In this document: one piece after another, positions 1-50,808 of the stretch
How positions within the stretch are numbered: position 1 is the stretch's first letter
How the letters are laid out: every line of letters begins with the position of its first letter
The notes under the pieces: generated by a model
What the model was told of the DNA's origin: nothing
The model's database searches: none
Seen by the model: the letters and a program-made list of their open reading frames with translations, nothing else
Made by a program: the position numbers and the translations under genes
Assembly (NCBI GenBank): GCA_001275005.1
Contig: JWZX01003134.1
Coordinates: forward strand, 1-50,808
DNA: 50,808 nt
Direction of reading: 5' to 3'
DNA from: Chrysochromulina tobinii
Taxonomy: Eukaryota

Positions 1-16
1 GTTCTTTGTGCACTGA

Positions 17-586
17 GTGCACAGTGCTTTCAAATCTCTACGCTTTTCTGTCTCTCAGACAGTGCATTGTGCACTGTGTGTGGTGTGGCTGCGCGCCTCG
101 TTTGGCAAACGATTCAACTTGACTAAAGGGTATAGCGTGCAGACTGTTCCGCATTTTGTGAAAGTCATGCGCGCCGCCGAGCGGTCATGCGACGTGGTGT
201 TAGTGGATGGTGACCACGGCTTCGTTGGCACCTACAGGGACCTCCGCATGCTCCAGCGAGCCTCCTCCTCCACCACGGCTGTGGTCGTCGACGACGTGGT
301 GCCTCAATGTGGCGAGATGCTCGGCGGTATTGACGAAGCCGACGCGACGGAGTACTGCGCGCGGGTGCGTCGGGATACCAAAGGGCGCGAGACTGGCCGG
401 ATCGTCCGGCCAGGCGCCGCGCTGCGCAGGGCGCAGGCGGATGGTTTGCTGAGCGTGCAAGAGCGGTACGGCCCCTTCGCGATGGGCACGAGGTACAATC
501 CTTGCTTTCGTACGAACAAAGGCCCGTGGTGCGGAGGCCAACATCAGTTCGACTGGGGATTTGCAGTAGCACGATACTTGCTGTAA
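17..586 (+). CDS. Class I SAM-dependent methyltransferase (Methyltransf_24-like), 5' end probably outside the window or intronic
   Basis: CDVVLVDGDH...RDL...VVVDD matches the D-x-x-x-(I/V)DGDH...DD signature of this family; start not resolved. Confidence 0.6.
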   Translation: MHSAFKSLRFSVSQTVHCALCVVWLRASFGKRFNLTKGYSVQTVPHFVKVMRAAERSCDVVLVDGDHGFVGTYRDLRMLQRASSSTTAVVVDDVVPQCGEMLGGIDEADATEYCARVRRDTKGRETGRIVRPGAALRRAQADGLLSVQERYGPFAMGTRYNPCFRTNKGPWCGGQHQFDWGFAVARYLL

Positions 587-674
587 CTTGGTTTCGTCAT
601 ATCTTGAACGTTTCGAAACGGCAATCGCGTTTCCCACCCGCCGCAACCTGCACAGTCACTCGCAATCGATCCGG

Positions 675-1085
675 ATGCCTGCCAAGAAGGCTTCACAAAC
701 TGCTTCACATACAAAGAAGGCGGCGCCGCCGCCGAAGAAGTCGCCGCCGAAGAAGTCGCCGCCGAAGGCTGCTCCTCCGCCTCCGCCCGCGCCGGTGGCC
801 AAGCCGGCTGCCAAGGGCAAGGGCAAGGCGGCGCCGCCGGCCAAGACGATTGCCAAGAAGCCGCTGAAGCTTGTGAAGATCCCGACGAGCGCGCTCGCGG
901 AGCGCGCCAAGTCCAAGGGTCGCGCAATCAAGGCGGCGGCCCCGTTTGAGCATCCTGACGCTGAGAAGGTGCCGCAGCCCCGGAAGTCGCCGCCAAAGAA
1001 GGCGGCTCCTCCCGCCAATGAGGCCGTCAAGGAGGCCCTCAAGAAGGTGTCGACGATCCTGGCGGAGTGCATTAAATCGCTGTGA
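675..1085 (+). CDS. Small basic Lys/Ala/Pro-rich protein, histone H1 tail-like
   Basis: ATG at 675 gives MPAKKASQ...KKSPPKKSPPK...KKAAPP; strongly K/A/P-biased with SPxK motifs; no globular domain seen. Confidence 0.55.
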   Translation: MPAKKASQTASHTKKAAPPPKKSPPKKSPPKAAPPPPPAPVAKPAAKGKGKAAPPAKTIAKKPLKLVKIPTSALAERAKSKGRAIKAAAPFEHPDAEKVPQPRKSPPKKAAPPANEAVKEALKKVSTILAECIKSL

Positions 1086-1505
1086 GTTCGTCGTTCACTG
1101 CCGTACGGTGGGGCGCGTGCGCCGCCCCATGTGGCATTGGTCATAGGAGAAGCATGTACGTGTGGCAGAGCATCAATGTCGAGCGTGAGCGAGGACCTCT
1201 CTTCAAGAGTCTCTTCCCACATTCTTGTTCTGTCCGGGTCCCGGGGCATGTGAGTCTATCGCAAGAGCGTATTGTAGAGCCAGCCGCAACCGTAGTAAGC
1301 ATATCTTGCCTAATAGAACACACGCGCTTCACACGCGCAGCGATGCCGATGGTCGGCCTATGCCGTCCTGAGACGATCGCGCACCGCGTCCCGGCCGCGC
1401 CCCGCACACACCGAGACCGAGACTGAGCCGAACGGCTGTACAGTAACTCCGCCCGCGTGCGTCGCTATCGGCTGTCATGAGCCCCATGGCTACTGTGCAC
1501 TGAAC

Positions 1506-3404
1506 TCACAGAAGCTCGGTGGTACTTGACGCGGCGGGTCCGAAGAACACCTTCGTGTGTCCCTGGCGTTGCAGGGTTGAAACCACATTGCCCGCATGGC
1601 CATGGCACCTTTCGAGTAGCCAATCAACGTCATCAGCTGACAAGCTGCCTGCAGGGAAGCGATCGAGGATGTTGCGGCGCCGGCGCGCAAGCTCGTCAGG
1701 GCTCGGGCGGTCCATCTCCCAGCGTGCTGCCGCCCATGCGTCGATCGGTTGCGTGAGTTTTAGGCTGCGCTTGACAATCGGTGCGCCATGGTGGTCGACC
1801 CCGCCGTCCACAACGCTTGCATGCATCCCATTCGGTTGGGCAGAGCTTGAGGAAGCGCCGCCGTGAGCATCGGCGTCCCCGCTCGTGCTGGCACTGCCAC
1901 CGGCGGCAGCGGTGGCGGCGGCGCGGCCGCAGAGGCATAGGAGGGCGATCTTGAGCGCGACGTACACGACCACCAGCACAGGGAGACCCAACGCTACCAT
2001 GCCGCTGCCGCTGCCGTGATTCCAAGCGTGAACGTGGGAGAAGATCGAGCCCGGATGCCAGCACTGTGCCCGTACGCAGAGAGAGAGCGGAGGCTGGCTT
2101 GGCAACGGCAGTGGCGGAGGCATCGACGGCGGAGCATGCGGCAGTGGCGGCAGCGTAGGCGTCGACGGTAATTGCCATGGCGGCGGTGGTGTGCGCAGGT
2201 CCAGGACAAGATCAAGAAGGCCCTCGACTAGCGGCGGGGCGCCAGGGGGGCCCGAAGGCGGCGGCAGCGGGGGCGACGGCACATGTTGCGACGGTGGTGG
2301 CGACGGTGGTGGCGGCGGCGCCATCCATTGAAGGAACGAGAGAAGCACAAGCACCGCCAAGCAGGCCGTGCCCAAATTGCAACAGAGTGCCATCCAAAGA
2401 GGACTCGTCTTCTGTAGGAGCCCGCTCTCGCCAGCCGTCGCGCGCGCCGTCACGGCAGCCGTTGAGTCCTCGTCCTTGTTCCGGTAGAACCCATGCCGGA
2501 GTGAGTGCGGATCGTAATTCGCCGCCTCCTCTTCTTGAGCGGCCAACCATTTGAGCTGCGTCTCGCGCGCTTGACGGCGTATGGCGAGCTCCTCTGCATC
2601 AACCTTGTCCGCCGCCGAGGGCGCCGCGCGCGCTCGGCTACCGGACCGTTGGGGCGACCGTTGGGGCGAATGCATCGGGAACGCGTCGACCACTTGCTCC
2701 AGCAGTGCACGCGGCGAGCTTGATGGCGTCGCTGACATGTTCGGCGGCGAACCAATAGGCTCACTCGCGCCGGGCGGGACCTGCGCTGGAGTGTGCACGG
2801 CCGACGAGATGCCGTGAGTAGCCGTCGTCGATACGAGTGTCTGGAATTCCTTACGAGTATCGACTTGACTTGACTTGACTTGACTTGACGATACAAGTGA
2901 ACTCGTCGAAGGCTCCTCGTGGATCTCGTCATGTGCAGATTGAGCCGCGATCGGCGCGTCGGTCGCTGGAGCGGCGGCGGGAGCGGCGGCGGGAGCGGCG
3001 GGGGCGGGAGCGGCAGCCGGCTTGGCGGCGGCTAGAGAAGCGACTGGCTTGGCGGACTGGCTCGTCAACACATCTGACTCAGTTGGAAGATCCTTCGGCG
3101 AGCTGACCAAGCGTTGAGCTGACGCTGCCCAGGTGGTTCGACATGGTGGAGCAGGCAACACGTTGGTCGGCATCGCGGACGATGGATCCAGCCCGCCGGT
3201 ACTGCAGAATCTGCGGAGTAATCGTAGCTTGCGGAAACCCTCAACAGCTCCTCGTGGCGAGAGTGGCGGCGGCGGCAATTGAAATGTCGCCACGCTTGGC
3301 GACGGCGGGGCGGTGCTTGTGACTTCTCGGCCTGCCGTCCACGATGGTATCACGACTCCATCTGGTGTCGTCCATGATGCTGAAGCCAAGATGGTGTCAT
3401 TCAT
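1506..3404 (-). CDS. Pro-rich membrane protein with two hydrophobic segments and a C-terminal CUE/UBA-like domain
   Basis: Long ORF; TM-like LGTACLAVLVLLSFL and LGLPVLVVVYVALKIALL; C-terminal ILDRFP...DDVDWLLERCHGHAGNVVSTL resembles CUE; possible in-frame intron 2841-2894. Confidence 0.55.
   Translation of the reverse strand: MNDTILASASWTTPDGVVIPSWTAGREVTSTAPPSPSVATFQLPPPPLSPRGAVEGFRKLRLLRRFCSTGGLDPSSAMPTNVLPAPPCRTTWAASAQRLVSSPKDLPTESDVLTSQSAKPVASLAAAKPAAAPAPAAPAAAPAAAPATDAPIAAQSAHDEIHEEPSTSSLVSSSQVKSSQVDTRKEFQTLVSTTATHGISSAVHTPAQVPPGASEPIGSPPNMSATPSSSPRALLEQVVDAFPMHSPQRSPQRSGSRARAAPSAADKVDAEELAIRRQARETQLKWLAAQEEEAANYDPHSLRHGFYRNKDEDSTAAVTARATAGESGLLQKTSPLWMALCCNLGTACLAVLVLLSFLQWMAPPPPPSPPPSQHVPSPPLPPPSGPPGAPPLVEGLLDLVLDLRTPPPPWQLPSTPTLPPLPHAPPSMPPPLPLPSQPPLSLCVRAQCWHPGSIFSHVHAWNHGSGSGMVALGLPVLVVVYVALKIALLCLCGRAAATAAAGGSASTSGDADAHGGASSSSAQPNGMHASVVDGGVDHHGAPIVKRSLKLTQPIDAWAAARWEMDRPSPDELARRRRNILDRFPAGSLSADDVDWLLERCHGHAGNVVSTLQRQGHTKVFFGPAASSTTELL
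2841..2894 (-). other. Candidate 54-nt in-frame intron filled with (TCAAG)n
   Basis: GTATCG...TTCCAG on minus strand, phase 0; five TCAAG units; flanked by the direct repeat CACTYGTATCG. Confidence 0.45.
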
Positions 3405-3549
3405 GCCTCGAGAGAGAAAAGACTCATCACAAGTTGCGCGATTGGAGCGCAACTTTGAAATGAAAACAGTCAAGTCAAGTCATTTCCAGATTAGCAGAAG
3501 GGGGCGACTCAGCCAAATTTCGTCACTTGTTCCGAAAAAAATAACCGTC

Positions 3550-3627
3550 AGCCGAACGAGTATTCCTCGCGCACTCCGACCAACGCCGAGCCGAACGAGT
3601 ATTCCTCGCGCACTCCGACCAATGCCT
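3550..3627 (+). repeat. 39-bp tandem duplication overlapping the NEK start codon
   Basis: AGCCGAACGAGTATTCCTCGCGCACTCCGACCAA(C/T)GCC at 3550 and 3589. Confidence 0.9.
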
Positions 3628-4510
3628 CGGCTGGGAGCTTACTCGAAGATCAAAGCGCTCGGCGCCGGCTCCTTTGGCGACGTCTACTTGGTCAAGGAGG
3701 TGGCGACTGGCGCGCGTGCCGTGCTCAAGGAGGTCGAGCTCAAAGGCCTTGCCTCCAAGGACCTCAAGGCGGCGCACGATGAGGTCACGGTCCTGCAACG
3801 CATGAAGCACCATCACATCATCGGCTACCGTGACTCGTCCGTCCAGGGTTCGCTGCTTCTGATCGTCATGGATTTTGCCGATGGCGGCGATCTCGGAAAC
3901 CTCATCAGACAGCAGGAGGCGCGTGGTGAGCCGCTCGCCGAGGAGCGGGTGTGCAAGATCGTGGCGCAGGCTGTCGACGCGCTCGCCTACTGCCACCACA
4001 CCCTCCACCTGCTTCACCGCGATCTGAAACCCGACAATATCTTCCTCACCGCCGCGGGTGACGTCAAGGTCGGCGACTTTGGCGTCGCGAAGACCCTTCT
4101 TGCGACCAACGCGATGGCGAAGACCAAGTGCGGCACGCCTCTCTTCATGTCGCCTGAGCTCATGTCCGGGATGCCATACGATCGCAGTGCGGACGTATGG
4201 GCATTCGGGTGCGTGCTGTACAACGTCCTCACACTCGCCGCGCCCTGGATCGATCGCGTGAGCGAAAAGGGCGGCATGATGGCGCTCATGCGCCTCGTGT
4301 GTCACTCGGAGCTCGACCTGACCCCGGCGCGGGGCACTTACTCGGCGGAGTTGATCTCACTTCTGGAGCAGCTGCTGAGCAAGCGCGCGGCGGAGCGGCC
4401 CTCGTTCAAGGACGTGATGGGCTTGCCGTTCGTGCAGGCCAACCTCACCGGCTTCTCGCAGCTCCCACGCGAGCTCACACGCGAGCCCACACGTGCCACT
4501 GCCAGCCACA

Positions 4511-4541
<31 letters not shown>

Positions 4542-5404
4542 AGCAGCCGCAGCCGCAGCCGCAGCCGCAGCCGCAGCCGCAGTCGGCGCCGTTGAGTCAG
4601 CCACGGCCAGCGGCAGGGGTGCAGCAGCAGCAGCCGCAGCGGCCGCCGTCGGCGCCACGACCAGCGATGGCCCGTCCGCCCTCGCACCGGTTGGCAGCGG
4701 CACCGCCGCCGCCGAGCGCCAGCCATGCGCCGCGTCCGTCAATCGCCTCGGCAGCACGTGCGGCGGCCGCCGCTCATGCGGCCGCTGTGGCGCGCGCGGC
4801 GACGCCGCCGTCGCGGGAATCCATGGTAACGCCGCCGTTGCGGGCACCCATGCCAACGGCACATGGACCCTTGCCCACCATGGCGCGCGACCAGCCACCC
4901 AGCGCCCATGGACGACATGATGGACGACTCTCCAACGGCTTGAATGGCATCGGACAGCCCTTGAGTGCAGTCTCGGCCGTGGCGGCTGTTGTCGCCTCGA
5001 GACACGCTGCTGAGGTCGCCAGGAACGCTTCCGATGCAGCCCATCGGCAGTGGGAGGCAGAGGTGCAGCATGCGGCCGACGCAGCGTGGGAGGCAGCGGC
5101 GATCGCCCTGCAACGCTCCTTCCGCCAGCTTCGGCCCTTCTCGCCACGCTCTGTCATCGGAAATGGCCGAGCCGCCGCCGCGCCGACGAGCGCCGTTGTG
5201 GGCGTCCCCGTAGTGACTGCGCCCGTAGTGACTGCGCCCGTGGTGGCTGCGCCCGTGATGGGCGTCGACGTGCGAGGCTCGCGCTTGCCCCAGCAACGTG
5301 CACTCCCCCAAGCACCTCGGCTCCTCATCAATGAAGATCCGACGAGCCGCCCTTCCATCTTCTGCCGAGGCCGGGGAGCGCATATCGGCGTCTACATGTC
5401 GTGA
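3622..5404 (+). CDS. NIMA-related (NEK) Ser/Thr kinase with a Pro/Gln-rich tail; frame change near 4430-4540
   Basis: LGAGSFG, VLKE, HRDLKPDNIFL, GDFG, CGTPLFMSPE, DVWAFG; tail probably continues in ORF 4493-5404, which has the IQ-like AAIALQRSFRQ. Confidence 0.85.
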
Positions 5405-5837
5405 TGCGCGACGGAGGTGCACTGTCGATGTCTAGGATGAACCATGATGACCACTTCGGACTTGTGTGCCTTAGTTTGCCGGCTGTGTATCGCGGTGCCG
5501 TGTGTGGACAGTTAACGCCCGCGAGACGCGTCCCTCGGTCGTGTAGACGTCTGTACGGAAGAAACGGAAGAAAGTAACGGAGCGCTTTTGACCGCGGATG
5601 TTTAGGCGACCGTGCTGACACAGGCGTATTCATTACGTATTCATGAAAACACTTGTAGGACATCATCGATGACTCCGAACCGGACGACAATGCGCGCGAC
5701 ATCTCAGTGCTGGAAATGACAAATGTGGCATGAAATACTCCTCGTGAATCTTGCCCGCGCCCCGCGCGTCGCACAGGCACGAGCATGCACATGGCGTATG
5801 TAGCAAGGGGAACAGGGCGCGTGGTGCGTCCCGCGTC

Positions 5838-6443
5838 TTACGGCGGGGCGCCGAGGCCCTCCTGCCACTTCATCGAGTAGCAGCCGGGCTTGCCCTTGAG
5901 GCCCCACTTGGGCGACTTCTGAAGGTCGTCCATCTTGACCTTCTCCTTCTGCATCTGATCCCAGTTCACGTCGGGGCGGTTCGGCGACTTGTAGCCGCGC
6001 GACTCGCCCGGGAAGCAGCCGTTGGCGTCGGCCTTGGCGCCGTCGCCATTGCGCTCGAACGGGTTGAAGTTGTTGTAGTCGCGGGGCTTCTCTGGGTTCC
6101 ACTTGTCGAAGATGTCCTTCTGCGAGTCGAAGCCCCAGATGTTATTGAACTTCGAGATGTCGGCCATCATCTGCGGCTGCGGGCCAGTCATGCGGACCTG
6201 CACACAGATGGAGGGGAGCAGGGGAGCATCCGGTTCAGGTTTGCGCAAACAACACGTTGAGATCGGAAGCGCGCGCGCACGGTGCGGCGGCACTGTGAGC
6301 GCGAGGCGACGCTTGCAATCTGGACGGCACGAAGTGCCACTCGTTGGTGCGAGCGGGCGGGCCCGTACCTGCAAGGCGGGCGCGGCGACGCCGGCGGTGA
6401 AGCCCGACGAGAAGATAGCGGCACCAGAAGCGAGAGCGAGCAT
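5838..6443 (-). CDS. Small nucleus-encoded plastid-targeted protein of unknown function (exons 6443-6369, 6197-5838)
   Basis: Presequence MLALASGAAIFSSGFTAGVAAPALQ|VRM; 171-nt GT-AG intron 6368-6198; biased codon usage in exon 2. Confidence 0.7.
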   Translation of the reverse strand: MLALASGAAIFSSGFTAGVAAPALQVRARPLAPTSGTSCRPDCKRRLALTVPPHRARALPISTCCLRKPEPDAPLLPSICVQVRMTGPQPQMMADISKFNNIWGFDSQKDIFDKWNPEKPRDYNNFNPFERNGDGAKADANGCFPGESRGYKSPNRPDVNWDQMQKEKVKMDDLQKSPKWGLKGKPGCYSMKWQEGLGAPP

Positions 6444-6578
6444 TTTTTCGGAGATCTGCGGGGTTGAGGGCCGAATCTCATATCACAAAATCTCCCAAAA
6501 TGACGTGGCCGAATTGGTTTCCGAGTTAGGTTCTTTTCTTTTTTGAAAAGTTGGCGGAACACCTTTCGAGAAAACTAC

Positions 6579-6640
6579 GTGAGTGAGTGAAGGATTGAGA
6601 GCATGAGTGAGTGAGATAGTGAGTGAATGTGAGTGGTGGA
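6579..6640 (+). repeat. Degenerate (GAGT)n microsatellite
   Basis: GTGAGTGAGTGA runs. Confidence 0.7.
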
Positions 6641-6953
6641 CTGCGACTGATTACTGAGCGAGTCTGCACAGTCTCAAACTGTCTGAAGTGTGAAGAATAC
6701 CGCTTGCGCTTCGACCGGAAAGCGGAATTACAAACCGCTGCGAACTGGATGCTAAGCTTACAACTGAGAAATGTGCTCTGTGGACTACGTGTTTGGCGTC
6801 AGAATGTTGGTTCTTGGGTGAACTGAAAGCGCTAAGCGGTGAAGATGTACGAACAGAGAATTGAGATGACAGCGTTTGTGACAGCGATCTGACCAGATAT
6901 TTGGTGTTGCCCGCCCCCAGGGAAAACACAAATATTTATATTAATTGTTGCTT

Positions 6954-8777
6954 TTATCTGCGGTCTGTTGAAATCATCAATCGTCGCCGCATCGTTCCGT
7001 TCGTAATCCTAGACTTTGTACGGTTCGACTCCTCGCCTTGACGACGATTGAGTGCGAAGATGTTCGCCTGGTCGTACCGGCGGATGAGCGTCACGCGCTG
7101 CTTGCAGTCTTCGAGAGACTCGAGCTGCACGCTCACGTTGCTCGTGAGGTGCGGACCGTAGAGCAGCGGGACGCGGATCATGCGCCGGAGCCCTTCATCA
7201 AAGGTCTTCAGCACCTCGCGCAGCTGCCGACCCGCCGGAGCTGCATGCCGCTTCGCCGTCGACTTGGCCGTCGTCCTCCCCATCTGGCCGCCGTGCGCCA
7301 TCAAAATCTCCGCGTGTTGGGTGCAGTTGAGCGGGTTGTAGTTGTCGGGGAGGGTGTGGCCCTCAGCATCGGCGACGTGCAGCGAGGTGCCCGGGTGGAA
7401 GAATGGCGGCAGGGGGATCACGCCCATCCAATAGTTCTGCGGCGACCATTGCCATTCGGGCGCCCACCAGACGTTCCACTCGCCACAGCGCATGCCCTGG
7501 ATCCGCGTGTCCTTGAGATAGAAGTTGAACGGGAAACTGAGGTGGTGCGTCGCCTCGGAGTTGCCCGCGAGCTCGGAGTGGTAAGTTTGTGAAGGCGAGA
7601 GGTGCAGCACCACGCGCTCCTGAGCGATCAGCATCTGCACGAAACGGCGCTCCACGTGCGTTGCATGCTGCTGGTTGGGCGCCGCTCCAAAGTTCATACC
7701 GAGCAGGTGCATGCGTGCGTGCGGCTTCAGGTACGAGACCTCTAGCAGCCCGAGGAATCCCGAGGTCCAGCCACCGGGCGCTCTGGATCCCCCCGCCGAG
7801 GGCGGTGGCGCCTTGCAAAGCCCCTCGCATTGGAGGAGCCGCATCGGCACTCCATACTTGTCGGCGTAGAACCGAGCGTCCCGGCGCGTGCCGTTGAGCA
7901 GGATGACGGACACAGCCTCGACGGCGCGGCTGCACATCGTGCGCTCGCGCACGACGGTGACGCCAGGCACATAGAGCCACTCGATCAAGGCTTGTCGGCT
8001 GAGCGGCGGTGTGAGTCCCCAGTACTCCCCCGCGGGGGCTATGGCGCTGCCCCTGCTCCGCGTGTAGGTATCGTCGATCTTTCTCACGAAGAGGTGGCCC
8101 ACCGGCTCGTCGGGCAGCAGGTTCGTCATGCCGTTGAAGCGGTACACCTGATCGGGCGCCGACCGGCGCAGGAACGCGCGCTGCTCGGCGCTCAGCGGGC
8201 CGTTACCCACAAGCACCACGTCATTCGGCTTCAGCAGGACCAGCGTGCCGTTGGGCAGCTTGAGCGCGGCCGGCCGATGCAACGGCGCCCGGTCGAGCAG
8301 CGCGTGCGTGGGGTCAAAGTCGATGTATGACACGTTCGCATACCAGTGAATGACGTGGTCCCAGAAGGCGTGGCGCAGATACGCGGGCACAAGCAGCACG
8401 ATGGCCACCAGCCTGAGCGCCCGCATCGCCATGGGCTGCTTGCCGCCGAGCCAGCGCGTCGCCGCCAGGTAGTACGTGAGCAGCAGCACGAGAACGTACA
8501 GGGAGAGGTAGAAGAAGAGGGCGTCGGGCGTGTGCCAGGGCAGAAACTCGTTGGCGCGGTCTTCCAACGTGCAAGCACCGCCGCACTTTGGGGCCGTGTT
8601 GAACCCGTTGAGTGCCACGAGCAGCACCCAAGCTGCCACCCATGCGACGTGGAGGATGATCGCGTATCGCAGCAGGTCCCACAGCAAGCGCGCGGATTTG
8701 CGCGCCGCGGGCGATTCGTTCACGTCGACCATTGCACAGACCGCCAGCTCGACGTCAGTGCCGTGCCGCGCGGCCAT
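6954..8777 (-). CDS. Membrane-anchored glycosyltransferase, GT29/sialyltransferase-like
   Basis: Three N-terminal TM-like segments; DVVLVGNGPLS...VYRFNG (sialylmotif-L-like) and WTSGFLGLL...LLGMNF (motif-S-like). Confidence 0.6.
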   Translation of the reverse strand: MAARHGTDVELAVCAMVDVNESPAARKSARLLWDLLRYAIILHVAWVAAWVLLVALNGFNTAPKCGGACTLEDRANEFLPWHTPDALFFYLSLYVLVLLLTYYLAATRWLGGKQPMAMRALRLVAIVLLVPAYLRHAFWDHVIHWYANVSYIDFDPTHALLDRAPLHRPAALKLPNGTLVLLKPNDVVLVGNGPLSAEQRAFLRRSAPDQVYRFNGMTNLLPDEPVGHLFVRKIDDTYTRSRGSAIAPAGEYWGLTPPLSRQALIEWLYVPGVTVVRERTMCSRAVEAVSVILLNGTRRDARFYADKYGVPMRLLQCEGLCKAPPPSAGGSRAPGGWTSGFLGLLEVSYLKPHARMHLLGMNFGAAPNQQHATHVERRFVQMLIAQERVVLHLSPSQTYHSELAGNSEATHHLSFPFNFYLKDTRIQGMRCGEWNVWWAPEWQWSPQNYWMGVIPLPPFFHPGTSLHVADAEGHTLPDNYNPLNCTQHAEILMAHGGQMGRTTAKSTAKRHAAPAGRQLREVLKTFDEGLRRMIRVPLLYGPHLTSNVSVQLESLEDCKQRVTLIRRYDQANIFALNRRQGEESNRTKSRITNGTMRRRLMISTDRR

Positions 8778-9418
8778 GGACGACGCGCCCGCACCCCTGC
8801 TCCTCACGAGGTCTTCCCAGGCAGAGTACCATTCATGCGAGTCCCTCTTTCGTTCATATGAACTGCACATATGAACACACACACGACTTGTTCGTGGCTT
8901 GGTTGGGTGCTGGGCGCAGTGCGCGCGCGCAGTGGCGCTGTGTTGTCTTCACGGTACGCCGCCGCTGTGTTGTCGTTGCCAGAAGCTCTTGCTGGGGCGG
9001 AGCTCGCACCGCCCCGGCCCGCGCATCAGAGGCATCCGCAGTGGACTCGTGTGCGGGAGTGCTGTCGCATGGTGCGGTCGTGTCACGTGTCAGTCAGTCA
9101 GTCAGTCAAGTCGCAATCCCCCCGCGCTCACCGACTCCACCGTCTCTAGGTCTCTTGCTCTAAAATGCACCGCCTCGCGCTCGACGGACGGCTGTGCCGG
9201 CTCGGAGTGTCGGTCCCTTCGCCCACCGACGGGCCCCGAGCGACAACGCAAGTACGCCGAACTCGGAACGCAGAGTACAGTGCTTGACTGCGTGTCCCAG
9301 GCTCCCGGCTCTCCCCCCGGTGGCTTTGTTTAAACGGGTACTGGGGACTTTGTACGGGGTACAGACTCCACACGAAGGCTGCCCTCAGAGAGATACCCCC
9401 TGCTACTTCTCGTTTCAC

Positions 9419-10874
9419 TCAGTCGCTCGTCAGGAACTCGAGCATGGAGTCGAGGTCGTCGCCAAACTGGGCGTGGGCTTGGACGGCGCGTGGTAGGCTG
9501 AAGCCCATCGCGAGGAGGGTCTGCACCTCTTGGCTCAACGAGAGCTCGTCGGCGCTTCCCGTACTCCCCGCGCCGCCACAACCGCCGCCGCCGCCGCCGC
9601 CCCCAACCCCGCCGCCGCCGCCGCCACCGCTGCCGCCGTCGCCGCCGCCCACCTGTACAAACGGTGCGCCGGCGGCCGCGGCGGCCGCCGTCGCGGGCGC
9701 GCTCCGGGTGGGCGCCATGGCGGGCGCCCAGGGGCTGTAGACTGGTAGTGCGGGCGGCTTGGCGAAGTCATGCACGTCGAAGGGGCTGGGCGCGCTCGCT
9801 ACAGTGCTCACGGCATCAGCGTCCGACCCCGTATGCCCGCACGAGGCGGAGGGCTCGCTGGCGCCGCCGAAGGAGACACCGCTCGCGTCCCCGCTCGCGT
9901 CTCCGCCCCATGCGGCCTCTCCGGCCCATGAGCCGATACCTGTGGGGAGAGAGGGGAACAGGCGCCGTCGTGAGCACTTGCATGCAGGCCCAACAGCTTC
10001 TGGCCACTCCGGCCCATGCGACGATACCTGCGCCTGGCCAGCTGGCTGCAACTGCTCCACCAGCCCACCCGACGCCAGCCTCGGCGGCGCTCGCGGCGAG
10101 GGCGGCCTGGAGCAGCGCGTCCTGCGTCGCGTCCACGTCCGACGCGTCCCGCGCGGAGAGCAGAAGCTGTGACTCGATCGCGGACGTTTCGGACGCTTGC
10201 TGAGCTTGCTCCACCTGCATGCGATCCGCGAGCCCCGGGTGGAAGCCCGGGAGGCCGAGGCCGTCGCCCACGTCGGCTACGGTCGGGTCGACGATCACGT
10301 TGTAGTGCGACCGGCCGTGGTAGCTCAGCCGCAGCGGCGCGCCCGCCTCGCCCTCGGACGGCGCTGTGAACGTATTCATGGGCGCCTCCGTGTCGCCGCG
10401 CACGTCAAAGACGTGCACGGGCCGGTTGTAAATCTCCGAGATCGCCTGGATCTCGAGGTGGTTGCCGAACACGCGGTCGCGCCGCTTGCGCCGCAGGTAC
10501 GCGTCAAAGTCCTCGGTCACGTACTGCGAAAAGTGGTCACGCTCCTTCTCCATGTGATCGAGGCACAGCCGGCGCACGACGTCGTGCATCTCGGCGTCGC
10601 CGTACACGCGGTCCGAGACGGAGCGGAAGAGGCAGTTGCCATCATCGAGCATCCGGCGGATGTGCAGGCCGCGCGCGCGCAGACGCTCCTCGAAGCGCCG
10701 CTCCAGCTCCACGTACTCCGCCGCGGAGATGGGCTGCTGGTCGAGCTCATCGTCCGAGTTGACCGGCTCATAATTGTCTGCGCTTGGGCGCGGCGGTGCG
10801 CGCGCGGCGGAGGGCCGGGGCTCGTAGCTGATGTTCTGCGGCGTGTACTCGTCCAACGGGTCGATGCGCGTCAT
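9419..10874 (-). CDS. OTU-domain deubiquitinase (OTUD5-like) with UIM-like and C-terminal UBA domains (exons 10874-10028, 9939-9419)
   Basis: DDGNCLFRSVS catalytic Cys box, GNHLEIQA, LSYHGRSHYN His box; LLQAALAAS; LLAMGFS...AVQA UBA; an 88-nt phase-1 intron joins the two ORFs; start may lie further upstream. Confidence 0.9.
9940..10027 (-). other. Spliceosomal intron with a 26-nt duplication of the downstream exon and the TGCATGCAAGTGCTCAC acceptor module
   Basis: CAG|GTATCGTCGCATGGGCCGGAGTGGCC...CCCCACAG|GTATCGGCTCATGGGCCGGAGAGGCC. Confidence 0.85.
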
Positions 10875-11246
10875 GAGGGCGGCTGAAGCGCGCACACACG
10901 GTTCCGACCCTATTCCTGCCAGAGCGAGCGCTTCGCAAAATGCAACGCCGAGACGACGCCTGCTCGAACGAAGCCGCATGCAAGGGGGGAGGGGGGAAGG
11001 GGGGGTGCGGGATTGGTAGCCGGGCTGCCCAGGAGCGTGTTGAAGTCATTCTGATGCACACGCTTCCCGGCCGCGGCCCTTCCCTGCGTTCCTCGGTCTT
11101 GAAGTCCTTCATTGCAGCCTTATTGCGGTCGTGGACGTGTATGGTCGCACACGGTCCATCTCCATGAAGAAAGGGGAAGTCTCAGCCCGCGGTCCCGTTG
11201 CGTTCGCATGTAGATCTCTCGAACGCGTCTCGTATGCATCTACCGC

Positions 11247-12420
11247 TCACAGCCGTGGTTTCATCAGGCGCCACTTCAGGCGGAGGGCGAGGCGCGGCGT
11301 GTCCCTGATGCGACAAGACATTCGCTGCGCTGCGAACTGCATCGTGCATGCGCGTGCTTTATCAAGGGCCCTGGCAGTTGCACGGGGTTTTCGCCCCGGC
11401 GTCTGCAGCGCCTTCATCACGCGGTTGTAGTGCACGTCCATGTTGTGCCCGCATGCTCGCGCGCGGCTTCCTCCACGCGCTGTCGGTGTCGGCGAGCGCG
11501 GCGTCGTCCACGGCCACGCTGAGGTTCTTGGCCATCAAGAGCTGGAGCCCGAGCGTATAGGCCTGCCCGCCGTCGAGCTGCGACGGGTAGGTCCTGTGCA
11601 TGTCGAGATCACAGGTGATGCAGTGAGTGCGTGCGCGATCAAGGGAGGCACTCAGGTGGCAAGCAGGGCAGCGCACAGGGTGGGGGCGATCGTGACGAGG
11701 GCGCCCGCGCCGACGAGGTGGGCGGCGAGCGCCTCGACTCCGGGACGGAGAGCGCCGACGGCGCCGCCTACATAGTAGCGGTCGCCGGCGTCCTCATCGA
11801 GTAGCAGACGCAGGGGGACGACCAGATCCGCAACCATGTGGTTGGCTGCGGCCTGCTGCTTGGACAGAGGGCGCTCCTCCTTCCAGTCAAGGACGCGTGC
11901 ACGTAGCCGGGGGTTTTTTCGGCTTGTTCATTGAGTGTCTGCTCTTTGGGACGGTCCGCGTCTCTTGCCCGCCACGTCCCCGAGGGCGCTCCTCCTTCCA
12001 GTCAAGGACGCGTGCACGTAGCCGTTGCTGCTTGAGTGCCTCCGTATCGGGGCGGAAGTGGCCAGCTGTAGAATCGCGGAGGCGGACCTCGCCGCGAGCC
12101 CGCGCCGACGAGGTGGGCGGCGAGCGCCTCGACTCCGGGACGGAGAGCGCCGTTCACCGCCGTCCAAAGACCGCTCGGCACGAGCACGACCTCGTCGTCA
12201 TCCGGCTTGAGACCCTCGCGCAGCGCGTGCTCGTAGTGAGCGTGCGCCGTCAGGATCTGGTTCGCCTCGGCCTCGGGCGGCGGGCGGGCAGTCTGCCTGC
12301 CGTCCACGCCGTACGACCTGTCGAAGCGCGAGGATCGATCCGGGCCTGTCGCAAACCTGTCGCACACCCAAGCCACAAGTGGCCTCCACCAGCACGAGGT
12401 AAGCAGCCACGGCCACATGG
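11247..12420 (-). pseudogene. Fragmented, internally duplicated coding-like sequence of unknown origin
   Basis: Protein-like fragments in shifting frames; exact duplications 11703-11757=12098-12152 and 11867-11909=11982-12024. Confidence 0.4.
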
Positions 12421-12776
12421 GCCGCCTTGCCCTCATCCGAGATTGGTGCTCTCCCAACCTCGTCGAGCGAGCCGGTGTCCGTTCGCATCCCTGTGAAGAA
12501 GCGCATGAACGACTTGCGATCCCGGCGCAGACCCAAACCCACGCACCCAAGCAAGCAAGCAATTAAGCAAGCAAGCAACACCCAGGAATATCTCGGGATA
12601 CCTCCGCCGGCGAGCATGAGTGCACACACACAGACAGGATCACAGGTCGTACAAGACCGACGCACTGGGGAGGGTTCAGCTTCCCACAACAAATGTAACG
12701 GTTGTTTTTGAGTCGTCTTTGCAAGTGAGGTGGGCGCTGGGCGCGGAACAAAACGCGGTCGCGCGCGCGGCCGGAG

Positions 12777-14825
12777 ATGACGCTCGAGGCAGGGCAGCCG
12801 GTGCTCAAGGTGAACCTGCGCAAGCTCAAGCAGCGCCTGATCGACACCGACGAGCTCATCGGTCTGTACAGTACCGCGCGCAGCCGTGAGGACTTCCTGG
12901 AACAGTCGGTGTTGCAGGAACGCCGTGCAAAAATGGCCGCTGAAGCGGCGATCGCGGAGAGCGAATCACGTTGTCGGACGGCACTTAGGACCGTCCGTGA
13001 ACGCGAGGAGGACATGGCGGTGCTGCGGCAGACCGTCTGCGAGCGTGAGGCGGAAGCAACGGCGCTGCGGCAAACCGTGCGTGACCGTGAGGCGGTTGCG
13101 ACTGCGCTTCGTAAAACCATCCGGGAGCGCGAGGCCGAAGCAACAGCGCTGCGGCAGCGGCTGTCCAGTCTCGAGGCCGAGATGAAGGAGGCCCTTAATG
13201 CCGAGAAGGACACTAGGCTGGCGGCGCAACGTGAGCTCGCGGCGGAACGCTCGAAACGCCAGGCTGACGGCGCAACGCCCGAACCGCGTCGAAAAGCCGA
13301 CCGCAGCCAAGAGCACTCCGACGAGCTGCCTCCGAAGCGCGCTCGGCTGAGCTCGAGCTCCGCGCCAAACCTCGAGGAGTCGGGCACGGCTGTGACCGCT
13401 GTTCCAGATGCTGGACGCACCAGCACCGCCAGCAGCAGCAGCAGCAACTTGAGCGCGGCGGGATTGTTACCCGACTCAGTCATCACGACCGCTCGGCGCG
13501 GTAGCGTCACGCTCGTGCTCCGCATGCTCGAGGGCGAGCTGATGAGATGGCTCTTCTCCGCCTGCGCACTGCGCACAGCTGATGCAGCCACTCCTCTGAC
13601 CAGTGTGGTCATACAGCCCTCCGGCGTCGGTGCCGCCTCGATCGAGGTGCTGCAGAAGCTGCTGAGCGAACGCGGCGACGATTGGATGCGCGAGTGGCTG
13701 AGCGGGCTCGCGCGCGCTATCGTGGGCACTGACCGGTGCCTGCCGCTCGCGCCGCCCAGCTTGCAGCGCGCCGTGCTGGCGTGCCATCTCTTTGCGTCGT
13801 GCTGCCGCGAGCGAGGCGACATGAAGCGGGTGCGCGTCTTGTGTTTCGACCTCGCCCGCTACCGCCGATGCGACGAGGCGGCCCTGTTGGCCGCGCTCTG
13901 CAGTGCGTGGCCACAGGCTCTGCACTCGAAGGGCTGCGACGTACATATGGAGTTGCCTAATATGGACGAGCCGGCAACGATGGCGTGGCAGCTGCAACCG
14001 GGAGCACCGATGATCGCCGTGCTGGCGCTCCGCCTACGCCGACAGCTGGAAGCCACGCGGGGCGAGCGGCGCGCCCTCCTCGAGCGTGCGCGCACGGCGC
14101 TCGTACGATACGGCGGGCGCGCGTGGGATGGCGCGTGGGATGGCGACGGGGACGTGAGTAGACGACGCCCAACGGACGCGATCGAGTCTCAACTGATTGA
14201 ATTCCTCATCCACTCTCTGCTCCGTTCGGGCGCCTTGTCGGGCGCCGTGACGGGCGCGCGTTCACCCGAAGTCCAACGGCCATCGGCAGCGAATGGCCGG
14301 ACGAGCGCCGTGACGAGCGCGCCCGGAACGACGCCGCAGTCTCGTCAGCCAACCACACTCCCGATGGCCAGCGCCGTGGAGGGCTGTGTGGCGCTCGAAT
14401 TGCTGGCCGCCGGGTGTGAATGGAGCTGGACTGTGAACACATTGATTCGAGGCAAGCTGCTGCCGCTGCTCGCACCCGAGCAGGGTGCACACGTGTCGGC
14501 GCTGCTGCGGCTGCTGGGGCGGTTGGGGCAGCTCGCTCCTAATATGGAAGACCCGGGCGTCTCGTGGTTGCGACAACAGCTGCATGCTGTGCTCGGCGTC
14601 GATGCGCCCACGACGGCGCCGCGCTTCTCGCCGGCTGAGGAGGCCTGCGCTGTCGCCGCGCTCCTCGAGCTGGTGCCACCCGGGACGCCCGCGCACGAAG
14701 CTCGCGGCGCCATGCAAGCCATCGAGCTCTGGTTGCGCTCACAGCCTAAGTGTTGGGAGCAGGCTGTGCCGGCCGCGCTCCGTGATCGTTACTATGAGTA
14801 TGCACGCGAAGATCGCGAGTTGTGA
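12777..14825 (+). CDS. ICE1: ICE1-like protein (little elongation complex subunit 1-like), compact form
   Basis: N-terminal LKQRLIDTDELIGLY plus coiled coil; C-terminal CRERGDMKRVRVLCFDL, ALELLA...WSWTVNTLI and LLRLLGRLGQL resemble both conserved ends of animal ICE1 as recalled. Confidence 0.6.
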   Translation: MTLEAGQPVLKVNLRKLKQRLIDTDELIGLYSTARSREDFLEQSVLQERRAKMAAEAAIAESESRCRTALRTVREREEDMAVLRQTVCEREAEATALRQTVRDREAVATALRKTIREREAEATALRQRLSSLEAEMKEALNAEKDTRLAAQRELAAERSKRQADGATPEPRRKADRSQEHSDELPPKRARLSSSSAPNLEESGTAVTAVPDAGRTSTASSSSSNLSAAGLLPDSVITTARRGSVTLVLRMLEGELMRWLFSACALRTADAATPLTSVVIQPSGVGAASIEVLQKLLSERGDDWMREWLSGLARAIVGTDRCLPLAPPSLQRAVLACHLFASCCRERGDMKRVRVLCFDLARYRRCDEAALLAALCSAWPQALHSKGCDVHMELPNMDEPATMAWQLQPGAPMIAVLALRLRRQLEATRGERRALLERARTALVRYGGRAWDGAWDGDGDVSRRRPTDAIESQLIEFLIHSLLRSGALSGAVTGARSPEVQRPSAANGRTSAVTSAPGTTPQSRQPTTLPMASAVEGCVALELLAAGCEWSWTVNTLIRGKLLPLLAPEQGAHVSALLRLLGRLGQLAPNMEDPGVSWLRQQLHAVLGVDAPTTAPRFSPAEEACAVAALLELVPPGTPAHEARGAMQAIELWLRSQPKCWEQAVPAALRDRYYEYAREDREL

Positions 14826-15029
14826 GTCGTGTGCTGCTTTAGGTGAGCAGAAAGGCGGAACAACTGTATGAGTGCGTTACTGCCTCACGACGGTTCTCGC
14901 GATCTTCAGTAGTCTTTCGAGCTCTTTCTCTGTCCCTGATTCTCTCGCCCCGTCCGCGCAAGTTCCGGGTTCCCTCGACGCGAGTCGACGACTCTCCACC
15001 GACTCCCCACACAGACTTGACTGGTGTGA

Positions 15030-15057
15030 ACCCTGTTTTTCTCACGAAAAGCCAGGT
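15030..15057 (+). promoter_or_regulatory. 28-bp intergenic element, copy 1
   Basis: ACCCTGTTTTTCTCACGAAAAGCCAGGT; exact reverse complement at 28438-28465; lies 100 bp upstream of an ATG; regulatory role is inferred. Confidence 0.5.
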
Positions 15058-15156
15058 CGTCGCACGTCGTGCTCCTTCGGAGCGAGCCGCGTATCTCGGA
15101 AATTCAATTCCGAACAAAACCCCACAAGACTAACCGCCGTTCTGAGCGCGTCGTCA

Positions 15157-15975
15157 ATGCGCGCCGCCTTCCTGTTCGCTGCCGCCGTGCTTCCGGTGGC
15201 TCTGAGCGCCAATCCGGCCTTTGACCACATTGCCGGCCTGCACCTGAACGCGTCGAGCTTTTACACCACGCTGCATGCGGGCGACGCGGGCCGATGGTTT
15301 CTCCTCTTCTTCTCTCGGAATTGTGGCCACTGCGCGGCTATGCTCCCAGCATGGCAGGAGCTGGAGGAGCGACTCGGCGCAAGCGTGAGGGCGGTGCGAC
15401 TGGGCGCAATAGACGCCGAATCCGAAAAGGTCGTCGCAGACCGCGTGGACATCCACGGATTCCCGACGCTGATGGCCATCGAGGCGGGCTGGTTGTATGA
15501 GTACCACGGCGGCCGCTCGGCCGACGAGATGCTCGCCTTTGTCGAGAGCGACGATCTCGCTGCCGTCGCAAAGGGCTCGCGACGGCTCACGTGGGCGCCA
15601 TCGTCCTGGGACCCGCTGCTGCGCGTTCCCGATGCCCTCCGCGAGATTTGCGGCTATGCGGTGCAGACGAGCCCGCTTGCCGCCGCGCTACTCGCCTCTG
15701 CGCTCATCTGCGTAGGGATGATGCTCGCGCGAGCGACGACGCCGCTCGATGCGCCCTTTGTCACCGTAGCGTGCCCCGAAGGCGTGCTGCCCGGGCAGAG
15801 CTTCGTCGTCGAGTTTGTCAGCGGGCGCACGAGGCTGTGGCCGCGCGGCCGAACGAAGCGCATGCGGGTGGAAGCACCGCCAGGCATTCATCCGGGCCAA
15901 ACCTTCTTCGTGCCGCTCATGCCCGCGGCGCCCGCGCGCGCCCCGGACAAGAAGGGCGCGGACAAGAAGGACTGA
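15157..15975 (+). CDS. Secretory-pathway thioredoxin/PDI-like membrane protein (TMX-like)
   Basis: Signal peptide MRAAFLFAAAVLPVALS; CGHC active site; GFPTL cis-Pro loop; TM segment; C-terminal KKD dilysine-like signal. Confidence 0.85.
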   Translation: MRAAFLFAAAVLPVALSANPAFDHIAGLHLNASSFYTTLHAGDAGRWFLLFFSRNCGHCAAMLPAWQELEERLGASVRAVRLGAIDAESEKVVADRVDIHGFPTLMAIEAGWLYEYHGGRSADEMLAFVESDDLAAVAKGSRRLTWAPSSWDPLLRVPDALREICGYAVQTSPLAAALLASALICVGMMLARATTPLDAPFVTVACPEGVLPGQSFVVEFVSGRTRLWPRGRTKRMRVEAPPGIHPGQTFFVPLMPAAPARAPDKKGADKKD

Positions 15976-16487
15976 TATAGGCGTGGCGACTGTTCAAAAA
16001 TGAATAATTCAACTGAGCGTGCGCGCGGGCACTGGGGCGCTGCAGATGGGATACGTCTATACACGAGATAGGCCGCTCGCTCCGGTGGTTTTGCAGGTAG
16101 TTAATTCCCTGTACCCGCGCCGTAATGGCGTTTGTACTCACGTCCCAGACGAGACGAGACCATAGGCTAGTATATACATAAATCACGACCTCGCGATGTG
16201 CGATGTCGCCGACGGCCGACGCGCCACCGGTCCAACGAAGAGGACCCTTAGTCGCACGCAGACTGTTCTCTGACACGACACGCGCCAGACCACACAAGGG
16301 CTTGACACCGGCCACGGCCCGAGACATGGAAGCTGGCTCTCACGTAACAGGTCGTACGTCCGGTCAAAAGCATGCATCTCTGCTTGGCCGTCCAGAGCCA
16401 AGAGTGCTTCGCAGAACGGGAACGCGTTTCAGAGCGCGCTCAGGCGCTGTGTGCAGGTCGCCCTCGCTCCCCGTACGCCGCCGGAAT

Positions 16488-16612
16488 CCTCACGATCACA
16501 AGATGCTGGCGAGATGCCATCTCCCCACGATCACGAGAGGCTGGCGAGATGCAGACGAGATGCCATCTCCCCAGATCACGACTGGGCGGATGCTGTTCAC
16601 CATCACGAGATG
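16488..16612. repeat. Degenerate tandem repeat at the 3' end of the MAPK gene
   Basis: Recurring GATCACGAGA...GGCGAGATGCCATCTCCCCA units. Confidence 0.6.
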
Positions 16613-18236
16613 TCGAGCGCACCCGGGACTCCGAAGTCCGGGACGTCATGCTCGCCGTGCTCCTCGCGAAAGCGGAAGAGGTCATTCGCAAGCAAGATCC
16701 GAAGCTCGTTCTTGCCCAGGTCTTCGTCCTCAAACGCGAAGGCGCTCTTGACGCGCGCGGCCTCCTCCTCGGAGGCCATCGCCGTCACGCACGGCGCCTC
16801 GACCGCCGGCAGCGCGCCAAAGTAGGCAAAGCCGAGCGCCGCCGCGGCGCTCGGCCGTTTGGCGGGATCAATCTCGAGTAACGCCTTGAGGAGAGCGATC
16901 TCGTCCGGCGAGGCGCTGGGGCATGCGTCGCGCAGCTTGGCATCGACCTCCAGGCTGCGCTCCTCGTCGCCGAGGCTCGAGAGCGCCTCCTTGGCGCACA
17001 CATTCCGCACCTCCTCCACCGCCTCTGCGGAGTATCCTGCGAGCTCCGCGGAGGTCGGATCTCCCAGGATGCGCGCGATGACTGCGAGCTGATCGTATCG
17101 CTGGCGCTCGCGCTGCTCGTCGTCGAAAGAGAAGGGGATGCAGTAACGGCCAGGGAAGAGGGCGCCCGTACCTGACGTCGACACGCGAGCAAGTTTGCCT
17201 GATGAGAGAGGCACTCAGATGCCATCGGAGGCCATCAGAGGTCATCAGAGGTCATCAGAGGTCATCAGAGGTCATCAGAGGTCATCAGAGGTCATCAGAG
17301 GTCATCAGAGGTCATCAGAGGCACCCAGAGGCACTCAGATGCCATTAGTGGAGATCAGAGACCCAATCCGGGATGCCGGGGCGACCGGGGTAAGATTCGC
17401 GTACGCAGGTGCGACTGAGGAGTGAGCTCGAGCAGCTCCTTGAAGATGCACCCGACGGCCCACATGTCAATCGCTGCGCCGTACTTTTGACGTAGGATCA
17501 CCTCGGGCGCGCGGTACCATCGCGTGACGACGTAGAAGGTCATCTGAGCCCTGAGCGGCGGTGGCTTCGCCTTGAGCGGCGGTGGTTCGGCCGCCGCATC
17601 GCCACCGCCGCTCACCCCCTCGGCGGCATCCTCCATCGCGTTGTCCACCTGCGTGGAGGTCTCCTCGAGGCGCTTGGCGTACCGCGGGTTCGAGTCGACG
17701 CGCGCCAGCCCGAAGTCGCACAGACGCACGACGCCAAAGGGTGTGGCGGGCGTCACCTTGCCCGTCGAGACCAGGATGTTGGCCGGCTTCAGGTCGCGGT
17801 GGATGCCCGATATGGCGTGGACGTGCGTGAGGCCCGCGCACAGCTGCGCCATGAACGAGCGCACCTTGTTCACCTCGAGCGACTGCTTGGACTTGATGAT
17901 CCTGCGCATGTCGGACTCCATAAACTCGGTGATCATGAAGATGTCGTCGAAGGTCTCTATGTTGGCGGGCATGGCCAGCCCTCGCAGAGAGATCACATTT
18001 GGATGATGAAAGTCGCGCAGAAGCCGGATCTCGCGCAGCACCTTCTTGGCTTCCTGAGCGTCGTAGAAGACCTCCGAGATGCGCTTGATGGCGACCGTCT
18101 CGCCAGTCGCCGTCTCGACCGCACGCGCCACGACCGAGTACGCGCCACTGCCGATGAGCTTGACATTCGTGTAGTCCTTTTGCACCGCCCGATCCGCGCC
18201 TGACCAGAAGGCCTTCAGCTCTGCCTCCGAAGCCAT
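16603..18236 (-). CDS. Mitogen-activated protein kinase (exons 18236-17405, 17171-16603)
   Basis: IGSGAYSVV, VAIKRI, LREIRLL, HRDLKPANIL, CDFGLAR, TFYVVTRWYRAPE, LFPG, DQL; a 233-nt phase-1 intron joins the frames. Confidence 0.92.
17172..17404 (-). other. Intron containing a 10-bp (CTCTGATGAC)n array
   Basis: C|GTACGC...GTCAG|GTACGG; 8 exact GTCATCAGAG units on the plus strand (17241-17320) plus degenerate flanking units. Confidence 0.85.
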
Positions 18237-18511
18237 GAACAAATTAGGGGCCTCGTTCACACGCGCGTCATTACACGGAAACATCGTTATACACTGTTCG
18301 TACAAAGCCTATTCAGATATGGATGCTATGGAAATGGATGACACCTGTACATACTCTATGCAGGGAGGAGAGGGTTGCACCGCTCGTGGCGCTATGCGCC
18401 GCTCTCCCGCGACCCCACTGATCTCGCATCTTTATTCGGCGAGGTATCTTTTCGTCGCCTCCACACCAACGTCGGTCTCACGGAGCGGTACAATAGAGCC
18501 TTTAGAGCTCA

Positions 18512-19543
18512 ATGGGTCGCAGAGAAGCGCCAGCGTTGACGCCTACGGATGAGATGAGGAGTGCGACTCGTGCGGCTGTCGTGGATATCACGTGCCGGGT
18601 GCCATCGGGTGAGCCGCTTGTGGTCAAACCCTCACAGGCGCCGGTGGGCTCGCTGGACTCGTCGCTGGTGCCACTCATTGTCGAGCTTCGCAAGATGCTG
18701 TCCAACGATGTCAAGGAGAATGGCGATGCGGCAGCACACATAGATGACTTCACATTGGCGCGCTTTCTCATCGCACGTGAGTGCAAGCTGGCAGGTGCGG
18801 AGCGCATGTTTCGCGAGACCATGAAGTGGCGTGTGAGTCGTAGCATCAATCAAATCCGCCGCGACTTGCACCCGTTGGGCACGCACGCGGAGGGCAGCCC
18901 TGGCGCGGTTCGTGCTGCCGCGCGCCGCGAGCACTTTTTCGCAGGCTTTGGTGGCCATGCGCGAGACGGCTCGCCGTTTTTCATCGAGCGACTCGGCCGC
19001 TTCGACGTGGCAGGCGTCAATCGCGATAAAGCGGTGTTCAACTTTATGATGGACTGCTATGTGGGCTACCTCGAGACGGCCTTTAGCGCATGCCGTGTGG
19101 CCTCGGCTCATAGTGGCCGCATGACGCGCGCCCATTCGATCGTCGACGCATCGGGTGTCTCGCTCTCGACGATGGCCAACGTGCGCGTCATCAAGGAGGT
19201 GGCCAAGATCGGCACCTCATACTATCCTGAGATCATGCGCAAGGTCACCATCGTCAACTTGCCCTGGGCCTTTGCGGCGGTGTGGAAGCTCGTAGCGCCC
19301 CTCTTGCCCGAGCAGACGCGCCAAAAGGTGGCCATCTATGGCAGCGACTTTTTGCCGGCGCTCCTTGACGATATTGACGAAGCCGACCTGCCGGCCTTTC
19401 TCGGCGGCAAGAAGGATGATGCCGAGCTGAGCGTGCCGCGTGCCGCTCCGATCCCGGCTGAGCTTGGTCCGAAGCTTGCCGCGGCCGCGGCGACGCTGCC
19501 CTACGGCCCGCACGTCAGCTTGGTTGTTGACGTCGACGGCTAA
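18512..19543 (+). CDS. SEC14/CRAL-TRIO lipid-binding protein
   Basis: DDFTLARFLIARE...WR, GHARDGSP...ERLG, YYPE...IVNLPW, LPAFLGG. Confidence 0.9.
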   Translation: MGRREAPALTPTDEMRSATRAAVVDITCRVPSGEPLVVKPSQAPVGSLDSSLVPLIVELRKMLSNDVKENGDAAAHIDDFTLARFLIARECKLAGAERMFRETMKWRVSRSINQIRRDLHPLGTHAEGSPGAVRAAARREHFFAGFGGHARDGSPFFIERLGRFDVAGVNRDKAVFNFMMDCYVGYLETAFSACRVASAHSGRMTRAHSIVDASGVSLSTMANVRVIKEVAKIGTSYYPEIMRKVTIVNLPWAFAAVWKLVAPLLPEQTRQKVAIYGSDFLPALLDDIDEADLPAFLGGKKDDAELSVPRAAPIPAELGPKLAAAAATLPYGPHVSLVVDVDG

Positions 19544-20053
19544 TGTGAGTGCCGACTCGGAGACGGTCAGAGGTGCGGTGTTTGTACCCTCAGAGAGCTG
19601 ACAGCTGAGAGGTCCCCCACACGCCCAGATGGCCAGATGCCATGTCATTGTGCGACATGTCATGACATCTTGCCCCCCACACGCCCAGATGGCCATGCTG
19701 TCGCACAAGGACCCTGTCTGCTCCTTTGAGCGCTCAGCATGGCGCTCTTGCTCATCCGCATCAACGGATTCGCGCTGCCTTGGTCCTTGGTGAAAAGATT
19801 ACCCTATACCATACCGATCTAGTGAACTGACCGGTCATGCGAGTGATGCGTGTTCACATGTGCATGATCGAATGATTGTGCGGGTGTGCATGTGGATGTG
19901 TCGTGTCGTGTCGCATGAAGGTGGGCCCTTACGTTAAAAAGGCTATACCGTACCCGGTACATGTGGCGAAGGTATCCGCGACGCGTAATCGTTGTGCTGT
20001 TCAACACCTAGACGGAAGACGCGCGTCTCGTTTCGAACGCGAGTGTGACGGGC

Positions 20054-21400
20054 TTAGAGTCGCCGGCTCGACGAGTTGAAAGGCGGCAGCAACTTGTTGG
20101 CATTTGTCAACTCCCGCTGGATTGAGTAGTGATCTACGTTGTACGTCGTGGGGTCGAGCGTCTCGTCGATGACCGACACACACCTGGCTGTTTTGCCGGC
20201 AAAGGCTGACGATCCCAGCTTGCTCACACTTCCCGTGTTAAGGCGCTCTGGATCGTAAGCGCCGCCCTCTGGTGTGTCGTTCTTGCGTATGTAGCCGCGA
20301 AGCGGGGCCCGACTCGTGAATGAGGCGCTGCCACTGGCGCTCGAGGCCTTCCGAACGGTCTCACCGCACCCGTAGAGGTGATGAAAGTCGTAGCTCCCCG
20401 GACCTCGTAACGGCTCCTCGAAACCAGTGGCTGCGCACGCGCAGCGCGCCGTGCTAGTGTTGAATCCAATGCTGCCACTCTGCACGCGTCGGTTCAACGT
20501 CTGGCGGCTGGTAGCACTGATACTGGCCTTCTCGAGAGCATACTCTGAGTACGCAGTTGGGTCGCCCTCCTCTCCAAACCTGGGAGCAGAGCGATCCTCG
20601 TTGAGCTTCGACATGAAATTGCCCATGCCCTGCGAGACGAGCTTGTTGTGAGATTTCCTGGAGCGCACTGCGATCGTGTGCTGGTTGACCTCGTACGCAC
20701 CCGGAGCTGGGCGTGGAGACCGGGATGAGTCCTTGGCCGGCGAATCGTAGGCATACACCTTACGTTTGGGACTGCTGTCGGTGCGCGCGGGACTGCCTCG
20801 CGCTGAGGAGCAGCTTTTCGTCTGCGATGGCATGAGTCCAGGACTGGCTCGGGCAGAGCAGCAGCCCATCTTCGACGTGGCTCGTTTTGCTATGGCAGCA
20901 GACGGTGGCGGTTTAGAGCTGCAGGCCAACAATGGTATGGTGGCAGGCGGTGGCGCGGTTGCAGGCGGCGTTGCGGTGGCAGGCGTCGGTGCGACGGCAA
21001 GTAATGGCGCAGCAGCTGGCGGCGATGATAGCGTCTGTGATGCGGGTAATGACGGCGATGTGGCGGCAGGTGGCAGTGTAGCTGCCAGTAGTGCGGATGT
21101 CGTTGGTCTTGCATGTACTTGTAGCGAAAGCGAAGGCGATGCCGGGGCAGGCAACGCCAGCGGTGCAGATAGTGGCCACGGTTCTCGCGAGGAGGACAGC
21201 GGAAATGGTGGTGCTGCTGGAAGAGATACTACGGCCGCCAGCGGCATTCGGCGATTGTTGCCCTCCTCGAGCTGCACATATGCCTCAGACTTGGTTAGAC
21301 CGCGGCGCCTATGGATACACTTGATACACATAACCAAGCCGGAAGTAGCGACGGTGAGCCCCAACAAGATGGTTGCTGTGAGCACCTTGTCCTGATCCAT
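20054..21400 (-). CDS. Protein with SHIPPO/PGP-like repeats (STPG/ODF3-like), an N-terminal hydrophobic segment and a Pro-rich linker
   Basis: APGAYEV, RGPGSYD, PEGGAYDP and DPTTYNV, each followed by a Phe-containing spacer. Confidence 0.55.
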   Translation of the reverse strand: MDQDKVLTATILLGLTVATSGLVMCIKCIHRRRGLTKSEAYVQLEEGNNRRMPLAAVVSLPAAPPFPLSSSREPWPLSAPLALPAPASPSLSLQVHARPTTSALLAATLPPAATSPSLPASQTLSSPPAAAPLLAVAPTPATATPPATAPPPATIPLLACSSKPPPSAAIAKRATSKMGCCSARASPGLMPSQTKSCSSARGSPARTDSSPKRKVYAYDSPAKDSSRSPRPAPGAYEVNQHTIAVRSRKSHNKLVSQGMGNFMSKLNEDRSAPRFGEEGDPTAYSEYALEKASISATSRQTLNRRVQSGSIGFNTSTARCACAATGFEEPLRGPGSYDFHHLYGCGETVRKASSASGSASFTSRAPLRGYIRKNDTPEGGAYDPERLNTGSVSKLGSSAFAGKTARCVSVIDETLDPTTYNVDHYSIQRELTNANKLLPPFNSSSRRL

Positions 21401-21691
21401 CGTTGCTAATGAAATGCCGCGCTGCACGCCTGGACGGACGCGGTCTGGTATGGAAGCAGCGCGCCGTTTTTCGCAGTTCGTGTCAAGTTTGTGTTCGATA
21501 TCTTGCGAAGTTACGCATTTACTATCGAAGGGCAGTTGACCGTAACGAGCTTATTTATCCCGGGTCTCTGAAAATAGCCGTATGCGCGCGATGCGCGGCG
21601 CGCGGACTTCGACACAGTTTCAAAACTTGCGAGTTCAGTCGTTCGTCGTGTGGGCAGTGCGGGGCGACCTCCACACTCCCGATTCCGCCGG

Positions 21692-22441
21692 ATGTCGATT
21701 TCTGGACGGGCCCTGGATTTGCCCCTGCCGCTCGAGTACAAGAAGGACTTTTGGGGCAGCAAGCGCACCGCCTGGCCCCACTTTACTGAATCTCTGAAAG
21801 TGGGTGGCCTCACGTCGCCACGCGCGTCCAACGACTCGGCGTTCTCCCCACGATCACGCCTCCCTGCTGTGGGCGACTCACCGCAGAGTCCGCGCGGCGA
21901 GTCGCGTGGATTCGTCGACTCAGGCCCCAAATCTGCACGCGGACTCGCCAAGTTGGGACTCACGGTCGTGGAGAGCTGGCCGCCTGCGTGGACCCAGCCC
22001 GATTTCCCAATGCCTCAACGTCCCCCGCGGCATGCTGCCGAGTTCTCATATCCACGACCGCTCTGTTTCAGCGGCCTGGGGCAGCGTCCGCCCGCGCAGG
22101 CCACAGCTCGCCGTACGCACGTCTTTCAGCCAGGGTGGAAGGAGCCGCCGCGCAGGTGGGCCACGGAGCTGCTGGTGCCTGGACATAGGACATTGACAGC
22201 ATCGGTGGAAGAAAAGAGCGTGTCCCCCTACTCGGACCTCGAGCGCACGCAAAAATCTTTCGTCGCCGCCCTAAATCCCCAGGGACCGATACGCCCGCGC
22301 TGGTTCGACCCGATCGTTGGCGTGATGGTCGTCGAGGCGAAACGAGACAAGATCGACTTCACCACCACCTCGAGCTCCATCGGATCATGGCGCAATCAGT
22401 CTATGACTATTTCAAGCGACCCTTTCAACGACTCCCAGTGA
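21692..22441 (+). CDS. Hypothetical protein
   Basis: ~250-codon ORF divergent from the previous gene; no recognised motif. Confidence 0.5.
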   Translation: MSISGRALDLPLPLEYKKDFWGSKRTAWPHFTESLKVGGLTSPRASNDSAFSPRSRLPAVGDSPQSPRGESRGFVDSGPKSARGLAKLGLTVVESWPPAWTQPDFPMPQRPPRHAAEFSYPRPLCFSGLGQRPPAQATARRTHVFQPGWKEPPRRWATELLVPGHRTLTASVEEKSVSPYSDLERTQKSFVAALNPQGPIRPRWFDPIVGVMVVEAKRDKIDFTTTSSSIGSWRNQSMTISSDPFNDSQ

Positions 22442-22464
22442 GGTGCGCATCGATACGCACCTCC

Positions 22465-22660
22465 AGTGAGTGAGAGTGAGTGGATGCGTGTGAGTGAGTG
22501 AGTGGATGCGTTTGAGTGAGTGAGTGAGAGTGAGTGGATGCGTGTGAGTGAGTATGAGAGGCAGAGTGGATTGAGTTGAGTGCGAGTGATAGAGTCTCCG
22601 GAGGGTGTGAGACAGGTTTCAGAGCGGGGTCGAGAGTGAAAGTGTGACCTGAGTGGGTGA
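22465..22660 (+). repeat. (GAGT)n / GAGTGGATGCG-type microsatellite tract
   Basis: Repeated GTGAGTGAGAGTGAGTGGATGCG units. Confidence 0.85.
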
Positions 22661-23184
22661 TTGTCGCTCTCGCGTCGCGAGAGTGGGGCGGGGCCGGCGG
22701 AAATATGAATGGCCGCGAGTGTGCCCCCCACAGCTGGAGCCTGGTCCGCGCGCCCTGTGCGCGCTGCGCGGGGTGTCCGGTGTCGCACCGCGGCACCGGC
22801 AGTGTCGGGCGTCGCCGGACGCCGTCGCCGAGCAACGAGAAATCGTATAGCGGCGGGCACTGGGGCGGTCGCCTGTCGGCGGTGACTCCGCCACGGGGCC
22901 CGTGGCGGCCGTGAGCCTGACGGGTCGGGTGGGGGGGTGCGGCGTGTATGAGAACCGTGCGGCCCAATTCTCCAATTGGCGCGGGCGCGCGGCCCGGATA
23001 TCCGGATCGTACGCGCATGATGCGTACGGCGATCGTATTTATAACGGCGATGGCCGAGATGCGCCGGGCGGCGGGCCGGAATGGGCCCGGGACCGCCCCG
23101 GGCGCTCGCCGGGCCCTCGGCTCAATAGAGCGTCCAATCACCAAAGCTGCGTGGTGAATTCGGAGTTCATAAACTGTGGCTCTT

Positions 23185-23925
23185 TCACGACGCGACGCTG
23201 ACGCGCAGCGCCACACAGTCCTCTACGCGCACGCACACCTCATTCCTCCGGAGCCACGAGGGCGTAATGAACGGGTCGTGGTATCCATATACGAGTGTGC
23301 CCTCGTCGCCAGAAGCCGAAGGCTTGAGCCCGGCCGCCTTCACGGCGCTCAGGATCGCTTGCTTCTCCTTCTCGACACGCTGCTCCGACGGCGGTGGTCC
23401 GCTGAAGGTCCGCGCGGCAAGGATGTGTGGCTGCACCTTGCGCACCTTGACGTCGCGGCTGAGCGGCGCAGGCGCTGTCTGCGGGCTGTACCTCTTCTCG
23501 AGCACAAATGAGATGCGCGTCGTGCCCTCGCTCGGTGCGATCCGCACGGGCGCCGTCATCGCCATCGTCACGCCATCACTTGTTGACATCCGCACCGGCG
23601 CAGTCATCTTCATCTTCTGACTGGGTTTGTTCTTGCCAAAGATGTAGCCGGCGACGGTTCGGAAGCCCGTGCTGCTGGCTTCGCGCATGCTGCTCGTCTT
23701 CACAGCTGTTTCGGCGATGGTGTAAGGAGCATACCGACGCAGCTCCACGCCACCCGGTAGCTTTCGGATGACCGTGTAATCCGGCCGCTCGAGAACGTTG
23801 GCCGCCCGCCATGCAAAGATGCCGACGCCGAGCCGCGCCGCGCCGAGCACGGCAAGCAGGACTGCGAGAACCCGGCCGATCGCCCCAAGGTTTAGCGAGC
23901 GACCGATCACGTGACTCTTGAGCAT
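23185..23925 (-). CDS. SOUL heme-binding protein
   Basis: ERPDYTV...ELRRY, GFRTVAGYIFGKN, MTAPV (twice), YHDPFITPSWLRRNEV. Confidence 0.92.
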   Translation of the reverse strand: MLKSHVIGRSLNLGAIGRVLAVLLAVLGAARLGVGIFAWRAANVLERPDYTVIRKLPGGVELRRYAPYTIAETAVKTSSMREASSTGFRTVAGYIFGKNKPSQKMKMTAPVRMSTSDGVTMAMTAPVRIAPSEGTTRISFVLEKRYSPQTAPAPLSRDVKVRKVQPHILAARTFSGPPPSEQRVEKEKQAILSAVKAAGLKPSASGDEGTLVYGYHDPFITPSWLRRNEVCVRVEDCVALRVSVAS

Positions 23926-24185
23926 TTTTCGCGCTGATCGTCGGCGCAGTCGCGCAGCAAACTCACAATCGATCTCGGAACGCGAAGGCTGAGGGTGTGC
24001 GGGGCAGATTTCCGAACCGTCGGCGAGTATCGAGTGGGAGTGCTGGTCAGAATTATCAATACGTGGCTTCTGCGTACTTTGCCTGAATTACATGTACACT
24101 ACGTCTTGTGCATCTGATTACTGAGATACATCTCTCTCTCACTCTCTCTCTCTCTCAAACTCAGTCCTTCCGACGGCCTGCTGGA

Positions 24186-24813
24186 CTATTTCGCCTTGGC
24201 CTTGGCTAGCCTCGCTGCTCGTGCCTTGCGCGCCGCGGCGTCTGCTGCTGCTTGCTCAGCCTCCTCGGCCTTCTTGCGTCGCACTTCCGCAGCGGAGAAG
24301 AATGGCTGCAGGAGCTGGAGTACAAAAGCTTGGAGCGCGAGCACGATCTTCCAATTGTTGGCGAGGTAGACGACGAGCTACGCAGCAGGACAGTGCGGGA
24401 GGAGAGTTAAACGCGTGTCAGCGGCGGCCGTAGCGAACGGGCTCGCGTCGCTGACGGTGGCAAAGGAGCAGAGAGCGCGCGCAAGTGATCAGGGCGGCGG
24501 AGAGGCTCTTACGAGCGAGCCGAGAGTGAGCTGCAATCCACCACTCGGAGGCGTCAAAGGTGCCTGCCCCTGGCCGGCGAACGCGGCCGGGTTCATGCCT
24601 GGCTGCTGCCTCGCTTTGGTTGAGAATGGTGCGGGCGCCTCGCCGTTGGGAGTCCATTTGGCATCGAGCGCGGTAGTCAGCGCAAACGTCTGCGGGCAAG
24701 CGCGTACGCTTGGGCGGTGAGCACATCACGAGCGTGCAAATTGGCCACGGGCGAGGCGGATGGATGAGCGGCGACTAACACACCAGAGCTAGGATCCACG
24801 AGCGCCACCACAT
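24186..24813 (-). CDS. Small (~73 aa) membrane protein absent from the ORF track (exons 24813-24784, 24377-24186)
   Basis: Spliced product MWWRSWILAL|LVVYLANNWKIVLALQAFVLQLLQPFFSAAEVRRKKAEEAEQAAADAAARKARAARLAKAKAK*; GTGTGT donor and pyrimidine-rich TAG acceptor, phase 0. Confidence 0.5.
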
Positions 24814-25158
24814 AGAGGAGAGAGTCTCCCTCGACTTGCTCGGCGAGGAGAGCGCGAGGAGCGTGCGAGATCGTGTTGTCGATGTCGTTGCAAAAACGGA
24901 AACGCCCATGGACGATTTCGTACAGGGAGTTTTTCTCGAGCGTCGTGCTGGCGACTGCGAACGAAGTATGCGGCTCTCCTCCTGCTTCACCAGCAAGCCC
25001 TCGCGCGGGGCGCGCGCAGCGTTAGAAGTGGCGGGTGCGATCTGCGCCTGAAGGGTCGGGTGACAGGGTGGCAGCTCTGCGTGGCTTTCGAGCGCCGACA
25101 CCAGCGGTTGACGTGCCTTGTGTGCCGCTTCGCCGCGTCGCAGGTTCATTTCAGAGCA

Positions 25159-25599
25159 ATGGGTACAGGCAGCGCGCCGGCTCCCTTTCCCGTGATCAAC
25201 CGCAAGCCGACTTTGGGCGCGACACTGCGCAACTTCACGTTTGGCGACTTGTGCAGCATGTTCGGATGCACCGTTGCGGGCGGCGTGTGGGGCTTTGCGG
25301 CGGGTGCGCACGCTGATTCTCTACGCTCAGCGCACCCTGCACGACCTGGCTTGTAGCTTTCGCGCTGAACTTGCCTGCATCGCTCTTTCCGCCGTCTAGT
25401 CGCTCACTCCCTGCCGCCCGATCGTTTGCGTGCCGCAGGCAAGCCCCTTCGGCGGCATGGCAGCATCAATCTCGCTATGACTGCGTGCTCTGTCGCCTTT
25501 GCCTACTCCTTCCAGGCCTCGTGGCACCGGCTCACCGGCCAGCGGCCGAACGAGTCCGAGTGCTACTACGCCGGCGTCCCCTTCGAGAAAGTGAACTAG
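25159..25599 (+). CDS. Mitochondrial complex I accessory subunit, NUXM/20.9-kDa (NDUFB1-related) type (exons 25159-25303, 25439-25599)
   Basis: FPVINRKPTLGATLRNFTFGD...GFAAG|KP...FAYSFQASWHRLTGQRPNESE; 135-nt GT-AG intron. Confidence 0.75.
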
Positions 25600-25935
25600 A
25601 TAGCGCCCTTCATCTCAGCTGAGAGAGAGCGAGCGCATGCATGACATCGATCACCGCGTCAAGCATCGATAATGTTGTTTGACATAGGCCCCTTATCAGG
25701 GTCCGCCTGGACCCAAGTGTATTCGTATTCGCGACGGTACTCAACACGGCGTTCATTGACATAATTTGGTGCAGTCCTGTGATTAGTACACATCGGTAAA
25801 AGGCACGCGGGGCGGAGCCGGGACACACGGTTGACGGTTGACGGTTCACACACACGGCGGACCGGTCCGACTCACGGTCACACGAGCAGGCGGAATCGAG
25901 TCCGTTCATTCCGAACTTCGTGCGGGTACGTCGTA

Positions 25936-27837
25936 ATGAGCGCCGTCGACCCATACACCATCTTCGACAGCGTGGTGCCGCCAACAAGCGAGCCGGTCGC
26001 GGGCAACGACCCTTTCGACTGCTTTGGCGCGCCGGCGGAGCATCAACCGGCCAAGCGGCCATGCAGCTCGCCATCGCCAGTGCTCCCGTTGATTCGCCGC
26101 TTTGTGGCTGCACACGTTGGCGATGCGATCGCAGACTTGAGAGCGGCGAGCTCGTCTGCCGCTGCTACGCTCGCGTCCCATCTGAGTGATGCAGCGGACC
26201 ACTTGGCAGCCGTACCGGCCCAATTTTCCGGCTGCCGGTCCGCTGCGGAGAGCGTGGCTGACGCGGCGTGGTCCACGCTCACACAAGATGGCGCGTGGCC
26301 TCACGCTTCGTGGCGAGAGGCGTACGTGCTCGCGCAGCTCGCACTGGCCGCCGTGTGCTCGGCATGTGACAATGACACGGATGCCGCCCTGCGCTGCCTC
26401 GATAGGGCCTTCATCCTCGGTGGGCCCACGCAAGTGTTCCGCGACTGCGTCGAGATCCTTGACGAGCCAAAGCCGCAGAGAGCACGGCGATCAACGGGTC
26501 CACTGCCGACGGCCGACATCAACGAGGACGCGCCTGCTGCAGAGCCGTGGAGGAGGCGTCTGGAGGAGGTGCGACGTGCCCGTGACGGCGCGCCGTCTCG
26601 GGCGAGGCTTGCTGTTCGAGCCGTTGAGCGACAACCCTGCCCTCCGACGGCGCAAGCGTTCCGCGCGGCGCGGCGTGGCGGCGCTCCGCTTCTCTTCGAG
26701 GGCGTCGCCGACGGCTGGCCCGCACTTGAACAGTGGCAGGACTTTGGCTGGCTGCGCGACCAATACGGCGCGCGGCTCGTACCGGTAGAGCTGGGGAGCC
26801 TCGCGAACGCGGCGGGCGCCGTCGTGGGCGCGACCGCCGTGGGCGCGGTGGGCGCCGTCGTGGGCGCGACGGGCGCCGCCGCGGGCGCGACGGACGCCGC
26901 CGTGGCCACCGCCGCTGCGACGGATGGCGCCTCGATGGGCGGTGCGACGAGTGGCGGTGCGACACAGCCTGGCGCCCACCATGGCGCGTGGAGGGAGAAG
27001 TTGATGCCGCTGGCCGACTTTGTAGACACGTTCTTGATGGCTTCGGAGCCCGGCACGGAAGGCCACGCCGCGGCCGGTAAGGCGACAGCTGAGGCGGCCG
27101 GTGAAGCCGCCGAGGACGCGCAGGCGCGACACCCTCACGCCGTGTCGAGCGCCCGCGCCGTCGTGGGCTACCTCGCACAACACAATCTCTTTGAGCAGAT
27201 CCCGCGGCTGCGTCGCGACTTTGCGATCCCGGCGCTGCTCGCGGGCGGCGTGCAGCACATGCACGCGTGGCTTGGCCCTGAGGGCACAGTGACGCCTCTT
27301 CACTTCGACTCGTACGACAACGTGCTCGTGCAGGTCGTCGGCCACAAGCTCGTGTATCTCGAACGGGCCTCGAACCTAATCTGGACACCTCGCCTTGCAT
27401 GCAAGTGCTCACCACAGCGCCCTGCAAAAGCCACGTGCCTCGAACCAAATCTGGACACCTCGCCGTGCATGCGAGTGCTCATCACGGCGCCCGCTCCTCT
27501 TCCCCACAGGTCCCTCTTCGACTCGGGTCAGACGCCGCGCCTCTATCCCAAAGAGGGCGGCGGCACCGGCGTCGATGCCCAAGGCAACGTGAGTCCTCTG
27601 ATTACCTCTGATTACCTCTGATTACATCTGAGTACCTCTGATTACCTCATGCTCATCTTTGGTCAGGTGAGTGCGGTCGACGTCGAGGCGCCCGATATGG
27701 GTCGCTTCCCCGAGTTCGCGCACGCCGTCGGGTACGAATGCGTCCTCGGTCCGGGGGAGGGCCTCTACATCCCGGCGGGCTGCTGGCATCACGTGCGAAG
27801 CCTCAGCCCGTCGTGGTCCATCTCCTTTTGGTTCTGA
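25936..27837 (+). CDS. JmjC-domain hydroxylase, JMJD5/KDM8-like (exons 25936-27353, 27510-27588, 27667-27837)
   Basis: [74 protein letters not shown]. Confidence 0.92.
27354..27509 (+). other. Stop-free 156-nt intron with two tandem ~70-nt units carrying the TGCATGCAAGTGCTCAC module
   Basis: GT|GTATCTC...CCCCACAG|GTCCCTC; removal restores HKLVSLF; units start at 27367 and 27437. Confidence 0.8.
27589..27666 (+). other. 78-nt intron with a (CTCTGATTAC)n array
   Basis: AAC|GTGAGTcc...GTCAG|GTGAGTgc; ~5 ten-mer units; removal restores GNVSAVDVE. Confidence 0.9.
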
Positions 27838-27942
27838 TGGTGCGGCGCATGTGTGCCGCGAGCATGACAGCGCATCATCTCTCGTCTCTAGTTGATGAAA
27901 CAGTCTACTCTGGATTTCAAGTCCGTACACATTGCTTATGAC

Positions 27943-28365
27943 CTACTGTGTCGTCTTCAACTTTCCCCGATTCCGGCTCTCGCGTCCTTGCTGGTCAATA
28001 AGTGACGCAAGGAGGAGCGCAACCATGACACCCAGCTTTATCCGGAACTTGACCCCAATGTTAGGCCCCCGCCAAAACCACCGGATGATGAAGGGCTCCT
28101 GCGCCCGCTGAGCCATCAGGTCCTCGTATTGCTGGGCCACTGCGCGAGCGCTCAGATCGACATTCTTGCCCGACAGCAGCTCATACGCATCAGCGATCTG
28201 CTTGAAACGGTCCTCGGCCGCTGCCTTGCATCCTGCGGCAAGATCTGGATGGTGCGTCTTAGCAAGACGCAGATACGTCTCCCGGACCGACTCAGGGCTG
28301 GCGTCTGCGTTGAGGCCGAGAACTCGCAGAGATGCGACTCGACGCCGATACAACACGGCCGCCAT
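27943..28365 (-). CDS. Small DnaJ (J-domain) protein with a C-terminal TM segment
   Basis: VLGL...YLRLAKTHHPD...FKQIADAYELLS. Confidence 0.88.
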   Translation of the reverse strand: MAAVLYRRRVASLRVLGLNADASPESVRETYLRLAKTHHPDLAAGCKAAAEDRFKQIADAYELLSGKNVDLSARAVAQQYEDLMAQRAQEPFIIRWFWRGPNIGVKFRIKLGVMVALLLASLIDQQGRESRNRGKLKTTQ

Positions 28366-28437
28366 TGAGCGCTCGTGCGGAATAGTTGCGGAATGCGAAT
28401 TCGTCAAGCCTGCAAGGTCAACTTTGGATTCAACTCC

Positions 28438-28465
28438 ACCTGGCTTTTCGTGAGAAAAACAGGGT
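28438..28465 (-). promoter_or_regulatory. 28-bp intergenic element, copy 2, between the divergent DnaJ and peptidase genes
   Basis: Exact reverse complement of 15030-15057; regulatory role is inferred. Confidence 0.5.
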
Positions 28466-28501
28466 CACGCGCGTCAAAAGTGAGGGAGGGCCTCGCGTTG
28501 C

Positions 28502-29833
28502 ATGATCTTCGCGACCGAGCTGCGCACGATATTTCTGCTCAGTCTCTTGACAGCTCGTGCCGCATCCATGGCGGCTGTCACGACTCCTAAGGCCGACCTT
28601 CGGTACGTCAGCCTAGCGGCGTCAGACGCTGCCAACCAGGTCGCCAATCCTGTCGCGTACCCGCGCGATCTCTACCCGGAGATAGAGCCGTTTGAGACCG
28701 GCTACCTGGATGTCGGCAATCACAAGCTGTACTACGACCTGAGCGGCAACCCGAACGGTGTGCCGTGCATATTTTTGCACGGCGGCCCTGGTGCAGGGTG
28801 CTCGCCTCGCTCCCGTCGCTTCTTTGACCCAGCATACTACAAGATTGTCATCCTCGACCAGCGAGGCTCTGGCAAGTCCATTCCGAATGCCGCGGACGAC
28901 CTTGATGGCTCGCTCGTCGAGAACACGACGCCCGCGCTGGTCCATGATATCGACCTTCTTCGAGCCAAGCTGGGCATTGAGCGCTGGGGCGTCGTGCTCG
29001 GCGGTTCGTGGGGTTCGACGCTCGCCCTGGCCTACGCTCAAGCGCACCCGGACCGGTGCTCCAACCTCCTGCTACGCGGAGTCTTCCTCTTCGGCCCCGA
29101 CGAAGTCGAATACTTGTTCTGCAACGGCGGCACCTTTGGGCAGAACCCGGGCGCTTGGTCCAAGTACGTGCAGTACCTCGAAGACACGAGCTCAAACTGG
29201 GCGGTCGAAAAGACCAACCTCCTCGGCGCATACTGGACGCGGCTCACGAGCAGTGACGCTGCGGTGCGCTCGGCGGCGGCGGCGGCCTTCGTCGGGTACG
29301 AGCTCTCGATAAGCAAGACATACACGGACCCCGCCGTGCTGGAGGTACGCTGAGGCCGTCGTGGGCACATGCTCGTTGTCACAGAGGAGCCGGCACCCCC
29401 ACGGTCCCCCGCGGCACCCCCGCGGCACCCCGCGCCTCCTTCTGGTGCGCCCTGCCTACGGCTGACTTTCTGTGCCTTGCCTGGCGAGCACCCTCAGACG
29501 TACCTTGGCACACCGACGATCCTCATCCCGTTCGCGGTCATGGAGGTTCACTACATGCTCCACGCGGGCTTTATGCGCCGTGGCCAACTCTTGGACAATG
29601 TCAAGGTGATGGCAGAGCACGGGCACAAGGTGGCCATCGCGCACGGGCGTGCCGATTATGTATGCCAGCCCCAGGCAGCCTATCGGCTCGCCCAGGCTCT
29701 CGGCGCGGTCGGAGCCCAATGCGAGCTCGAGATCGTCGCAGGCGCTGGGCACAGCGACTCGGAGCCTGGGTTGATCGACGCGATGGTTCGTGCGACGGAC
29801 AAGTTTCGTGATGTTGCGGCCGTGATCGCTTGA
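28502..29833 (+). CDS. pip: Proline iminopeptidase, peptidase S33 (exons 28502-29344, 29498-29833)
   Basis: LYPEIEP, FLHGGPG, DQRGSGKS, GGSWGSTLALAYAQAHP, HGRAD, AGHS; 153-nt phase-0 intron. Confidence 0.93.
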
Positions 29834-30735
29834 GAGCGGGGATAAGGGGCATATGGAGGGCGGGATCCCGTTGGCGTGGATGTCGTCCGGTCCGGGATTA
29901 CAGACAATCCTGGACGCTCCAGAGGCGGCGAGGGTAGGCTCCAGGTGGGGAGGCGCTTCCAGGGTGCGGGCTTGATGGAGTTATCCGATCCGCCGCGGTC
30001 AAGAACGTCAAGTTTATACTTCTCAAGGAGGCGTGTGCGGTTCTTGATCTTGTGTCCTGTGTGATCCAAGCGCCAAGCTGCGAGCCATGCTGCGAGCGCG
30101 GACTCCTACCGACTCACGACGTCACAGAGTAGAGCGTGCGCACCTTGTCCCGCAGCGGACCTGGAGTTTGAGACGCTTCGCTTATGAGCAGTTCATGGAG
30201 CAGTTTTAGTTTGAGTGCTGGTCATGCGGTCGATGGTGCTGGCGGTTAAAACTTAAATCGTTAAAAGGTGTTATTAGTTATAGTCTCAGAGGAGCAACCG
30301 TTCCTATCCGGCCACCGCGGGGGCATGATTATATCATCATGATTGTTTAAGTTTATGCGATTATCCCAGATACGTTATGCGGCCTCATCATCGCCAACCT
30401 CGGAGTGCCAGAGGCGGGGGCGCGAAGGAGCTGTCGAAGGCCGATGGCCCTCAAAGGTCCAAGCGGCGCGCCACGGGCACCGGCTGGGTCCGAGAGACAC
30501 GCGACCATGACTACGCCGACGCCCAGCGCCGCGGTCACCCTGTGACCCTACCATGGACCCTACTGTCGTATAAACAACGTGTTCTCTTCTTTTCCCCTCT
30601 TCACGGTGGGGTTATCGCGCAGCCGGCCCTCGTGAAAGGCATGTTGATGTTCCCACAGCCGGCCCCCCAAGGGGCTGGGAGCCCCTTGGCCCCCCCCTTG
30701 TCGAGCAGGAATCCAGGTGCAGTCTACCCGTCAGC

Positions 30736-31866
30736 ATGGCTTTCATCATCGCTTGGCTTTCATGGATGTGCATACTTCCGTGCTCACAGGTGGCGGTGGT
30801 GCTACAAATGGGGCAGGGCGTCGTAGACCGCTCGCAAGGCCGCTGTTCAAAGGCCAAGAGCAGCACGCAGTGCGCAGCGACTACGGGGGGTGTCTGCGCA
30901 AGAGAGATATGCAGCTGCGAACGAACGAACTCGCGCTGTTTGCCTGACGGATGCTCTCCAACGCTTGCCGATATTGCAGCAGCTTCAGTGGCACGACTCC
31001 CACAGTGTGTCACAGATCTCGCATGTAACGCCAAGCTTGGGGCGGGGGTGTGCATAGCAGGCCGCTGCCGCTGTGCTGACTCATGGGGCATGTGGAACTG
31101 CAGCTACTTCAACGGCCGTCAGAACGTGAGCAGCAACCAACTGTACAAGGAGTCGATCTACGCAACGTACTATGCCAACCTCAGCATGATCCAGCAGCAG
31201 ACGTTGAGCAGCGAGGTGATGAGCAAGCGCGAGCGTGGCATAGGTTTAAGCGGTCCTGGCTCGACGGTGGAGGAGACGGAGGGAGTGCGGACGGCGCTTC
31301 CCGTACTGATCAATACCTTCGGCATCCGCTCCATCATCGATGTCCCCTGCGGAGACTTTAACTACATGCGAGCCGTGCTAAGATCGGAGGCGCTAATGGC
31401 GGGTGTCAACTACACAGGTTTGGACATCGTGTCCAGCTTGATCAACGTATTGAGGACCACCTACGGCCATCCGAAGGCCCACGCTCGGCACAACCTCTCG
31501 TTCGGACGGTTCGATCTGTCGACCCAATACTTGTGGCCAGCTGACCTTCTCATCGTGCGAGACATCCTTTTCCACTTCGACATGAAGCGCGTGCTCGAGG
31601 TGCTTGACCGCATCGATGAGTCCGGATGCCGTTACGCATTGATCACTACCTTCCCGACGCACTTGGCATCGGCGGCCGACGCCAAGTTCCGCGCAGGACG
31701 TGGCTTTAGCTCATATGCGTCGTGGAATTTAGAGGATGAGCCCTTCCACCTACCGCCACCGCTGCTGGCCATAGGCAGAGACGGGGGCAGCTCGGATCGC
31801 GTGATGGGTTTGTGGAGATGCCCACTCAGGGTGCGGCAGGCAGGAGGGCAGGCAGCGGCCATGTAG
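30736..31866 (+). CDS. Secreted protein with a Cys-rich/EGF-like N-terminus fused to a class I SAM methyltransferase domain
   Basis: Signal-like N-terminus; GVCIAGRCRCADSWGMWNC; SGPGS...IRSIIDVPCGDFNYM, YTGLDIV, DLLIVRDILFH. Confidence 0.8.
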   Translation: MAFIIAWLSWMCILPCSQVAVVLQMGQGVVDRSQGRCSKAKSSTQCAATTGGVCAREICSCERTNSRCLPDGCSPTLADIAAASVARLPQCVTDLACNAKLGAGVCIAGRCRCADSWGMWNCSYFNGRQNVSSNQLYKESIYATYYANLSMIQQQTLSSEVMSKRERGIGLSGPGSTVEETEGVRTALPVLINTFGIRSIIDVPCGDFNYMRAVLRSEALMAGVNYTGLDIVSSLINVLRTTYGHPKAHARHNLSFGRFDLSTQYLWPADLLIVRDILFHFDMKRVLEVLDRIDESGCRYALITTFPTHLASAADAKFRAGRGFSSYASWNLEDEPFHLPPPLLAIGRDGGSSDRVMGLWRCPLRVRQAGGQAAAM

Positions 31867-32689
31867 GAGGGTTTGTAGAGCGGTGCGCCTACTCAGGCCG
31901 CCAAGCCGAGAAGGCCCAGCTGCGCAGCACCGCAGCTCCTGGCCCGTGGCCGCGCGCCCGAAGGGACTGTGTCAACGGCACTACTACAACTAAGCAACAC
32001 GGATTCATGCATCGCAAACGGCTATAATGACCAATACATTCGCCTACAACTGAAGTGTCAGGGAAGCCGCACACCGTCGGCGTCGCGCAGAGAAACGCCG
32101 CGCGTCGCTAGGACCAGACGCGAGACGGGTCACGCACACGTAGACGTACCCCAAATAGACGAGACGAGGTCGGTACCGTATAAGTATTCGAATAAATCTT
32201 TGGCTATCTCCTAGCTTTAACTAGCCGTATCACCTATCTCCTACGGAGGTTCCGATTTTAACCGGTTCGGGCTTCGGGCCCGGTTCCAGGGGGTGTCGAC
32301 CTGTCGTGTCCGGGTGGGACCCGACCCGCACCTGTCGCGCGCCTTGCGATGTGACGGGTGAGGCGACATGACACCTTGGCACACTGCCACCGGTCCACAC
32401 GTGGGAACGGGCGGAATAATTGAAGTTGAACAATATCCGGATAGTTGCGAGATAGGCTCTTCTTACTCTTCCGATGTGTAGAGTTCAACGTTCGCGACGG
32501 TACAACACGAAACAACACGAAACAACACGAACGTTGCCGAATCCGTGTGTGTCAGGAGCTGCGGATCATCATGCGCCCGGGGTATTGACGCCCTATAGAA
32601 AGGGGGGTAATCAAGTTGCCCCGCGCGCATTGCGCGCGGCAAGGCGAGGGCGGCGAAAGCACGCGAGTCATGAGCAGGCTCACACTTCG

Positions 32690-33110
32690 CCGCCGCATCA
32701 ACGCAGCCGCAACTATCGTATACTCACCGCGCCACGCCGCCGTGCTGCGCGCTCACCTTCACCACCTTCACCTCTTTGAGCATCGCCAACGAGCCACTCG
32801 GCATGCTGCACCTTGGCGACCGTGGCGACGGCGCCACTGCCGGCAAGGAGACTGCCAGGCAGCGCTACGCCCACATCAACGCTGGCCACGTTGACGTTCC
32901 GGACTTTATCCGGTTTGGCGTCAAGCCGCAATGCTACGAGCTCAAATTTCTACACCCCCTTCTCGACCCCCTTCCACGTTTCCCCCGCCCTCGGCCTCGG
33001 CTCGACGGACAAGGGCGGCGCCGCCACGGCGGACGGTAGGTGGACGGCGGACGCTTCGCCATGGGCAACACTGAGGAAGCCCGGATTGCGCGGTACGCGT
33101 CCCCCCCGAC
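32690..33110 (+). mobile_element. Possible degraded retroelement fragment (restriction-like endonuclease region)
   Basis: Frameshifted protein-like pieces RHAAVLRA...HINAGHVDVPDFIR...CYELK...ALGLGS...FAMGNTEE with PD...ExK spacing; no reverse transcriptase seen. Confidence 0.35.
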
Positions 33111-33735
33111 GCCGAGAGCGGTCGGTGTACGCGCGTCGCGTAGAAGGGGACGATTTAGTACCGTTGCGTTGGTTTGCGTCGGTCCGGGTATGCATGCGCG
33201 AATCCCGGCGCCGGCTAGGCGCCGGCCACAGAGTGACGCGCGCAACCGGCAGAACTGCATCCCGCACAACGGAGCGACAACGGGACACGGACGGGAGCCG
33301 AGCATCGTTCCCCAGCGTAGTACCTTGCATTCATATCAAATATGTATCACCCTCTAACACCCCCGCCATGTCCGCCAGTCCGCCACTTCTACCATCCCCG
33401 CCGCCGCCCGCACCGCCGCCACCCTTGCCGCCTCGACCGCCAACGCCACCTCCGCCGATGCCGTCGCCGCCTAGTTCTGCTTCTCCACCGCCCCCGACGC
33501 CACCACCGTCCTCTCCACCGCCTCCCGTGCAGCCACCGCCACCGTCGCCTTTACCACCGCCTACCGTGCCTCCGCCTCCAACATCCATACGTTTTGCGTC
33601 CCTTATACTGTTGTATCCGATATATCTTTTGGAGGTATATCTAGTTCGGACTCGACTCATTTCAAACATTTACACGGTACACGGTATCCATGACGGTATC
33701 ATCATCTTCTTCATGCGATGTGCTCGCTCGTATGC

Positions 33736-36700
33736 TTATCGGCTGGCTGTGAAACGCCATGGGGGCCCGGCCTCGGGGATCGAGGCTGGATGACGCCATG
33801 GGGGCCCGGCCTCGGGGATGGAGGCTGGATGACGCCATGGGGGCCCGGCCTCGGGGATGGAGGCTGGCTGACGCCATGGGGGCCTGGCCTCGGGGATCGA
33901 GGCTGGTTGACGCCATGGGGGCCCGGCCTCGGGGATCGAGGCTGGCTGACGCCATGGGGGCCTGGCCTCGGGGATGGAGGCTGGATGACGCCATGGGGGC
34001 CCGGCCTCGGGGATCGAGGCTGGCTGACGCCATGGGGGCCCGGCCTCGGGGATCGAGGCTGGCTGACGCCATGGGGGCCCGGCCTCGGGGATCGAGGCTG
34101 TAATGTGGAAGTCTGCGGTTGATCTCCATGTAGGCTCCTCAAAATCAGTGTTCCCGTTCTCAACCACCGCCTTCTCAGCCGCCGCCTTCTCGGTCACCTG
34201 CACGGCCGCCAACTTCTCGGCCGCATCCTTCTTGGCCGCCGCAGCTTTCTCCGTCGCCGCCTTCGCCTTGGCCGCCTGCGCCTCGGCTGCCGCCTTTGCC
34301 TCAACCGCCGCCTTCTCGGCCACAACTTGCCATGCCTTCGCCGCCTTCACGGCTGCAGCCGCCTTGCTCGCTAGGCGTGTGCGCTGCTGCTCTTGTTCAC
34401 GCGTCTGGGCGCGCTTGGCAGGTGGCGCAGCGACGGGCGCCGAAGCGTCAGGCGCCGTCACGGGCGCTCTTTGTTCAGCGACGGGCGCTGCGGCGACGGG
34501 CGCTGCGGTGACTGGCGCTGCGGCGACGGGCGCTGCGGCTACGGGCGCTGGGGCGACGGGCGATGGGGCGACGGGCGCTGGGGCGACCTCCGCGGCCTCC
34601 TTGTCTGCCTTCTCCTTGGCTTCTGCGGCCTCCTTCTCGGCCTTCTTCGCCGCCTCGGCTGCCTCCTTCTCCGCCTTCTTCGCGGCCTTAGTGTCGATCG
34701 CGGCAGCCGTGGGTGGCTGCAGCTGCTGATCTCGATTCGGCTGGTGTGGCTCGTTCACAGCGCGCTCGACCAGTGCATCGTTAGCGGGCGCTGCCGCGAC
34801 GGGCGCTGCCGCAACGGGCGCTGCCGCGACGGGCGCTGCCGCGACGGGCGGCATCCTCGTAGACGTTGCACCGTCATCCGCAGCCCTTTGATCGAGTTCG
34901 CCATTCGCGAGACGCTTGAAGATGGTGTTGGGCTCGGAGCAACTCGCGCTTCGGGGCATGCGAAGGTTGGCCGCCTGCCCCGAGGCAGGATGGTTGTGGA
35001 GGTCGGTCGAGTTCCATGCAAACTCCGGCTGCGTGTGAGATGGTTCGTCGTCTTCGCACCGGCACGTCATTGCCGACACGTCCCTCGCCGCCGCCCTGAC
35101 GAGTCGCTTCTGGTCAGACTGACGGAGGACCGTCGCGCTCCGTGCAAGCTCCGTCTTGTTCGTCACGATCAGCTCATCGTCCCCCGGGTTCGTCAGAATG
35201 GGCCCATCGCCATCGCACGGACAGGTCGGTGATGTCGGTGAGAGGCCGGAGCTCGCCAGCATGATTGTCGTACCCGCACCCCCCATCGGCTCGATTCTCA
35301 GGCCAACGGGCCTCAGAGCGTCGCCGAGGCACTTGTCGGCAGCGCTGGCACCTGCCCAGCAGCTCTCGATGGCCAGCTGTCCGTCTGTGTAAGTATTAGA
35401 GACGGTCGCGAACGAGGTGGGGGGGCGCGGGAGGCTGCAGTCAAACTCGGTGCCGGCAGGACTGTACTGACGGAACGAGGCGAATTGCCTGTCCGCCTCG
35501 TTTCGCAAGAGTGACATCATGGCGACCTTGGGGTTCTTTGCGATGGACCGAAGTGCATCCTCCCATGCCACCATCGTCGCCTCATTACGTGCGAGCATGC
35601 ACTTTGTCGGCGGCCTTTCCTTCACGAGCTGCCCGGCCGTATTGGCGTTGACAAACTGCGGGAAGAAGTTGAGCGTGATCGTGCAGTTCGCGGGGGGGCA
35701 GACGTCCTTGGGCACTCCTTCACACACAAGATCGCGCACGCGGACGAAGTAGTCGGCGAAGTCGTACTTGAGACCCAAGTACAGCGAGGATGCATCGCCA
35801 GTGAGGTTCGTAGGTCGCATGCCCGGCTTCTTCGAGCTACTGAGCGCCAAGATCTTCTGGTTGAGTACTGGGTTGCTCCTCCTCCGAAGCGTACCGGTGC
35901 CGGAGTCGAAGATCGCATCCGCAAAGGACGACATGTTGCACCCGGTGACGTGTTCGGTCGTCGACCACACCATGCTCGTGTACGAGAAGGGCTCGCCGAG
36001 GTCGAACACGCACGGGTGGGTATTGAGCGCATGCCCAAACTCCGTCGCGCCACTTTCGTGGTCAGAGATGATGACGAGCACCTGTGCGAAAGACGAGCCA
36101 GCCTTCTCGGCCGCCGCCTCCTCGGCCGCCTCCTTCGCCGCCTCCTCCTTGGCCGCCGCCTTCTCCTTGGCCGCCTTCTCCGCCGCCTCCTTCTCCGCCG
36201 CCTCCTTCTCCGCCGCCTCCTTCTCCGCCGCCGCCTTCTCCGCCGCCGCCTTCTCCGCCGCCGCCTTCTCCGCCGCCGCCTTCTCCGCCGCCTCCTTCTC
36301 CGCCGCCGCCTCTGCCTCAGCATAGGCCTTCGCAGCCGCAGCCTCCGCCGCGGCCGCCGCCTCCTCGGCAGCCGCCTCCGCCTCAGACGCGGCCTCCTCG
36401 GCCGCCGCCTCCTTGGCCGCAGCCTTCTCAGCCTCGATTGCCAGCTCACACGCCATGTGGCACTCGGTTAGCATGAAGTCTGGGTTGGCCTCACACTCCC
36501 CCGCCGCAGCCCATTGGGGGCAGTCAGCGGGCTCGGGCGCGAGAATCGCGGCGAGCGTCGCCTTCTCCGCCGCCGCATTCTCTTCGTATGCCTGCTGGGC
36601 CGCGGCGTTTTGCGCGGCCACTCTCGTGGCTACGTCCGAACGCTCGCACGTGACCTTACACTGTGTCCTCGCGCACCACTGGGAGAGGCACTCCAGCGCG

Positions 36701-38130
36701 CATTCGCCCTGCAATGCTCGATGGGCGCAGTTCGGCGGCTCGTCAGCGGGGACGAGGAACTCGGTGAGAGCGGCCCTCTGGGCGATCCCGATTTCGAAGG
36801 CCGCCTTCTCGGCCGCCGCCCTCTCGGCGTACTCCTTCTGGGCCGCGGCGTTCATCTCGGCATCTGCCTTCTCGAGCGCCGTCTTTCTCGCGGCCGCCGC
36901 TTGCTCCGCCTCTGCCTTTCTAGCTGCCGCCGCTCGCTCCGCCTCTGCTTTCCTTGCCATTGCGGCTTGTTCGGCCGCTTCCTTTCTAACGGCCGCCGCC
37001 TTCTGATAGGCCGCCTCCTTGGCAGCCGCCTTCTCGGCCGCCGCCTTCTCCGCCAGCGCCTTCTGGAATTCCGCCTCGACGGCCGCCGCCATGCCGGCCG
37101 CTGCCTCCTCCGCTGCTGCCTTCTCCATCGCTGCCTTCTCCGCCGCCGCAGCCGCATTCTCCTCCGCCGCCGCCTCGATCGCCGCCTGCTCCGCCAACGC
37201 CCTCTGGAACGCCGCCTCGACGGCCGCTGCCTGCTCGGCCGCTGCCTTCTCCGCTGCTGCCTTCTCTGCCGTCGCCTTTTCCGCTGCCGCCTTCTCGGCC
37301 GCCGCCTTCTCGGCCAGCGCCTTCTGGAACTCCGCCTCGACGGCCGCTGCCTGCTCGGCCGCCGCCTTCTCGGCCGCACTCGCCGTCGCCGCCTTCTCGG
37401 CAACCGCCATCTGGAACGTCACCGCCGCCTTTTCTCTTGCCGCCTTCTCGGCCGCCGCCTTCTCGGCCACCGCCTTCTCTGCCGCTGCCTTCTCGGCCAC
37501 CGTCTTCTCGGCCGTCGCCTTCTCGGCCACCGCCTGCTCGGCCGCCGCCTTCTCGGCGACCGCCTTCTCTTTATTCGCTGCCTCCCTCTCGGCTGCATGA
37601 TCCTTGATCCATGACTTCCAGCAAGCAGCCTGGCACTCCTTGCGCATCAGGGCCGACTTGGCGGCCGAATTTGTGCTCGAGGCGATGCACTCGCCCGCAT
37701 CTGCCCGCGCGTCGCACCCTTCAGGGTCTGCTAACTCCCAACTGGCAGACTCCGGGGGATCCACGGGCCTTTTGATCTCGGTCCTTGACTCGGTCATGGC
37801 CGGCGCGGTCGGCTGGGTCGTGGTCGGCGTAGCAACCGTGGCCGGTGTATTGAGGTACCACGGTGTTCTGCCATCTTTTCTGCGGACTGCCGTCCCCGAG
37901 GCTGGTATGGTCAGCGAGGCTGGCTGGGCCTTCTCTGCCGCCGCCTTCTCCGCCGCTCGCTCCGCCGCCGCTCGCTCCGCTTCCGCCTTCTCCGCCGCCG
38001 CTCGCTCCGCCGTGACATGAGGCGTGGCGATCTCTGTGAGCGCTTGAAATGCAGCATTTGGGGGAAGCGCATGCGCGACGAGGGCGAGCGCTAGACATAT
38101 GGCAAGACGGCAGAGGTAGCCGTGGCCCAT
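33736..38130 (-). CDS. Giant secreted protein: EKAAA helical repeats, three ShK-like domains, sulfotransferase-like domain, C-terminal 13-aa repeats
   Basis: Signal peptide; [25 protein letters not shown] and two related motifs; [29 protein letters not shown]; (EKAAA)n; (APVAA)n. Confidence 0.8.
33754..34100. repeat. 39-bp minisatellite, 9 copies
   Basis: ACGCCATGGGGGCCYGGCCTCGGGGATSGAGGCTGGHTG. Confidence 0.95.
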
Positions 38131-38372
38131 GTCTCCTTGCCAATTACCAAATTTGGTCGTCTGCTTTGGCTGACGATGCATGCAGTTTGAAAGTGCAAAC
38201 CGGCCTCACGGTGCGCATTCGCCCCGGGTGTTAGAGGCCGCAACGCTCCCCGCCTAAGTATGATGCGCCGCCGTTTCAAAGCAGGTTTGAACTTCGATGA
38301 TCGGAGACGCCGCGCACGTTCGAGTGGCAAAAGTGCCGAGACACAACACGGCCGTCCAGGCAATCGCCCTCA

Positions 38373-39872
38373 ATGCGATTCTTCTCACTGTGCATCATCG
38401 CAGCGGCGCGTACCGCTCTTGTGAGCGCGGTTGCGCCGCGTAAGCGCATGTTGATGATGGTGGGCGGAGATCTCGACGATTACAACCGCGAGATCTTCGA
38501 GTTGATCATCTCGAACGCCGGTGGATCCAACAGCACTCTCTGCGTCATTGCAACCAATGGCGAAGATCCATGCTGCGACCCCGACAGCAGTTGGGTGTTC
38601 TACCAGCAGTTGTTCACCGGTTACGGTGCGACCGACGTCAAGTACATCAACATCGATGTGAACAACAGCTTTCCAAGGTCCCACACGGGGAACGCGTATG
38701 ACCCTGCGATCATCGAGCAGATCAAATCGTGCGACGGGTTTTGGTTTGGCGGCGGCGACCAGACGCGCATCATGAAAGCCTGGTACGACAACAACGTGAC
38801 GGGCAAGCTGAACACGCGAACGCCGACACCGGCGATGACGGCACTGCTTGAGCGCTTCGAGGAGCATGGCGGCGTGCTGGCGGGCTCGTCCGCCGGCACT
38901 GACTGCCACAATGCGAAGGTCATGGTCACCGACGGTGACTCCTACTCCGGACTCGTGAAGGATACTGTCGCATACAACTACAGTGAAGGTGCGGTCGACC
39001 TGGACGACGGTACAGTGACCTTCGACCCGAATGGAGCGCTTGGCACGTTCTCGTATGGGCTCCTTGACACCCACTTTGGCGAGCGCGGTCGTCAGGGCCG
39101 GATGATTCGGCTTCTGATGGACACGCTGCACCTGCCGAATGGGTATCCGATTGGGTTTGGCGTCGACCAGAACACAGTGATCATCGTGGACAAGGATGAC
39201 CCTTCGCACGCCATTGTCCGAGGCCAGGCCGGCGTCACCATCTGTAACGCGTCGACCCTGATTGCACCTGATTGCACCTGATTGCACCTGATTGCACTTG
39301 ATTGCACCTGATTGCACCTGATTGCATGAGCAGGTAACGTGGAGGACGCGTCGACGACGCAGTGGGCGGGCGCTTGGTCCGTGACCAACGTGCGCTGCAA
39401 CTACGCCACGCCGGGCGATACCGTGCACATGACCACAGGCACCATCTCCTTCGGTGCGGACAAGACGGCTCTCAAAGGACGGGAGACTGCCGAGCAGCCC
39501 TACACTTCACGCGACGTCTTCAACTCGCCGAAGAACCCCTCGACCACGGGCAGCACGCACGAGTTCGTGCTTCAGGCCACGTCGCTGTTCAACTCGACAG
39601 CCACGACATCGACCGGACTGACCTTTGAGACGGAGCCCAAGACGTTCGCCGTGCGCATGACGAAGGATGACAGGTCCGTGGCCTATCAGGGAATGCACAA
39701 CTTCAATGGCACTCTACAAAGCTACACCTCCTACATGGACTTGGTGGTAGACATCTTCGCCCTCGACACCAAAGAGGCACTCAGCATGGCGTTCATGGGT
39801 GGAGTAACGGCTGAGCGCGCGCAGATCAAAGGGACGATAGCCGCCGCCCGTGCGCCACGCGAAGATAAGTAA
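38373..39872 (+). CDS. Secreted cyanophycinase-like serine peptidase, S51 (exons 38373-39243, 39334-39872)
   Basis: Signal peptide; LMMVGG, GFWFGGGDQTR, AGSSAG nucleophile, LDTHFGERGRQGR, GFGVDQNT. Confidence 0.88.
39244..39333 (+). other. 90-nt intron with a (CTGATTGCAC)n array
   Basis: T|GTAACGCGTCGAC...GCAG|GTAACGTGGAGGACGCGTCGAC; 7 ten-mer units. Confidence 0.9.
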
Positions 39873-40146
39873 AAGCTCGTGTGGACACGGCTCACGGGGT
39901 TTGTGTCCCGGTGATCCCGGATGGCATGTTTTGCGCGCTCGCGACATGTGGCACCAACAGCAGGCGCCCAACACTGTGGGCCCAAGCGCAACGCAAGAAA
40001 TATATTGTGCGAGCGGCCCGATTCGCGCATCGTTTTAAACTCCGGGGGGAACCGGGACACACGGGCCTGTATGCGTGCGCGGCGCGGCGCGGCGGCCCCG
40101 GCACCCCCCCACACGACGACCGGACACAGGGAAATTTCGCTCCTCT

Positions 40147-40245
40147 GTTCAAGTTCAAGTTACTACATAAACAACAGACAACCTAAAGGAAGTTGAACTT
40201 GAACTTGAACTTCAGAGCTTCAAGTTGAACTTGAGAACTTCAACT
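40147..40245. repeat. (AACTTG)n hexamer tract forming a 15-bp inverted repeat
   Basis: GTTCAAGTTCAAGTT (40147-40161) and AACTTGAACTTGAAC (40196-40210). Confidence 0.8.
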
Positions 40246-40294
40246 ACCGGTAACTTGAAACATGCATGGGTGTGAAAGGCGAAACAACAACCAT

Positions 40295-41819
40295 ATGGCG
40301 GGGGCTCTCGACGCCTTCACCGTCGAGGCCGGTGCGCTCCAGATCTGCCTCGACCCGGGCAAGTTCGTCCAACGCAAGCGCCCGCCGACTACGAATTTGC
40401 CGGAGAGAGAAACGTGCCCGGCGATCCTCTCGCGATACTCATGGATCGGCACTGCAGCGGAGCGCCGCGTGGAATGCTGTGTCGGCCGGCGGGCGGCTGC
40501 CTTGGAGGCGCAGCGCTTCGTGCCGTGCGACGGGCACCGGGCACCGAGCTTGGCGACGGTTCTCTCGGCGCTGCGTGGGCGCACCATCGCGTTTGTGGGC
40601 GACTCGACGATGCAACAGCTGTGGACGGGCCTCTTGGCCGAGCTCTACCGTGCCCCGCTAACGCTTGAGATCACGCAGCGCGTGCTCGAGTACGACATGC
40701 GGCCGCAGAACCACAACCGAGACGCGATGTGCACGGTGTCGCACACCAACCCACCGCGCCAAGGCGGCAGCCAGATCAACTTCCGGCTCGACGCGCGCGC
40801 GGCGCCGCTCACGTGCAACCTCACGCAGTACCGTGGCGGGCCGGCGCAGAGCTCGTGGCCACTCCTGGCCGAGTGCCGCGCGCTGCCCGACCTGGAGATG
40901 ATGGTGCCCGAGGCAGACGTTCTCTTCCTCTTCTACCGCGTCGACGCCAACATCTCCAAGAGCGTACGTCCGGCGTTTCGGCAGAGTCAGCACTGCCGCA
41001 CACCGGAGATGCTCTTCGAGCGCCGTATCGACGCGGCGCTCGAGGCCGCCGACGCTGCCGTGGCCAACATTGGCGTGTGGTACGGGCGCGGCGCCGAATG
41101 GGCGAGCACGACACCCGACCGAACCGCCGAACGCTACCGCGCCGACGTGCGTCATCTACTCGGCCGTCTCAACGGCCTTGCTCCGCAGGGTAAGCTAGGG
41201 CTCTACAGGGAGTCGACGCCGCAACACTTTGAGACTTCGACCGGCTCGGGGCTCTTCGAGGAGCGCCAAAAGAGCACGGGCGCCCAGTTTGGTGGACGCC
41301 GGCTCGGCGGCGGCGCCCACGGCGCCAAAGGCTGCCTGCAGGAATGCCCGCCACTTGGCCCCCAGTACCGCGACCGTCCCGATTGGCGCAACGAGGTGAT
41401 GATGACCGAGGCGGCGGCGCTGCGATTCCCCGCAGACGCGATCGTGCCCGTGGGGGCGCTCCCTGCGCCCGATGGCCAACGCGCACAAGGACACGAAGTG
41501 GGCCTGCGAGCTCGACTGCACGCACTACTGCTACCATCCACTTCTGTGGAGCGGTCTGCTCGACGGGCTGTACAGGCGCTGGTACCGCTGGGCGCTGACG
41601 GCCGGCCGCTCGCTGCCGCTCGCGCCGCGCCGGTGGGATTTGCTGGGGGCTGATTTGCCGAGCGAGGTGGGTAAACGAATCCTTCGCTCGCGCACCCTCG
41701 CGGGCAAGGTGGGCAATGGCAAGGTGGGCAATGGCAAGGCGTCCATGCTACAAGCAAAGCTCTTGAGGCGCGAAGAGAAGCTTAAGCTGGCAAGCCGCAG
41801 CCGAGCAGCTGACCCGTGA
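40295..41819 (+). CDS. TBL/PC-esterase-like (SGNH) polysaccharide O-acetyltransferase with a 1-nt frameshift near 41450
   Basis: LRGRTIAFVGDS, YRESTPQHF and DWRN in one frame; catalytic DCTHYC in ORF 41472-41819. Confidence 0.75.
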
Positions 41820-42278
41820 CCACCTCATTCACGTTCACAGCTGACCCGTGACCGCGCGGCGCGTGCCGACGATCGCGTATCTCGGTACACACATCACCGA
41901 ACGGTGCGTGGTGTTCTTGGGGGGCTCCGCGCGATTGGCCCTCCCAAGCGGCCCAACGCGAGATCTCGCACCGCGAGATCTCGTAAGTGGACCAAGCGGC
42001 CGCGCTAAGCATGGATGTCGACCACTACGTTGGCTCCGACGAGCGCGCGCTCTCACAGGGAAGCTTTTGCATGCTGTGATGAGCGGAGCTGCGAGCAGGG
42101 GACCCCGCCCTGCTGCGGCGACGTGCCAATCAAATATGTTCGTCACGCGTCACGGTACCGGGGTCGGCCCAGTGTGTGTTTCTTCGCACTGTTAACTTAA
42201 CAAGAAAGCCCAATACAATTCGAGACGGGTTGAGAAAACCTTCTTTGGACCCGTCCAGCGAGGTCTGTCGTGTCGTTT

Positions 42279-45200
42279 TCAGGCCCTGCCAGTGCCGCGC
42301 GCGGTCACCACGCCTCGCGGCACCGGAGCACCACCCAACGGTCGGCCCTGGTGCTCTGTGGAAGGGCGGGCGGTTAGGGCTCCCCGGCGGTTCTCGCCGG
42401 CGGCCGGTGAGGGGGCACCACGGGTGAGGGGTCGACCCGAGCCTGCCTTTGGCGTCTTCGGCGTCTTCGGCTTTGCGGCTGGTGGCGGCGGCATCGCCGG
42501 CAGTGTGAGCGGCGGCGCCGCCGCGGCAGGTGCAGGTGCTTGGGTTTTGATCTCTGCATCGATGTCGACGCTCGTCCGTCGCTGCTTCTCAGTGCGCTGC
42601 TGCTCCTTACGCTGCTGCTCCCTCAACTTCTCTCGAGGCGAGATGTACCGTTCGGGCGGCGGCAGGCCCAACTCCTTGGCACGATCCTTGAGGACCTTGA
42701 ACTCGCGAACCTTGACACTCTCACGTGCCGACACGTGGTTGACGAACTCCTCCTCATAGGCCGCATTCTCGGCCGCGAACGCCTCACCGGCCGCTGCCTT
42801 GAGCCCCGCTGGCAGCGGGCCAGCCGCCTTTGCGAGAGAGCGCAGCCAGGCCATCTGCAGCGTACCGACCTCGACCTCACGTGTGGCCAAAAGGAGTTCT
42901 ATCGCCTCGTGTGGCCGTCCAACGACCGCGTGGGCCGCGGCGATCGCATCTCTCTCGAGGAGCTCTGGAGTGAGCGCTTCCTCCGGGCGGTACATGGTCG
43001 ACGGACTGGGCGAGCGATCGCGCACCGGGCTGTCCCGGGCGCCTCTCGGGGGCGTGCTGTCCCGGGCGCCTCTCGGGAGTGGCTCGTCGTGCGCCCACCG
43101 GCCCAAGCGAACGCTGTCACGGGGGTCGTGCGGATTCTTGGGTAGCACTCCCTGCTTTCGCATGGGCGCGTCCAGAGACAGGCGCAGGTTGTGCACCTGG
43201 ACGGACGAGTGGATCGCATCCAATAAGAATGGTCATCAGTGGTCATCAGTGGTCATCAGTGGTCATAAGCAGTCATCAGAAGTCATCAGCAGTCATCAGC
43301 ACTCATCAGCACTCATCAGCAGCCATCAGTGCACCTGGCTCTTCTCGACCGCCTCCATCAACTGCGGTGCCAAAATAAAGGCCAACTCGGTCGCAGGAGC
43401 TCCCCCATTTTCTCTTTCGAGCGTCTGTGCGATGGCATCGAGCGCTTCTTCGGTGGCGTGGCACAGATACGCGGAGTACGCCGCTCGGGCTTCGGAATAA
43501 GGCACGGTGCCACGGACATCCTCCTCGTCGTCCTTCTTCCCCTTCCCCTTCTTGCCGCCTTTGGGTCTTCCCCGTAGGCCTTTGGGGCTGCCCTTTGGGT
43601 CTTCGAAGACCTTTGGATCTTCGTCTCGGCTGGGTCTTCGTAGGCCCTTGGGGCTGCTGTCGGGACTGGCGGCCGCGTGAGTCCATGAGTGATTCGAATC
43701 GTCTTCGGAGCCCATCAGAGCTCGAAGTCCTTTGGGCAGCTCCTTGAAGGGCACTTCCTCGTCGACCCAGAAGGCATCCCCGAGGGTGAAACGCGTCGCC
43801 TCGGCCGCCTCCGCCTCCGCCTCCGCCGCCGCCGCCTTCGACGCCATTCGCGCCGGTCTGAGTGTCACCGAGACTTCAGTCGACATTGGAACTAGGGACG
43901 GCGGGGAGGGCCTTCCTAGTATGGGAACCGCCCCGGTGCCTATATTAGGCAAGAACGTTTCGGACGAATCGCCGACCACGCTGACCTTTTCGCCCTCCTT
44001 GTCCTCGATGGGCGTCGCTGTGGGAACCTCAAACGGCAGCAGCACTTGTCGCGTCTTGGCAAGGGCCCTCGCCCGCGTGCTGAGCTTGTCGCGCGTCGTC
44101 TCGGCGACGCGCTCGAGGACCGCCGGAAGCATGCAAGCAGACGCGCTGTGTGTGAGCGAGGCGATCGCGTTCTTTGCGAGCAACTCGACGCGCTCGCACC
44201 GGCGACGCACGCGCTGCAGCCCTACCTGATGAGGGAGGCAATCAAGAGGTCATCATCAGTGGTCATCAATGGTCATCAATGGTCATCAATGACTGCAGCC
44301 CTACCTCCGCCTCCGACAGCTGCTTGCTCGTCTCCTCGACCTTGAGATCGTATGCGACGCGCGCCTCGTAGTTGCTGTCGCGCGCGAGCGCGGCCTCGTC
44401 GTAGACGGCGTTGAGCCGGCGGGTAGACTCGTCCTTGCGAGCGTGCTTCTGGGCCTCGACCTCCTCCATCGTCGCGCGCGCCTCCATCTGCTCCTCCCAG
44501 TACTCGAGGATCCCCTTGACGTGATCGCACATGGTCAGCTCCTCGAGCTCGCCCCACGCCGCTCGCAGGTTTTTATGGCGGCGCCCCTCCCTCGTCGCGA
44601 CCGCAGTCATCTGTGCGACCACGCCGCTCGTCGCGGCGCGCTTCTCGGCTGCTTTGCGCTGCTCCCAAAACCTGTCAGCCCCACGCTTGGCGGACTCCTG
44701 CTGCGCCTCCGCCAACTCCCTCTGCTGACGCTTCTGCTCGCCTGCCGCCTGGTCCCTCAAGAAACGTAACCGCTCCCTCGAGACCCCGCCGCCGAGCGAG
44801 CTGTTGCTCGCGCCACTCTCTCCGGCGGCAGCCTGGAGATCGTGCATCACCTTCTTACGGCGCGCCTCCCTCTTCTCCTCCGCCGCCACCTGCTCCTCCT
44901 GCAGGCGCTCCAGCGAGCGCTCCGAATGCTCCTGCATCGCCACAGCGACGTCCATGCCTTCCTCCAACACATCCAGCCGGACGGTGAGCTCGATGAGCGC
45001 AGATCGCAGATAGGCGAGCTTCTGGTTGAGGTGCGGGCGGCGTGTCTCGAGCCGCTCGGCCATCATCTCGTACACGAGCGCGTCCGTCTCCGCCTGTGCG
45101 GCCTTATGCGCAGCCTCTTTCCACTCAGACTCCAGCTCGGCAGCTACCCTTGCCAGCTTGCCGCCGTCAGCGTCCTCACGCGCGCGTGCGTCCGTCTTCG

Positions 45201-45858
45201 TCGCGAGCTCCCCGCGGAGCTGCGCGAGCTCCTCGGCCTTCTCAAGGCGCAGCAGGTACAGCTCGTTATGTATCTCGCAGCTACTCAGCGCGTCGTCATT
45301 GTACTTGTTATGAATGATCTGCACGACGTTCGCCATGTGCCGGTCCACCTTCTCCTCGCGGTTCTTCCACTCCTTGAACGCGCCTTCCTTGGGCGTGGGC
45401 GCGGAATCGACAAGCGCGAGCCTCATGGGCGGCCGCGGCCGCGTCGGCGGTCGCGCAACCGGCAGTGACGAGCTCTGCGAGACGAGTGAGGTCGTCAGCG
45501 TGCCGCCGCAGTCGAGCGTGAACTCAGACGACTCGGCCGTGGCCGTCGAGGCCATGGAGATGCGCGCTAGAGCAGTCTTGACGCCGAAGAGCTCGTCATC
45601 CTCGAAGGAAGACGCTGTCGACACCGTCAGCGTGTTCGGCATGAGCTTCCGATGCCGTGTGAGCGGCGCGTGCGGAACCAAGCGAGGCGGCCGTGGATCG
45701 GATGATGCTGCCCAGAGTGGCGGAGAGGGCAGCGTCCACGGAGAAGGACCCTTGGACGATGCACCTCTCAGCGGCACGGCCGACGTTCCCGGGCGCTCGA
45801 GCAGCGCGGCTCGGGCGGATAGGTAGGCCGAGCGCAGCCCGGCCTCTGCGCCGCTCAT
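42279..45858 (-). CDS. Large coiled-coil protein (exons 45858-44305, 44225-43335, 43196-42279)
   Basis: Three long ORFs joined in phase 0 by two GT-AG repeat introns; long E/A/R/K-rich helical stretches. Confidence 0.75.
43197..43334 (-). other. 138-nt intron with a 10-bp CTGATGA-core array
   Basis: CCAG|GTGCACtg...CCAG|GTGCACaa; ~10 GGTCATCAGT-like units on the plus strand. Confidence 0.9.
44226..44304 (-). other. 79-nt intron with a 10-bp (ATTGATGACC)n array and an exact 12-nt exon duplication
   Basis: GAG|GTAGGGCTGCAGt...CCTCCCTCATCAG|GTAGGGCTGCAGc. Confidence 0.9.
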
Positions 45859-46058
45859 GAGGAGTGGCTCGGGCGCCCTTTGGCCGTTCTGACTGAGGAA
45901 ACAGAGAAAAGCGAAGACGTCCAAAAGCAATTGCCATAATGGGCAAGGATCCTGCAGAACTCCAGGACGAGTGTCGTACAAGGCTCAACATTACGGGGCC
46001 GATCGTCTCGGGGACTGTCGGGGAGAGAGATTCCCTCTAATTAATACGGGGACCCGCA

Positions 46059-46817
46059 ATGCGGCGTCCGAATCTCGCAACCCGTCACGCGGCAGCCACG
46101 TGCCTCTCATGGATGCTGGCTGCCACGCCACTATGTTCCATCGCGGATATTGAGGAGCCAGTGAAGGAGCGCGTGACTGCCGAGGCGGCTCTCACCATTG
46201 CCGTCGGCACGACAGATGCGGCTCGGCGTGTGTTGCCCATCGCACTCTTTGGAGATGAAGCACCAGGCAGTGTGGCGACGTTTCGCGGCGTGTGCGACGG
46301 TACGCTCCCCGGTCAAGCGGGAGTCACGTACCGCGGCACGACCATCTCTCGTGTGGAGAGGGACAGAGTCATCCAGGCGGGCGTTGCCTCGGGTAGCGGT
46401 CAGGACGTGGAAAGGAGCATCGACTCGACAGGCTATGTGCGCAGCGTGTATGTGAGCCGCGCAGACGCCTTCAAAAACAGCGATACGAATGAGCTTCGTC
46501 ACGATCGGCCGGGGCGTGTCTCGATGCAAAAGGGCGGTGGCGACTTTCGGCTCACGATCGCACCCGCAGAGAACCGCGCGCTCGACGAAACGAACATCGT
46601 CATCGGCCAAGTACTGATGCTCGACACGGCAGAAGAGAGCCCGTCGACCAGCTTGCTGCGAGAAATCAATGAAGTGCCCGTCCGCCAGCCCAAGGCGGAG
46701 ACCAGTATCTACCTGGCGCTCGGCAAGGCGGCAGGCGATCCGCGGACCAAGGTGGAGACGGTCTATCGGCCCTTGCGCAAGATCTCGATTATTGATTGTC
46801 AGACGCGGGACAGGTGA
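46059..46817 (+). CDS. Cyclophilin-type PPIase-like protein, probably plastid/thylakoid lumen
   Basis: IALFGDEAPGSVATF, YRGTTISRV, HDRPGRVSM, LDETNIVIGQV. Confidence 0.8.
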   Translation: MRRPNLATRHAAATCLSWMLAATPLCSIADIEEPVKERVTAEAALTIAVGTTDAARRVLPIALFGDEAPGSVATFRGVCDGTLPGQAGVTYRGTTISRVERDRVIQAGVASGSGQDVERSIDSTGYVRSVYVSRADAFKNSDTNELRHDRPGRVSMQKGGGDFRLTIAPAENRALDETNIVIGQVLMLDTAEESPSTSLLREINEVPVRQPKAETSIYLALGKAAGDPRTKVETVYRPLRKISIIDCQTRDR

Positions 46818-46912
46818 GATGAGAATGTGAATGAGAACGATTCATCGTATTTTTTGGCGTGCTGAACATGGCGCGATCTAGGATTCCTACCGTCCCTATT
46901 ACCATCTTGGGA

Positions 46913-47506
46913 TCAAAAAAAGGAGGAGCTCGCCGGCGGCACATCGGTGCACACGTCCTCATTCGTCACATCATTGCGCAGGCAAGAGAGGATGACTTCG
47001 CACGTCGTCACGATCGAGGCCGCCTCGCCTCGCGATTCCACGAAGGCGGCCTTTGCATATTCTCGCTGGAGACGCGTCCAGAAAATGTCGGGCAGCGCAA
47101 AGCGCGCACGCTCGCCGATGTCGTAGCTGAGGAATGAGGAGCCCGCAGCCAAAGCACCCTTCAATCCGCGGTCGGCGATGACAATGACAGCGTCGGCGTC
47201 AAGGCCCGTACCATCTCGGCCAGCGACACCGAGGGCGCAACGCACACTATTCCGGTCTTGCGTCCACTCGTCCGTAAAACGCGAGCGTGAGAGCACGCGC
47301 AATTTGTAGCCGGTGTCCGCCTGCAGTTGCCTTAGAATGCGATCGAGACGAGCCGTGTCGCCCGAGTTCAGGAAAGATGCCGCATCCAAAACGACGTCAG
47401 TAGTAGAGCACGGCATGGCGAGCGACGGCGGAGCGTGCGAGCTCGTAGAGATGGCGGCCACGAGGAGCGCCGCGCCGCGTCGACCGATGTTGCTCGGAAT
47501 GCACAT
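46913..47506 (-). CDS. TPM-domain thylakoid lumen protein (15-kDa TLP-like)
   Basis: Twin-Arg-like RRGAALL presequence; VLDAASFL...LQADTGYKLRVLS, FWTRLQREY. Confidence 0.75.
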   Translation of the reverse strand: MCIPSNIGRRGAALLVAAISTSSHAPPSLAMPCSTTDVVLDAASFLNSGDTARLDRILRQLQADTGYKLRVLSRSRFTDEWTQDRNSVRCALGVAGRDGTGLDADAVIVIADRGLKGALAAGSSFLSYDIGERARFALPDIFWTRLQREYAKAAFVESRGEAASIVTTCEVILSCLRNDVTNEDVCTDVPPASSSFF

Positions 47507-47890
47507 GAAGAAAGTCGCGGAAGGAGAGTGGGAGGAGGTGCTGACATGCGCTTCATATGTAAGTTCGACTTCCACAAGCAAGCTGACTTCCACAACACGA
47601 GCCTTCACTATGAATACACACCAAAGCATAAAAGATAAAACAAGACCCCCGAAGGGAGACACATGCAGCCTTCACACACAGACTTTCTCCCTGTCTTCAC
47701 AGATTATATTCAGGCTTTTTTATTCACACTTTGCGGCACATCTGCGATGTGCGCGGGCACGCCGCCCGCTCCTCTCTCATTACGGACGTGTGCTCTGCGA
47801 TCCCAACTGGAATCCCATCACGAGTTGCTTGCTCGATTCTCACACTTGCCAGAGGTCGGTAATCTAAGTGGCCATCCAGTCGCCCCATAC

Positions 47891-48691
47891 ATGGGCTCGC
47901 TCACGCGCACCAACCTTGAGCGGCTTCTGCGCTCGTGCGAGCGGCTGAGCGGCGACATGCACGGCCGCGCGGACCGCCAGCGCTTCGAGTCATATCTGGT
48001 CGTTTTGCAACGCCAGTGGCGTGAGCTCAAGGCACAATCGCAGTGCTCCGAAGATGCGCTTGCAGAGTTCCGCCGCAAGATCCAGCGGCTGGCGGAACTC
48101 CTCGACGAGGGCAAGCTGCTCTCGGGGGCGGGCAGCTCGCTGGCGCTCACGCAGGCGCACTGCAACGCGCACTTGAGCCGCTCGCAGGCGAATGCCGAGT
48201 TGGTCAACCGACTCCGCGAAAAGGAACGCATGCAGCAGGCGCTACGCAGCCAGCTGAGCCTCGAAGTCGGTCCGAGCGACGCGCCTGTGTCCGAAGCCTC
48301 AGCGAGGGCGGTGCAGACGGGTCGCGCCGCTGCAACGGGAGCGCGCGCGACGGGCGGCATGGAGGCGGAAGCGCTTCGAGCGACGTTGCAGACGGAGCGG
48401 GCGGCGCAGGAGCACCTGATGAGCGACCTGCTGCGCTCAGTCGGCGAGCTACGCGACCGGTCGGTCCAGGCAAGACATGCCGTGCGAGAGGACAACAACA
48501 CCCTCGACATGACGAGTAAAGAGATCGACAAGAACCAATCGCAGCTCGGCACGATCAGCGCGCGTCTGCGGGCGCAGATCATGGCCGCGCGCAGCAGCTC
48601 ATGCCTCGTCTTCTTCATGCTGCTCTTCGTGGCAGTCGTCTTCTTCTTGACGCTCCTGCTCATGAAGGTCAAGTCCAAGAATGGAAGGTGA
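47891..48691 (+). CDS. USE1: ER SNARE, USE1-like
   Basis: N-terminal NLERLLRSCE; QEHLMSDLL...L....REDN..LD SNARE motif; C-terminal TM anchor. Confidence 0.75.
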   Translation: MGSLTRTNLERLLRSCERLSGDMHGRADRQRFESYLVVLQRQWRELKAQSQCSEDALAEFRRKIQRLAELLDEGKLLSGAGSSLALTQAHCNAHLSRSQANAELVNRLREKERMQQALRSQLSLEVGPSDAPVSEASARAVQTGRAAATGARATGGMEAEALRATLQTERAAQEHLMSDLLRSVGELRDRSVQARHAVREDNNTLDMTSKEIDKNQSQLGTISARLRAQIMAARSSSCLVFFMLLFVAVVFFLTLLLMKVKSKNGR

Positions 48692-48870
48692 AAGGTGGTG
48701 CCATCACGAAACAAATTACTAGGGCCGTTATCCACGAAACAAATTACGCGATGCCACTAGTGCCACTTTAGGTGCCACTAGGATAACAGACGACCGCACA
48801 CACACGCCACGAACTAGCCGAACTCGCCTCCTTAAAGCCGCACGCGCGTGTCCGTCCACGCCGTGGAAAC

Positions 48871-49284
48871 TTAGTTCTGCTTGCCCTTGATCGGCGCGGA
48901 TGGCCAAGTCGCCATTGTAATCAGCGCCAAGGTTCCCACGACGATTGGCCCCACGAGGTCGTCGCCGATCTCGAGATGGCCGTAAAAGACGATGGCCATC
49001 ATGATTGCATAGCAAAAGCAGGCGAGACGCGGCACGACGTTCAAGAGCCACACATCCACGAAGGCCAAGAGCTTGCAGGTGCCAACCAAGATTAGAAAGT
49101 TGGAGCGCGTCGTGCCCAGAAGCTTGGCACCCCATTCAGTCTTATCCGGTCCAGTCCCACCGTTGGCATTGTTGAGAGCCGGCGGGAGAGCCTCGATCAG
49201 GCCGAAACTTGCTGCGAGATAGACCAAGCCGGTACACATGCTGATCGACATTATGATCTTTGAGATTGTATGCAGCAGTCCCAT
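48871..49284 (-). CDS. Small multi-pass membrane protein, DoxX-like
   Basis: Four hydrophobic segments; LVGTCKLL...AIVFYGH pattern. Confidence 0.6.
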   Translation of the reverse strand: MGLLHTISKIIMSISMCTGLVYLAASFGLIEALPPALNNANGGTGPDKTEWGAKLLGTTRSNFLILVGTCKLLAFVDVWLLNVVPRLACFCYAIMMAIVFYGHLEIGDDLVGPIVVGTLALITMATWPSAPIKGKQN

Positions 49285-49743
49285 TGTCGCTCAAGTTCCG
49301 CTGGATTTCCTTTGGGTACGCTGAACGCTCACACACCCACCGCGGGAAAATCGTCAGAAAAGCAGATCAACCAGTGATTTCGGGAGATCTCTCCCGAGGT
49401 TTTCTCTTTCCATGTACCGGTAAAGTAGTTCCTAACGACCCAAGCCGAAAGAAGGAAAATGAGAGGTCATGAACTGATGGCAAATATTCTTGAAAATCAG
49501 GTATTCATGAGAAGATACGGGGACAATGGGATTAATGGCAGATGACGGATACAAGATGCACTGAAGTGGAGAAAACATTCAATAAATTGCCAATAGTAAC
49601 TCGGCGACAAGAGAGGGGATCTGAAGATCCACAGCACCCATGGTATTACAAAAGCAACAGAACCCAAATCTCTCCTCAAGTCCGTTCAATCACCATTATG
49701 TGCAAATACAGAGCGGCTTGTGGGTCTCAATCTGCCTTCGCAT

Positions 49744-50682
49744 TCAAAACTTATTCTTCGCACCACCACCATCCTTCTGATCCTCCGATCCCTTGGCCTT
49801 TCCAGCTATGTACACCGGCGTGCCCTCGATGATGGCGGCGGCCGCGCGGTGGACGACCGAGTATAGGGAGATGGTGAGGCTCGAAAGCGGGGCGAGCAGC
49901 ATCACGCGCGGCAGCAGCCCCCGCGCGAAGCCGCTGATGCCCTCCTTAGCCACAATCGATCTCGCAACTGCAAGCACACCGGCCTCGCTGGCCACGTCGG
50001 TCACTTGCATCGCGGCCAGTCCAGCACCGCCAACCTGCAGGCGAGTCTTGACGACGTCAAAGGGGTTGGTGAGCGCGCTCGCGCCCATGCCCGCGAGCAG
50101 CCCGCAGCCTAGCGCCGTCACGAACAGCGGTTGCTCTCCGGACGGTACTCCGCATAGCTGCACCGTGAGGAAGTCATACGCAAGGAAGTAGAGGGAGAAG
50201 TAGGGTGCCCAGGTGAGCGCGCCCGCGCCGAGGCCGCGGTAGAGCCCGGAGGGGCCATCCACGCGCAGCAGGTCGCGCAGCACGGACAACGAGCTCGCGC
50301 CTCGCGTGACCATCGCACGTTGCTTGACCACCTCCATCGGCGTGTAGATCAGGAGCGATGCGAGGCAACCCGCAATGCCCGCGAGAGTCGATGCGAGGCC
50401 AGACGACATGTGCGGCGCTGCAGCTGCACGCGCAGCCTCGTACGCGACGTAGAAAAGCCCGTTGCCCGGCAGGCTCGCGGTGAGATGCGCGCCCAAGCCC
50501 TTGTACAGCGCAGGCGCACCCTCGGCACGGAGGAGCGCCAGGCTCTCACGCATGAGGCCGCGTGCTGCCGGGCGCACCATTGCACGTGCGCGCATCGTGT
50601 CTAGCGGGTAGAGGCACACGTCGGCAGCCGCGCCCGCGACGGCCCCGCAGAGGAAGTTGGCCGTTGCGCCGAGGTCTCCCAT
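49744..50682 (-). CDS. Mitochondrial carrier family (SLC25) protein
   Basis: Three Px(D/E)xx(K/R)xR signatures: YPLDTMRAR, TPMEVVKQR, NPFDVVKTR. Confidence 0.93.
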   Translation of the reverse strand: MGDLGATANFLCGAVAGAAADVCLYPLDTMRARAMVRPAARGLMRESLALLRAEGAPALYKGLGAHLTASLPGNGLFYVAYEAARAAAAPHMSSGLASTLAGIAGCLASLLIYTPMEVVKQRAMVTRGASSLSVLRDLLRVDGPSGLYRGLGAGALTWAPYFSLYFLAYDFLTVQLCGVPSGEQPLFVTALGCGLLAGMGASALTNPFDVVKTRLQVGGAGLAAMQVTDVASEAGVLAVARSIVAKEGISGFARGLLPRVMLLAPLSSLTISLYSVVHRAAAAIIEGTPVYIAGKAKGSEDQKDGGGAKNKF

Positions 50683-50808
50683 TGGTTTTTGCACACAGAG
50701 CTCGACTGTGAATAACAGATCACGCCGCGCTCCGCGCGCCGTACCAGGCGTTCACTCAACACACACTCGGGTAGCTCACTGAGCTCTTCCTCACTACGAG
50801 GGGATGAC

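What the first reader, a model, noticed from the sequence alone, without database searches (positions are those of the whole stretch)
9914..44304. Candidate intron-generating system: introns begin with a variable-length copy of their own downstream exon
Seen: intron start vs next-exon start is GTATCGTCGCATGGGCCGGAGTGGCC vs GTATCGGCTCATGGGCCGGAGAGGCC (OTU, 9940-10027), an exact GTAGGGCTGCAG (44226-44304), GTAACG plus CGTCGAC (39244-39333), GTGAGT (27589-27666), GTGCAC (43197-43334) and GTACG (17172-17404). GTATCTC vs GTCCCTC (27354-27509) is a decayed case. The repeat-free introns at 25304-25438 and 24378-24783 show no such copy. Known: introner transposons of Micromonas and Aureococcus co-opt one splice site from a short fixed-length TSD and carry terminal inverted repeats. 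Inference: here an insert supplies only the branch point and AG, while an exonic GT duplicated at the target becomes the donor, so splicing restores the mRNA exactly. Variable duplication length and no visible TIRs suggest staggered-break repair or target-primed synthesis rather than cut-and-paste transposition.
Basis: partly seen in the sequence, partly recalled or inferred. Interest (0 to 1): 0.92.

Follow-up and report, generated by a model that had tools for sequence, protein, structure and literature searches.

The report
Self-copying splice sites make algal introns
In the alga Chrysochromulina tobinii, over a hundred sampled introns (likely thousands genome-wide) begin with a copy of the exon that follows them and end in one of two shared splice-acceptor sequences, which were likely pasted in from neighbouring introns by DNA-repair or replication errors rather than by a transposase, a likely overlooked way of making introns in bulk.

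Summary
Confirmed and extended. The window is Chrysochromulina tobinii. All seven cited intron-start/exon-start copies are present; RNA contigs skip three of these introns exactly. In 134 further loci, 113 of 235 module-ended introns start with a copy of the next exon against 23 of 1,696 swapped controls; copies span 10-70 nt, median 26. Only the intron 3' part is shared (two acceptor modules, often behind 10-mer arrays); there are no terminal inverted repeats; in 62 of 113 the upstream exon does not end in AG, so the insert brings the acceptor and the duplicated exonic GT/GC is the donor. A sister lineage carries the module, antisense and in frame, between two copies of nine codons that the window holds once. 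New: neighbouring introns share modules, one whole intron recurs 2.9 kb away, and such pairs share exon-start microhomology. Best reading: microhomology-guided templated insertion from other introns; retroelement-primed insertion is the main rival. Published introner surveys list no family for this genome; their filters would drop these.

The parts
9940..10027 (-). Intron in OTU deubiquitinase gene: 26-nt copy of exon 9914-9939 at 10002-10027, about 15-nt filler, acceptor module B at 9940-9986
   Evidence: spliced frame open; OTU domain; junction not seen in RNA rows shown
17172..17404 (-). Intron in MAP-kinase-like gene: decayed about 35-nt copy of exon 17135-17171, 10-mer array 17215-17321, module A ending at 17199, then a 27-nt GC-starting extension to the AG at 17172
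   Evidence: RNA piece ends at 17166
27037..27063 (+). Empty site in JmjC/KDM8 exon 1: nine codons present once here, twice around an antisense module A in a sister lineage
   Evidence: protein-level
27354..27509 (+). JmjC intron 1: two tandem 70-nt units ending in module B; start copy decayed; one unit only in some strains; position also interrupted in the sister lineage
27589..27666 (+). JmjC intron 2: 6-nt copy, 10-mer array 27595-27648
39244..39333 (+). Intron in cyanophycinase-like gene: 6-nt copy plus a second exon block after a 9-nt microhomology gap, 10-mer array 39257-39326
   Evidence: RNA skip in 3 of 4 runs; homologues continuous here
43197..43334 (-). Intron 2 of a coiled-coil gene of unknown family: 6-nt copy, 10-mer array 43232-43329
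   Evidence: RNA skip in 2 of 4 runs
44226..44304 (-). Intron 1 of the same gene: exact 12-nt copy of 44214-44225, 10-mer array 44253-44291, canonical module A end at 44226-44243
   Evidence: RNA skip in 1 of 4 runs
24378..24512 (-).
   Evidence: RNA joint in 2 of 2 RNA runs, 0 of 2 DNA runs
24690..24783 (-). Ordinary control intron, no copy (inferred from frame and RNA contig ends at 24690)
25304..25438 (+). Ordinary control intron, no copy
   Evidence: RNA joint
29345..29497 (+). Ordinary control intron in proline iminopeptidase, no copy
   Evidence: RNA joint
6198..6368 (-). Ordinary control intron, only GT shared with next exon
   Evidence: frame only

Best explanation
These introns consist of a 5-70-nt duplication of exon sequence beginning GT or GC, followed by a shared branch-point-plus-AG module, and they likely arise when a repairing or replicating DNA end jumps by microhomology to the 3' end of an existing intron (likely often one in the same gene), copies it through the AG, and jumps back to a point upstream of where it left. 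Shown: the anatomy, exact splicing in three cases, sense-strand exonic placement, local sharing of modules, one filled/empty pair. Inferred: that the duplicated GT/GC serves as donor because templates themselves are followed by GT/GC exon starts, so the return microhomology tends to be a donor-like site and the family perpetuates itself; that host repair or replication enzymes, not a transposase, do the copying; that selection removes most inserts that are not spliced and those shorter than about 50-60 nt; and that arrays then expand by slippage and neighbours are homogenised by conversion. Whether the template is DNA or unspliced pre-mRNA cannot be told from sequence.
For: A module-blind search found 56 of 83 AG|GT direct repeats with a module between, against 1-6 for five other GT contexts. 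62 of 113 upstream exons do not end in AG. Local templates: modules under 1.5 kb apart are more alike than those of other loci in 25 of 36 loci (family A, p 0.001), with no excess beyond 5 kb; family B, which the scan did not select, is clumped (variance 0.37, mean 0.17 in 259 windows); shared ends of 40 nt or more in 3 of 191 near pairs against 15 of 20,500 far pairs, and near pairs with 30 nt or more also share 4.4 exon-start bases against 2.1-2.5 (n 7, p 0.002). In L037 two whole introns 2.9 kb apart are about 96% alike, including a 5' part that copies the exon of the downstream site only, with a 9-nt microhomology across the donor; in L123 two introns 200 nt apart share 43 terminal bases and both sites start with the same 6 bases. 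Internal microhomology deletions in the intron copy (9 of 113) and exon pieces interleaved with arrays (L002). Modest microhomology at the copy/module joint (2.7 against 1.7 nt in 52 adjacent cases of 79, p 0.04). The MAPK intron runs 27 nt past the module AG, which a template ending at AG could not supply. Several non-GT cases duplicate the exon start right behind an older acceptor.
Against: Neighbour likeness can also come from conversion after independent insertion, so it does not prove de novo local origin; family B neighbour likeness was not significant per locus (5 of 8 loci, p 0.23). Upstream-exon likeness to the module stops at positions -1 to -3, as donor selection alone predicts (family A p 0.38 for -4 to -10). 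27 of 79 have 4 nt or more of filler with no general match in the flanks (28 fillers, p 0.25 direct, 0.09 inverted). No class of inserts overshooting the AG was found. In the unspliced antisense insert the module still abuts the duplication at its terminal AG (codon resolution, n 1), which suits a template with a defined end. A fragment of a multicopy family whose longest relative shows motifs I recall from non-LTR reverse transcriptases lies at 32674-33090, so target-priming machinery may exist. No de novo event and no sense-strand empty site at DNA level was seen (10 of 10 sites shared between overlapping assemblies).
Confidence: 0.5

Rival explanations
1. Target-primed reverse transcription: a non-LTR or Penelope-like enzyme nicks before GT, primes on intron or pre-mRNA 3' ends (often the nascent transcript of the same gene), copies a variable length, and a staggered second nick gives the long variable duplication.
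For: Fixed 3' end at AG with variable 5' extent and variable duplication; sense, exonic placement; precise AG end in the antisense insert; a haptophyte precedent, Pavlovales family 1, classed non-LTR with best hit to a Chlamys element, co-opts the 5' and carries the 3' site (7 copies); a possible non-LTR remnant in the window (label recalled, no Pfam or PDB support).
Against: No poly-A or simple tail; no reverse transcriptase, endonuclease or transposase family in 150 long locus ORFs of 172 chosen (Pfam also misses the remnant's relatives); the remnant carries no module and its relatives hit only one other locus; strong locality and exon-start microhomology are not expected for an element acting in trans; no hammerhead or other Rfam family at its gathering score in 7 loci.
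Confidence: 0.3
2. A non-autonomous DNA transposon without terminal inverted repeats (Helitron- or Replitron-like) that makes variable target duplications, with later decay of its 5' end.
For: Replitron-1 and some Helitrons of Chlamydomonas make variable-length duplications and carry fuzzy ends, and one Replitron protein is reported in C. tobinii (PMC10288648, passages).
Against: No shared 5' end, no terminal direct or inverted repeats, no stable hairpin (z from -0.56 to 0.54 in 6 introns), almost no intergenic or antisense copies, local copying.
Confidence: 0.1
3. Plain tandem duplication of an AG|GT exon stretch made the intron first; the module came later by gene conversion from other introns.
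For: 51 of 113 upstream exons end in AG; tandem copy-plus-module units are common; conversion-like pairs exist.
Against: 62 of 113 have no upstream AG to duplicate (4 of 7 in the window); module-free AG|GT duplications that look like introns were not evident among the 27 module-free hits, mostly arrays read backwards and coding repeats; the antisense insert has module and duplication without ever being an intron.
Confidence: 0.07
4. Old introns whose 5' ends were later overwritten by copies of the next exon.
For: Copies have diverged (median identity about 90-95%; 42 of 88 differences synonymous against 25% expected if only the intron copy changed); the 27354 position is shared with a sister lineage.
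Against: 83% of exons after a module begin GT or GC against 2 of 5 for ordinary window introns; homologues at 32-52% identity, some on contigs of 7-39 kb, run unbroken through both JmjC sites, and paralogues L058-L060 run through the L069 site.
Confidence: 0.03

Closest known systems
[quoted passage not shown] 2B of Gozashti et al. 2022, bioRxiv 10.1101/2022.06.06.494994 and PMC9860276; passages and supplement rows read)
   Same: Donor taken from duplicated target, acceptor brought by the insert, mRNA restored, many copies in genes
   Different: Their duplication is 4 bp and fixed and they have terminal inverted repeats; here 5-70 nt, no inverted repeats, only the 3' part is shared, and copies resemble their neighbours
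Marine Chrysochromulina sp. introners (Fig. 2C, same paper; 16 assembly rows seen)
   Same: Same genus label, genic, no terminal inverted repeats
   Different: 4-bp duplication, carry the 5' site and co-opt the 3' site, the reverse of this case; two core motifs of the present modules are not in the stored supplement text (file cut when stored)
Haptophyte families in Gozashti et al. 2025 (PMC12130899; parts 1-2 of 7, passages and supplement rows read): Pavlovales fam1 (non-LTR, Chlamys best hit) and Emiliania fam24 ('10bp terminal direct repeats')
   Same: Co-opt 5', carry 3'; haptophytes
   Different: 5-7 copies, similarity to both intron ends, duplication 2 bp or not called; C. tobinii is listed with 0 families
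[quoted passage not shown]
   Same: Direct repeats at the splice sites, no transposase
   Different: There the captured DNA is unrelated from case to case and repeats are short and not always above background; here one of two modules recurs at hundreds of sampled sites
Tandem genomic duplication of AGGT, intron transposition and intron transfer (PMC3443670, passages)
   Same: Duplicated exon gives the donor; introns copied within a gene
   Different: More than half lack a duplicable AG; reverse splicing gives no duplication; transfer moves an intron to the same position of a paralogue, not to a new position
Replitrons (PMC10288648, passages) and Chlamys/Naiad Penelope-like elements (PMC8557442, passages)
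   Same: Variable duplications (Replitron-1); 5' truncation and partial tandems (Penelope-like)
   Different: No terminal direct repeats, hairpin, pseudo-LTR or coding partner linked to the modules

Membership tests
Introner (survey definition, Gozashti 2022/2025) | Many introns in unrelated genes share sequence | tested here: met
   357 distinct module ends in 134 loci plus the window; host ORFs of many Pfam families
Introner (survey definition, Gozashti 2022/2025) | Similarity reaches both the 5' and the 3' intron boundary | tested here: not met
   5' parts are site-specific exon copies; only 3' parts are shared; exception L037 pair
Introner (survey definition, Gozashti 2022/2025) | Similarity not driven by simple repeats | tested here: inconclusive
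   Module B and the last 19 nt of module A are not simple repeats, but family A is mostly 10-mer arrays
Introner (survey definition, Gozashti 2022/2025) | Spliced out exactly | tested here: met
   RNA contigs, 3 of 3 introns in the stretch laid; frame kept in 22 of 23
Introner (survey definition, Gozashti 2022/2025) | Presence/absence between relatives | tested here: inconclusive
   One antisense filled/empty pair at protein level (16 of 16 sister proteins shown filled, 14 of 14 covering C. tobinii-type proteins empty); 10 of 10 sense sites shared among near-identical assemblies
MITE / cut-and-paste DNA transposon | Terminal inverted repeats | tested here: not met
   None at the ends of the 7 window introns, seed 6, length 8 or more
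MITE / cut-and-paste DNA transposon | Short fixed-length target duplication | tested here: not met
   10-70 nt, broad spread; 5-26 nt in the window
Non-LTR retroelement / SINE (target-primed) | Fixed 3' end, variable 5' truncation, variable duplication | tested here: met
   (insert median 52 nt, range under 15 to over 120)
Non-LTR retroelement / SINE (target-primed) | Autonomous partner sharing the 3' end | tested here: inconclusive
   None in about 1% of the genome sampled; whole genome not held
Non-LTR retroelement / SINE (target-primed) | Poly-A or simple 3' tail, structured RNA head | tested here: not met
   Ends are CAG/TAG directly on exon; no fold above shuffles; no Rfam family at threshold
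Tandem genomic duplication of AGGT | Both splice sites come from the duplicated segment | tested here: not met
   62 of 113 upstream exons lack AG; a module lies between the copies
Reverse-splicing intron transposition | Seamless insertion without duplication, sense only | tested here: not met
   Duplications; one antisense insert
Microhomology-mediated templated insertion | Microhomology at joints and nearby templates | tested here: inconclusive
   Nearby templates and exon-start microhomology supported; copy/module joint weak, p 0.04; none beyond -3 at the donor
Microhomology-mediated templated insertion | Dependence on a host repair polymerase | not testable with these tools
   Needs genetics or mutation-accumulation lines

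The most novel reading that the evidence does not exclude
A splice acceptor has become a selfish sequence with no transposase of its own: host repair or replication copies the 3' end of one intron into a nearby exon, duplicates the target so that its GT becomes the donor, and every product is a new template followed by GT. This chain reaction built thousands of introns, perhaps a fifth to a half of all introns of freshwater Chrysochromulina, and is invisible to introner searches, so it may be at work in other genomes scored as introner-free.
Probability: 0.38. Interest if true: 0.92.

Novelty: new variant of a known kind. Interest (0 to 1): 0.8.

Why it matters
Where new introns come from is a long-standing question, and the current view is that only transposons explain bursts of gain (PMC12130899). 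Here a cultured, sequenced alga that two surveys scored as having no introners holds a large intron class whose members carry their own birth record: the duplicated exon dates each event and in some cases names the source intron. That makes rate, locality and enzyme of intron gain directly testable from existing genomes and from mutation-accumulation lines, and it defines a simple screen (intron start against next-exon start) for other genomes. It also explains a source of repeat-like junk in gene models of this genus (read-through proteins).

Tried and rejected
Whole-genome test: no genome held, so statistics rest on 134 loci (750,818 bases with overlaps) picked by one family A 18-mer; this favours family A and intron-rich genes; 40 of 397 ends were dropped as duplicates or too near a contig end, 26 as internal array units, 57 as non-GT/GC and 39 for module sequence in the next 70 nt before the 235 were scored; 34 of 113 were dropped as tandem or gap-started before the joint tests. 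Module patterns in viral contigs: 0 and 1 hit; prokaryote genomes: 0; sister-lineage protein in viral contigs: no locus, so the filled site was not seen as DNA. Relative DNA run X20 covered the stretch only in short low-depth pieces and bridged no repeat intron. Extended left-joint microhomology: rejected. Flank-templated fillers: not supported overall. Overshoot past AG as a class: not found (one search had a self-matching error and is discarded). Antisense open frames through modules: uninformative in GC-rich DNA (32 of 106). Hammerhead or other RNA family: none at threshold. Telomerase-type addition: rejected because array units differ between and within introns. Spliceosome-made intron circles (PMC10996645, abstract and outline only) would give AG|GT joints but not the antisense insert. 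Search for intronless paralogues printed only in part; one useful case was seen. Depth at 17227 in one DNA run was about 128,700 against about 40 elsewhere, but the tool warns that this is no copy number. The protein atlas did not answer. Literature: ten searches found no description of these introns; the C. tobin genome paper mentions introns once (PMC4580454, passages). Subscription papers, files 13-14 of PMC12130899, the cut part of the PMC9860276 supplement and the surveys' online sequence files were not seen. PMC11282704 and PMC8469720 were read as passages. Earlier scan notes held nothing on this.

Full report
Organism and data. A protein cluster of the window's proline iminopeptidase holds a Chrysochromulina tobinii record whose contig has the window's length, 50,808, and a C. 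parva record. No whole genome was held. I therefore scanned the metagenome collection for an 18-mer from the end of intron 44226-44304 and obtained 134 loci, 750,818 bases with overlaps, from this organism and near-identical strains.

The observation. All seven intron-start/exon-start pairs are present. Against swapped exons, five are above chance by strict scoring, the MAPK intron by loose scoring as a decayed 35-37-nt copy, and 27354-27509 not in the window, though close strains carry an exon allele that matches the intron start better (4 of 7 read-through proteins). RNA contigs skip 39244-39333 in 3 of 4 runs, 43197-43334 in 2 of 4 and 44226-44304 in 1 of 4, with GT..AG ends. One RNA piece fits the MAPK junction; rows for 9940, 27354 and 27589 were hidden by the table limit, but the spliced frames are open and the Cupin_8 model continues across the two JmjC introns. 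Five repeat-free introns share 0-2 bases with the next exon.

What it is. The loci hold 397 module ends: family A, ending in a 19-nt branch-point/pyrimidine/AG motif, usually behind arrays of 10-mers that each contain a CTGAT-type branch motif (330), and family B, a 45-nt acceptor (67). After removing duplicates and internal units 331 remain; 226 are followed by GT and 48 by GC. Of 235 GT/GC cases with a module-free next exon, 113 have an anchored copy of the exon start upstream (score 10 or more) against 23 of 1,696 controls matched for the first bases; copy length is 10-70 nt, median 26, intron median 81 nt, with one below 50. This is a lower bound: copies of 5-9 nt, as in four window introns, fall under the threshold, and 12 of 113 low scorers show internal copies against 5 of 226 controls. 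A search blind to modules found 56 of 83 AG|GT direct repeats to enclose a module, against 1-6 for five other GT contexts, and no third family was evident in the printed rows. Both the assemblies resembling the window's culture (79 of 177) and the other assemblies (34 of 58) show it. Removal keeps the frame in 22 of 23 testable cases; phases are 48, 22 and 17. Sequence after modules scores like true sense coding DNA (121 sense, 11 antisense, 50 non-coding, 37 unclear of 219; calibration 89, 9, 29, 25 of 152; random places 345, 315, 514, 174 of 1,348), and every clear module in the window lies in a sense intron. There are no terminal inverted repeats, no unusual fold and no Rfam family.

Number and age. 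The window has 7 such introns in 50.8 kb; loci of 10 kb or more give 65 family B and at most 144 family A per Mb (biased upward by clumping). With a 59-Mb genome, 16,777 genes and about one intron per gene (PMC4580454) this extrapolates to thousands, a sizeable share of all introns (inference). Copies range from perfect (20 of 113 at 17 nt or more) to about 80% identity; 42 of 88 differences are synonymous against 25% expected if only the intron copy changed, which fits drift of both copies over time rather than error-prone copying alone. Near-identical assemblies share 10 of 10 sites and differ in array length.

Gain, not ancestry. Cyanophycinase homologues at 39-64% identity, one on a 34-kb and one on a 2.6-Mb contig, are continuous across 39244. 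JmjC homologues at 32-52%, some on contigs of 7-39 kb, are continuous across both JmjC sites; transcript-derived records cannot be excluded for the short contigs. A sister lineage (78-81% identity; 16 of 16 proteins shown) has nine residues of JmjC exon 1 twice, around 14 residues that begin like the window's module A translated backwards, where the window and 14 of 14 covering C. tobinii-type proteins have them once (27037-27063). This is a filled/empty pair with a single copy at the empty site, seen at protein level only, with polarity unknown. It is antisense and in frame, so insertion does not need splicing, and the sense bias is at least partly selection. The same lineage is also interrupted at the 27354 position, so that intron predates the split.

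How it most likely works. Modules are shared locally. Family A ends under 1.5 kb apart are more alike than those of other loci in 25 of 36 loci (p 0.001); family B 5 of 8 (p 0.23); family B is strongly clumped; the excess is gone beyond 5 kb. Near pairs with 30 or more shared terminal bases also share 4.4 exon-start bases, far pairs with equally long shared ends 2.1 (n 7 and 210). In L037 a whole intron recurs 2.9 kb upstream at about 96% identity, including a 5' part that copies the exon of the downstream site, and the upstream site matches the source across the donor over 9 bases and has only a 6-base duplication of its own. In L123 two introns 200 nt apart share 43 terminal bases and the same six first exon bases. 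I read this as template switching: a DNA end at the end of the future duplication jumps to a module, copies through AG into the first bases of the source's exon, and returns to a matching GT/GC site upstream. As sources are followed by GT/GC, products are too, and each is a new source. Shown steps are the anatomy, splicing, locality and microhomology in a few pairs; inferred steps are the jumps, the enzyme and the role of selection. Against it: conversion between existing neighbours gives similar pairs; microhomology at the copy/module joint is weak (p 0.04) and absent beyond -3 at the donor; fillers mostly have no local source; and the precise AG end of the unspliced antisense insert suits a template with a defined end. 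Target-primed reverse transcription therefore stays a serious rival (0.3): a Pavlovales family classed non-LTR co-opts the donor and carries the acceptor, and the window has a fragment at 32674-33090 of a multicopy family whose longest relative shows motifs that I recall from non-LTR reverse transcriptases, unconfirmed by Pfam or PDB and not linked to a module. No mobile-element domain was found in 150 long locus ORFs.

Comparison with what is known. Co-opting the donor from a duplication while carrying the acceptor is known from Symbiodinium introners, with 4-bp duplications and inverted repeats; marine Chrysochromulina introners have 4-bp duplications and the opposite polarity. The 2025 survey lists C. 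tobinii with 0 families; both surveys require similarity at both intron ends and remove families driven by simple repeats, which would discard these introns. Break-repair gain with short direct repeats, AGGT tandem duplication, reverse splicing and intron transfer each match one feature and fail another. It works like an introner; it fails the survey definition on the 5' boundary and fails MITE membership on both defining features. Ten literature searches found no description, within the limits of the held library.

Verdict. Real, genome-scale, apparently undescribed: a new variant of intron-generating sequence, with a fair chance (0.38) of being a transposase-free, self-propagating mechanism. 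Interest 0.8.

Noticed in passing
window 32674-33250 (+): Frameshifted fragment of a multicopy protein family (41 hits; another piece in L021); the longest relative P0253 shows motifs I recall from non-LTR reverse transcriptases with a restriction-like endonuclease; no Pfam or PDB support.
   Followed up: partly
window 11400-12160: Decayed gene-like region on the minus strand with a degenerate module A near 11636-11660 and an acceptor at 11594; short stretches recur at 11860-12025 and 11700-12150.
   Followed up: no
window 27354-27509 and proteins P0181-P0183, P0186, P0187, P0190, P0192: The 70-nt unit is double in the window and single in some strains, and the first exon codon is polymorphic.
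   Followed up: partly
L019 10018-10282, L012, L015, L060, L086: Tandem runs of copy-plus-module units (up to 7), giving stacked acceptors with only the last followed by true exon.
   Followed up: partly
L131, L066, L047, L034, L073: Duplications that start right behind an older acceptor and lack GT, extending an existing intron with a new 3' end.
   Followed up: partly
L001 (minus, 5054) and L090 (minus, 318): Intron copy begins GT while the exon copy begins GC, as if the donor had been improved after insertion.
   Followed up: no
L135 850-1060: One contig of the viral collection carries module B with an upstream array; may be host DNA in that collection.
   Followed up: no
window 33754-34100 and 34100-38130 (-): 39-bp array of 8.9 copies at the end of a long low-complexity, alanine/glutamate/lysine-rich ORF.
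   Followed up: no
window 41341 and 41461: RNA contigs lack 2 and 1 bases here, suggesting small assembly errors or allelic indels in the gene at 40276-41820.
   Followed up: no
window 38451-39872 (+): Cyanophycinase-like gene in a haptophyte; named homologues include bacterial-type and mollusc records.
   Followed up: no

Follow-up and report, generated by a model that had tools for sequence, protein, structure and literature searches.

How new spliceosomal introns originate is a long-standing question, and introners are their best-documented source. According to one model, tandem duplication of an exon segment that contains AG/GT provides a splice site, and splicing leaves the mRNA as it was before. 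The published introner cases, in the parts of the literature available to us, have short and fixed duplications of 2 to 8 bp, as is typical of DNA transposons; the values given are 4 nt (GHNN) and, in other taxa, 4 to 8 bp, and many of the elements have terminal inverted repeats. The closest described systems, each as presented in the accessible portion of its source, are the following. (i) In the introners of Symbiodinium and Polarella, the acceptor lies in the element, the donor is derived from the duplication, and the duplications are 4 nt long (bioRxiv 10.1101/2020.10.14.339549). (ii) Introner family 5 of the Chrysochromulina sp. TARA MAG has a 4-bp duplication, carries its own 5' site, and co-opts the 3' site (bioRxiv 10.1101/2022.06.06.494994). 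(iii) In a 2025 survey, about 5% of the classified introners were ascribed to non-LTR elements (PMC12130899); in the tables of that survey that were searched, the haptophyte families belong to Emiliania huxleyi and Pavlovales sp. alone, and Chrysochromulina tobinii is credited with 0 families. In a literature search on haptophyte introners and on the introns of Chrysochromulina parva, we found no description of the module family reported below, and a 16-nt stretch of its core had no match in the literature searched. The DNA analyzed here, referred to as the window, is a stretch of 50,808 nt from C. tobinii (contig JWZX01003134.1).

An 88-nt intron in an OTU gene

The segment from 9940 to 10027 of the window is a spliced intron. 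It interrupts a gene for an OTU cysteine protease on the minus strand, and its parts and surroundings, in the direction of transcription, are as follows.

10028..11045, minus strand: upstream exon and ORF with the OTU cysteine-protease domain (Pfam PF02338, ORF list)
10028..10030, minus strand: CAG at the exon end, which matches the module-terminal CAG and extends the repeat to 29 nt
9940..10027, minus strand: 88-nt GT..AG spliceosomal intron of the OTU gene (sequence; RNA joints in X18 and X19; loose end at the junction in X20)
10002..10027, minus strand: intron nt 1-26, a copy of the downstream exon start, 23/26 identical to 9914-9939; supplies the GT donor (GTATCG...)
9987..10001, minus strand: 15-nt spacer, intron nt 27-41; its last 4 nt, GGCC, fit the GCCY that precedes the core in the family
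9961..9986, minus strand: 26-nt family core TGCATGCAAGTGCTCACGACGGCGCC, which includes CTCAC
9940..9960, minus strand: pyrimidine-rich tail and CCCCACAG acceptor
9419..9939, minus strand: downstream exon to the stop codon, with the C-terminal motif LLAMGFSLPRAVQAHAQFGDDLDS that is kept in relatives
9914..9939, minus strand: downstream exon nt 1-26, the other copy of the duplication; encodes (G)IGSWAGEA

On the minus strand the order is thus ...GGCCAGGCGCAG / GTATCGTCGCATGGGCCGGAGTGGCC-AGAAGCTGTTGGGCC-TGCATGCAAGTGCTCACGACGGCGCC-TGTTCCCCTCTCTCCCCACAG / GTATCGGCTCATGGGCCGGAGAGGCC..., where slashes mark the splice sites. The preliminary description of this locus, made from the sequence alone, had divided the intron into 26 nt of exon copy, 15 nt of spacer, and a 47-nt module, and this partition is exact: the module comprises intron nt 42-88 (9986-9940) and terminates in CCCCACAG. 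The duplication of 26 nt with 23 identical positions that it had reported was likewise recovered when counted from the GT; with the preceding CAG, the repeat search returned a direct repeat of 29 nt (9914-9942 versus 10002-10030) with 90% identity (26/29) and an offset of 88 nt. The CAG at 10028..10030 may be microhomology or a part of the duplication, and the remaining 11 of the 15 spacer nt are unexplained filler. The exon region is itself repetitive, with WAG motifs and a third copy of the repeat (66% identity) at 9896-9924. None of 40 second-order-Markov random windows (0/40) contained a GT..AG interval of 40 to 400 nt with a prefix-match score of ≥17. The repeat search of the window detected no inverted repeat at the ends of the intron, the folding of the intron RNA was no better than that of shuffled sequences (z = 0.54), and the only Rfam match was a sub-threshold miRNA hit outside the intron. 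The CTCAC in the core, which we take to fit the yUnAy branch consensus, could be the branch site; its distance would be about 50 nt to the donor and about 29 nt to the acceptor.

Both the RNA and the DNA evidence at this intron consist of assembled contigs. Two RNA contigs, of 324 nt (X18) and 332 nt (X19), skip exactly these 88 nt, the shorter side being 143 nt in each; the joint was placed at 9933 to 10022 and acquires plus-strand ends CT..AC after a shift of 6 places that the repeat allows. An RNA contig of X20 reads up to 9942 and then into the 21 nt beyond 10030, which is the same junction with a 21-nt side. In DNA run X1, possibly the window's own source, a contig covering 9655-10164 is continuous across the site, with no joint. 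Unspliced sequences were also present in RNA libraries, as a contig from 9753 to 10919 in X17 and a piece from 9954 to 10051 in X20; these correspond to retention, pre-mRNA, or carried-over DNA, which the contigs do not separate. Retention in the mRNA, a possibility raised in the preliminary description, is therefore answered in part: the 88 nt are spliced out in X18, X19, and X20, and unspliced contigs occur in X17 and X20. The X17 contig has six clustered differences from the window at 10179-10237 and none elsewhere across 9753-10919; another allele or strain in the culture is a possible source of these.

The upstream frame (9816..11045, minus strand) contains the OTU domain (PF02338, E = 5.6e-18, 66.1 bits versus a Pfam cut-off of 23.3). 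Removal of the 88 nt joins this frame to the C-terminal frame via ...WPGAG/IGSWAGEAAW..., and if they are kept, the frame shifts and reaches a stop at 9816, so that the C-terminal motif, conserved in P0003-P0005, is lost. The frame ending at 9419 closes with LLAMGFSLPRAVQAHAQFGDDLDSMLEFLTSD, and its motif is kept in these more distant relatives; no Pfam domain was found at E ≤ 0.01 in the C-terminal exon (9419..9939), which may resemble a UBA domain. Two closer relatives cover the junction. P0001 is a gene model of 455 amino acids under the source name Chrysochromulina, is 98% identical over the C-terminal exon, and contains the spliced junction WPGAG/IGAWAGEAAW. P0002 is continuous through the junction and lacks the intron; its contig could be DNA or cDNA. 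Since both have a single copy of GIG[A/P]WAG[E/V]AAW, there is no coding tandem repeat in these relatives, an arrangement that the preliminary description had considered.

A dispersed family with the same module

We searched for the family with the degenerate 26-nt core pattern TGCATGCNAGTGCTCANNACNGCGCC, which matched at least 129 stretches of metagenome contigs originating from mixed-culture assemblies and lake metagenomes. The 129 listed stretches and two window loci make up 131 sequences, which correspond to at least 113 nonredundant loci. The loci were chosen by the exact full core, with truncated cores outside the counts; when 5'-truncated cores were sought within these full-core-selected loci, mainly the unrelated motif GCGCCCACGACGGCGCC surfaced. 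Viral contigs contained no match to the core pattern. The contig depth in X1 rose from about 73 in the flanks to 3669-6577 over the module, in agreement with a repeat of high copy number. Several pairs of loci that are 91 to 97% identical share the intron, and some insertions are therefore older than the split of the lineages.

From the 113 representative loci among the matches listed, we took 128 core instances. A flank-repeat score of ≥14 was obtained for 88 of these 128, versus 26 of 156 pseudo-cores shifted by 230 nt. For the listed loci, the instances were classified as follows.

Type A, GT donor (duplication starts at GT, second copy after AG): 56/128 instances
Type A, GC donor: 6/128 instances
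Reverse type, or type B (AG at the end of the duplication, then GT or GC): 7/128 instances
Flank repeat without GY..AG at the ends: 28/128 instances
No ungapped repeat of ≥12 nt: 31/128 instances

Many of the 59 instances in the last two classes are tandem arrays or, as judged by eye, type A introns bearing indels. An exon-start duplication at GT or GC was thus present in 62 of the 128 listed core instances, which upholds the earlier proposal that the donor half is derived from the exon.

A number of features characterize the type A introns (n = 62 among the matches listed). (i) The median length of the duplication, counted from the donor onward, is 26 nt, with a range of 11 to 106 nt, the value of 106 being a tandem; mean identity is 95.8%, and 22 of the 62 are perfect. 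Perfect copies span 15 to 44 nt, and the length of the duplication was therefore variable from the outset. (ii) Intron length has a median of 78 nt and a range of 63 to 152 nt, with a distribution modulo 3 of 23/21/18. (iii) The donor-to-core segment has a median length of 34 nt (interquartile range, 29 to 42), and in most of these introns 0 to 32 nt of filler lie between the duplicate and the core. (iv) Upstream of the core only four positions (GCCY) are conserved; downstream there is a pyrimidine tract of variable length, the tail being pyrimidine-rich in the sense of the gene, and the terminus is CCACAG in 52 of the 62. (v) The exon preceding the donor ends in AG in 31/62 cases versus a background of 10.8% (P = 1.5e-14); in the other 31 it does not, and the acceptor AG therefore comes from the module. 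(vi) In a frame test based on third-position GC, 10 of 12 informative loci favored splicing (P = 5e-4); this test was confined to lengths not divisible by 3, and weak periodicity removed 41 of the 62 introns and short flanks another 4.

Other members depart from this arrangement. Among the matches listed, 13 of the 128 instances keep 12 to 29 nt of an upstream 5' module, GTACGTTGATTGCCACTGATGACCTGCCT, which has a donor of its own and is retained partially or completely, to differing extents. At no fewer than four loci inspected by eye (L041/L046, L081, L119, and L120), the 5' module and the core are present without the pyrimidine tail, and the AG is provided by the duplicated end of the upstream exon. 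In L079, both ends of the element are present, with no clear duplication. Tandems of two to three units, each made of an exon-derived duplicate and the core, occur at L027, L052, L054, L102, and L115 and at 27389-27509 of the window. In L027 the unit lacks an acceptor tail, and its length of 48 nt is divisible by 3, so that it might be translated as coding sequence.

Within the window, the 26-nt core was found at two loci only, the OTU intron and an intron 17 kb farther along, of which the second was detected by a 17-mer search and blastn-short; mismatch-only searches of the window with the module tail returned the OTU intron alone.

27354-27509, plus strand: 156-nt intron with the same module, ending in CCCCACAG; cores at 27396-27421 and 27466-27491

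The two cores of this intron sit in a 70-nt internal tandem. No duplication of the downstream exon was found at its donor, where an equal or better score was reached by 324 of 1000 shuffles. RNA splicing checks cover these two window introns, i.e., the OTU intron in X18, X19, and X20 and the 27-kb intron in X15, where the joint from 27353 to 27510 is single and weak and has a side of only 24 nt.

The OTU intron is a typical, median member of the family and not an extreme one, with a duplication of 26 nt and a total length of 88 nt. The preliminary description had singled out its exon duplication as the longest; beyond the window this does not hold, as perfect copies elsewhere reach 44 nt, and its 26 nt equal the family median. 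Its core is the minority variant CACGACGG, also present in L025, L026, L108, L112, and L113. The identity of its duplication (26/29) is the 7th lowest among the 62 type A introns listed, and the intron is therefore comparatively old. The proposal that the three mismatches indicate age survives in this weakened form. Read in frame, the intron copy is GIVAWAGVA and the exon copy is GIGSWAGEA, and the same stretch is GIGAWAGEA in P0001 and GIGPWAGVA in P0002. Two of the three mismatches are thus at codons that vary among relatives (S/A/P and E/V), and there the intron copy has the states of the relatives, which suggests, from the sequences compared, that the exon copy changed after the duplication. 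The mismatch count is therefore a rough clock at best.

The window contains further repeats, which we record as separate observations. Two GT..AG intervals begin with a copy of the sequence that follows them.

44226-44304, minus strand: 79-nt GT..AG interval; the first 12 nt, GTAGGGCTGCAG, have a perfect downstream copy
50069-50212, plus strand: 144-nt GT..AG interval; begins with a 17-nt near-copy (16/17) of the following sequence

The first of these has 10-nt tandem repeats in its interior and the terminus TGATTGCCTCCCTCATCAG, and acceptor-side tails like its own are found just upstream of the cores in L085 and L100; the interval is possibly a member of another intron family that makes duplications and is related to the 5' module. 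Tandem repeats with a 10-nt unit (e.g., TCATCAGAGG and CCTGATTGCA) form arrays at 17187-17386, 27597-27646, 39247-39336, 43208-43337, and 44243-44296. RNA joints skip 17167-17399 (233 nt; X15, X17, and X18) and 27589-27666 (78 nt; X18), and at least two of the arrays are therefore located inside spliced introns. The contig depth of about 800 to 1150 in the bin 16963-17613 is due to the 10-mers being so common. A perfect 55-nt direct repeat is present at 11703-11757 and 12098-12152, 395 nt apart; the minus strand of both copies encodes ALRPGVEALAAHLVGAG, and the enclosed segment has a repeated unit of about 44 nt. A GC..AG interval at 11733-12127 (minus strand) is compatible with this repeat, and RNA contig depth is 0 over 11755-12405. 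The motif GCGCCCAC(G/C)ACGGCGCC coincides with the core over its last 12 nt and has no acceptor after it; it is found at 26815-26862 of the window, within GC-rich 36-nt repeats, and at several loci (e.g., L017, L027, and L035). Long arrays at 33667-34139 and 36013-37571 have periods of 39 and 15 nt and a strong strand asymmetry, and they look like repetitive coding sequence; in the interval from 36 to 38 kb, GC skew is -0.23 and AT skew is -0.44.

Origin of the intron

The repeat, the splicing, the restored frame, and the occurrence of the module at over 100 unrelated loci, with this architecture as the most frequent one, are direct observations. We consider it likely, with a probability of roughly 0.72, that the intron was created when a mobile half-intron module of about 50 to 60 nt inserted into the OTU exon and duplicated about 26 to 29 nt of it. 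The upstream duplicate of the target would supply the GT donor, and the module would bring the 26-nt core with the branch-site-like CTCAC, the pyrimidine tract, and the CACAG acceptor; splicing would then restore the original mRNA exactly. The duplication would presumably arise at insertion, through the fill-in of staggered breaks, and an insertion would survive in an exon only if its duplicate opens with a GT or GC that can serve as donor, at a sufficient distance from the branch site. If the duplications are indeed made at insertion, the enzyme is not of the usual fixed-stagger kind. Against insertion stand the 11 unexplained spacer nt, the 27-kb copy without a donor duplication, and, for the listed loci, the 28/128 instances without GY..AG ends and the 31/128 without an ungapped repeat.

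As the most likely manner of transfer, we tentatively put forward, still at less than even odds, a SINE-like retroposition in which an intron-like RNA (about 80 nt) is reverse transcribed at a nick and truncated at the 5' end. This route is suggested by the long and variable duplications (15 to 44 nt), the constant 3' end, and the graded retention of the 5' module, and it is opposed by the copies that lack the tail and have a donor of their own, which would be unexpected under plain 5' truncation. Neither an A-rich tail, nor a reverse transcriptase partner, nor inverted terminal repeats were found for the module in the window sequence. It is possible, if somewhat doubtful, that the family constitutes a new class of introner, in which a half-intron is retroposed into staggered nicks in the genes of a freshwater haptophyte and the duplication gives the donor; the usual 5' truncation would in that case leave the branch site, the pyrimidine tract, and the acceptor, with a duplication of 15 to 45 nt.

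The main rival to the insertion of a module dispenses with a dedicated element and invokes break repair or template switching during replication, in which a broken or stalled exon would have copied the 3' half of another intron as filler and re-copied 15 to 45 nt of its own sequence, the module recurring as an abundant or invasion-prone sequence. Several of the features described above are in keeping with such a process, namely, the variable length of the duplication, the filler between duplicate and core (0 to 32 nt in most of the introns listed), the AG/CAG microhomology at the 3' junction (31/62 versus 10.8% background for the listed loci), and the tandem duplicate-plus-core arrays at five loci and in the 27-kb intron. 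The published account of Daphnia neointrons, in the part available to us, describes exon-derived direct repeats that are ascribed to staggered breaks, but these are 4 to 12 bp long (PMC4202315). A defined element fits better with the same core at 113 or more loci, its sharp 5' edge (GCCY), and its constant CACAG end, and we regard break repair without a dedicated element as unlikely.

Plain tandem duplication of an exon segment containing AGGT, whereby the intron would be a second copy of the adjacent coding sequence, agrees with a repeat that begins CAG/GT and has a period equal to the intron length, in an exon region that is itself repetitive; the likeness to the exon is nevertheless limited to the first 26 of 88 nt, and this explanation is excluded, to within a very small residual probability, since the match to the dispersed module covers 47 of the 88 nt. 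That the 88 nt are no functional intron at all, and rather a retained coding insertion or an artefact of repeat assembly, is highly improbable: the unspliced contigs in X17 and X20 and the collapse of many contigs at the repeat core could be read in this way, but spliced contigs were obtained from two to three RNA runs, the DNA contig from 9655 to 10164 spans the site, and retention would shift the frame to the stop at 9816 and remove the conserved C-terminal motif.

Comparison with known systems

Under the insertion of a module, what enters the exon hardly amounts to the 3' half of an intron, and the 5' third of the resulting intron repeats a long stretch of exon that differs from locus to locus. 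The family offers a natural series of dated intron gains, with the identity of the duplication as the clock, in a host alga that is present in cultures and lakes. It also constitutes a warning for gene finders, as intron starts in this genome can resemble coding sequence.

The described systems share some of these traits and differ in others; the statements on individual published families refer to what the accessible parts of the respective sources report. (i) Under the tandem-duplication model the whole intron is a copy of the exon, whereas in the OTU intron only 26/88 nt are. (ii) Daphnia neointrons also have exon-derived direct repeats, of 4 to 12 bp; the OTU family differs in consisting of one recurrent module and in having repeats that are two to four times longer (PMC4202315). 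(iii) MITE-type introners have terminal inverted repeats and a fixed short duplication, neither of which is a trait of the OTU family. (iv) Duplications of variable length are a trait of SINE-like elements and also of the OTU family. (v) For introners derived from non-LTR elements, variable duplications and a common 3' end are the outcome of target-primed reverse transcription (PMC12130899), and the OTU family is alike in its variable duplications; as to the 3' end, 52 of the 62 type A introns listed terminate in CCACAG, and copies that lack the tail also occur. It is unlike them in that no A-rich tail, LINE-like 3' end, or parent bearing a reverse transcriptase was found for it. (vi) Family 5 of the Chrysochromulina sp. 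TARA MAG shares with the OTU family the genus name, a haptophyte host, short introners without inverted repeats, and one splice site derived from the duplication; the OTU family has mainly the reverse arrangement and much longer duplications, as compared by description. (vii) The introners of Symbiodinium and Polarella are, like the OTU family, present in many copies in the introns of unrelated genes, with the acceptor in the element, a GY donor from the duplication, and a restored mRNA; the OTU family is unlike them in its variable duplications of 15 to 44 nt, the lack of inverted repeats, and an element of only about 50 to 60 nt. Taken together, three marks of introners, i.e., near-identical copies in unrelated genes, ends at splice sites, and a locus-specific duplication, are all present in the OTU intron family, which is best read as abundant and introner-like, with a long and variable target duplication as its unusual trait.

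Follow-up and report, generated by a model that had tools for sequence, protein, structure and literature searches.

The short module shared by the 3' ends of introns in two unrelated genes probably represents the core plus acceptor arm of a mobile family of very short repeats that makes introns and leaves long target duplications. We regard this family as an introner family with unusually long and variable target duplications, whose mode of movement we infer. Introns of this kind would be built from two sources, with the branch point, the pyrimidine tract and the acceptor, or else a donor arm, coming from the element and the other splice site from the gene's own duplicate, and the footprint of this construction is still legible at dozens of sites.

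Copies of the module inside and outside the window

In the window, by which we mean the whole stretch of 50,808 nt of DNA that was analysed, the three module copies pointed out by a sequence-only reading (9986-9940 on the minus strand, 27466-27509 on the plus strand and a third from 27396) were confirmed in position and string. A 16-letter pattern with up to two mismatches allowed gave three matches, all with zero mismatches, against 0.15 expected from 100 shuffles, none of which reached three. Profile HMMs derived from copies outside the window were significant at exactly these three places (E 7e-11 to 3e-6) and nowhere else in it, and only two of the seven RNA-supported introns of the window carry the module.

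Outside the window, one metagenome scan recovered at least 177 copies at no fewer than 139 loci, drawn from several assemblies and possibly several strains or species; the scan demanded an exact 20-letter core, and core conservation is therefore not readable from these copies. Taken together with the three copies of the window they form at least 165 distinct site clusters, which bears out the earlier impression of a mobile-looking cassette present in many copies rather than few. Prokaryote genomes totalling 596 Gb contained three matches to the same pattern, and viral contigs none. The host genes are unrelated, including CAP-Gly, helicase, GH127, GT8, CYFIP, ABC, MFS and TrmO genes among others, and module and gene share a strand in 15 of 17 loci marked by Pfam, representing 14 of 16 genes, so that the sense orientation claimed from the two window genes extends to the family and is not random. 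Two loci, L087 and L094, have a 47-nt unit in common and different exons. Pairwise comparison of the recovered loci yielded no clean case of an empty, pre-insertion site or of a presence/absence difference.

Architecture of the element and its flanking repeats

The core of the element measures 25 nt and includes a CTCAC branch-point-like motif. Form A combines the core with an acceptor arm, consisting of a pyrimidine tract and CACAG, and form B combines it with a 29-nt donor arm (GTACGTTGATTGCC...), the two forms being separated by a diagnostic core base in a by-eye reading of the matches. Other arrangements comprise both arms (a 74-nt unit at locus L006), the core alone, and tandem arrays, with another core found within 140 nt after 23 of the 177 copies, among the matches listed.

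In form A, the sequence separating exon and core duplicates the exon downstream of the intron, beginning at AG|GT, and this GT serves as donor. Form B instead has a repeat of the upstream exon following the core, with the AG acceptor at its end. In either form splicing takes out the element and exactly one repeat copy, restoring the coding sequence, and the repeat donates the GT in 55 sites and the AG in 10. The variable 5' part of the module, previously taken as the mark of a 5'-truncated retro-insertion, is hence mostly a duplicate of each locus's own downstream exon that provides the GT donor, although a retro-insertion route may still apply.

Flanking repeats with a score of at least 15 accompany 104 of 154 copies, compared to 9 of 95 shifted controls (median score 18 versus 8). 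Among the matches listed, the 165 sites divide into 55 of form A, 10 of form B, 17 with a core-only repeat, 41 with another repeat that fits neither simple form, 32 without a repeat scoring 12 or more, and 10 with a short flank. Repeat lengths in A and B sites range from 14 to 46 nt with a mode of 20-24 and no fixed value, and the 65 repeats include 23 that are perfect and 24 with one mismatch, 15 being both perfect and at least 20 nt long, which lends at most indirect support to a recent gain. A pyrimidine tract followed by YAG lies 35-59 nt past the core start in 94 of 155 sites, versus 11 of 118 random positions, and the next exon begins with GT or GC in 77 of those 94. The description as an acceptor module of intron 3' ends thus holds for the majority, but not for the approximately 40% of sites that have a donor arm, a core-only repeat or a tandem array instead.

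The edges of the element differ between the forms. With strict matching, 41 of 54 form A sites keep 0-4 nt of the 5' arm and the other 13 keep 5-19 nt, and divergent remnants reaching about 20 nt can be discerned by eye. In form B, 8 of 10 sites keep 25 nt or more of the arm and, again by eye, the repeat often resumes directly after the core. Filler between repeat and core is variable (0-37 nt), and the repeat shows no sequence motif at its far edge. Terminal inverted matches do not exceed 3 nt in the consensus of form A, in that of form B or in the 74-nt unit. An A-rich or simple-repeat 3' tail is absent, form A ending in the pyrimidine tract and CACAG and form B just past the core, and the RNA folds were not superior to those of shuffled sequences (z 0.54, 1.24 and -1.36). 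A search for a known Rfam family returned a single miRNA match, which at E 0.32 lies far below the cut-off and was rejected.

The two module-bearing introns of the window

The OTU-domain gene, marked by a minus-strand Pfam match (about 10301-10643, E 8e-18), contains an intron in which 15 nt of filler connect the first target-repeat copy to the module (Table 1). Its RNA joint, 9933>10022 with cut +6 and CT..AC on the plus strand, was recovered in two of four runs (X13 and X16) with a shorter side of 143 letters, and 9 letters fit on either side of it. This ambiguity fits the 29-nt repeat, the two copies of which are identical at 25 of 29 positions. What had been read here as truncation of the element at its variable 5' end is a repeat of the exon, 10030-10002 matching 9942-9914.

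Table 1. Features of the two introns that carry the module, with positions in the window.
Feature	Position	Strand	Basis or remark
OTU gene: intron, 88 nt, spliced	9940..10027	-	C-terminal tail of OTU-domain gene; RNA contig joint
OTU gene: 25-nt core with CTCAC branch-point-like motif	9962..9986	-	pattern match; HMM A, E 7e-11
OTU gene: acceptor arm, pyrimidine tract ending CACAG	9940..9961	-	end coincides exactly with RNA-supported 3' splice site
OTU gene: repeat copy 1, CAG + GTATCG..., 29 nt; its GT is the intron donor	10002..10030	-	repeat score 20
OTU gene: repeat copy 2, from the last CAG of the intron into the downstream exon	9914..9942	-	sequence and repeat comparison
JmjC gene: intron, 156 nt, spliced	27354..27509	+	KDM8-like JmjC (Cupin_8) gene; RNA joint 27353>27510, GT..AG
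JmjC gene: core copy 1, intron-internal, without acceptor arm	27396..27420	+	pattern match, HMM
JmjC gene: core copy 2 (27466-27490) and acceptor arm (27491-27509)	27466..27509	+	arm end coincides with 3' splice site
JmjC gene: locus-specific 32-nt stretch preceding core 1	27363..27394	+	repeat comparison
JmjC gene: second copy of the 32-nt stretch, preceding core 2; tandem period 70	27433..27464	+	repeat comparison

The intron of the JmjC gene, for which Pfam detected Cupin_8/JmjC and a KDM8-like N-terminus on the gene strand, consists of two tandem 70-nt units and is in frame without a stop codon. The ORF 25783-27618 runs through it, and the Cupin_8 match stops at the intron. Its joint was present in three of four runs (X12, X13 and X14), with a shorter side of just 20-28 letters. 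An old target repeat between this intron and the downstream exon was not significant (p 0.21 and 0.42).

Splicing and coding evidence

All six module introns that were compared with RNA, in the form of assembled contigs rather than reads, are spliced GT..AG in the sense direction, and the ambiguity of their joints (9, 2, 23, 13, 6 and 6 letters) tracks the exactly matching start of the repeat. The module introns observed are 66-156 nt long. At one locus, L012, four introns interrupt helicase motifs that, in a by-eye reading, are coded once when the exons are joined; a Helicase_C Pfam match was obtained in a longer ORF there, and the short helicase exons gave no Pfam match at E <=0.01. RNA depth at this locus amounts to 29-149 in core-holding bins versus 0-28 elsewhere, with many divergent loose ends. 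GC3 phase was continuous after in-silico intron removal in 17 of 21 clear cases and without removal in 4 of 21. A parameter-free strand caller was right for five of seven known segments, with both errors in the low-complexity OTU tail, and its counts serve as support only.

Insertion mechanism and rival explanations

The flanking repeats would represent target-site duplications arising from insertion. The element would enter an exon and duplicate 14-46 bases of its target, one copy of which would join the new intron, and the exon insertions that survive would be those where the duplication gives an in-register splice site and the intron is long enough. Unequal exchange between the repeats may generate tandem arrays, and may also remove an intron precisely. 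For the enzyme route we tentatively favour target-primed reverse transcription, or a comparable process with staggered nicks, given that this is how long duplications that vary in length are known to arise. The 34 long ORFs of the window include no reverse transcriptase or transposase as a partner enzyme. A more specific proposal, which we consider rather improbable, is that the spliced-out intron RNA is itself mobile, its 25-base branch-point core being recopied into exons by target-primed reverse transcription without a promoter of its own; the introns would then be half element and half 14-46-base exon duplicate, with gain and loss reversible via the repeats. If true, this would be the smallest intron-generating element known.

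It is conceivable, although we think it unlikely, that the repair of staggered double-strand breaks captures abundant intron-derived RNA or cDNA as filler, with overhang fill-in creating the repeats and selection keeping spliceable events, and hence without any dedicated enzyme. Such repair would be congruent with the broad, unfixed repeat lengths, the motif-free far edge, the variable filler, the lack of terminal inverted repeats and of a partner enzyme in the window, and the abundance of the core in RNA contigs. The ends of form B are nevertheless defined, considering how regularly its arm is kept and how often the repeat restarts right past the core; furthermore, subfamilies marked by a diagnostic base argue for copying from masters, and hundreds of captures of one 25-nt core require a special source. 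Intron gains in Daphnia with short flanking direct repeats were reportedly ascribed to break repair by Li et al. in 2009, and Rogers is said to have put forward in 1989 the origin of an intron by tandem duplication of an AGGT-containing exon segment. As in these gains, host direct repeats bracket the intron here and one splice site stems from the duplicated exon. Unlike in them, every site here has one and the same foreign core, and thus the events draw on one repeated source, not on unique filler or pure duplication.

A non-autonomous, MITE-like DNA transposon, mobilized by a transposase that cuts its target with a long stagger, seems quite improbable. We know of no eukaryotic transposase that makes duplications above about 15 bp. 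The defined ends of form B would agree with such an element, as would the observation that published introners are mostly DNA transposons whose duplications donate a splice site (from parts of PMC9860276 and 10.1101/2020.10.14.339549); the terminal inverted match of at most 3 nt does not, nor do duplications without fixed length that are several times longer than the 3-9 bp given for introners in the relevant part of PMC9860276. Convergence on a selected, optimal branch-point, pyrimidine-tract and acceptor signal without any mobility would account for these signals and for their position at intron 3' ends in 94 of 155 sites, but it is highly improbable, as the identity spans 25 nt and extends far past the splice signals, most RNA-supported introns of the window lack the module, the core is also found lacking an acceptor, arranged in tandem or joined to a donor arm, and the locus-specific flanking repeats are left unexplained.

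Comparison with known systems

Introner-like elements of Aureococcus and Micromonas were reportedly described by Huff et al. in 2016, ten-base intron repeats may occur in Emiliania, and the element presented here is far smaller than any SINE known to us. Closest at hand are the introners published for marine MAGs of the haptophyte Chrysochromulina sp. (Gozashti et al. 2022, PMC9860276), which, according to parts of that paper, are likewise short (family means 75-108 nt), GC-rich, provided with GT donors, present in hundreds per genome and more than 90% genic. One of these families resembles form B in having its own 5' splice site, a 3' site from the duplication and no inverted repeats. The same parts of the paper assign it a 4-bp duplication and most families a '?', in contrast to the 14-46 nt observed here, corresponding to a third to half of the intron. 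A 12-letter piece of the core, searched on both strands, had no occurrence in the portion of the supplement of PMC9860276 at hand, which gives tables, not family sequences, and the C. tobin genome paper (PMC4580454) holds nothing on intron repeats.

The introner-like elements of Symbiodinium and Polarella glacialis, as set out in part of 10.1101/2020.10.14.339549, similarly recruit splice sites flexibly and fall into several classes per genome; they have fixed duplications of 4, 5 or 8 nt, and many of them carry inverted repeats, as opposed to a 25-nt core with long, variable duplications and none inverted.

With target-primed elements, that is non-LTR and Penelope-like elements (Craig et al. 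2021, PMC8557442, in part), the family has in common variable and sometimes long duplications, head-to-tail partial tandems, non-autonomous derivatives and perhaps 5' shortening. It departs from them by the lack of a tail, of a ribozyme or known RNA family and of a partner in the window, and by the shortening of form B on its 3' side. We also note that form A, with strict matching, has a 5' edge that stays within 0-4 nt at most sites, which together with the missing tail and the 3' shortening of form B has to be set against a target-primed route. Among the introners that have been classified, about 5% derive from non-LTR elements (PMC12130899). Replitrons (PMC10288648) were considered and rejected, for they have comparable variable duplications but are kilobase elements with direct terminal repeats.

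Implications

The long and variable duplications suggest an insertion chemistry other than that of the cut-and-paste transposases on which most of the literature centres. Direct repeats around new introns would moreover give a simple way of losing an intron precisely. Such introns are sometimes in frame and free of stops, as exemplified by the 156-nt intron of the JmjC gene, and each holds a second coding copy; gene predictors and protein-based annotation can therefore misread them. The organism, an alga, is in culture and both DNA and RNA data sets exist, making this a testable system.

Copy number and anatomy of the element

A sequence-only reading had proposed that introns of an OTU and a JmjC gene share a module of about 45 nt. 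Indeed, both strings and a third copy are present in the window where it placed them, and its gene orientations agree with Pfam, with Cupin_8 on the plus and OTU (PF02338, E 8e-18) on the minus strand. Searching the window for a 16-letter pattern and tolerating two mismatches at most recovered exactly these three copies, each without mismatch, against an expectation of 0.15 matches, and 0 of 100 shuffles reached three. The window DNA is nuclear and gene-dense with a GC content of 57-70%, and it encodes kinases, thioredoxin, CRAL-TRIO, SOUL, a KDM8-like JmjC protein, a hydrolase, cyclophilin, Use1 and a mitochondrial carrier, with no transposase or reverse transcriptase among its 34 long ORFs.

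A degenerate pattern of 20 letters, scanned against metagenome contigs, yielded at least 177 copies at 139 or more loci, congruent with the multi-copy nature proposed for the module. Since the window's own loci are absent from the listed 139, that list is incomplete. Together, the listed copies and the three of the window represent at least 180 instances in at least 165 site clusters (flanks at least 88% identical, same register), which is not a per-genome count as the loci stem from several assemblies, possibly of several strains or species. Viral contigs contain no match to the same pattern, and 596 Gb of prokaryote genomes contain 3, so chance does not account for the copy count.

All copies have in common a 25-nt core, ascertained through the search pattern itself. 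Form A consists of the core, a pyrimidine tract and CACAG, while form B has a 29-nt donor arm starting GTACGTTGATTGCC, then the core and little beyond; one locus (L006) holds 74-nt tandem units carrying both arms. A single core position, read from the listings by eye, is A in form B and G in form A, which speaks for separate source copies. A second core follows within 140 nt downstream in 23 of the 177 listed copies, at spacings of 39-119, and the JmjC intron is such a tandem case with a period of 70. The element lacks terminal inverted repeats (3 nt is the longest match), folds no better than shuffles and matches no Rfam family.

The donor arm equals two units of a ten-base repeat. Other introns, in the window and in the loci alike, are filled with arrays of this repeat, to which profile matches are weak (E 0.1-0.9). 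These tandem arrays, of CTGATGACCT / CCTGATTGCA-like units in gene-sense reading, also occur in many fetched loci (L084, L016, L031, L029 and others). Separately, L079:1198-1446 and L084:844-1054 have 147 nt in common at 92.5% identity, slightly downstream of the core, which may be part of a longer core-containing repeat; AT-rich DNA lies upstream in L079. L087 and L094 have a 47-nt unit in common (a 22-nt stretch plus the core) and differ in their exons.

Flanking repeats of host sequence

For each core, the preceding 100 nt were compared with the following 146 nt, and repeats with a score of at least 15 were counted. Such a repeat flanks 104 of 154 listed copies as compared to 9 of 95 shifted controls from the same loci, with median scores of 18 and 8, respectively. 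Among the 165 sites of the list and the window, 55 belong to class A, matching form A, where the upstream copy runs from AG|GT and starts anew directly behind the AG of the module (length 14-46, median 25), and 10 to class B, matching form B, where it stops at the start of the donor arm, resumes after the core and ends in AG (length 14-32). Core-only repeats were found at 17 sites, and 41 have repeats fitting neither simple rule, many being gapped or decayed versions or arrays; 32 have no repeat with a score of 12 or more, and 10 have too little flank. The 65 class A and B repeats contain no mismatch in 23 cases, one in 24, two in 11 and more in 7, with 15 being perfect over at least 20 nt. 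No motif was found at the far edge of the repeat.

The OTU intron is of form A (10030-10002 against 9942-9914, 25 of 29 identical), whereas the JmjC intron has no significant trace of a host-sequence repeat. The variable 5' end, previously taken for a truncated element, is mainly a duplicate of the downstream exon. By strict matching, form A keeps 0-4 nt of arm at 41 of 54 sites and 5-19 nt at 13, and form B at least 25 nt at 8 of 10; by eye, several fillers can be read as diverged arm sequence, reaching about 20 nt, and some as further gapped repeat parts.

Splicing, register and strand

Contigs from public runs cover nearly the whole window for DNA and about half for RNA. RNA contigs of four runs, which are assembled contigs rather than reads, were placed on window 9000-28900, and both module introns are joined, with the module in sense and their 3' ends being exactly its CACAG. 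At the OTU joint nine letters are assignable to either side, because nine letters are repeated exactly. Five other RNA-joined introns of the window lack the module, in agreement with a profile search.

Introns of the window and of locus L012, with other repeats of the window
Feature	Position	Strand	Length (nt)	Ambiguous letters	Runs joined	Remark
OTU module intron	9940-10027	minus	88		2/4	shorter side 143 letters
JmjC module intron	27354-27509	plus	156		3/4	shorter side only 20-28 letters
L012 module intron 1			77 (skip)	23	1/4
L012 module intron 2			71 (skip)	13	3/4
L012 module intron 3			133 (skip)	6	2/4
L012 module intron 4			79 (skip)	6	1/4
Module-free intron	27589-27666	plus		6		RNA-supported; starts GTGAGT, as next exon
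Module-free intron	17172-17404	minus		5		RNA-supported; starts GTACG, as next exon
Spliced intron	24690-24783	minus				GTGCTCACC, nine core letters, similarly placed
JmjC ORF	25783-27618	plus
Ten-base arrays	17215-17321, 27595-27648, 39257-39326, 43232-43329, 44253-44291
Inverted pair	15030-15057 / 28438-28465		28			perfect; 13.4 kb between
Direct repeat	11703-11757 / 12098-12152		55			perfect; spacing 395 nt
Second duplicated stretch	~11868-11910 / 11983-12025
RNA depth zero	11656-12319
Periodic-repeat frame	33739-38205	minus				1489 residues
Tandem unit	33754-34100		39			8.9 units

A helicase gene (L012, Pfam Helicase_C) has four module introns, all joined GT..AG in sense by RNA contigs. Counting the two of the window, splicing is seen in 6 of 6 module introns tested with RNA. 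The four L012 introns interrupt what we take to be the DEAH helicase motifs GSGKT and FMTDG and the stretches just before and after DEAH. Judged by eye from the listings, the joined form codes each interrupted motif once, and each intron encloses the coding sequence once more, with slight mutations; the short helicase exons alone yielded no Pfam match. At this locus RNA depth is 29-149 in bins holding the core against 0-28 in others, and many RNA contigs diverge on either side of the core, thus many core copies are transcribed.

The JmjC ORF continues through its module intron in frame and stop-free, and retention would insert 52 residues within the Cupin_8 domain. The starts that two module-free introns share with their next exons may represent this repeat footprint in a shorter version. 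GTGCTCACC could be a decayed core copy, in an intron not reached by the profile search of the window.

In general, for a repeat-element-repeat arrangement, splicing from any GT in the first copy to an AG that immediately precedes the equivalent position in the second restores the original message. Across the 63 class A and B sites with enough flank, intron lengths are 66-156 nt (median 77) and even modulo 3 (23/21/19). At 21 sites with clear two-sided codon periodicity, GC3 phase is continuous at 17 after removal in silico as compared to 4 unremoved, and the strand call is sense at 19 on each side, using a caller that assigned 5 of 7 known segments correctly. For the full set of 63 sites the figures are 33, 50 and 43. 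An unbiased check was made using the longest ORF per strand in 58 loci: among the 17 with Pfam hits above the curated cut-off, 15 lie on the module strand and 2, both at least 550 nt away, on the opposite one. As L011 and L012 represent one gene, this becomes 14 of 16 genes (one-sided binomial p ~0.002).

A pyrimidine tract with YAG lies 35-59 nt past the core start at 94 of 155 sites and at 11 of 118 positions chosen at random, the next exon starting with GT or GC in 77 of the 94. About 4 in 10 sites are not acceptor cassettes. Of the mobile-cassette interpretation, multiplicity, sense orientation and a location mostly at intron 3' ends stand, while the 5'-truncated element is mostly not supported.

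Proposed mode of insertion

Beyond the observed anatomy, repeats, splicing and strand bias, we infer that the flanking repeats are probably target duplications produced on insertion. Selection would retain exon insertions with an in-register splice site and a workable intron length, which would also account for the minimum length of the repeats. Unequal exchange between repeats could generate the arrays, and would permit precise intron loss.

As for the enzymatic route, we tentatively favor a target-primed process with staggered nicks. According to PMC8557442, variable spacing of the two strand cuts gives variable duplications, and such elements also make head-to-tail tandems. However, the element has no tail, the shortening of form B is 3'-sided, and no partner element is seen among the long ORFs of the window. 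Repair of staggered breaks that captures nucleic acid derived from introns is a rather doubtful alternative, and a transposase of unknown kind with a long stagger appears improbable. Convergence on the splice signal we disfavor as highly implausible.

Relation to known introners

The elements are an introner family, a known kind reported from haptophytes before, distinguished by the 25-nt core, the two complementary half-forms and long, variable putative target duplications making up a third to half of the intron. Introner duplications are generally 3-9 bp (PMC9860276), as opposed to the variable 14-46 nt here, and in dinoflagellates the elements duplicate 4, 5 or 8 nt and are flexible in which splice site they recruit (10.1101/2020.10.14.339549). 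PMC9860276 also tabulates many MAGs of Chrysochromulina, from which up to 802 elements were recovered, with mean family lengths of 75-108 nt and duplication status mostly '?'; one family has a 4-bp duplication, no inverted repeats, its own 5' site and a co-opted 3' site. Non-LTR-derived introners make up about 5% of classified cases (PMC12130899). No published description of 14-46-nt introner duplications was found in the literature, which was covered in part, and one may be in print.

Other repeats of the window

The inverted pair is probably a different short repeat present twice, in opposite orientations. Neither the 55-nt direct repeat nor the second duplicated stretch between its copies involves the core, and RNA depth is zero across this region. 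The stop-free periodic-repeat frame is made of 15-nt and 30-nt repeats and matches no Pfam family; it has a strong strand skew (GC skew -0.23) and is adjoined by the 39-nt tandem unit.

Follow-up and report, generated by a model that had tools for sequence, protein, structure and literature searches.

Ten-nucleotide arrays in five introns of Chrysochromulina tobinii as a probable introner-like intron family

In a 50,808-nt stretch of the Chrysochromulina tobinii genome (contig JWZX01003134.1; the window hereafter means this whole stretch), five introns carry tandem arrays of a short unit that resembles a splicing branch site. The locus raises the question of how such arrays came to lie, all in one orientation, inside introns of different genes: whether they arrived together with the introns, expanded later in old introns, or persist because of a function of their own. 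We propose that the five introns belong to a large family whose near-identical members were probably created by the insertion of a short mobile sequence.

One unit family in five introns

Tandem Repeats Finder located period-10 arrays in the window at 17215-17321/17316-17339, 27595-27648, 39257-39326, 43232-43329 and 44253-44291, and also listed an unrelated 3-copy ACAACACGAA at 32502-32531. In a lag scan of the window, runs appeared at lag 10 and at lags divisible by 3 only, with zero runs at lags 4, 5, 7, 8, 11, 13, 14, 16, 17 and 19; the seven lag-10 runs compare with none in 100 first-order Markov simulations. The pattern YTGAT-N5-YTGAT matched 26 times in the window versus 0.12 expected by chance, and all 26 matches were on the transcribed strand within the five array introns. 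RNA contigs from four runs span each array, and all five are spliced out with GT..AG ends. The introns, their arrays and the flanking duplications are as follows.

17172..17404, minus strand: intron A1, 233 nt, protein-kinase gene (Pkinase exons), spliced in contigs of 4/4 RNA runs
17215-17339, minus strand: A1 array (CTCTGATGAC)n, edge units degenerate
17400-17404 (copy 1, intron start) and 17167..17171 (copy 2), minus strand: A1 duplication GTACG, 5 letters common to both joint sides
27589..27666, plus strand: intron A2, 78 nt, cupin/JmjC-like gene (Pfam Cupin_8), joint in RNA run X13
27595-27648, plus strand: A2 array (CCTCTGATTA)n
27589-27594 and 27667-27672, plus strand: A2 duplication GTGAGT, 6 letters common to both joint sides
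39244..39333, plus strand: intron A3, 90 nt, phase 1, cyanophycinase-like (Peptidase_S51) gene, joint in 4/4 RNA runs
39257-39326, plus strand: A3 array (CCTGATTGCA)n
Intron start and 39334-39339, plus strand: A3 duplication GTAACG, 6 letters common to both joint sides
43197..43334, minus strand: intron A4, 138 nt, joint in X12 and X13
43232-43329, minus strand: A4 array, blocks GCTGATGAGT x2, GCTGATGACT x2 and ACTGATGACC x3
43329-43338 and 43191-43200, minus strand: A4 duplication CCAGGTGCAC, 10 letters common to both joint sides
44226..44304, minus strand: intron A5, 79 nt, ending in the canonical CCTCCCTCATCAG, joint in X14
44253-44291, minus strand: A5 array (ATTGATGACC)n
44293-44306 and 44214-44227, minus strand: A5 duplication AGGTAGGGCTGCAG, 14 letters common to both joint sides

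These results bear out most of the initial annotation, which had described a 10-nt period with a common YTGAT core in five arrays, confinement of the arrays to introns within the window, and the same orientation in genes of either strand: two arrays lie in plus-strand and three in minus-strand genes, 5/5 in sense. Its outer limits, 17172 and 44304, coincide exactly with intron ends according to the RNA joints. It had also taken the unit sequences to differ, and this does not hold, as the units are variants of one 10-mer once rotated to a CTGAT start. The rotated units are CTGATGACCT, CTGATTACCT, CTGATTGCAC, CTGATGA(C/G)(C/T)N and TTGATGACCA, and they form one family, CTGAT[G/T][A/G]CC[T/A/G], with the consensus CTGATGACCT. 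The RNA depth at the arrays was 1000-3400 compared with roughly 5-115 in the adjacent bins, indicating that many other RNA contigs carry the same units.

Metagenome contigs were scanned with the generic pattern CTGAT-N5 x4, which yielded at least 135 loci, more than 100 of them with arrays of the window's unit family. Among the matches listed, 108 array blocks had flanks of at least 55% GC, and in these the positions left free by the pattern were strongly biased: G/T at position 6 in 98/108, G/A at position 7 in 100/108, C at position 8 in 97/108 and C at position 9 in 87/108. At least 91 family-type blocks (66 flank clusters) with differing flanks were found among the matches listed, of which L090 alone is the window itself. 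In viral contigs the same pattern gave 84 loci with unrelated units. The sense orientation extends to this wider sample, with 51 loci in sense, 8 in antisense and 7 of unclear orientation out of 66 independent metagenome loci in the matches listed, as called by a coding-strand classifier that was 92-94% correct on the window genes. Of the six strongest antisense calls, four turned out to be sense upon inspection, while the arrays of L088 and L118 seem to be antisense or intergenic.

Duplicated exon sequence and array ends

Direct repeats start at or just before the GT donor in all five array introns. From A1 to A5, the letters common to both sides of the joint number 5, 6, 6, 10 and 14; at five array-less introns outside family B (see below) they number 0, 1, 2, 2 and 2. 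A link between the arrays and exon duplication had been suggested in the initial annotation, and it was recovered at 5/5 window introns and, as a flanking repeat of at least 9 nt, at 54/108 metagenome blocks among the matches listed, compared with 23/595 mismatched pairs (4%); the other 54 of these blocks have no flanking repeat of that length. The duplications are 5-14 nt long in the window and 9 to ~43 nt at the metagenome loci among the matches listed. The A1 duplication is the weakest in the window; its second GTACG makes up the opening 5 nt of the exon downstream. In A3, CGTCGAC follows the intronic GTAACG, and a second CGTCGAC lies 9 nt further into the exon. The duplications at A1 (5 nt), A2 and A3 (6 nt) are partly expected from the AG/GT consensus of exon junctions.

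Splicing runs from a GT at or within copy 1 to an AG just before or within copy 2, restoring the reading frame. For 40 unique duplications among the matches listed, a GT..AG solution was found in 18 and a CT..AC solution in 5, three of which can also be solved in sense; no exact solution of either kind was present in 20, many of which sit inside complex multi-array introns. Clear examples of a duplication with an array are L020, L070, L030, L038, L086, L122 and L069. Removal of the predicted metagenome introns left the frame continuous in 7/7 cases in which both flanks scored as coding, with 11 more cases set aside for a low-scoring flank.

Among the metagenome matches listed, the arrays often end in a 13-nt terminal module, CCTCCCTCATCAG, followed by GT. 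This canonical end (TGAT..pyrimidines..CATCAG) was found in at least 42 distinct instances, with GT as the next bases in 25 and GC in 5, and in at least 16 instances at least 9 nt of the downstream sequence is repeated upstream. In the canonical end the A of the last unit lies 16 nt from the AG. However, CATCAG terminates only ~20/86 family arrays among the matches listed, so that the putative element would have no single fixed structure. In addition, selection for spliceability alone can give exact CAG/GT boundaries, and such boundaries are therefore no proof of a defined element terminus.

The window also contains a second dispersed intron family, family B, which has the core TGCATGCAAGTGCTCAC...GCGCC...CCCCACAG and no 10-nt array.

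9940..10027, minus strand: intron B1, 88 nt, OTU protease gene, joint in X13, 9 letters common to both joint sides
27354..27509, plus strand: intron B2, 156 nt, same gene as A2, joints in X13 and X14

B1 is a member of this family and has CAGGTATCG on both sides (exact over 9 nt, 25/29 nt with mismatches). By alignment, B2 consists of two tandem ~72-nt copies of the core and has no long flanking repeat, with 2 letters common to both joint sides. A motif scan gave 3 family-B matches versus 0.03 expected.

The arrays themselves change in length. In two strain pairs, the arrays differ in length by 80 nt and by 20 nt between nearly identical flanks, in steps of 10 nt, and the introns are present in each partner of both pairs. 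At some loci (L020, L070, L091, L054 and L050), whole blocks of exon piece plus array are re-duplicated in tandem. Copy-number change in place could mean that the arrays are secondary, that is, microsatellite-like expansions of the branch-site region in old introns, flanked by repeats that are unrelated to them and due to chance or to the splice-site consensus. The 10-nt steps between strains, the degenerate edges and homogeneous centre of the A1 array, the blocks of local variants in A4 and the short repeats of A1-A3 (5-6 nt) agree with such a history. We nevertheless consider it highly improbable, as independent expansion would not have furnished over 40 unrelated genes with one and the same 10-mer and 13-nt module. 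It also leaves aside the 9-43 nt host duplications at half of the arrays among the matches listed against 4% in the control, and the mere 0-2 nt common across the joints of the array-less window introns. Furthermore, protein homologues with 46-65% identity, one of them from a 34-kb contig, run uninterrupted across the A3 site. At the DNA level, no orthologous locus lacking one of the five introns was seen, so that insertion is deduced from its footprints rather than observed.

Origin of the array introns

The array introns are likely an introner-like family of mobile introns. Near-identical introns occur in unrelated genes (the five in the window and the metagenome blocks), they are spliced, as seen directly from the RNA joints in the window and indirectly from frame continuity at the metagenome loci, and the duplication contributes a splice site, though its length varies unlike that of published classes. 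We propose that a staggered break at the target would give rise to a target-site duplication of host exon sequence. The element would bring the 3' half of the intron, namely many branch-site-like CTGAT units, a pyrimidine tract and then CAG, whereas the duplicated target would provide the GT donor. Short homology may prime a polymerase or a reverse transcriptase, which would fill in or copy at the break. Replication slippage or unequal exchange could afterwards homogenise and resize the arrays, and sometimes re-duplicate an entire block of exon piece and array. In coding sequence, an insertion would survive only in sense orientation and if it can be spliced out precisely, which would account for the strand bias.

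The initial annotation suggested reiterative, telomerase-like copying of a short template, and the internal homogeneity of the arrays and the microhomology at their junctions fit primed copying. Slippage in situ, directly seen as the length differences between strains, explains the homogeneity more simply. No inverted repeats of at least 8 nt were found in the five array introns including their flanks, and this, together with the variable and long duplications (5-43 nt), argues against a cut-and-paste DDE transposase. An introner derived from a DNA transposon is not supported, as terminal inverted repeats of that length are absent and the duplication length is not constant (window: 5, 6, 6, 10 and 14 nt; metagenome matches listed: 9 to ~43 nt). 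A domain scan of 27 long window ORFs gave no reverse transcriptase, and neither the window ORFs nor the array loci revealed an autonomous element with a reverse transcriptase or transposase.

Such a lack of machinery is also what break repair with no dedicated element would leave behind. Staggered breaks in exons would be end-joined (by NHEJ or a polymerase-theta type of joining), the fill-in of overhangs would give the duplication, abundant 10-nt array DNA would be captured or copied as filler, and spliceable products would persist. New introns with short direct repeats in Daphnia, Drosophila and Aspergillus have been put down to staggered double-strand-break repair, and these resemble the array introns in having direct repeats over the splice sites, variable repeat lengths and no transposon hallmarks. 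The 5-43 nt range of the duplications points the same way, as does microhomology of at least 3 nt at 5/16 exon/array junctions (none at 7/16), and the iterated blocks of exon piece and array are reminiscent of repeated template switching. However, the fillers of break-repair introns are unique and unrelated, whereas the filler here is always one 10-mer family at more than 100 loci and stops exactly at ...CATCAG in at least 42 instances. This exact end is present even where the duplicated sequence starts without GT (L024, L106 and L112), and selection for splicing cannot explain the boundary there. Captured sequence of donor exons would also be expected now and then; with the arrays masked, family B was the only non-simple sequence common to the high-GC array loci among the matches listed. 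Break repair without a dedicated element is therefore unlikely in our view.

A particular form of the mobile-intron proposal, which we regard as quite doubtful, is that the spliced-out intron RNA itself is the mobile unit and is reverse-transcribed at staggered DNA nicks. If so, the 3' end of the element would be the 3' splice site, giving the exact ...CATCAG end even with no GT following. Priming on a few bases of homology, with stalling or slipping on the 10-nt units, would make the 5' end variable and the array homogeneous. New introns would in this way come from existing introns, with no transposase involved, each copy arriving with branch site, pyrimidine tract and acceptor ready. Target-primed reverse transcription is known from non-LTR retroelements and from SINEs with 3' tandem-repeat tails. 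It leaves variable, sometimes long duplications, one defined and one variable ("truncated") end and microhomology, and the array introns may share this pattern: their duplications vary in length, at least 42 instances have the ...CATCAG end, and the junctions have microhomology of at least 3 nt in 5/16 cases and none in 7/16. Tandem repeats of a short unit could come from reiterative copying. In contrast to those elements, the array introns showed neither a reverse transcriptase nor poly(A) nor a longer parent element, and their defined end coincides with the 3' splice site.

The arrays might instead persist mainly through a function in RNA or DNA: as redundant branch sites by which splicing is secured or regulated, as C-box/D-box-like kink-turn motifs (UGAUGA/CUGA) that bind a Snu13/L7Ae-type protein, or as a nucleosome-positioning signal with the 10-bp helical repeat. 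CTGAT fits the branch consensus yUnAy, and the A of the nearest unit lies 63, 25, 12, 39 and 16 nt from the acceptor in A1 to A5, that is 12-39 nt in A2-A5 and 16 nt in the canonical end. The 10-nt period nearly equals the helical repeat of DNA, and the sense strand of the A1 and A4 arrays gave sub-threshold Rfam matches to archaeal C/D-box sRNAs. The latter reached at best 21.3 bits against a gathering threshold of 41 (sR3) and 20.5 against 45 (sR1), so that a box C/D snoRNA or sRNA is not supported; no Rfam match in the whole window attained the gathering level. The abundant variants CTGATTGCCT/CA have no UGAUGA, and the C-box reading thus fails for ~40% of the arrays. Folding energies were no better than those of shuffled sequences (z from -0.56 to +0.31). 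In A1, an internal CTCTCATCAG ends at 17199, the acceptor in use is 27 nt beyond, and the nearest unit is 63 nt away from that acceptor. Moreover, branch sites, kink-turns and nucleosomes all leave the flanking duplications unexplained. Persistence mainly by function is thus very unlikely; a functional role is compatible with a mobile origin and is not an alternative to it.

Comparison with known introns

Rogers in 1989 and Hellsten et al. in 2011 reportedly described introns that arise when an exon segment containing AGGT is duplicated in tandem. Many array loci (L023, L056, L076, L093 and L120) likewise have AGGT within the duplicated piece, the predicted donor being the GT in the first copy and the predicted acceptor the AG in the second. 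There, however, the intron is the duplicated exon itself, whereas a foreign 10-mer array lies between the copies here. Emiliania huxleyi reportedly has intronic tandem repeats of 10-11 nt (Read et al., 2013, Nature 499:209), which would resemble the present arrays in period, intronic place and strand specificity; full-text searches of the open literature gave no paper that describes them.

Introners have been reported in Micromonas, Aureococcus, Symbiodinium, Polarella and fungi, with haptophyte entries as well (Gozashti et al., 2022, PMC9860276; Roy et al., 2020, bioRxiv 10.1101/2020.10.14.339549). Supplementary Table 5 enters 653 elements for E. huxleyi CCMP1516 as well as several Chrysochromulina and Prymnesium MAGs, and Table 6 marks the duplications and inverted repeats of the E. 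huxleyi families with "?" (PMC9860276). Introners resemble the array introns in being many near-identical short introns in unrelated genes with a flanking target duplication. One splice site comes with the element and the duplicated target provides the other; in Symbiodinium, as proposed here, it is the 3' site that the element brings and the 5' site that the duplication contributes. Published classes have fixed short duplications of 3-8 nt and often terminal inverted repeats, whereas the array introns have duplications of 5 to ~43 nt and no such repeats. The Chrysochromulina MAG introners have a 4-nt duplication and carry the 5' site, whereas the array introns would carry the 3' site. Two further differences are the intron body of 10-nt tandem units in variable copy number and the frequent tandem re-duplication of blocks of exon piece and array. 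Bodies of tandem repeats are not mentioned in the introner passages compared: "tandem repeat" occurs 0 times in PMC9860276 and PMC12130899, and "tandem" 0 times in bioRxiv 10.1101/2020.10.14.339549. The window probably does not come from E. huxleyi: the sequencing runs in which it occurs carry the labels of freshwater and mixed-culture metagenomes, and about 60-65% of E. huxleyi donors are reported to be GC (PMC4028052), whereas the RNA-supported introns of the window use GT only, 11/11 being GT-AG.

Period-10 arrays and splicing in the window

Tandem Repeats Finder located period-10 arrays at 17215-17339, 27595-27648, 39257-39326, 43232-43329 and 44253-44291, inside the five introns A1-A5.

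Introns with a 10-nt array, all GT..AG, with RNA joints and with the first intron bases that recur directly after the acceptor (five of five introns). The RNA evidence is contigs from runs X12, X13, X14 and X16 mapped onto 5600-45400, and as such the missing X16 joint for A2, A4 and A5 is not readable as absence.
A1, 17172-17404, minus strand: protein kinase gene; joint in all four runs; repeat GTACG (5 nt)
A2, 27589-27666, plus strand: cupin/JmjC-like gene; joint in X13; repeat GTGAGT (6 nt)
A3, 39244-39333, plus strand: cyanophycinase-like gene; joint in all four runs; repeat GTAACG (6 nt), with a further CGTCGAC offset by 9 nt
A4, 43197-43334, minus strand: joint in X12 and X13; repeat CCAGGTGCAC (10 nt)
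A5, 44226-44304, minus strand: joint in X14; repeat AGGTAGGGCTGCAG (14 nt)

In a lag scan of the window, repeat runs appeared only at lag 10 and, as coding repeats, at lags divisible by three; lags 4, 5, 7, 8, 11, 13, 14, 16, 17 and 19 gave zero runs. Seven lag-10 runs were observed versus 0 in 100 Markov-1 simulations of the window. The period-10 arrays are a real, non-random feature, and their placement in five introns by the initial annotation is borne out by the RNA joints. The motif YTGAT-N5-YTGAT has 26 matches in the window versus 0.12 expected; all 26 lie within the five arrays on the transcribed strand, in agreement with the earlier statement that none occurs outside introns here. Pfam domains (Pkinase, Cupin_8 and Peptidase_S51) were found on matching strands in the ORFs beside the arrays. 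All five arrays are in sense orientation, two in plus-strand and three in minus-strand genes, as had been claimed for genes of both strands.

Introns without a 10-nt array in the region 5600-45400, from RNA contigs. Family B is a second dispersed intron family that lacks the array.
9940-10027, minus strand: family-B intron B1
24378-24512, minus strand: intron
24690-24783, minus strand: intron
25303-25437, plus strand: intron
27354-27509, plus strand: family-B intron B2
29343-29495, plus strand: intron

All 11 RNA-supported introns are GT-AG, with lengths of 78-233 nt. Since the window genes are mostly one long ORF with 0-2 introns each, 7 of the 11 introns found in 40 kb are of the array type or of family B.

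One 10-nt unit and its strand bias in metagenomes

When rotated to start at CTGAT, the window units read CTGATGACCT, CTGATTACCT, CTGATTGCAC, CTGATGA(C/G)(C/T)N and TTGATGACCA. They are one to three bases apart and form one family, so the initial description of their sequences as different does not hold. Metagenomes were searched on both strands with a pattern kept generic, CTGAT-N5-CTGAT-N5-CTGAT-N5-CTGAT, which yielded at least 135 loci. The window itself is among them only as L090, and the remaining listed loci resemble it just in the array. Among the matches listed, 108 blocks had enough flank in DNA of at least 55% GC, 27 low-GC arrays being left out. The unit positions left free by the pattern converge in these listed blocks on the window unit: position 6 is G or T in 98 of 108, position 7 is G or A in 100, position 8 is C in 97 and position 9 is C in 87. 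The most frequent units among the matches listed are CTGATGACCT (21), CTGATTGCCT (13) and CTGATTGCCA (9). The identical pattern matched 84 loci on viral contigs with unrelated, mostly AT-rich units, so the 10-mer family is not a product of the pattern. A giant-virus or other viral vector was rejected, as 0 of these 84 loci carried the CTGATGACCT family in a GC-rich context. In the RNA, depth reaches 1000-3400 at the arrays versus roughly 5-115 in adjacent bins, and loose contig ends from other loci stop there with CTCATCAG followed by GTACG or GTGCG.

The strand-bias check proposed for the whole genome was run on the listed metagenome loci, with a codon-usage strand classifier trained on 23 window ORFs (leave-one-gene-out accuracy 92% for 150-nt and 94% for 250-nt chunks). 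It confirmed the bias: at a margin above 3, 66 independent family clusters among the matches listed split into 51 sense, 8 antisense and 7 unclear, the 8 being an upper bound because repeat-rich intron flanks mislead the classifier. Inspection of the six strongest antisense calls revealed that L025, L095, L105 and L107 are actually sense, by protein sequence or GT..AG duplication; their repeat-rich flanks had caused the miscall. The other two, L088(-) and L118(-), carry family-type arrays beside opposite-strand coding or non-coding sequence and look like genuine antisense or intergenic copies. If so, they would expose element ends free of splicing selection.

Flanking duplications, 3' module and array dynamics

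Across the joint of five introns without array or family-B core, 0, 1, 2, 2 and 2 letters are common. The flanks of the listed blocks were compared after masking of period 10, taking the longest exact match between 70 nt before and 70 nt after the array. A match of at least 9 nt was found in 54 of 108 listed blocks versus 23 of 595 mismatched left/right pairs. Together with the repeats at all five window introns, this upholds the suggested link between arrays and exon duplication. In a typical listed locus, (CTGATGACCT)n and then CCTCCCTCATCAG stand between two copies of X, with exon on either side; X is a piece of the host gene's coding sequence, 9-43 nt long among the matches listed. In L020, X is GTGTGCCGGGAGCTCTTTGACTT and lies inside an EF-hand-like reading frame. 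The 54 cases contain 40 unique X among the matches listed. In 18 of them, GT..AG intron ends can be placed so that they keep register with the duplication. The antisense equivalent is possible in 5 of these 40, including 3 that also have a sense solution, and 20 have neither. The position of AGGT within X is variable (start, middle or end). Removal of the predicted intron kept the frame in 7 of 7 listed cases with both flanks coding; 11 cases in which one flank did not look coding, usually being a further array copy, were left out of this count.

In A3, the intron start at 39244-39262 (GTAACG plus CGTCGAC) equals the exon start at 39334-39362 (GTAACG-TGGAGGACG-CGTCGAC) minus 9 nt. The two copies suggest that the duplication was originally about 22 nt and that the intron copy later lost 9 nt.

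A terminal module of TGAT, pyrimidines and CATCAG occurs at 42 distinct places in the listed matches plus the window. The next two bases are GT in 25 of these 42, GC in 5 and something else in 12. At least 16 of the 42 ends have an upstream copy of at least 9 nt of the downstream sequence. Among the matches listed, CATCAG follows the array directly, within 50 nt, in only 20 of 86 family arrays, so many copies do not have the canonical end. In L024, L106 and L112 the array stops exactly at CATCAG although the duplicated sequence starts without GT, which hints at an intrinsic terminus, the loci themselves being complex.

The whole block of X, array and end often occurs 2-4 times in tandem (L020, L070, L091, L054, L050, L024). 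Higher-order tandem repeats with a period of 60-120 nt were seen in L024(+) at 0-250 and L050(-) at 480-800, each repeat made of an exon-derived piece, a short array and the CATCAG end, with up to four copies per intron. Microhomology of at least 3 nt is present at 5 of 16 exon/array junctions and absent at 7 of 16. At L126(-), about 290-350, exon sequence ending in GATGACGAC adjoins the array, which opens with TGATGACGAC units, a variant that is rare elsewhere; the junction homology is 9 nt, as if the exon had templated or primed the first units.

Between metagenomes, one locus varies by 80 nt inside the array (L005 and L008) and another by 20 nt (L004 and L085), with nearly identical flanks. 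The A1 array has a homogeneous centre and degenerate edges, and the A4 array consists of local blocks of unit variants. In-situ slippage or unequal exchange acting on the arrays is directly supported by these length differences, by the degenerate edges and by the variant blocks.

Introner-like reading and neighbouring features

With the sequence family, sense intronic location, splicing, flanking host duplications, conserved 3' module and copy-number instability established, the best-supported reading of the array introns is an introner-like family, that is, insertions that create introns. The flanking duplication would be a target-site duplication. The element would bring branch-site-like units, a pyrimidine tract and CAG, and the target would give GT; the last unit of the canonical end has its A 16 nt from the AG. 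The sense bias may arise because unspliceable insertions are lost. Chemically, the duplication could come from fill-in or copying at staggered breaks, in view of the variable duplication length (5-43 nt), the junction microhomology and the absence of inverted repeats, none of at least 8 nt being found in the five array introns. The copying may be the work of a reverse transcriptase or a repair polymerase, or may be reiterative and telomerase-like as the initial annotation proposed. The array body, the long footprint and the re-duplication with exon pieces suggest that introns were gained here through break repair or reverse transcription. At protein level, homologues of the A3 gene with 46-65% identity run unbroken across the intron site, and one of these lies on a 34-kb contig; this would fit a lineage-specific gain of A3.

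A structural or RNA-gene identity of the arrays was also considered. Folding energies of the array introns equal those of shuffles (z about 0). A terminal hairpin between the last CTGATGA and the TCATCAG in the end module was rejected, as it is unused in the predicted folds and the introns hold no inverted repeat of at least 8 nt. The unit reads CUGAUGA in RNA, and Rfam models gave no hammerhead match; no Rfam family reached its gathering score in the window. Sub-threshold matches to archaeal C/D-box sRNAs were seen at 17273-17322(-) and 43254-43349(-) (sR3 21.3 bits, sR1 20.5 bits; gathering 41-54), an effect of the UGAUGA and CUGA within the unit; we judged this to be resemblance rather than membership. 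Abundant TTGCC unit variants have no C box. No reverse transcriptase or transposase domain was found among the 27 long window ORFs scanned. Pairwise comparison of all listed loci with arrays masked revealed neither a larger element from which the arrays could derive nor pieces of a donor exon; the array-bearing high-GC loci have only simple repeats and family B in common.

The origin of new spliceosomal introns is a long-standing question. Introners are the documented large-scale source, so far mostly tied to DNA transposons and short fixed target duplications. Haptophytes are among the organisms with documented introners, and the supplement lists 653 elements in five families for E. huxleyi, with duplications and inverted repeats marked "?" (Gozashti et al. 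2022, PMC9860276, Supplementary Tables 5 and 6). Elements in a Chrysochromulina MAG are described there with a 4-bp duplication and carry the 5' site (Gozashti et al. 2022, PMC9860276). Symbiodinium elements are described as carrying the 3' site, the 5' site coming from a 4-nt duplication (Roy et al. 2020, bioRxiv 10.1101/2020.10.14.339549). Gozashti et al. 2025 added introners derived from retroelements and others whose mechanism is unknown. The searched passages of these three papers make no mention of tandem-repeat bodies or long variable duplications. Unlike known introners, the array family has a body of tandem branch-site-like 10-mers plus a compact 3' splice module, leaves a long duplication of variable length, and is often re-duplicated together with an exon piece. 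It is best filed as a new variety of introner with an unusual body and footprint.

Read and colleagues are said to have reported, in 2013, 10-11-nt intronic repeats in E. huxleyi. In the open literature we found no relevant description of such repeats in E. huxleyi or haptophytes, and a Daphnia tandem-repeat paper, which mentions Emiliania once, has nothing on its intronic repeats. The window is probably not from E. huxleyi: its donors are all GT, whereas about 60-65% GC donors are reported for E. huxleyi (PMC4028052), and the runs that contain it are labelled as freshwater and mixed-culture samples. If the E. huxleyi repeats are the same thing, a puzzling genome feature would be explained as a trace of intron gain. 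The unit plus the 13-nt end gives a sequence handle with which empty sites, source molecules and branch points could be sought. The long direct repeats predict easy precise intron loss, so that gain and loss could be tracked in natural lake populations.

The family-B core is TGCATGCAAGTGCTCAC..GCGCC, then a pyrimidine run, then CCCCACAG followed by GT. Its motif has 3 matches in the window versus 0.03 expected and recurs among the matches listed (L001, L038, L040, L049, L055, L059, L072, L073, L074, L085, L124). B1 has CAGGTATCG on both sides, a repeat that extends to 25 of 29 nt when mismatches are allowed, and B2 consists of two tandem copies of about 72 nt.

Elsewhere in the window, 33736-38205(-) is a 1489-codon open frame packed with 15- and 30-nt coding repeats of the GCCGCCTTCTCCGCC type, with weak HC2 and ShK Pfam matches. 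The RNA joints 36136>37536 and 36255>37025 within it are non-GT/AG and look like repeat collapse rather than splicing. The 3' end of this repeat-rich frame holds a 39-nt tandem repeat at 33754-34100(+), with 8.9 copies, 95% identity and a score of 631.

Follow-up and report, generated by a model that had tools for sequence, protein, structure and literature searches.

A recently gained 79-nt intron in Chrysochromulina tobinii, possibly patched in from the tail end of another intron

The C. tobinii gene for KOO24031.1 contains a 79-nt intron (44226–44304, minus strand) that is real and precisely spliced and that, judging from related gene calls, appears to be a recent, lineage-restricted gain. 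It lies within a 50,808-nt stretch of genomic DNA, the whole of which was analyzed and is here termed the window. We tentatively propose, with a probability of about 0.45, that the intron arose recently when a staggered cut at AG|GT was patched with the 3′ end of another intron, copied in 5′-truncated form and probably by reverse transcription of intron RNA. The empty or different states apparent at this site in close relatives suggest that existing introns supply their tail ends to new ones. The origin of new spliceosomal introns is a long-open question, and RNA-based intron copying has been proposed but is rarely testable. Here, one coding position apparently occurs in three alternative states across present-day lake lineages of an alga that can be cultured; the donor families can be identified and the footprint can still be read. 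Such a site permits direct tests of proto-splice targeting versus selection, of parallel gain, and of RNA versus DNA templates.

The host gene comprises three exons of about 1118 codons in total and apparently encodes an uncharacterized coiled-coil protein; a Pfam search of the three exons returned no family. It is organized as follows.

42279–43196, minus strand: exon 3.
43197–43334, minus strand: intron 2, 138 nt, with a 10-mer-family array and a 6-nt duplication (10 nt with the upstream CCAG); spliced in RNA contigs of runs X12 and X15.
43335–44225, minus strand: exon 2.
44226–44304, minus strand: the 79-nt GT..AG intron, phase 0; an RNA joint skips 79 nt in runs X13 and X14.
44305–45858, minus strand: exon 1, with a predicted start.

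Both introns are located at AGGT, a motif that occurs 16 times in the coding sequence, and the site of the 79-nt intron is the only one of these that reads AGGTRNG. Public gene models mishandle such introns: KOO24031.1 (537 aa) misses part of exon 2 and stops inside intron 2, while RNA backs a three-exon protein of about 1118 residues (42279–45858). Separately, a 21-nt in-frame insertion in exon 3 (43077–43090; L007:4661) was seen in the wild haplotype L007 and in wild RNA run X15.

Splicing was checked in four RNA runs. Contigs of two (X13 and X14) joined 44213 to 44293 with 79 nt skipped and ends CT..AC, 14 letters at the joint fitting either side; the junction was uncovered in the other two. 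The wild RNA run X15 gave no bridging of this site among the pieces listed. An alternative 91-nt splice via the AG of the second repeat copy would also be in frame, but both bridging RNA contigs skip 79 nt. Retention of the intron would bring in an in-frame stop after eight filler codons. With GT..AG ends and exact removal from RNA, the element has the properties of a spliceosomal intron. It is also present in DNA, as contigs of DNA run X4 cross from the exons into it on both sides.

On the minus strand the site reads, in order, exon ...GGAG, GTAGGGCTGCAG (44304–44293), a 67-nt filler (44292–44226) terminating in TGATTGCCTCCCTCATCAG, and a second GTAGGGCTGCAG (44225–44214). The exact direct repeat is 14 nt (AG plus 12), and the 10 further matches after the shared GT have a chance of ~2e-6 at window composition. 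The parts are listed below.

44293–44306, minus strand: upstream copy of the 14-nt repeat, consisting of the exon AG (44306–44305) and the 12 nt that give the GT donor.
44214–44227, minus strand: downstream copy of the repeat, consisting of the acceptor AG and 12 coding nt (VGLQ), the ancestral exon sequence; homologues have the four residues without a gap.
44226–44292, minus strand: the 67-nt filler, from a multi-copy 10-mer intron family, with five branch-point-like YTRAY words and the acceptor.
44253–44291, minus strand: 10-mer array of 3.9 copies (Tandem Repeats Finder).
44226–44244, minus strand: terminal 19-mer common to other 10-mer-family members, with 2 mismatches to 17199–17217 and matches in many contigs of runs X4 and X12–X17.

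The last 7 nt of the 19-mer are able to pair with 44259–44253. At its 5′ joint the filler shows one extra T and no microhomology. The original prediction of a minimal intron bearing an exact exon duplication was thus borne out by the RNA joint and the repeat. Its size of 79 nt and its estimate of about four 10-mers were right; its outer boundaries (44214..44304) took in an exonic copy (44214–44225), and its 12-nt repeat becomes 14 nt when the AG is counted. It overlooked the multi-copy nature of the filler and the apparent use of the same site by a second family.

Five 10-mer arrays are present in the window. All five lie in GT..AG introns, distributed over four genes, with the CTGAT/TTGAT strand in gene sense, and none of the five was found between genes or antisense. 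Splicing was shown for two of these introns (both in the host gene) and was inferred from reading frames or gene models for the other three.

39244–39333, plus strand: 10-mer-family intron in the cyanophycinase gene; exact duplication of 6 nt, which can also be read as one of 22 nt carrying a 9-nt deletion inside it.
27589–27666, plus strand: putative 10-mer-family intron in a JmjC gene; 6-nt duplication.
17199–17404, minus strand: 10-mer-family intron in a MAPK gene, predicted from the kinase frame; no clear duplication.

Four of the five members start with a copy of the next exon, a GT-starting duplication of 12, 6, 6 or 6 nt (the last also readable as 22). Short microhomologies, read by eye, were seen at the 5′ joint in three of these four (43197, 39244 and 27589). 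The 5′ ends begin at differing points of the unit, and lengths range from 78 to 206 nt. Acceptor ends fall into several types among the five members, arguing against a single master element. Similar sequence is therefore found in introns of unrelated genes, as for introners in the broad sense, without end-to-end similarity among copies; a recent gain with empty orthologous sites is indicated at the protein level for the 79-nt intron. Intron makers of this type would tend to escape searches for end-to-end similar introns. The Emiliania genome paper is said to describe 10–11-bp repeats in introns.

The family extends beyond the window. Runs X18–X21 share almost no words with the window and were left aside. 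In DNA run X4, 926 contigs matched the window, and the summed depth on two arrays was 2949 and 70193 versus about 50 elsewhere, values that do not represent a copy number. At another locus (a contig of RNA run X14), 46 nt of the filler were matched without a difference. Where contigs ended at the family acceptor, the next bases were GT in 13 and GC in one of at least 14 informative ends, a tally from which five flankless rows were dropped, which leaves a further five rows outside, and in which loci may repeat between runs. Four scans of viral contigs for family motifs gave 0, 2, 7 and 0 stretches, and prokaryote genomes gave 5; all 14 lacked arrays or duplications and were attributed to chance.

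Family sequence occurs in RNA contigs, one of them joined end-to-start, although contigs cannot separate RNA from DNA carry-over. This RNA-library contig (87 nt in X13 and X17; runs X12, X13, X14 and X17 on window 44224–44269) passes from a family acceptor end into GT plus unrelated bases and then into a family body. Its depth was 32–64 versus 2–5 for the host gene, and the arrangement is absent from the window; the contig could derive from intron units in tandem at a different locus or from a circularized intron. A loose end at 44249 in run X14 suggests a further copy elsewhere, whose GT-to-AG length would be only about 31 nt and which an RNA contig retains.

A second intron family (TGCATGCAAGTGCTC...CCCCACAG) was represented twice in the window.

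9940–10027, minus strand: second-family intron in an OTU-domain gene; 21–26-nt duplication with 3 mismatches.
27354–27509, plus strand: second-family intron of two units in the JmjC gene; 7-nt duplication, as judged from other alleles.

This family has no tandem tail, yet leaves the same insertion footprint as the 10-mer family. Duplication lengths are 6, 6, 12 and 6 or 22 nt in the 10-mer family and about 7, about 21 and 21–26 nt in the second family. The C. parva model P0060 reads into the intron at 27354–27509. The window has two units there, whereas the C. parva model and several wild calls have a single one, and part of the duplication is gone from the window exon.

The state of the site in related lineages was read from collection proteins. 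Most of these continue past the exon end into the intron up to the first stop, in the manner of open-frame gene calls, so that their tails report the underlying sequence. The comparison drew on 15/35 and 15/30 members of the two main clusters and on two singletons. Thirty distinct gene calls span the site, a count that omits the window's own spliced model; 16 carried the filler of the 79-nt intron (class A), 12 fell into class B and 2 were empty. The intron was present in every class A gene call listed that reaches the site. Class B calls read VGLQRVR-PACMHALITARAPFPT-GRAAARASPVRARRVAR, in which the tail is a shifted-frame reading of the second copy of the exon start and the filler matches the second-family intron at 27354 at 9/16 residues. 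From these translations we infer that the AG|GT in question holds a different intron in class B, about 70 nt long and with some 21 nt duplicated.

The two empty calls, P0020 and P0029, come from contigs of 3591 and 6198 nt. Each continues across the site without interruption and ends at KSQVH, inside intron 2. As this segment is spliced in RNA, they look like DNA without intron 1; read-through calls could also stem from partly spliced transcripts. Two other calls (P0085/P0109) end KSQVHC, a variant start of intron 2, and P0102 departs from the host protein about 24 residues before the site, reflecting another insertion or a chimera. Twelve distant homologues (25–40% identity, from DNA or transcripts) align across the site gap-free, indicating that VGLQ is old exon. 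A metagenome scan for the host gene returned 244 candidate stretches, of which two were confirmed, both class A.

Over 450 residues of exon 1, class A differs from the empty class at 10–15 positions and from class B at 18–26, with only 9–17 for the mosaic class B row P0027. These differences are about equal to or above that between C. tobinii and C. parva in the neighboring gene. Since those two are 98.1% alike there, the three classes may be sibling species. Class A split from class B plus empty in the tree (support 97/94), the rooting of which is unreliable due to the long branch (1.98) of the outgroup P0084. The mosaic rows P0014 and P0027 reflect either recombination or chimeric assembly. 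The 79-nt intron was identical (79/79) in the wild haplotype L007, which is about 1% diverged and shares variants with wild RNA run X15; its intron 2 differs by four substitutions and one unit. An intron unchanged at this divergence is not the youngest possible insertion. The claim that the intron is young and variable in presence fits relatives that appear to be empty (P0020, P0029) or to hold a different intron, together with the 12 gap-free homologues. Its placement of this variation within the species is not supported by these calls, in which the empty and alternative alleles belong to diverged classes.

Two gains are the shortest account of these states, and the translated calls make a parallel gain by the second family at the same site probable. 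One gain followed by replacement and loss is possible given the long outgroup branch and the two mosaic rows. Elsewhere in the window, the cyanophycinase intron (39244–39333) is probably variable too, since the call P0036, on a 31.7-kb contig, reads through it. The MAPK intron was found in 15/15 gene calls listed.

The footprint at these sites combines sense orientation and a donor-giving duplication of variable length with two unlike ends, one exact at AG|GT and one ragged, a combination that fixed-length DNA introners do not produce. All the mechanisms considered below can account for the duplication by a staggered cut that is then filled in; the template is the difference. We favor RNA-templated copying because an excised intron ends in AG, which would explain why one end is exact, why only one strand is seen and how two unrelated families could both be used. 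In this model, copying would be primed by a nick at AG|GT and would start at the 3′ terminus, ending in AG, of a family intron that had been excised. The second strand would be cut a variable 6–26 nt downstream and filled in, generating a duplication whose first bases form the new GT donor, to which the truncated copy would be joined, often at short microhomology. With branch-point words and acceptor supplied by the copy and the donor by the duplication, splicing would restore the mRNA exactly, allowing the insertion to survive. Two different intron families would have taken this route at one site in different lineages. A precise 3′ joint and a truncated, microhomology-joined 5′ end are characteristic of L1-type target priming, and the small sample here shows the variable duplication, fixed end and truncated end of target-primed retroposed inserts.

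Several observations temper this preference. Selection alone would also retain only AG-ended, GT-started, sense insertions in exons. The sample is small (five plus two introns), the 79-nt intron itself has an extra T rather than microhomology at its 5′ joint, and the MAPK member is without a clear duplication. Retrohoming of linear group II introns in eukaryotic cells resembles our case in that the 3′ joint is exact, the 5′ end is truncated and joined at microhomology or with extra bases, and the 3′ exon receives a staggered cut, a pattern reported for partial reverse splicing and cDNA ligation (PMC3280974). That system is an engineered ribozyme with its own reverse transcriptase, and its 5′ overhang is reported lost, not duplicated; as described there, it is a mechanistic analogy only, fitting the joints and not the repeat (PMC3280974).

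DNA-templated repair is somewhat unlikely as the source of the intron. Here a staggered double-strand break would be filled in and joined with a patch copied from another intron's DNA, an abundant template, and only acceptor-ended patches would survive in exons. No reverse transcriptase is needed, and the variable duplication, the microhomologies and the internal deletion in the duplication at 39244 suit error-prone repair. The model has a precedent in Daphnia pulex, where the available text describes staggered-break introns that are polymorphic among close lineages, with exon–intron direct repeats of 4–12 bp and frequent parallel gains at one site (PMC4202315). Parallel, different introns at one site with exon direct repeats are likewise read from the translations here. 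As far as that text goes, C. tobinii differs in having filler from recognizable, multi-copy, acceptor-carrying families and duplications of up to about 26 nt (PMC4202315). Against repair from DNA, it does not on its own predict the exact AG end, the single orientation or the absence of non-intronic copies (5/5 arrays; 13/14 GT), all of which are left to selection.

A tiny SINE-like retro-element on the opposite strand, with a fixed 5′ end, a hairpin and a 10-mer tail, would insert by target priming, its antisense landings at GT happening to splice. The plus-strand filler can be read as a 34-nt stem with 7-bp pairing and then the tandem tail (filler z −2.3); duplications vary, and the microhomology is on the tail side. 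We nevertheless consider this improbable: folding of whole introns was no better than that of shuffled sequences (z −0.56 to 0.31, 4/4), the five arrays in the window include no copy outside introns, and the second family gives the same footprint without a tandem tail. The folding of whole introns likewise gave no support to a hairpin/MITE reading.

The tandem-duplication model of intron origin offers another route, in which plain duplication of an AG|GT exon piece created one ancestral intron whose middle each lineage later replaced or expanded in its own way, with loss in the empty class. Classes A and B do have the site and the first 12 intron bases in common, and the weak rooting of the tree suits this course. 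These common bases are, however, merely the exon copy; a duplication of 14–22 nt is alone too short to splice, the fillers match two dispersed families with their own acceptors, and three events are needed versus two. Its prospects are slim.

Least probable is a conventional non-autonomous DNA-transposon introner that carries the acceptor and takes its donor from the target-site duplication: a 7-bp inverted pair closes the last 34 nt, and the splice-site logic is that of Symbiodinium and Polarella classes 4/5 and 6/8/10 in the accessible part of their description (bioRxiv 10.1101/2020.10.14.339549), yet duplication length is not fixed (6–26 nt), 5′ ends are ragged, acceptor ends differ among members and inverted repeats at both element ends are lacking.

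Comparison with described introners places the C. tobinii families apart from each. In the text available, DNA introner classes have a fixed duplication of 3–8 nt (bioRxiv 10.1101/2020.10.14.339549 among the sources). The introner-like classes 4/5 and 6/8/10 of Symbiodinium and Polarella glacialis are, per the same partial source, multi-copy elements that give the 3′ splice site while the 5′ end of the target-site duplication gives the donor (bioRxiv 10.1101/2020.10.14.339549). Their duplication is fixed per class (4 or 8 nt) and their termini are inverted, in contrast to the 6–26 nt, ragged 5′ end and tandem 10-mer body found here. Introner family 5 from a Chrysochromulina sp. TARA MAG shares the genus, short multi-copy introns, a duplication and the lack of terminal inverted repeats, but in the searchable portion of the paper its duplication is 4 bp and its splice-site logic is opposite to that in C. 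tobinii, since the element brings the 5′ site and recruits the 3′ site from its target (PMC9860276). The searchable portion of the supplement to that paper names C. tobinii a single time, in the genome list. The 10-mer intron family in C. tobinii was found nowhere described in the accessible literature, though the bioRxiv and PMC9860276 supplements could still contain it. Introns are mentioned once in the available text of PMC4580454, and the main text of PMC12130899 gave no match for 'haptophyt' or 'tandem'. A link to Replitrons was dropped: the accessible text of PMC10288648 mentions one C. tobinii locus and nothing connecting Replitron to 10-mer-family introns.

RNA-templated copying might extend further than the 79-nt intron, a generalization we regard as doubtful. 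Once excised, spliceosomal introns of Chrysochromulina would have their 3′ tails retro-copied into expressed genes at AG|GT proto-splice sites without a dedicated transposon, guided by the spliceosome or by RNA, through partial reverse splicing or target priming. Any abundant intron family could then act as donor, and the same site would be struck repeatedly in living populations.

Two further features of the window were recorded. A cyanophycinase gene (named from KOO24027.1) is present in this eukaryotic alga at 38373–39333 and downstream. Long coding minisatellites occupy 33754–37600, with a 39-mer in 8.9 copies and alanine/glutamate/lysine-rich 15- and 30-mers; this region differs from L006 (93% over 3.3 kb).
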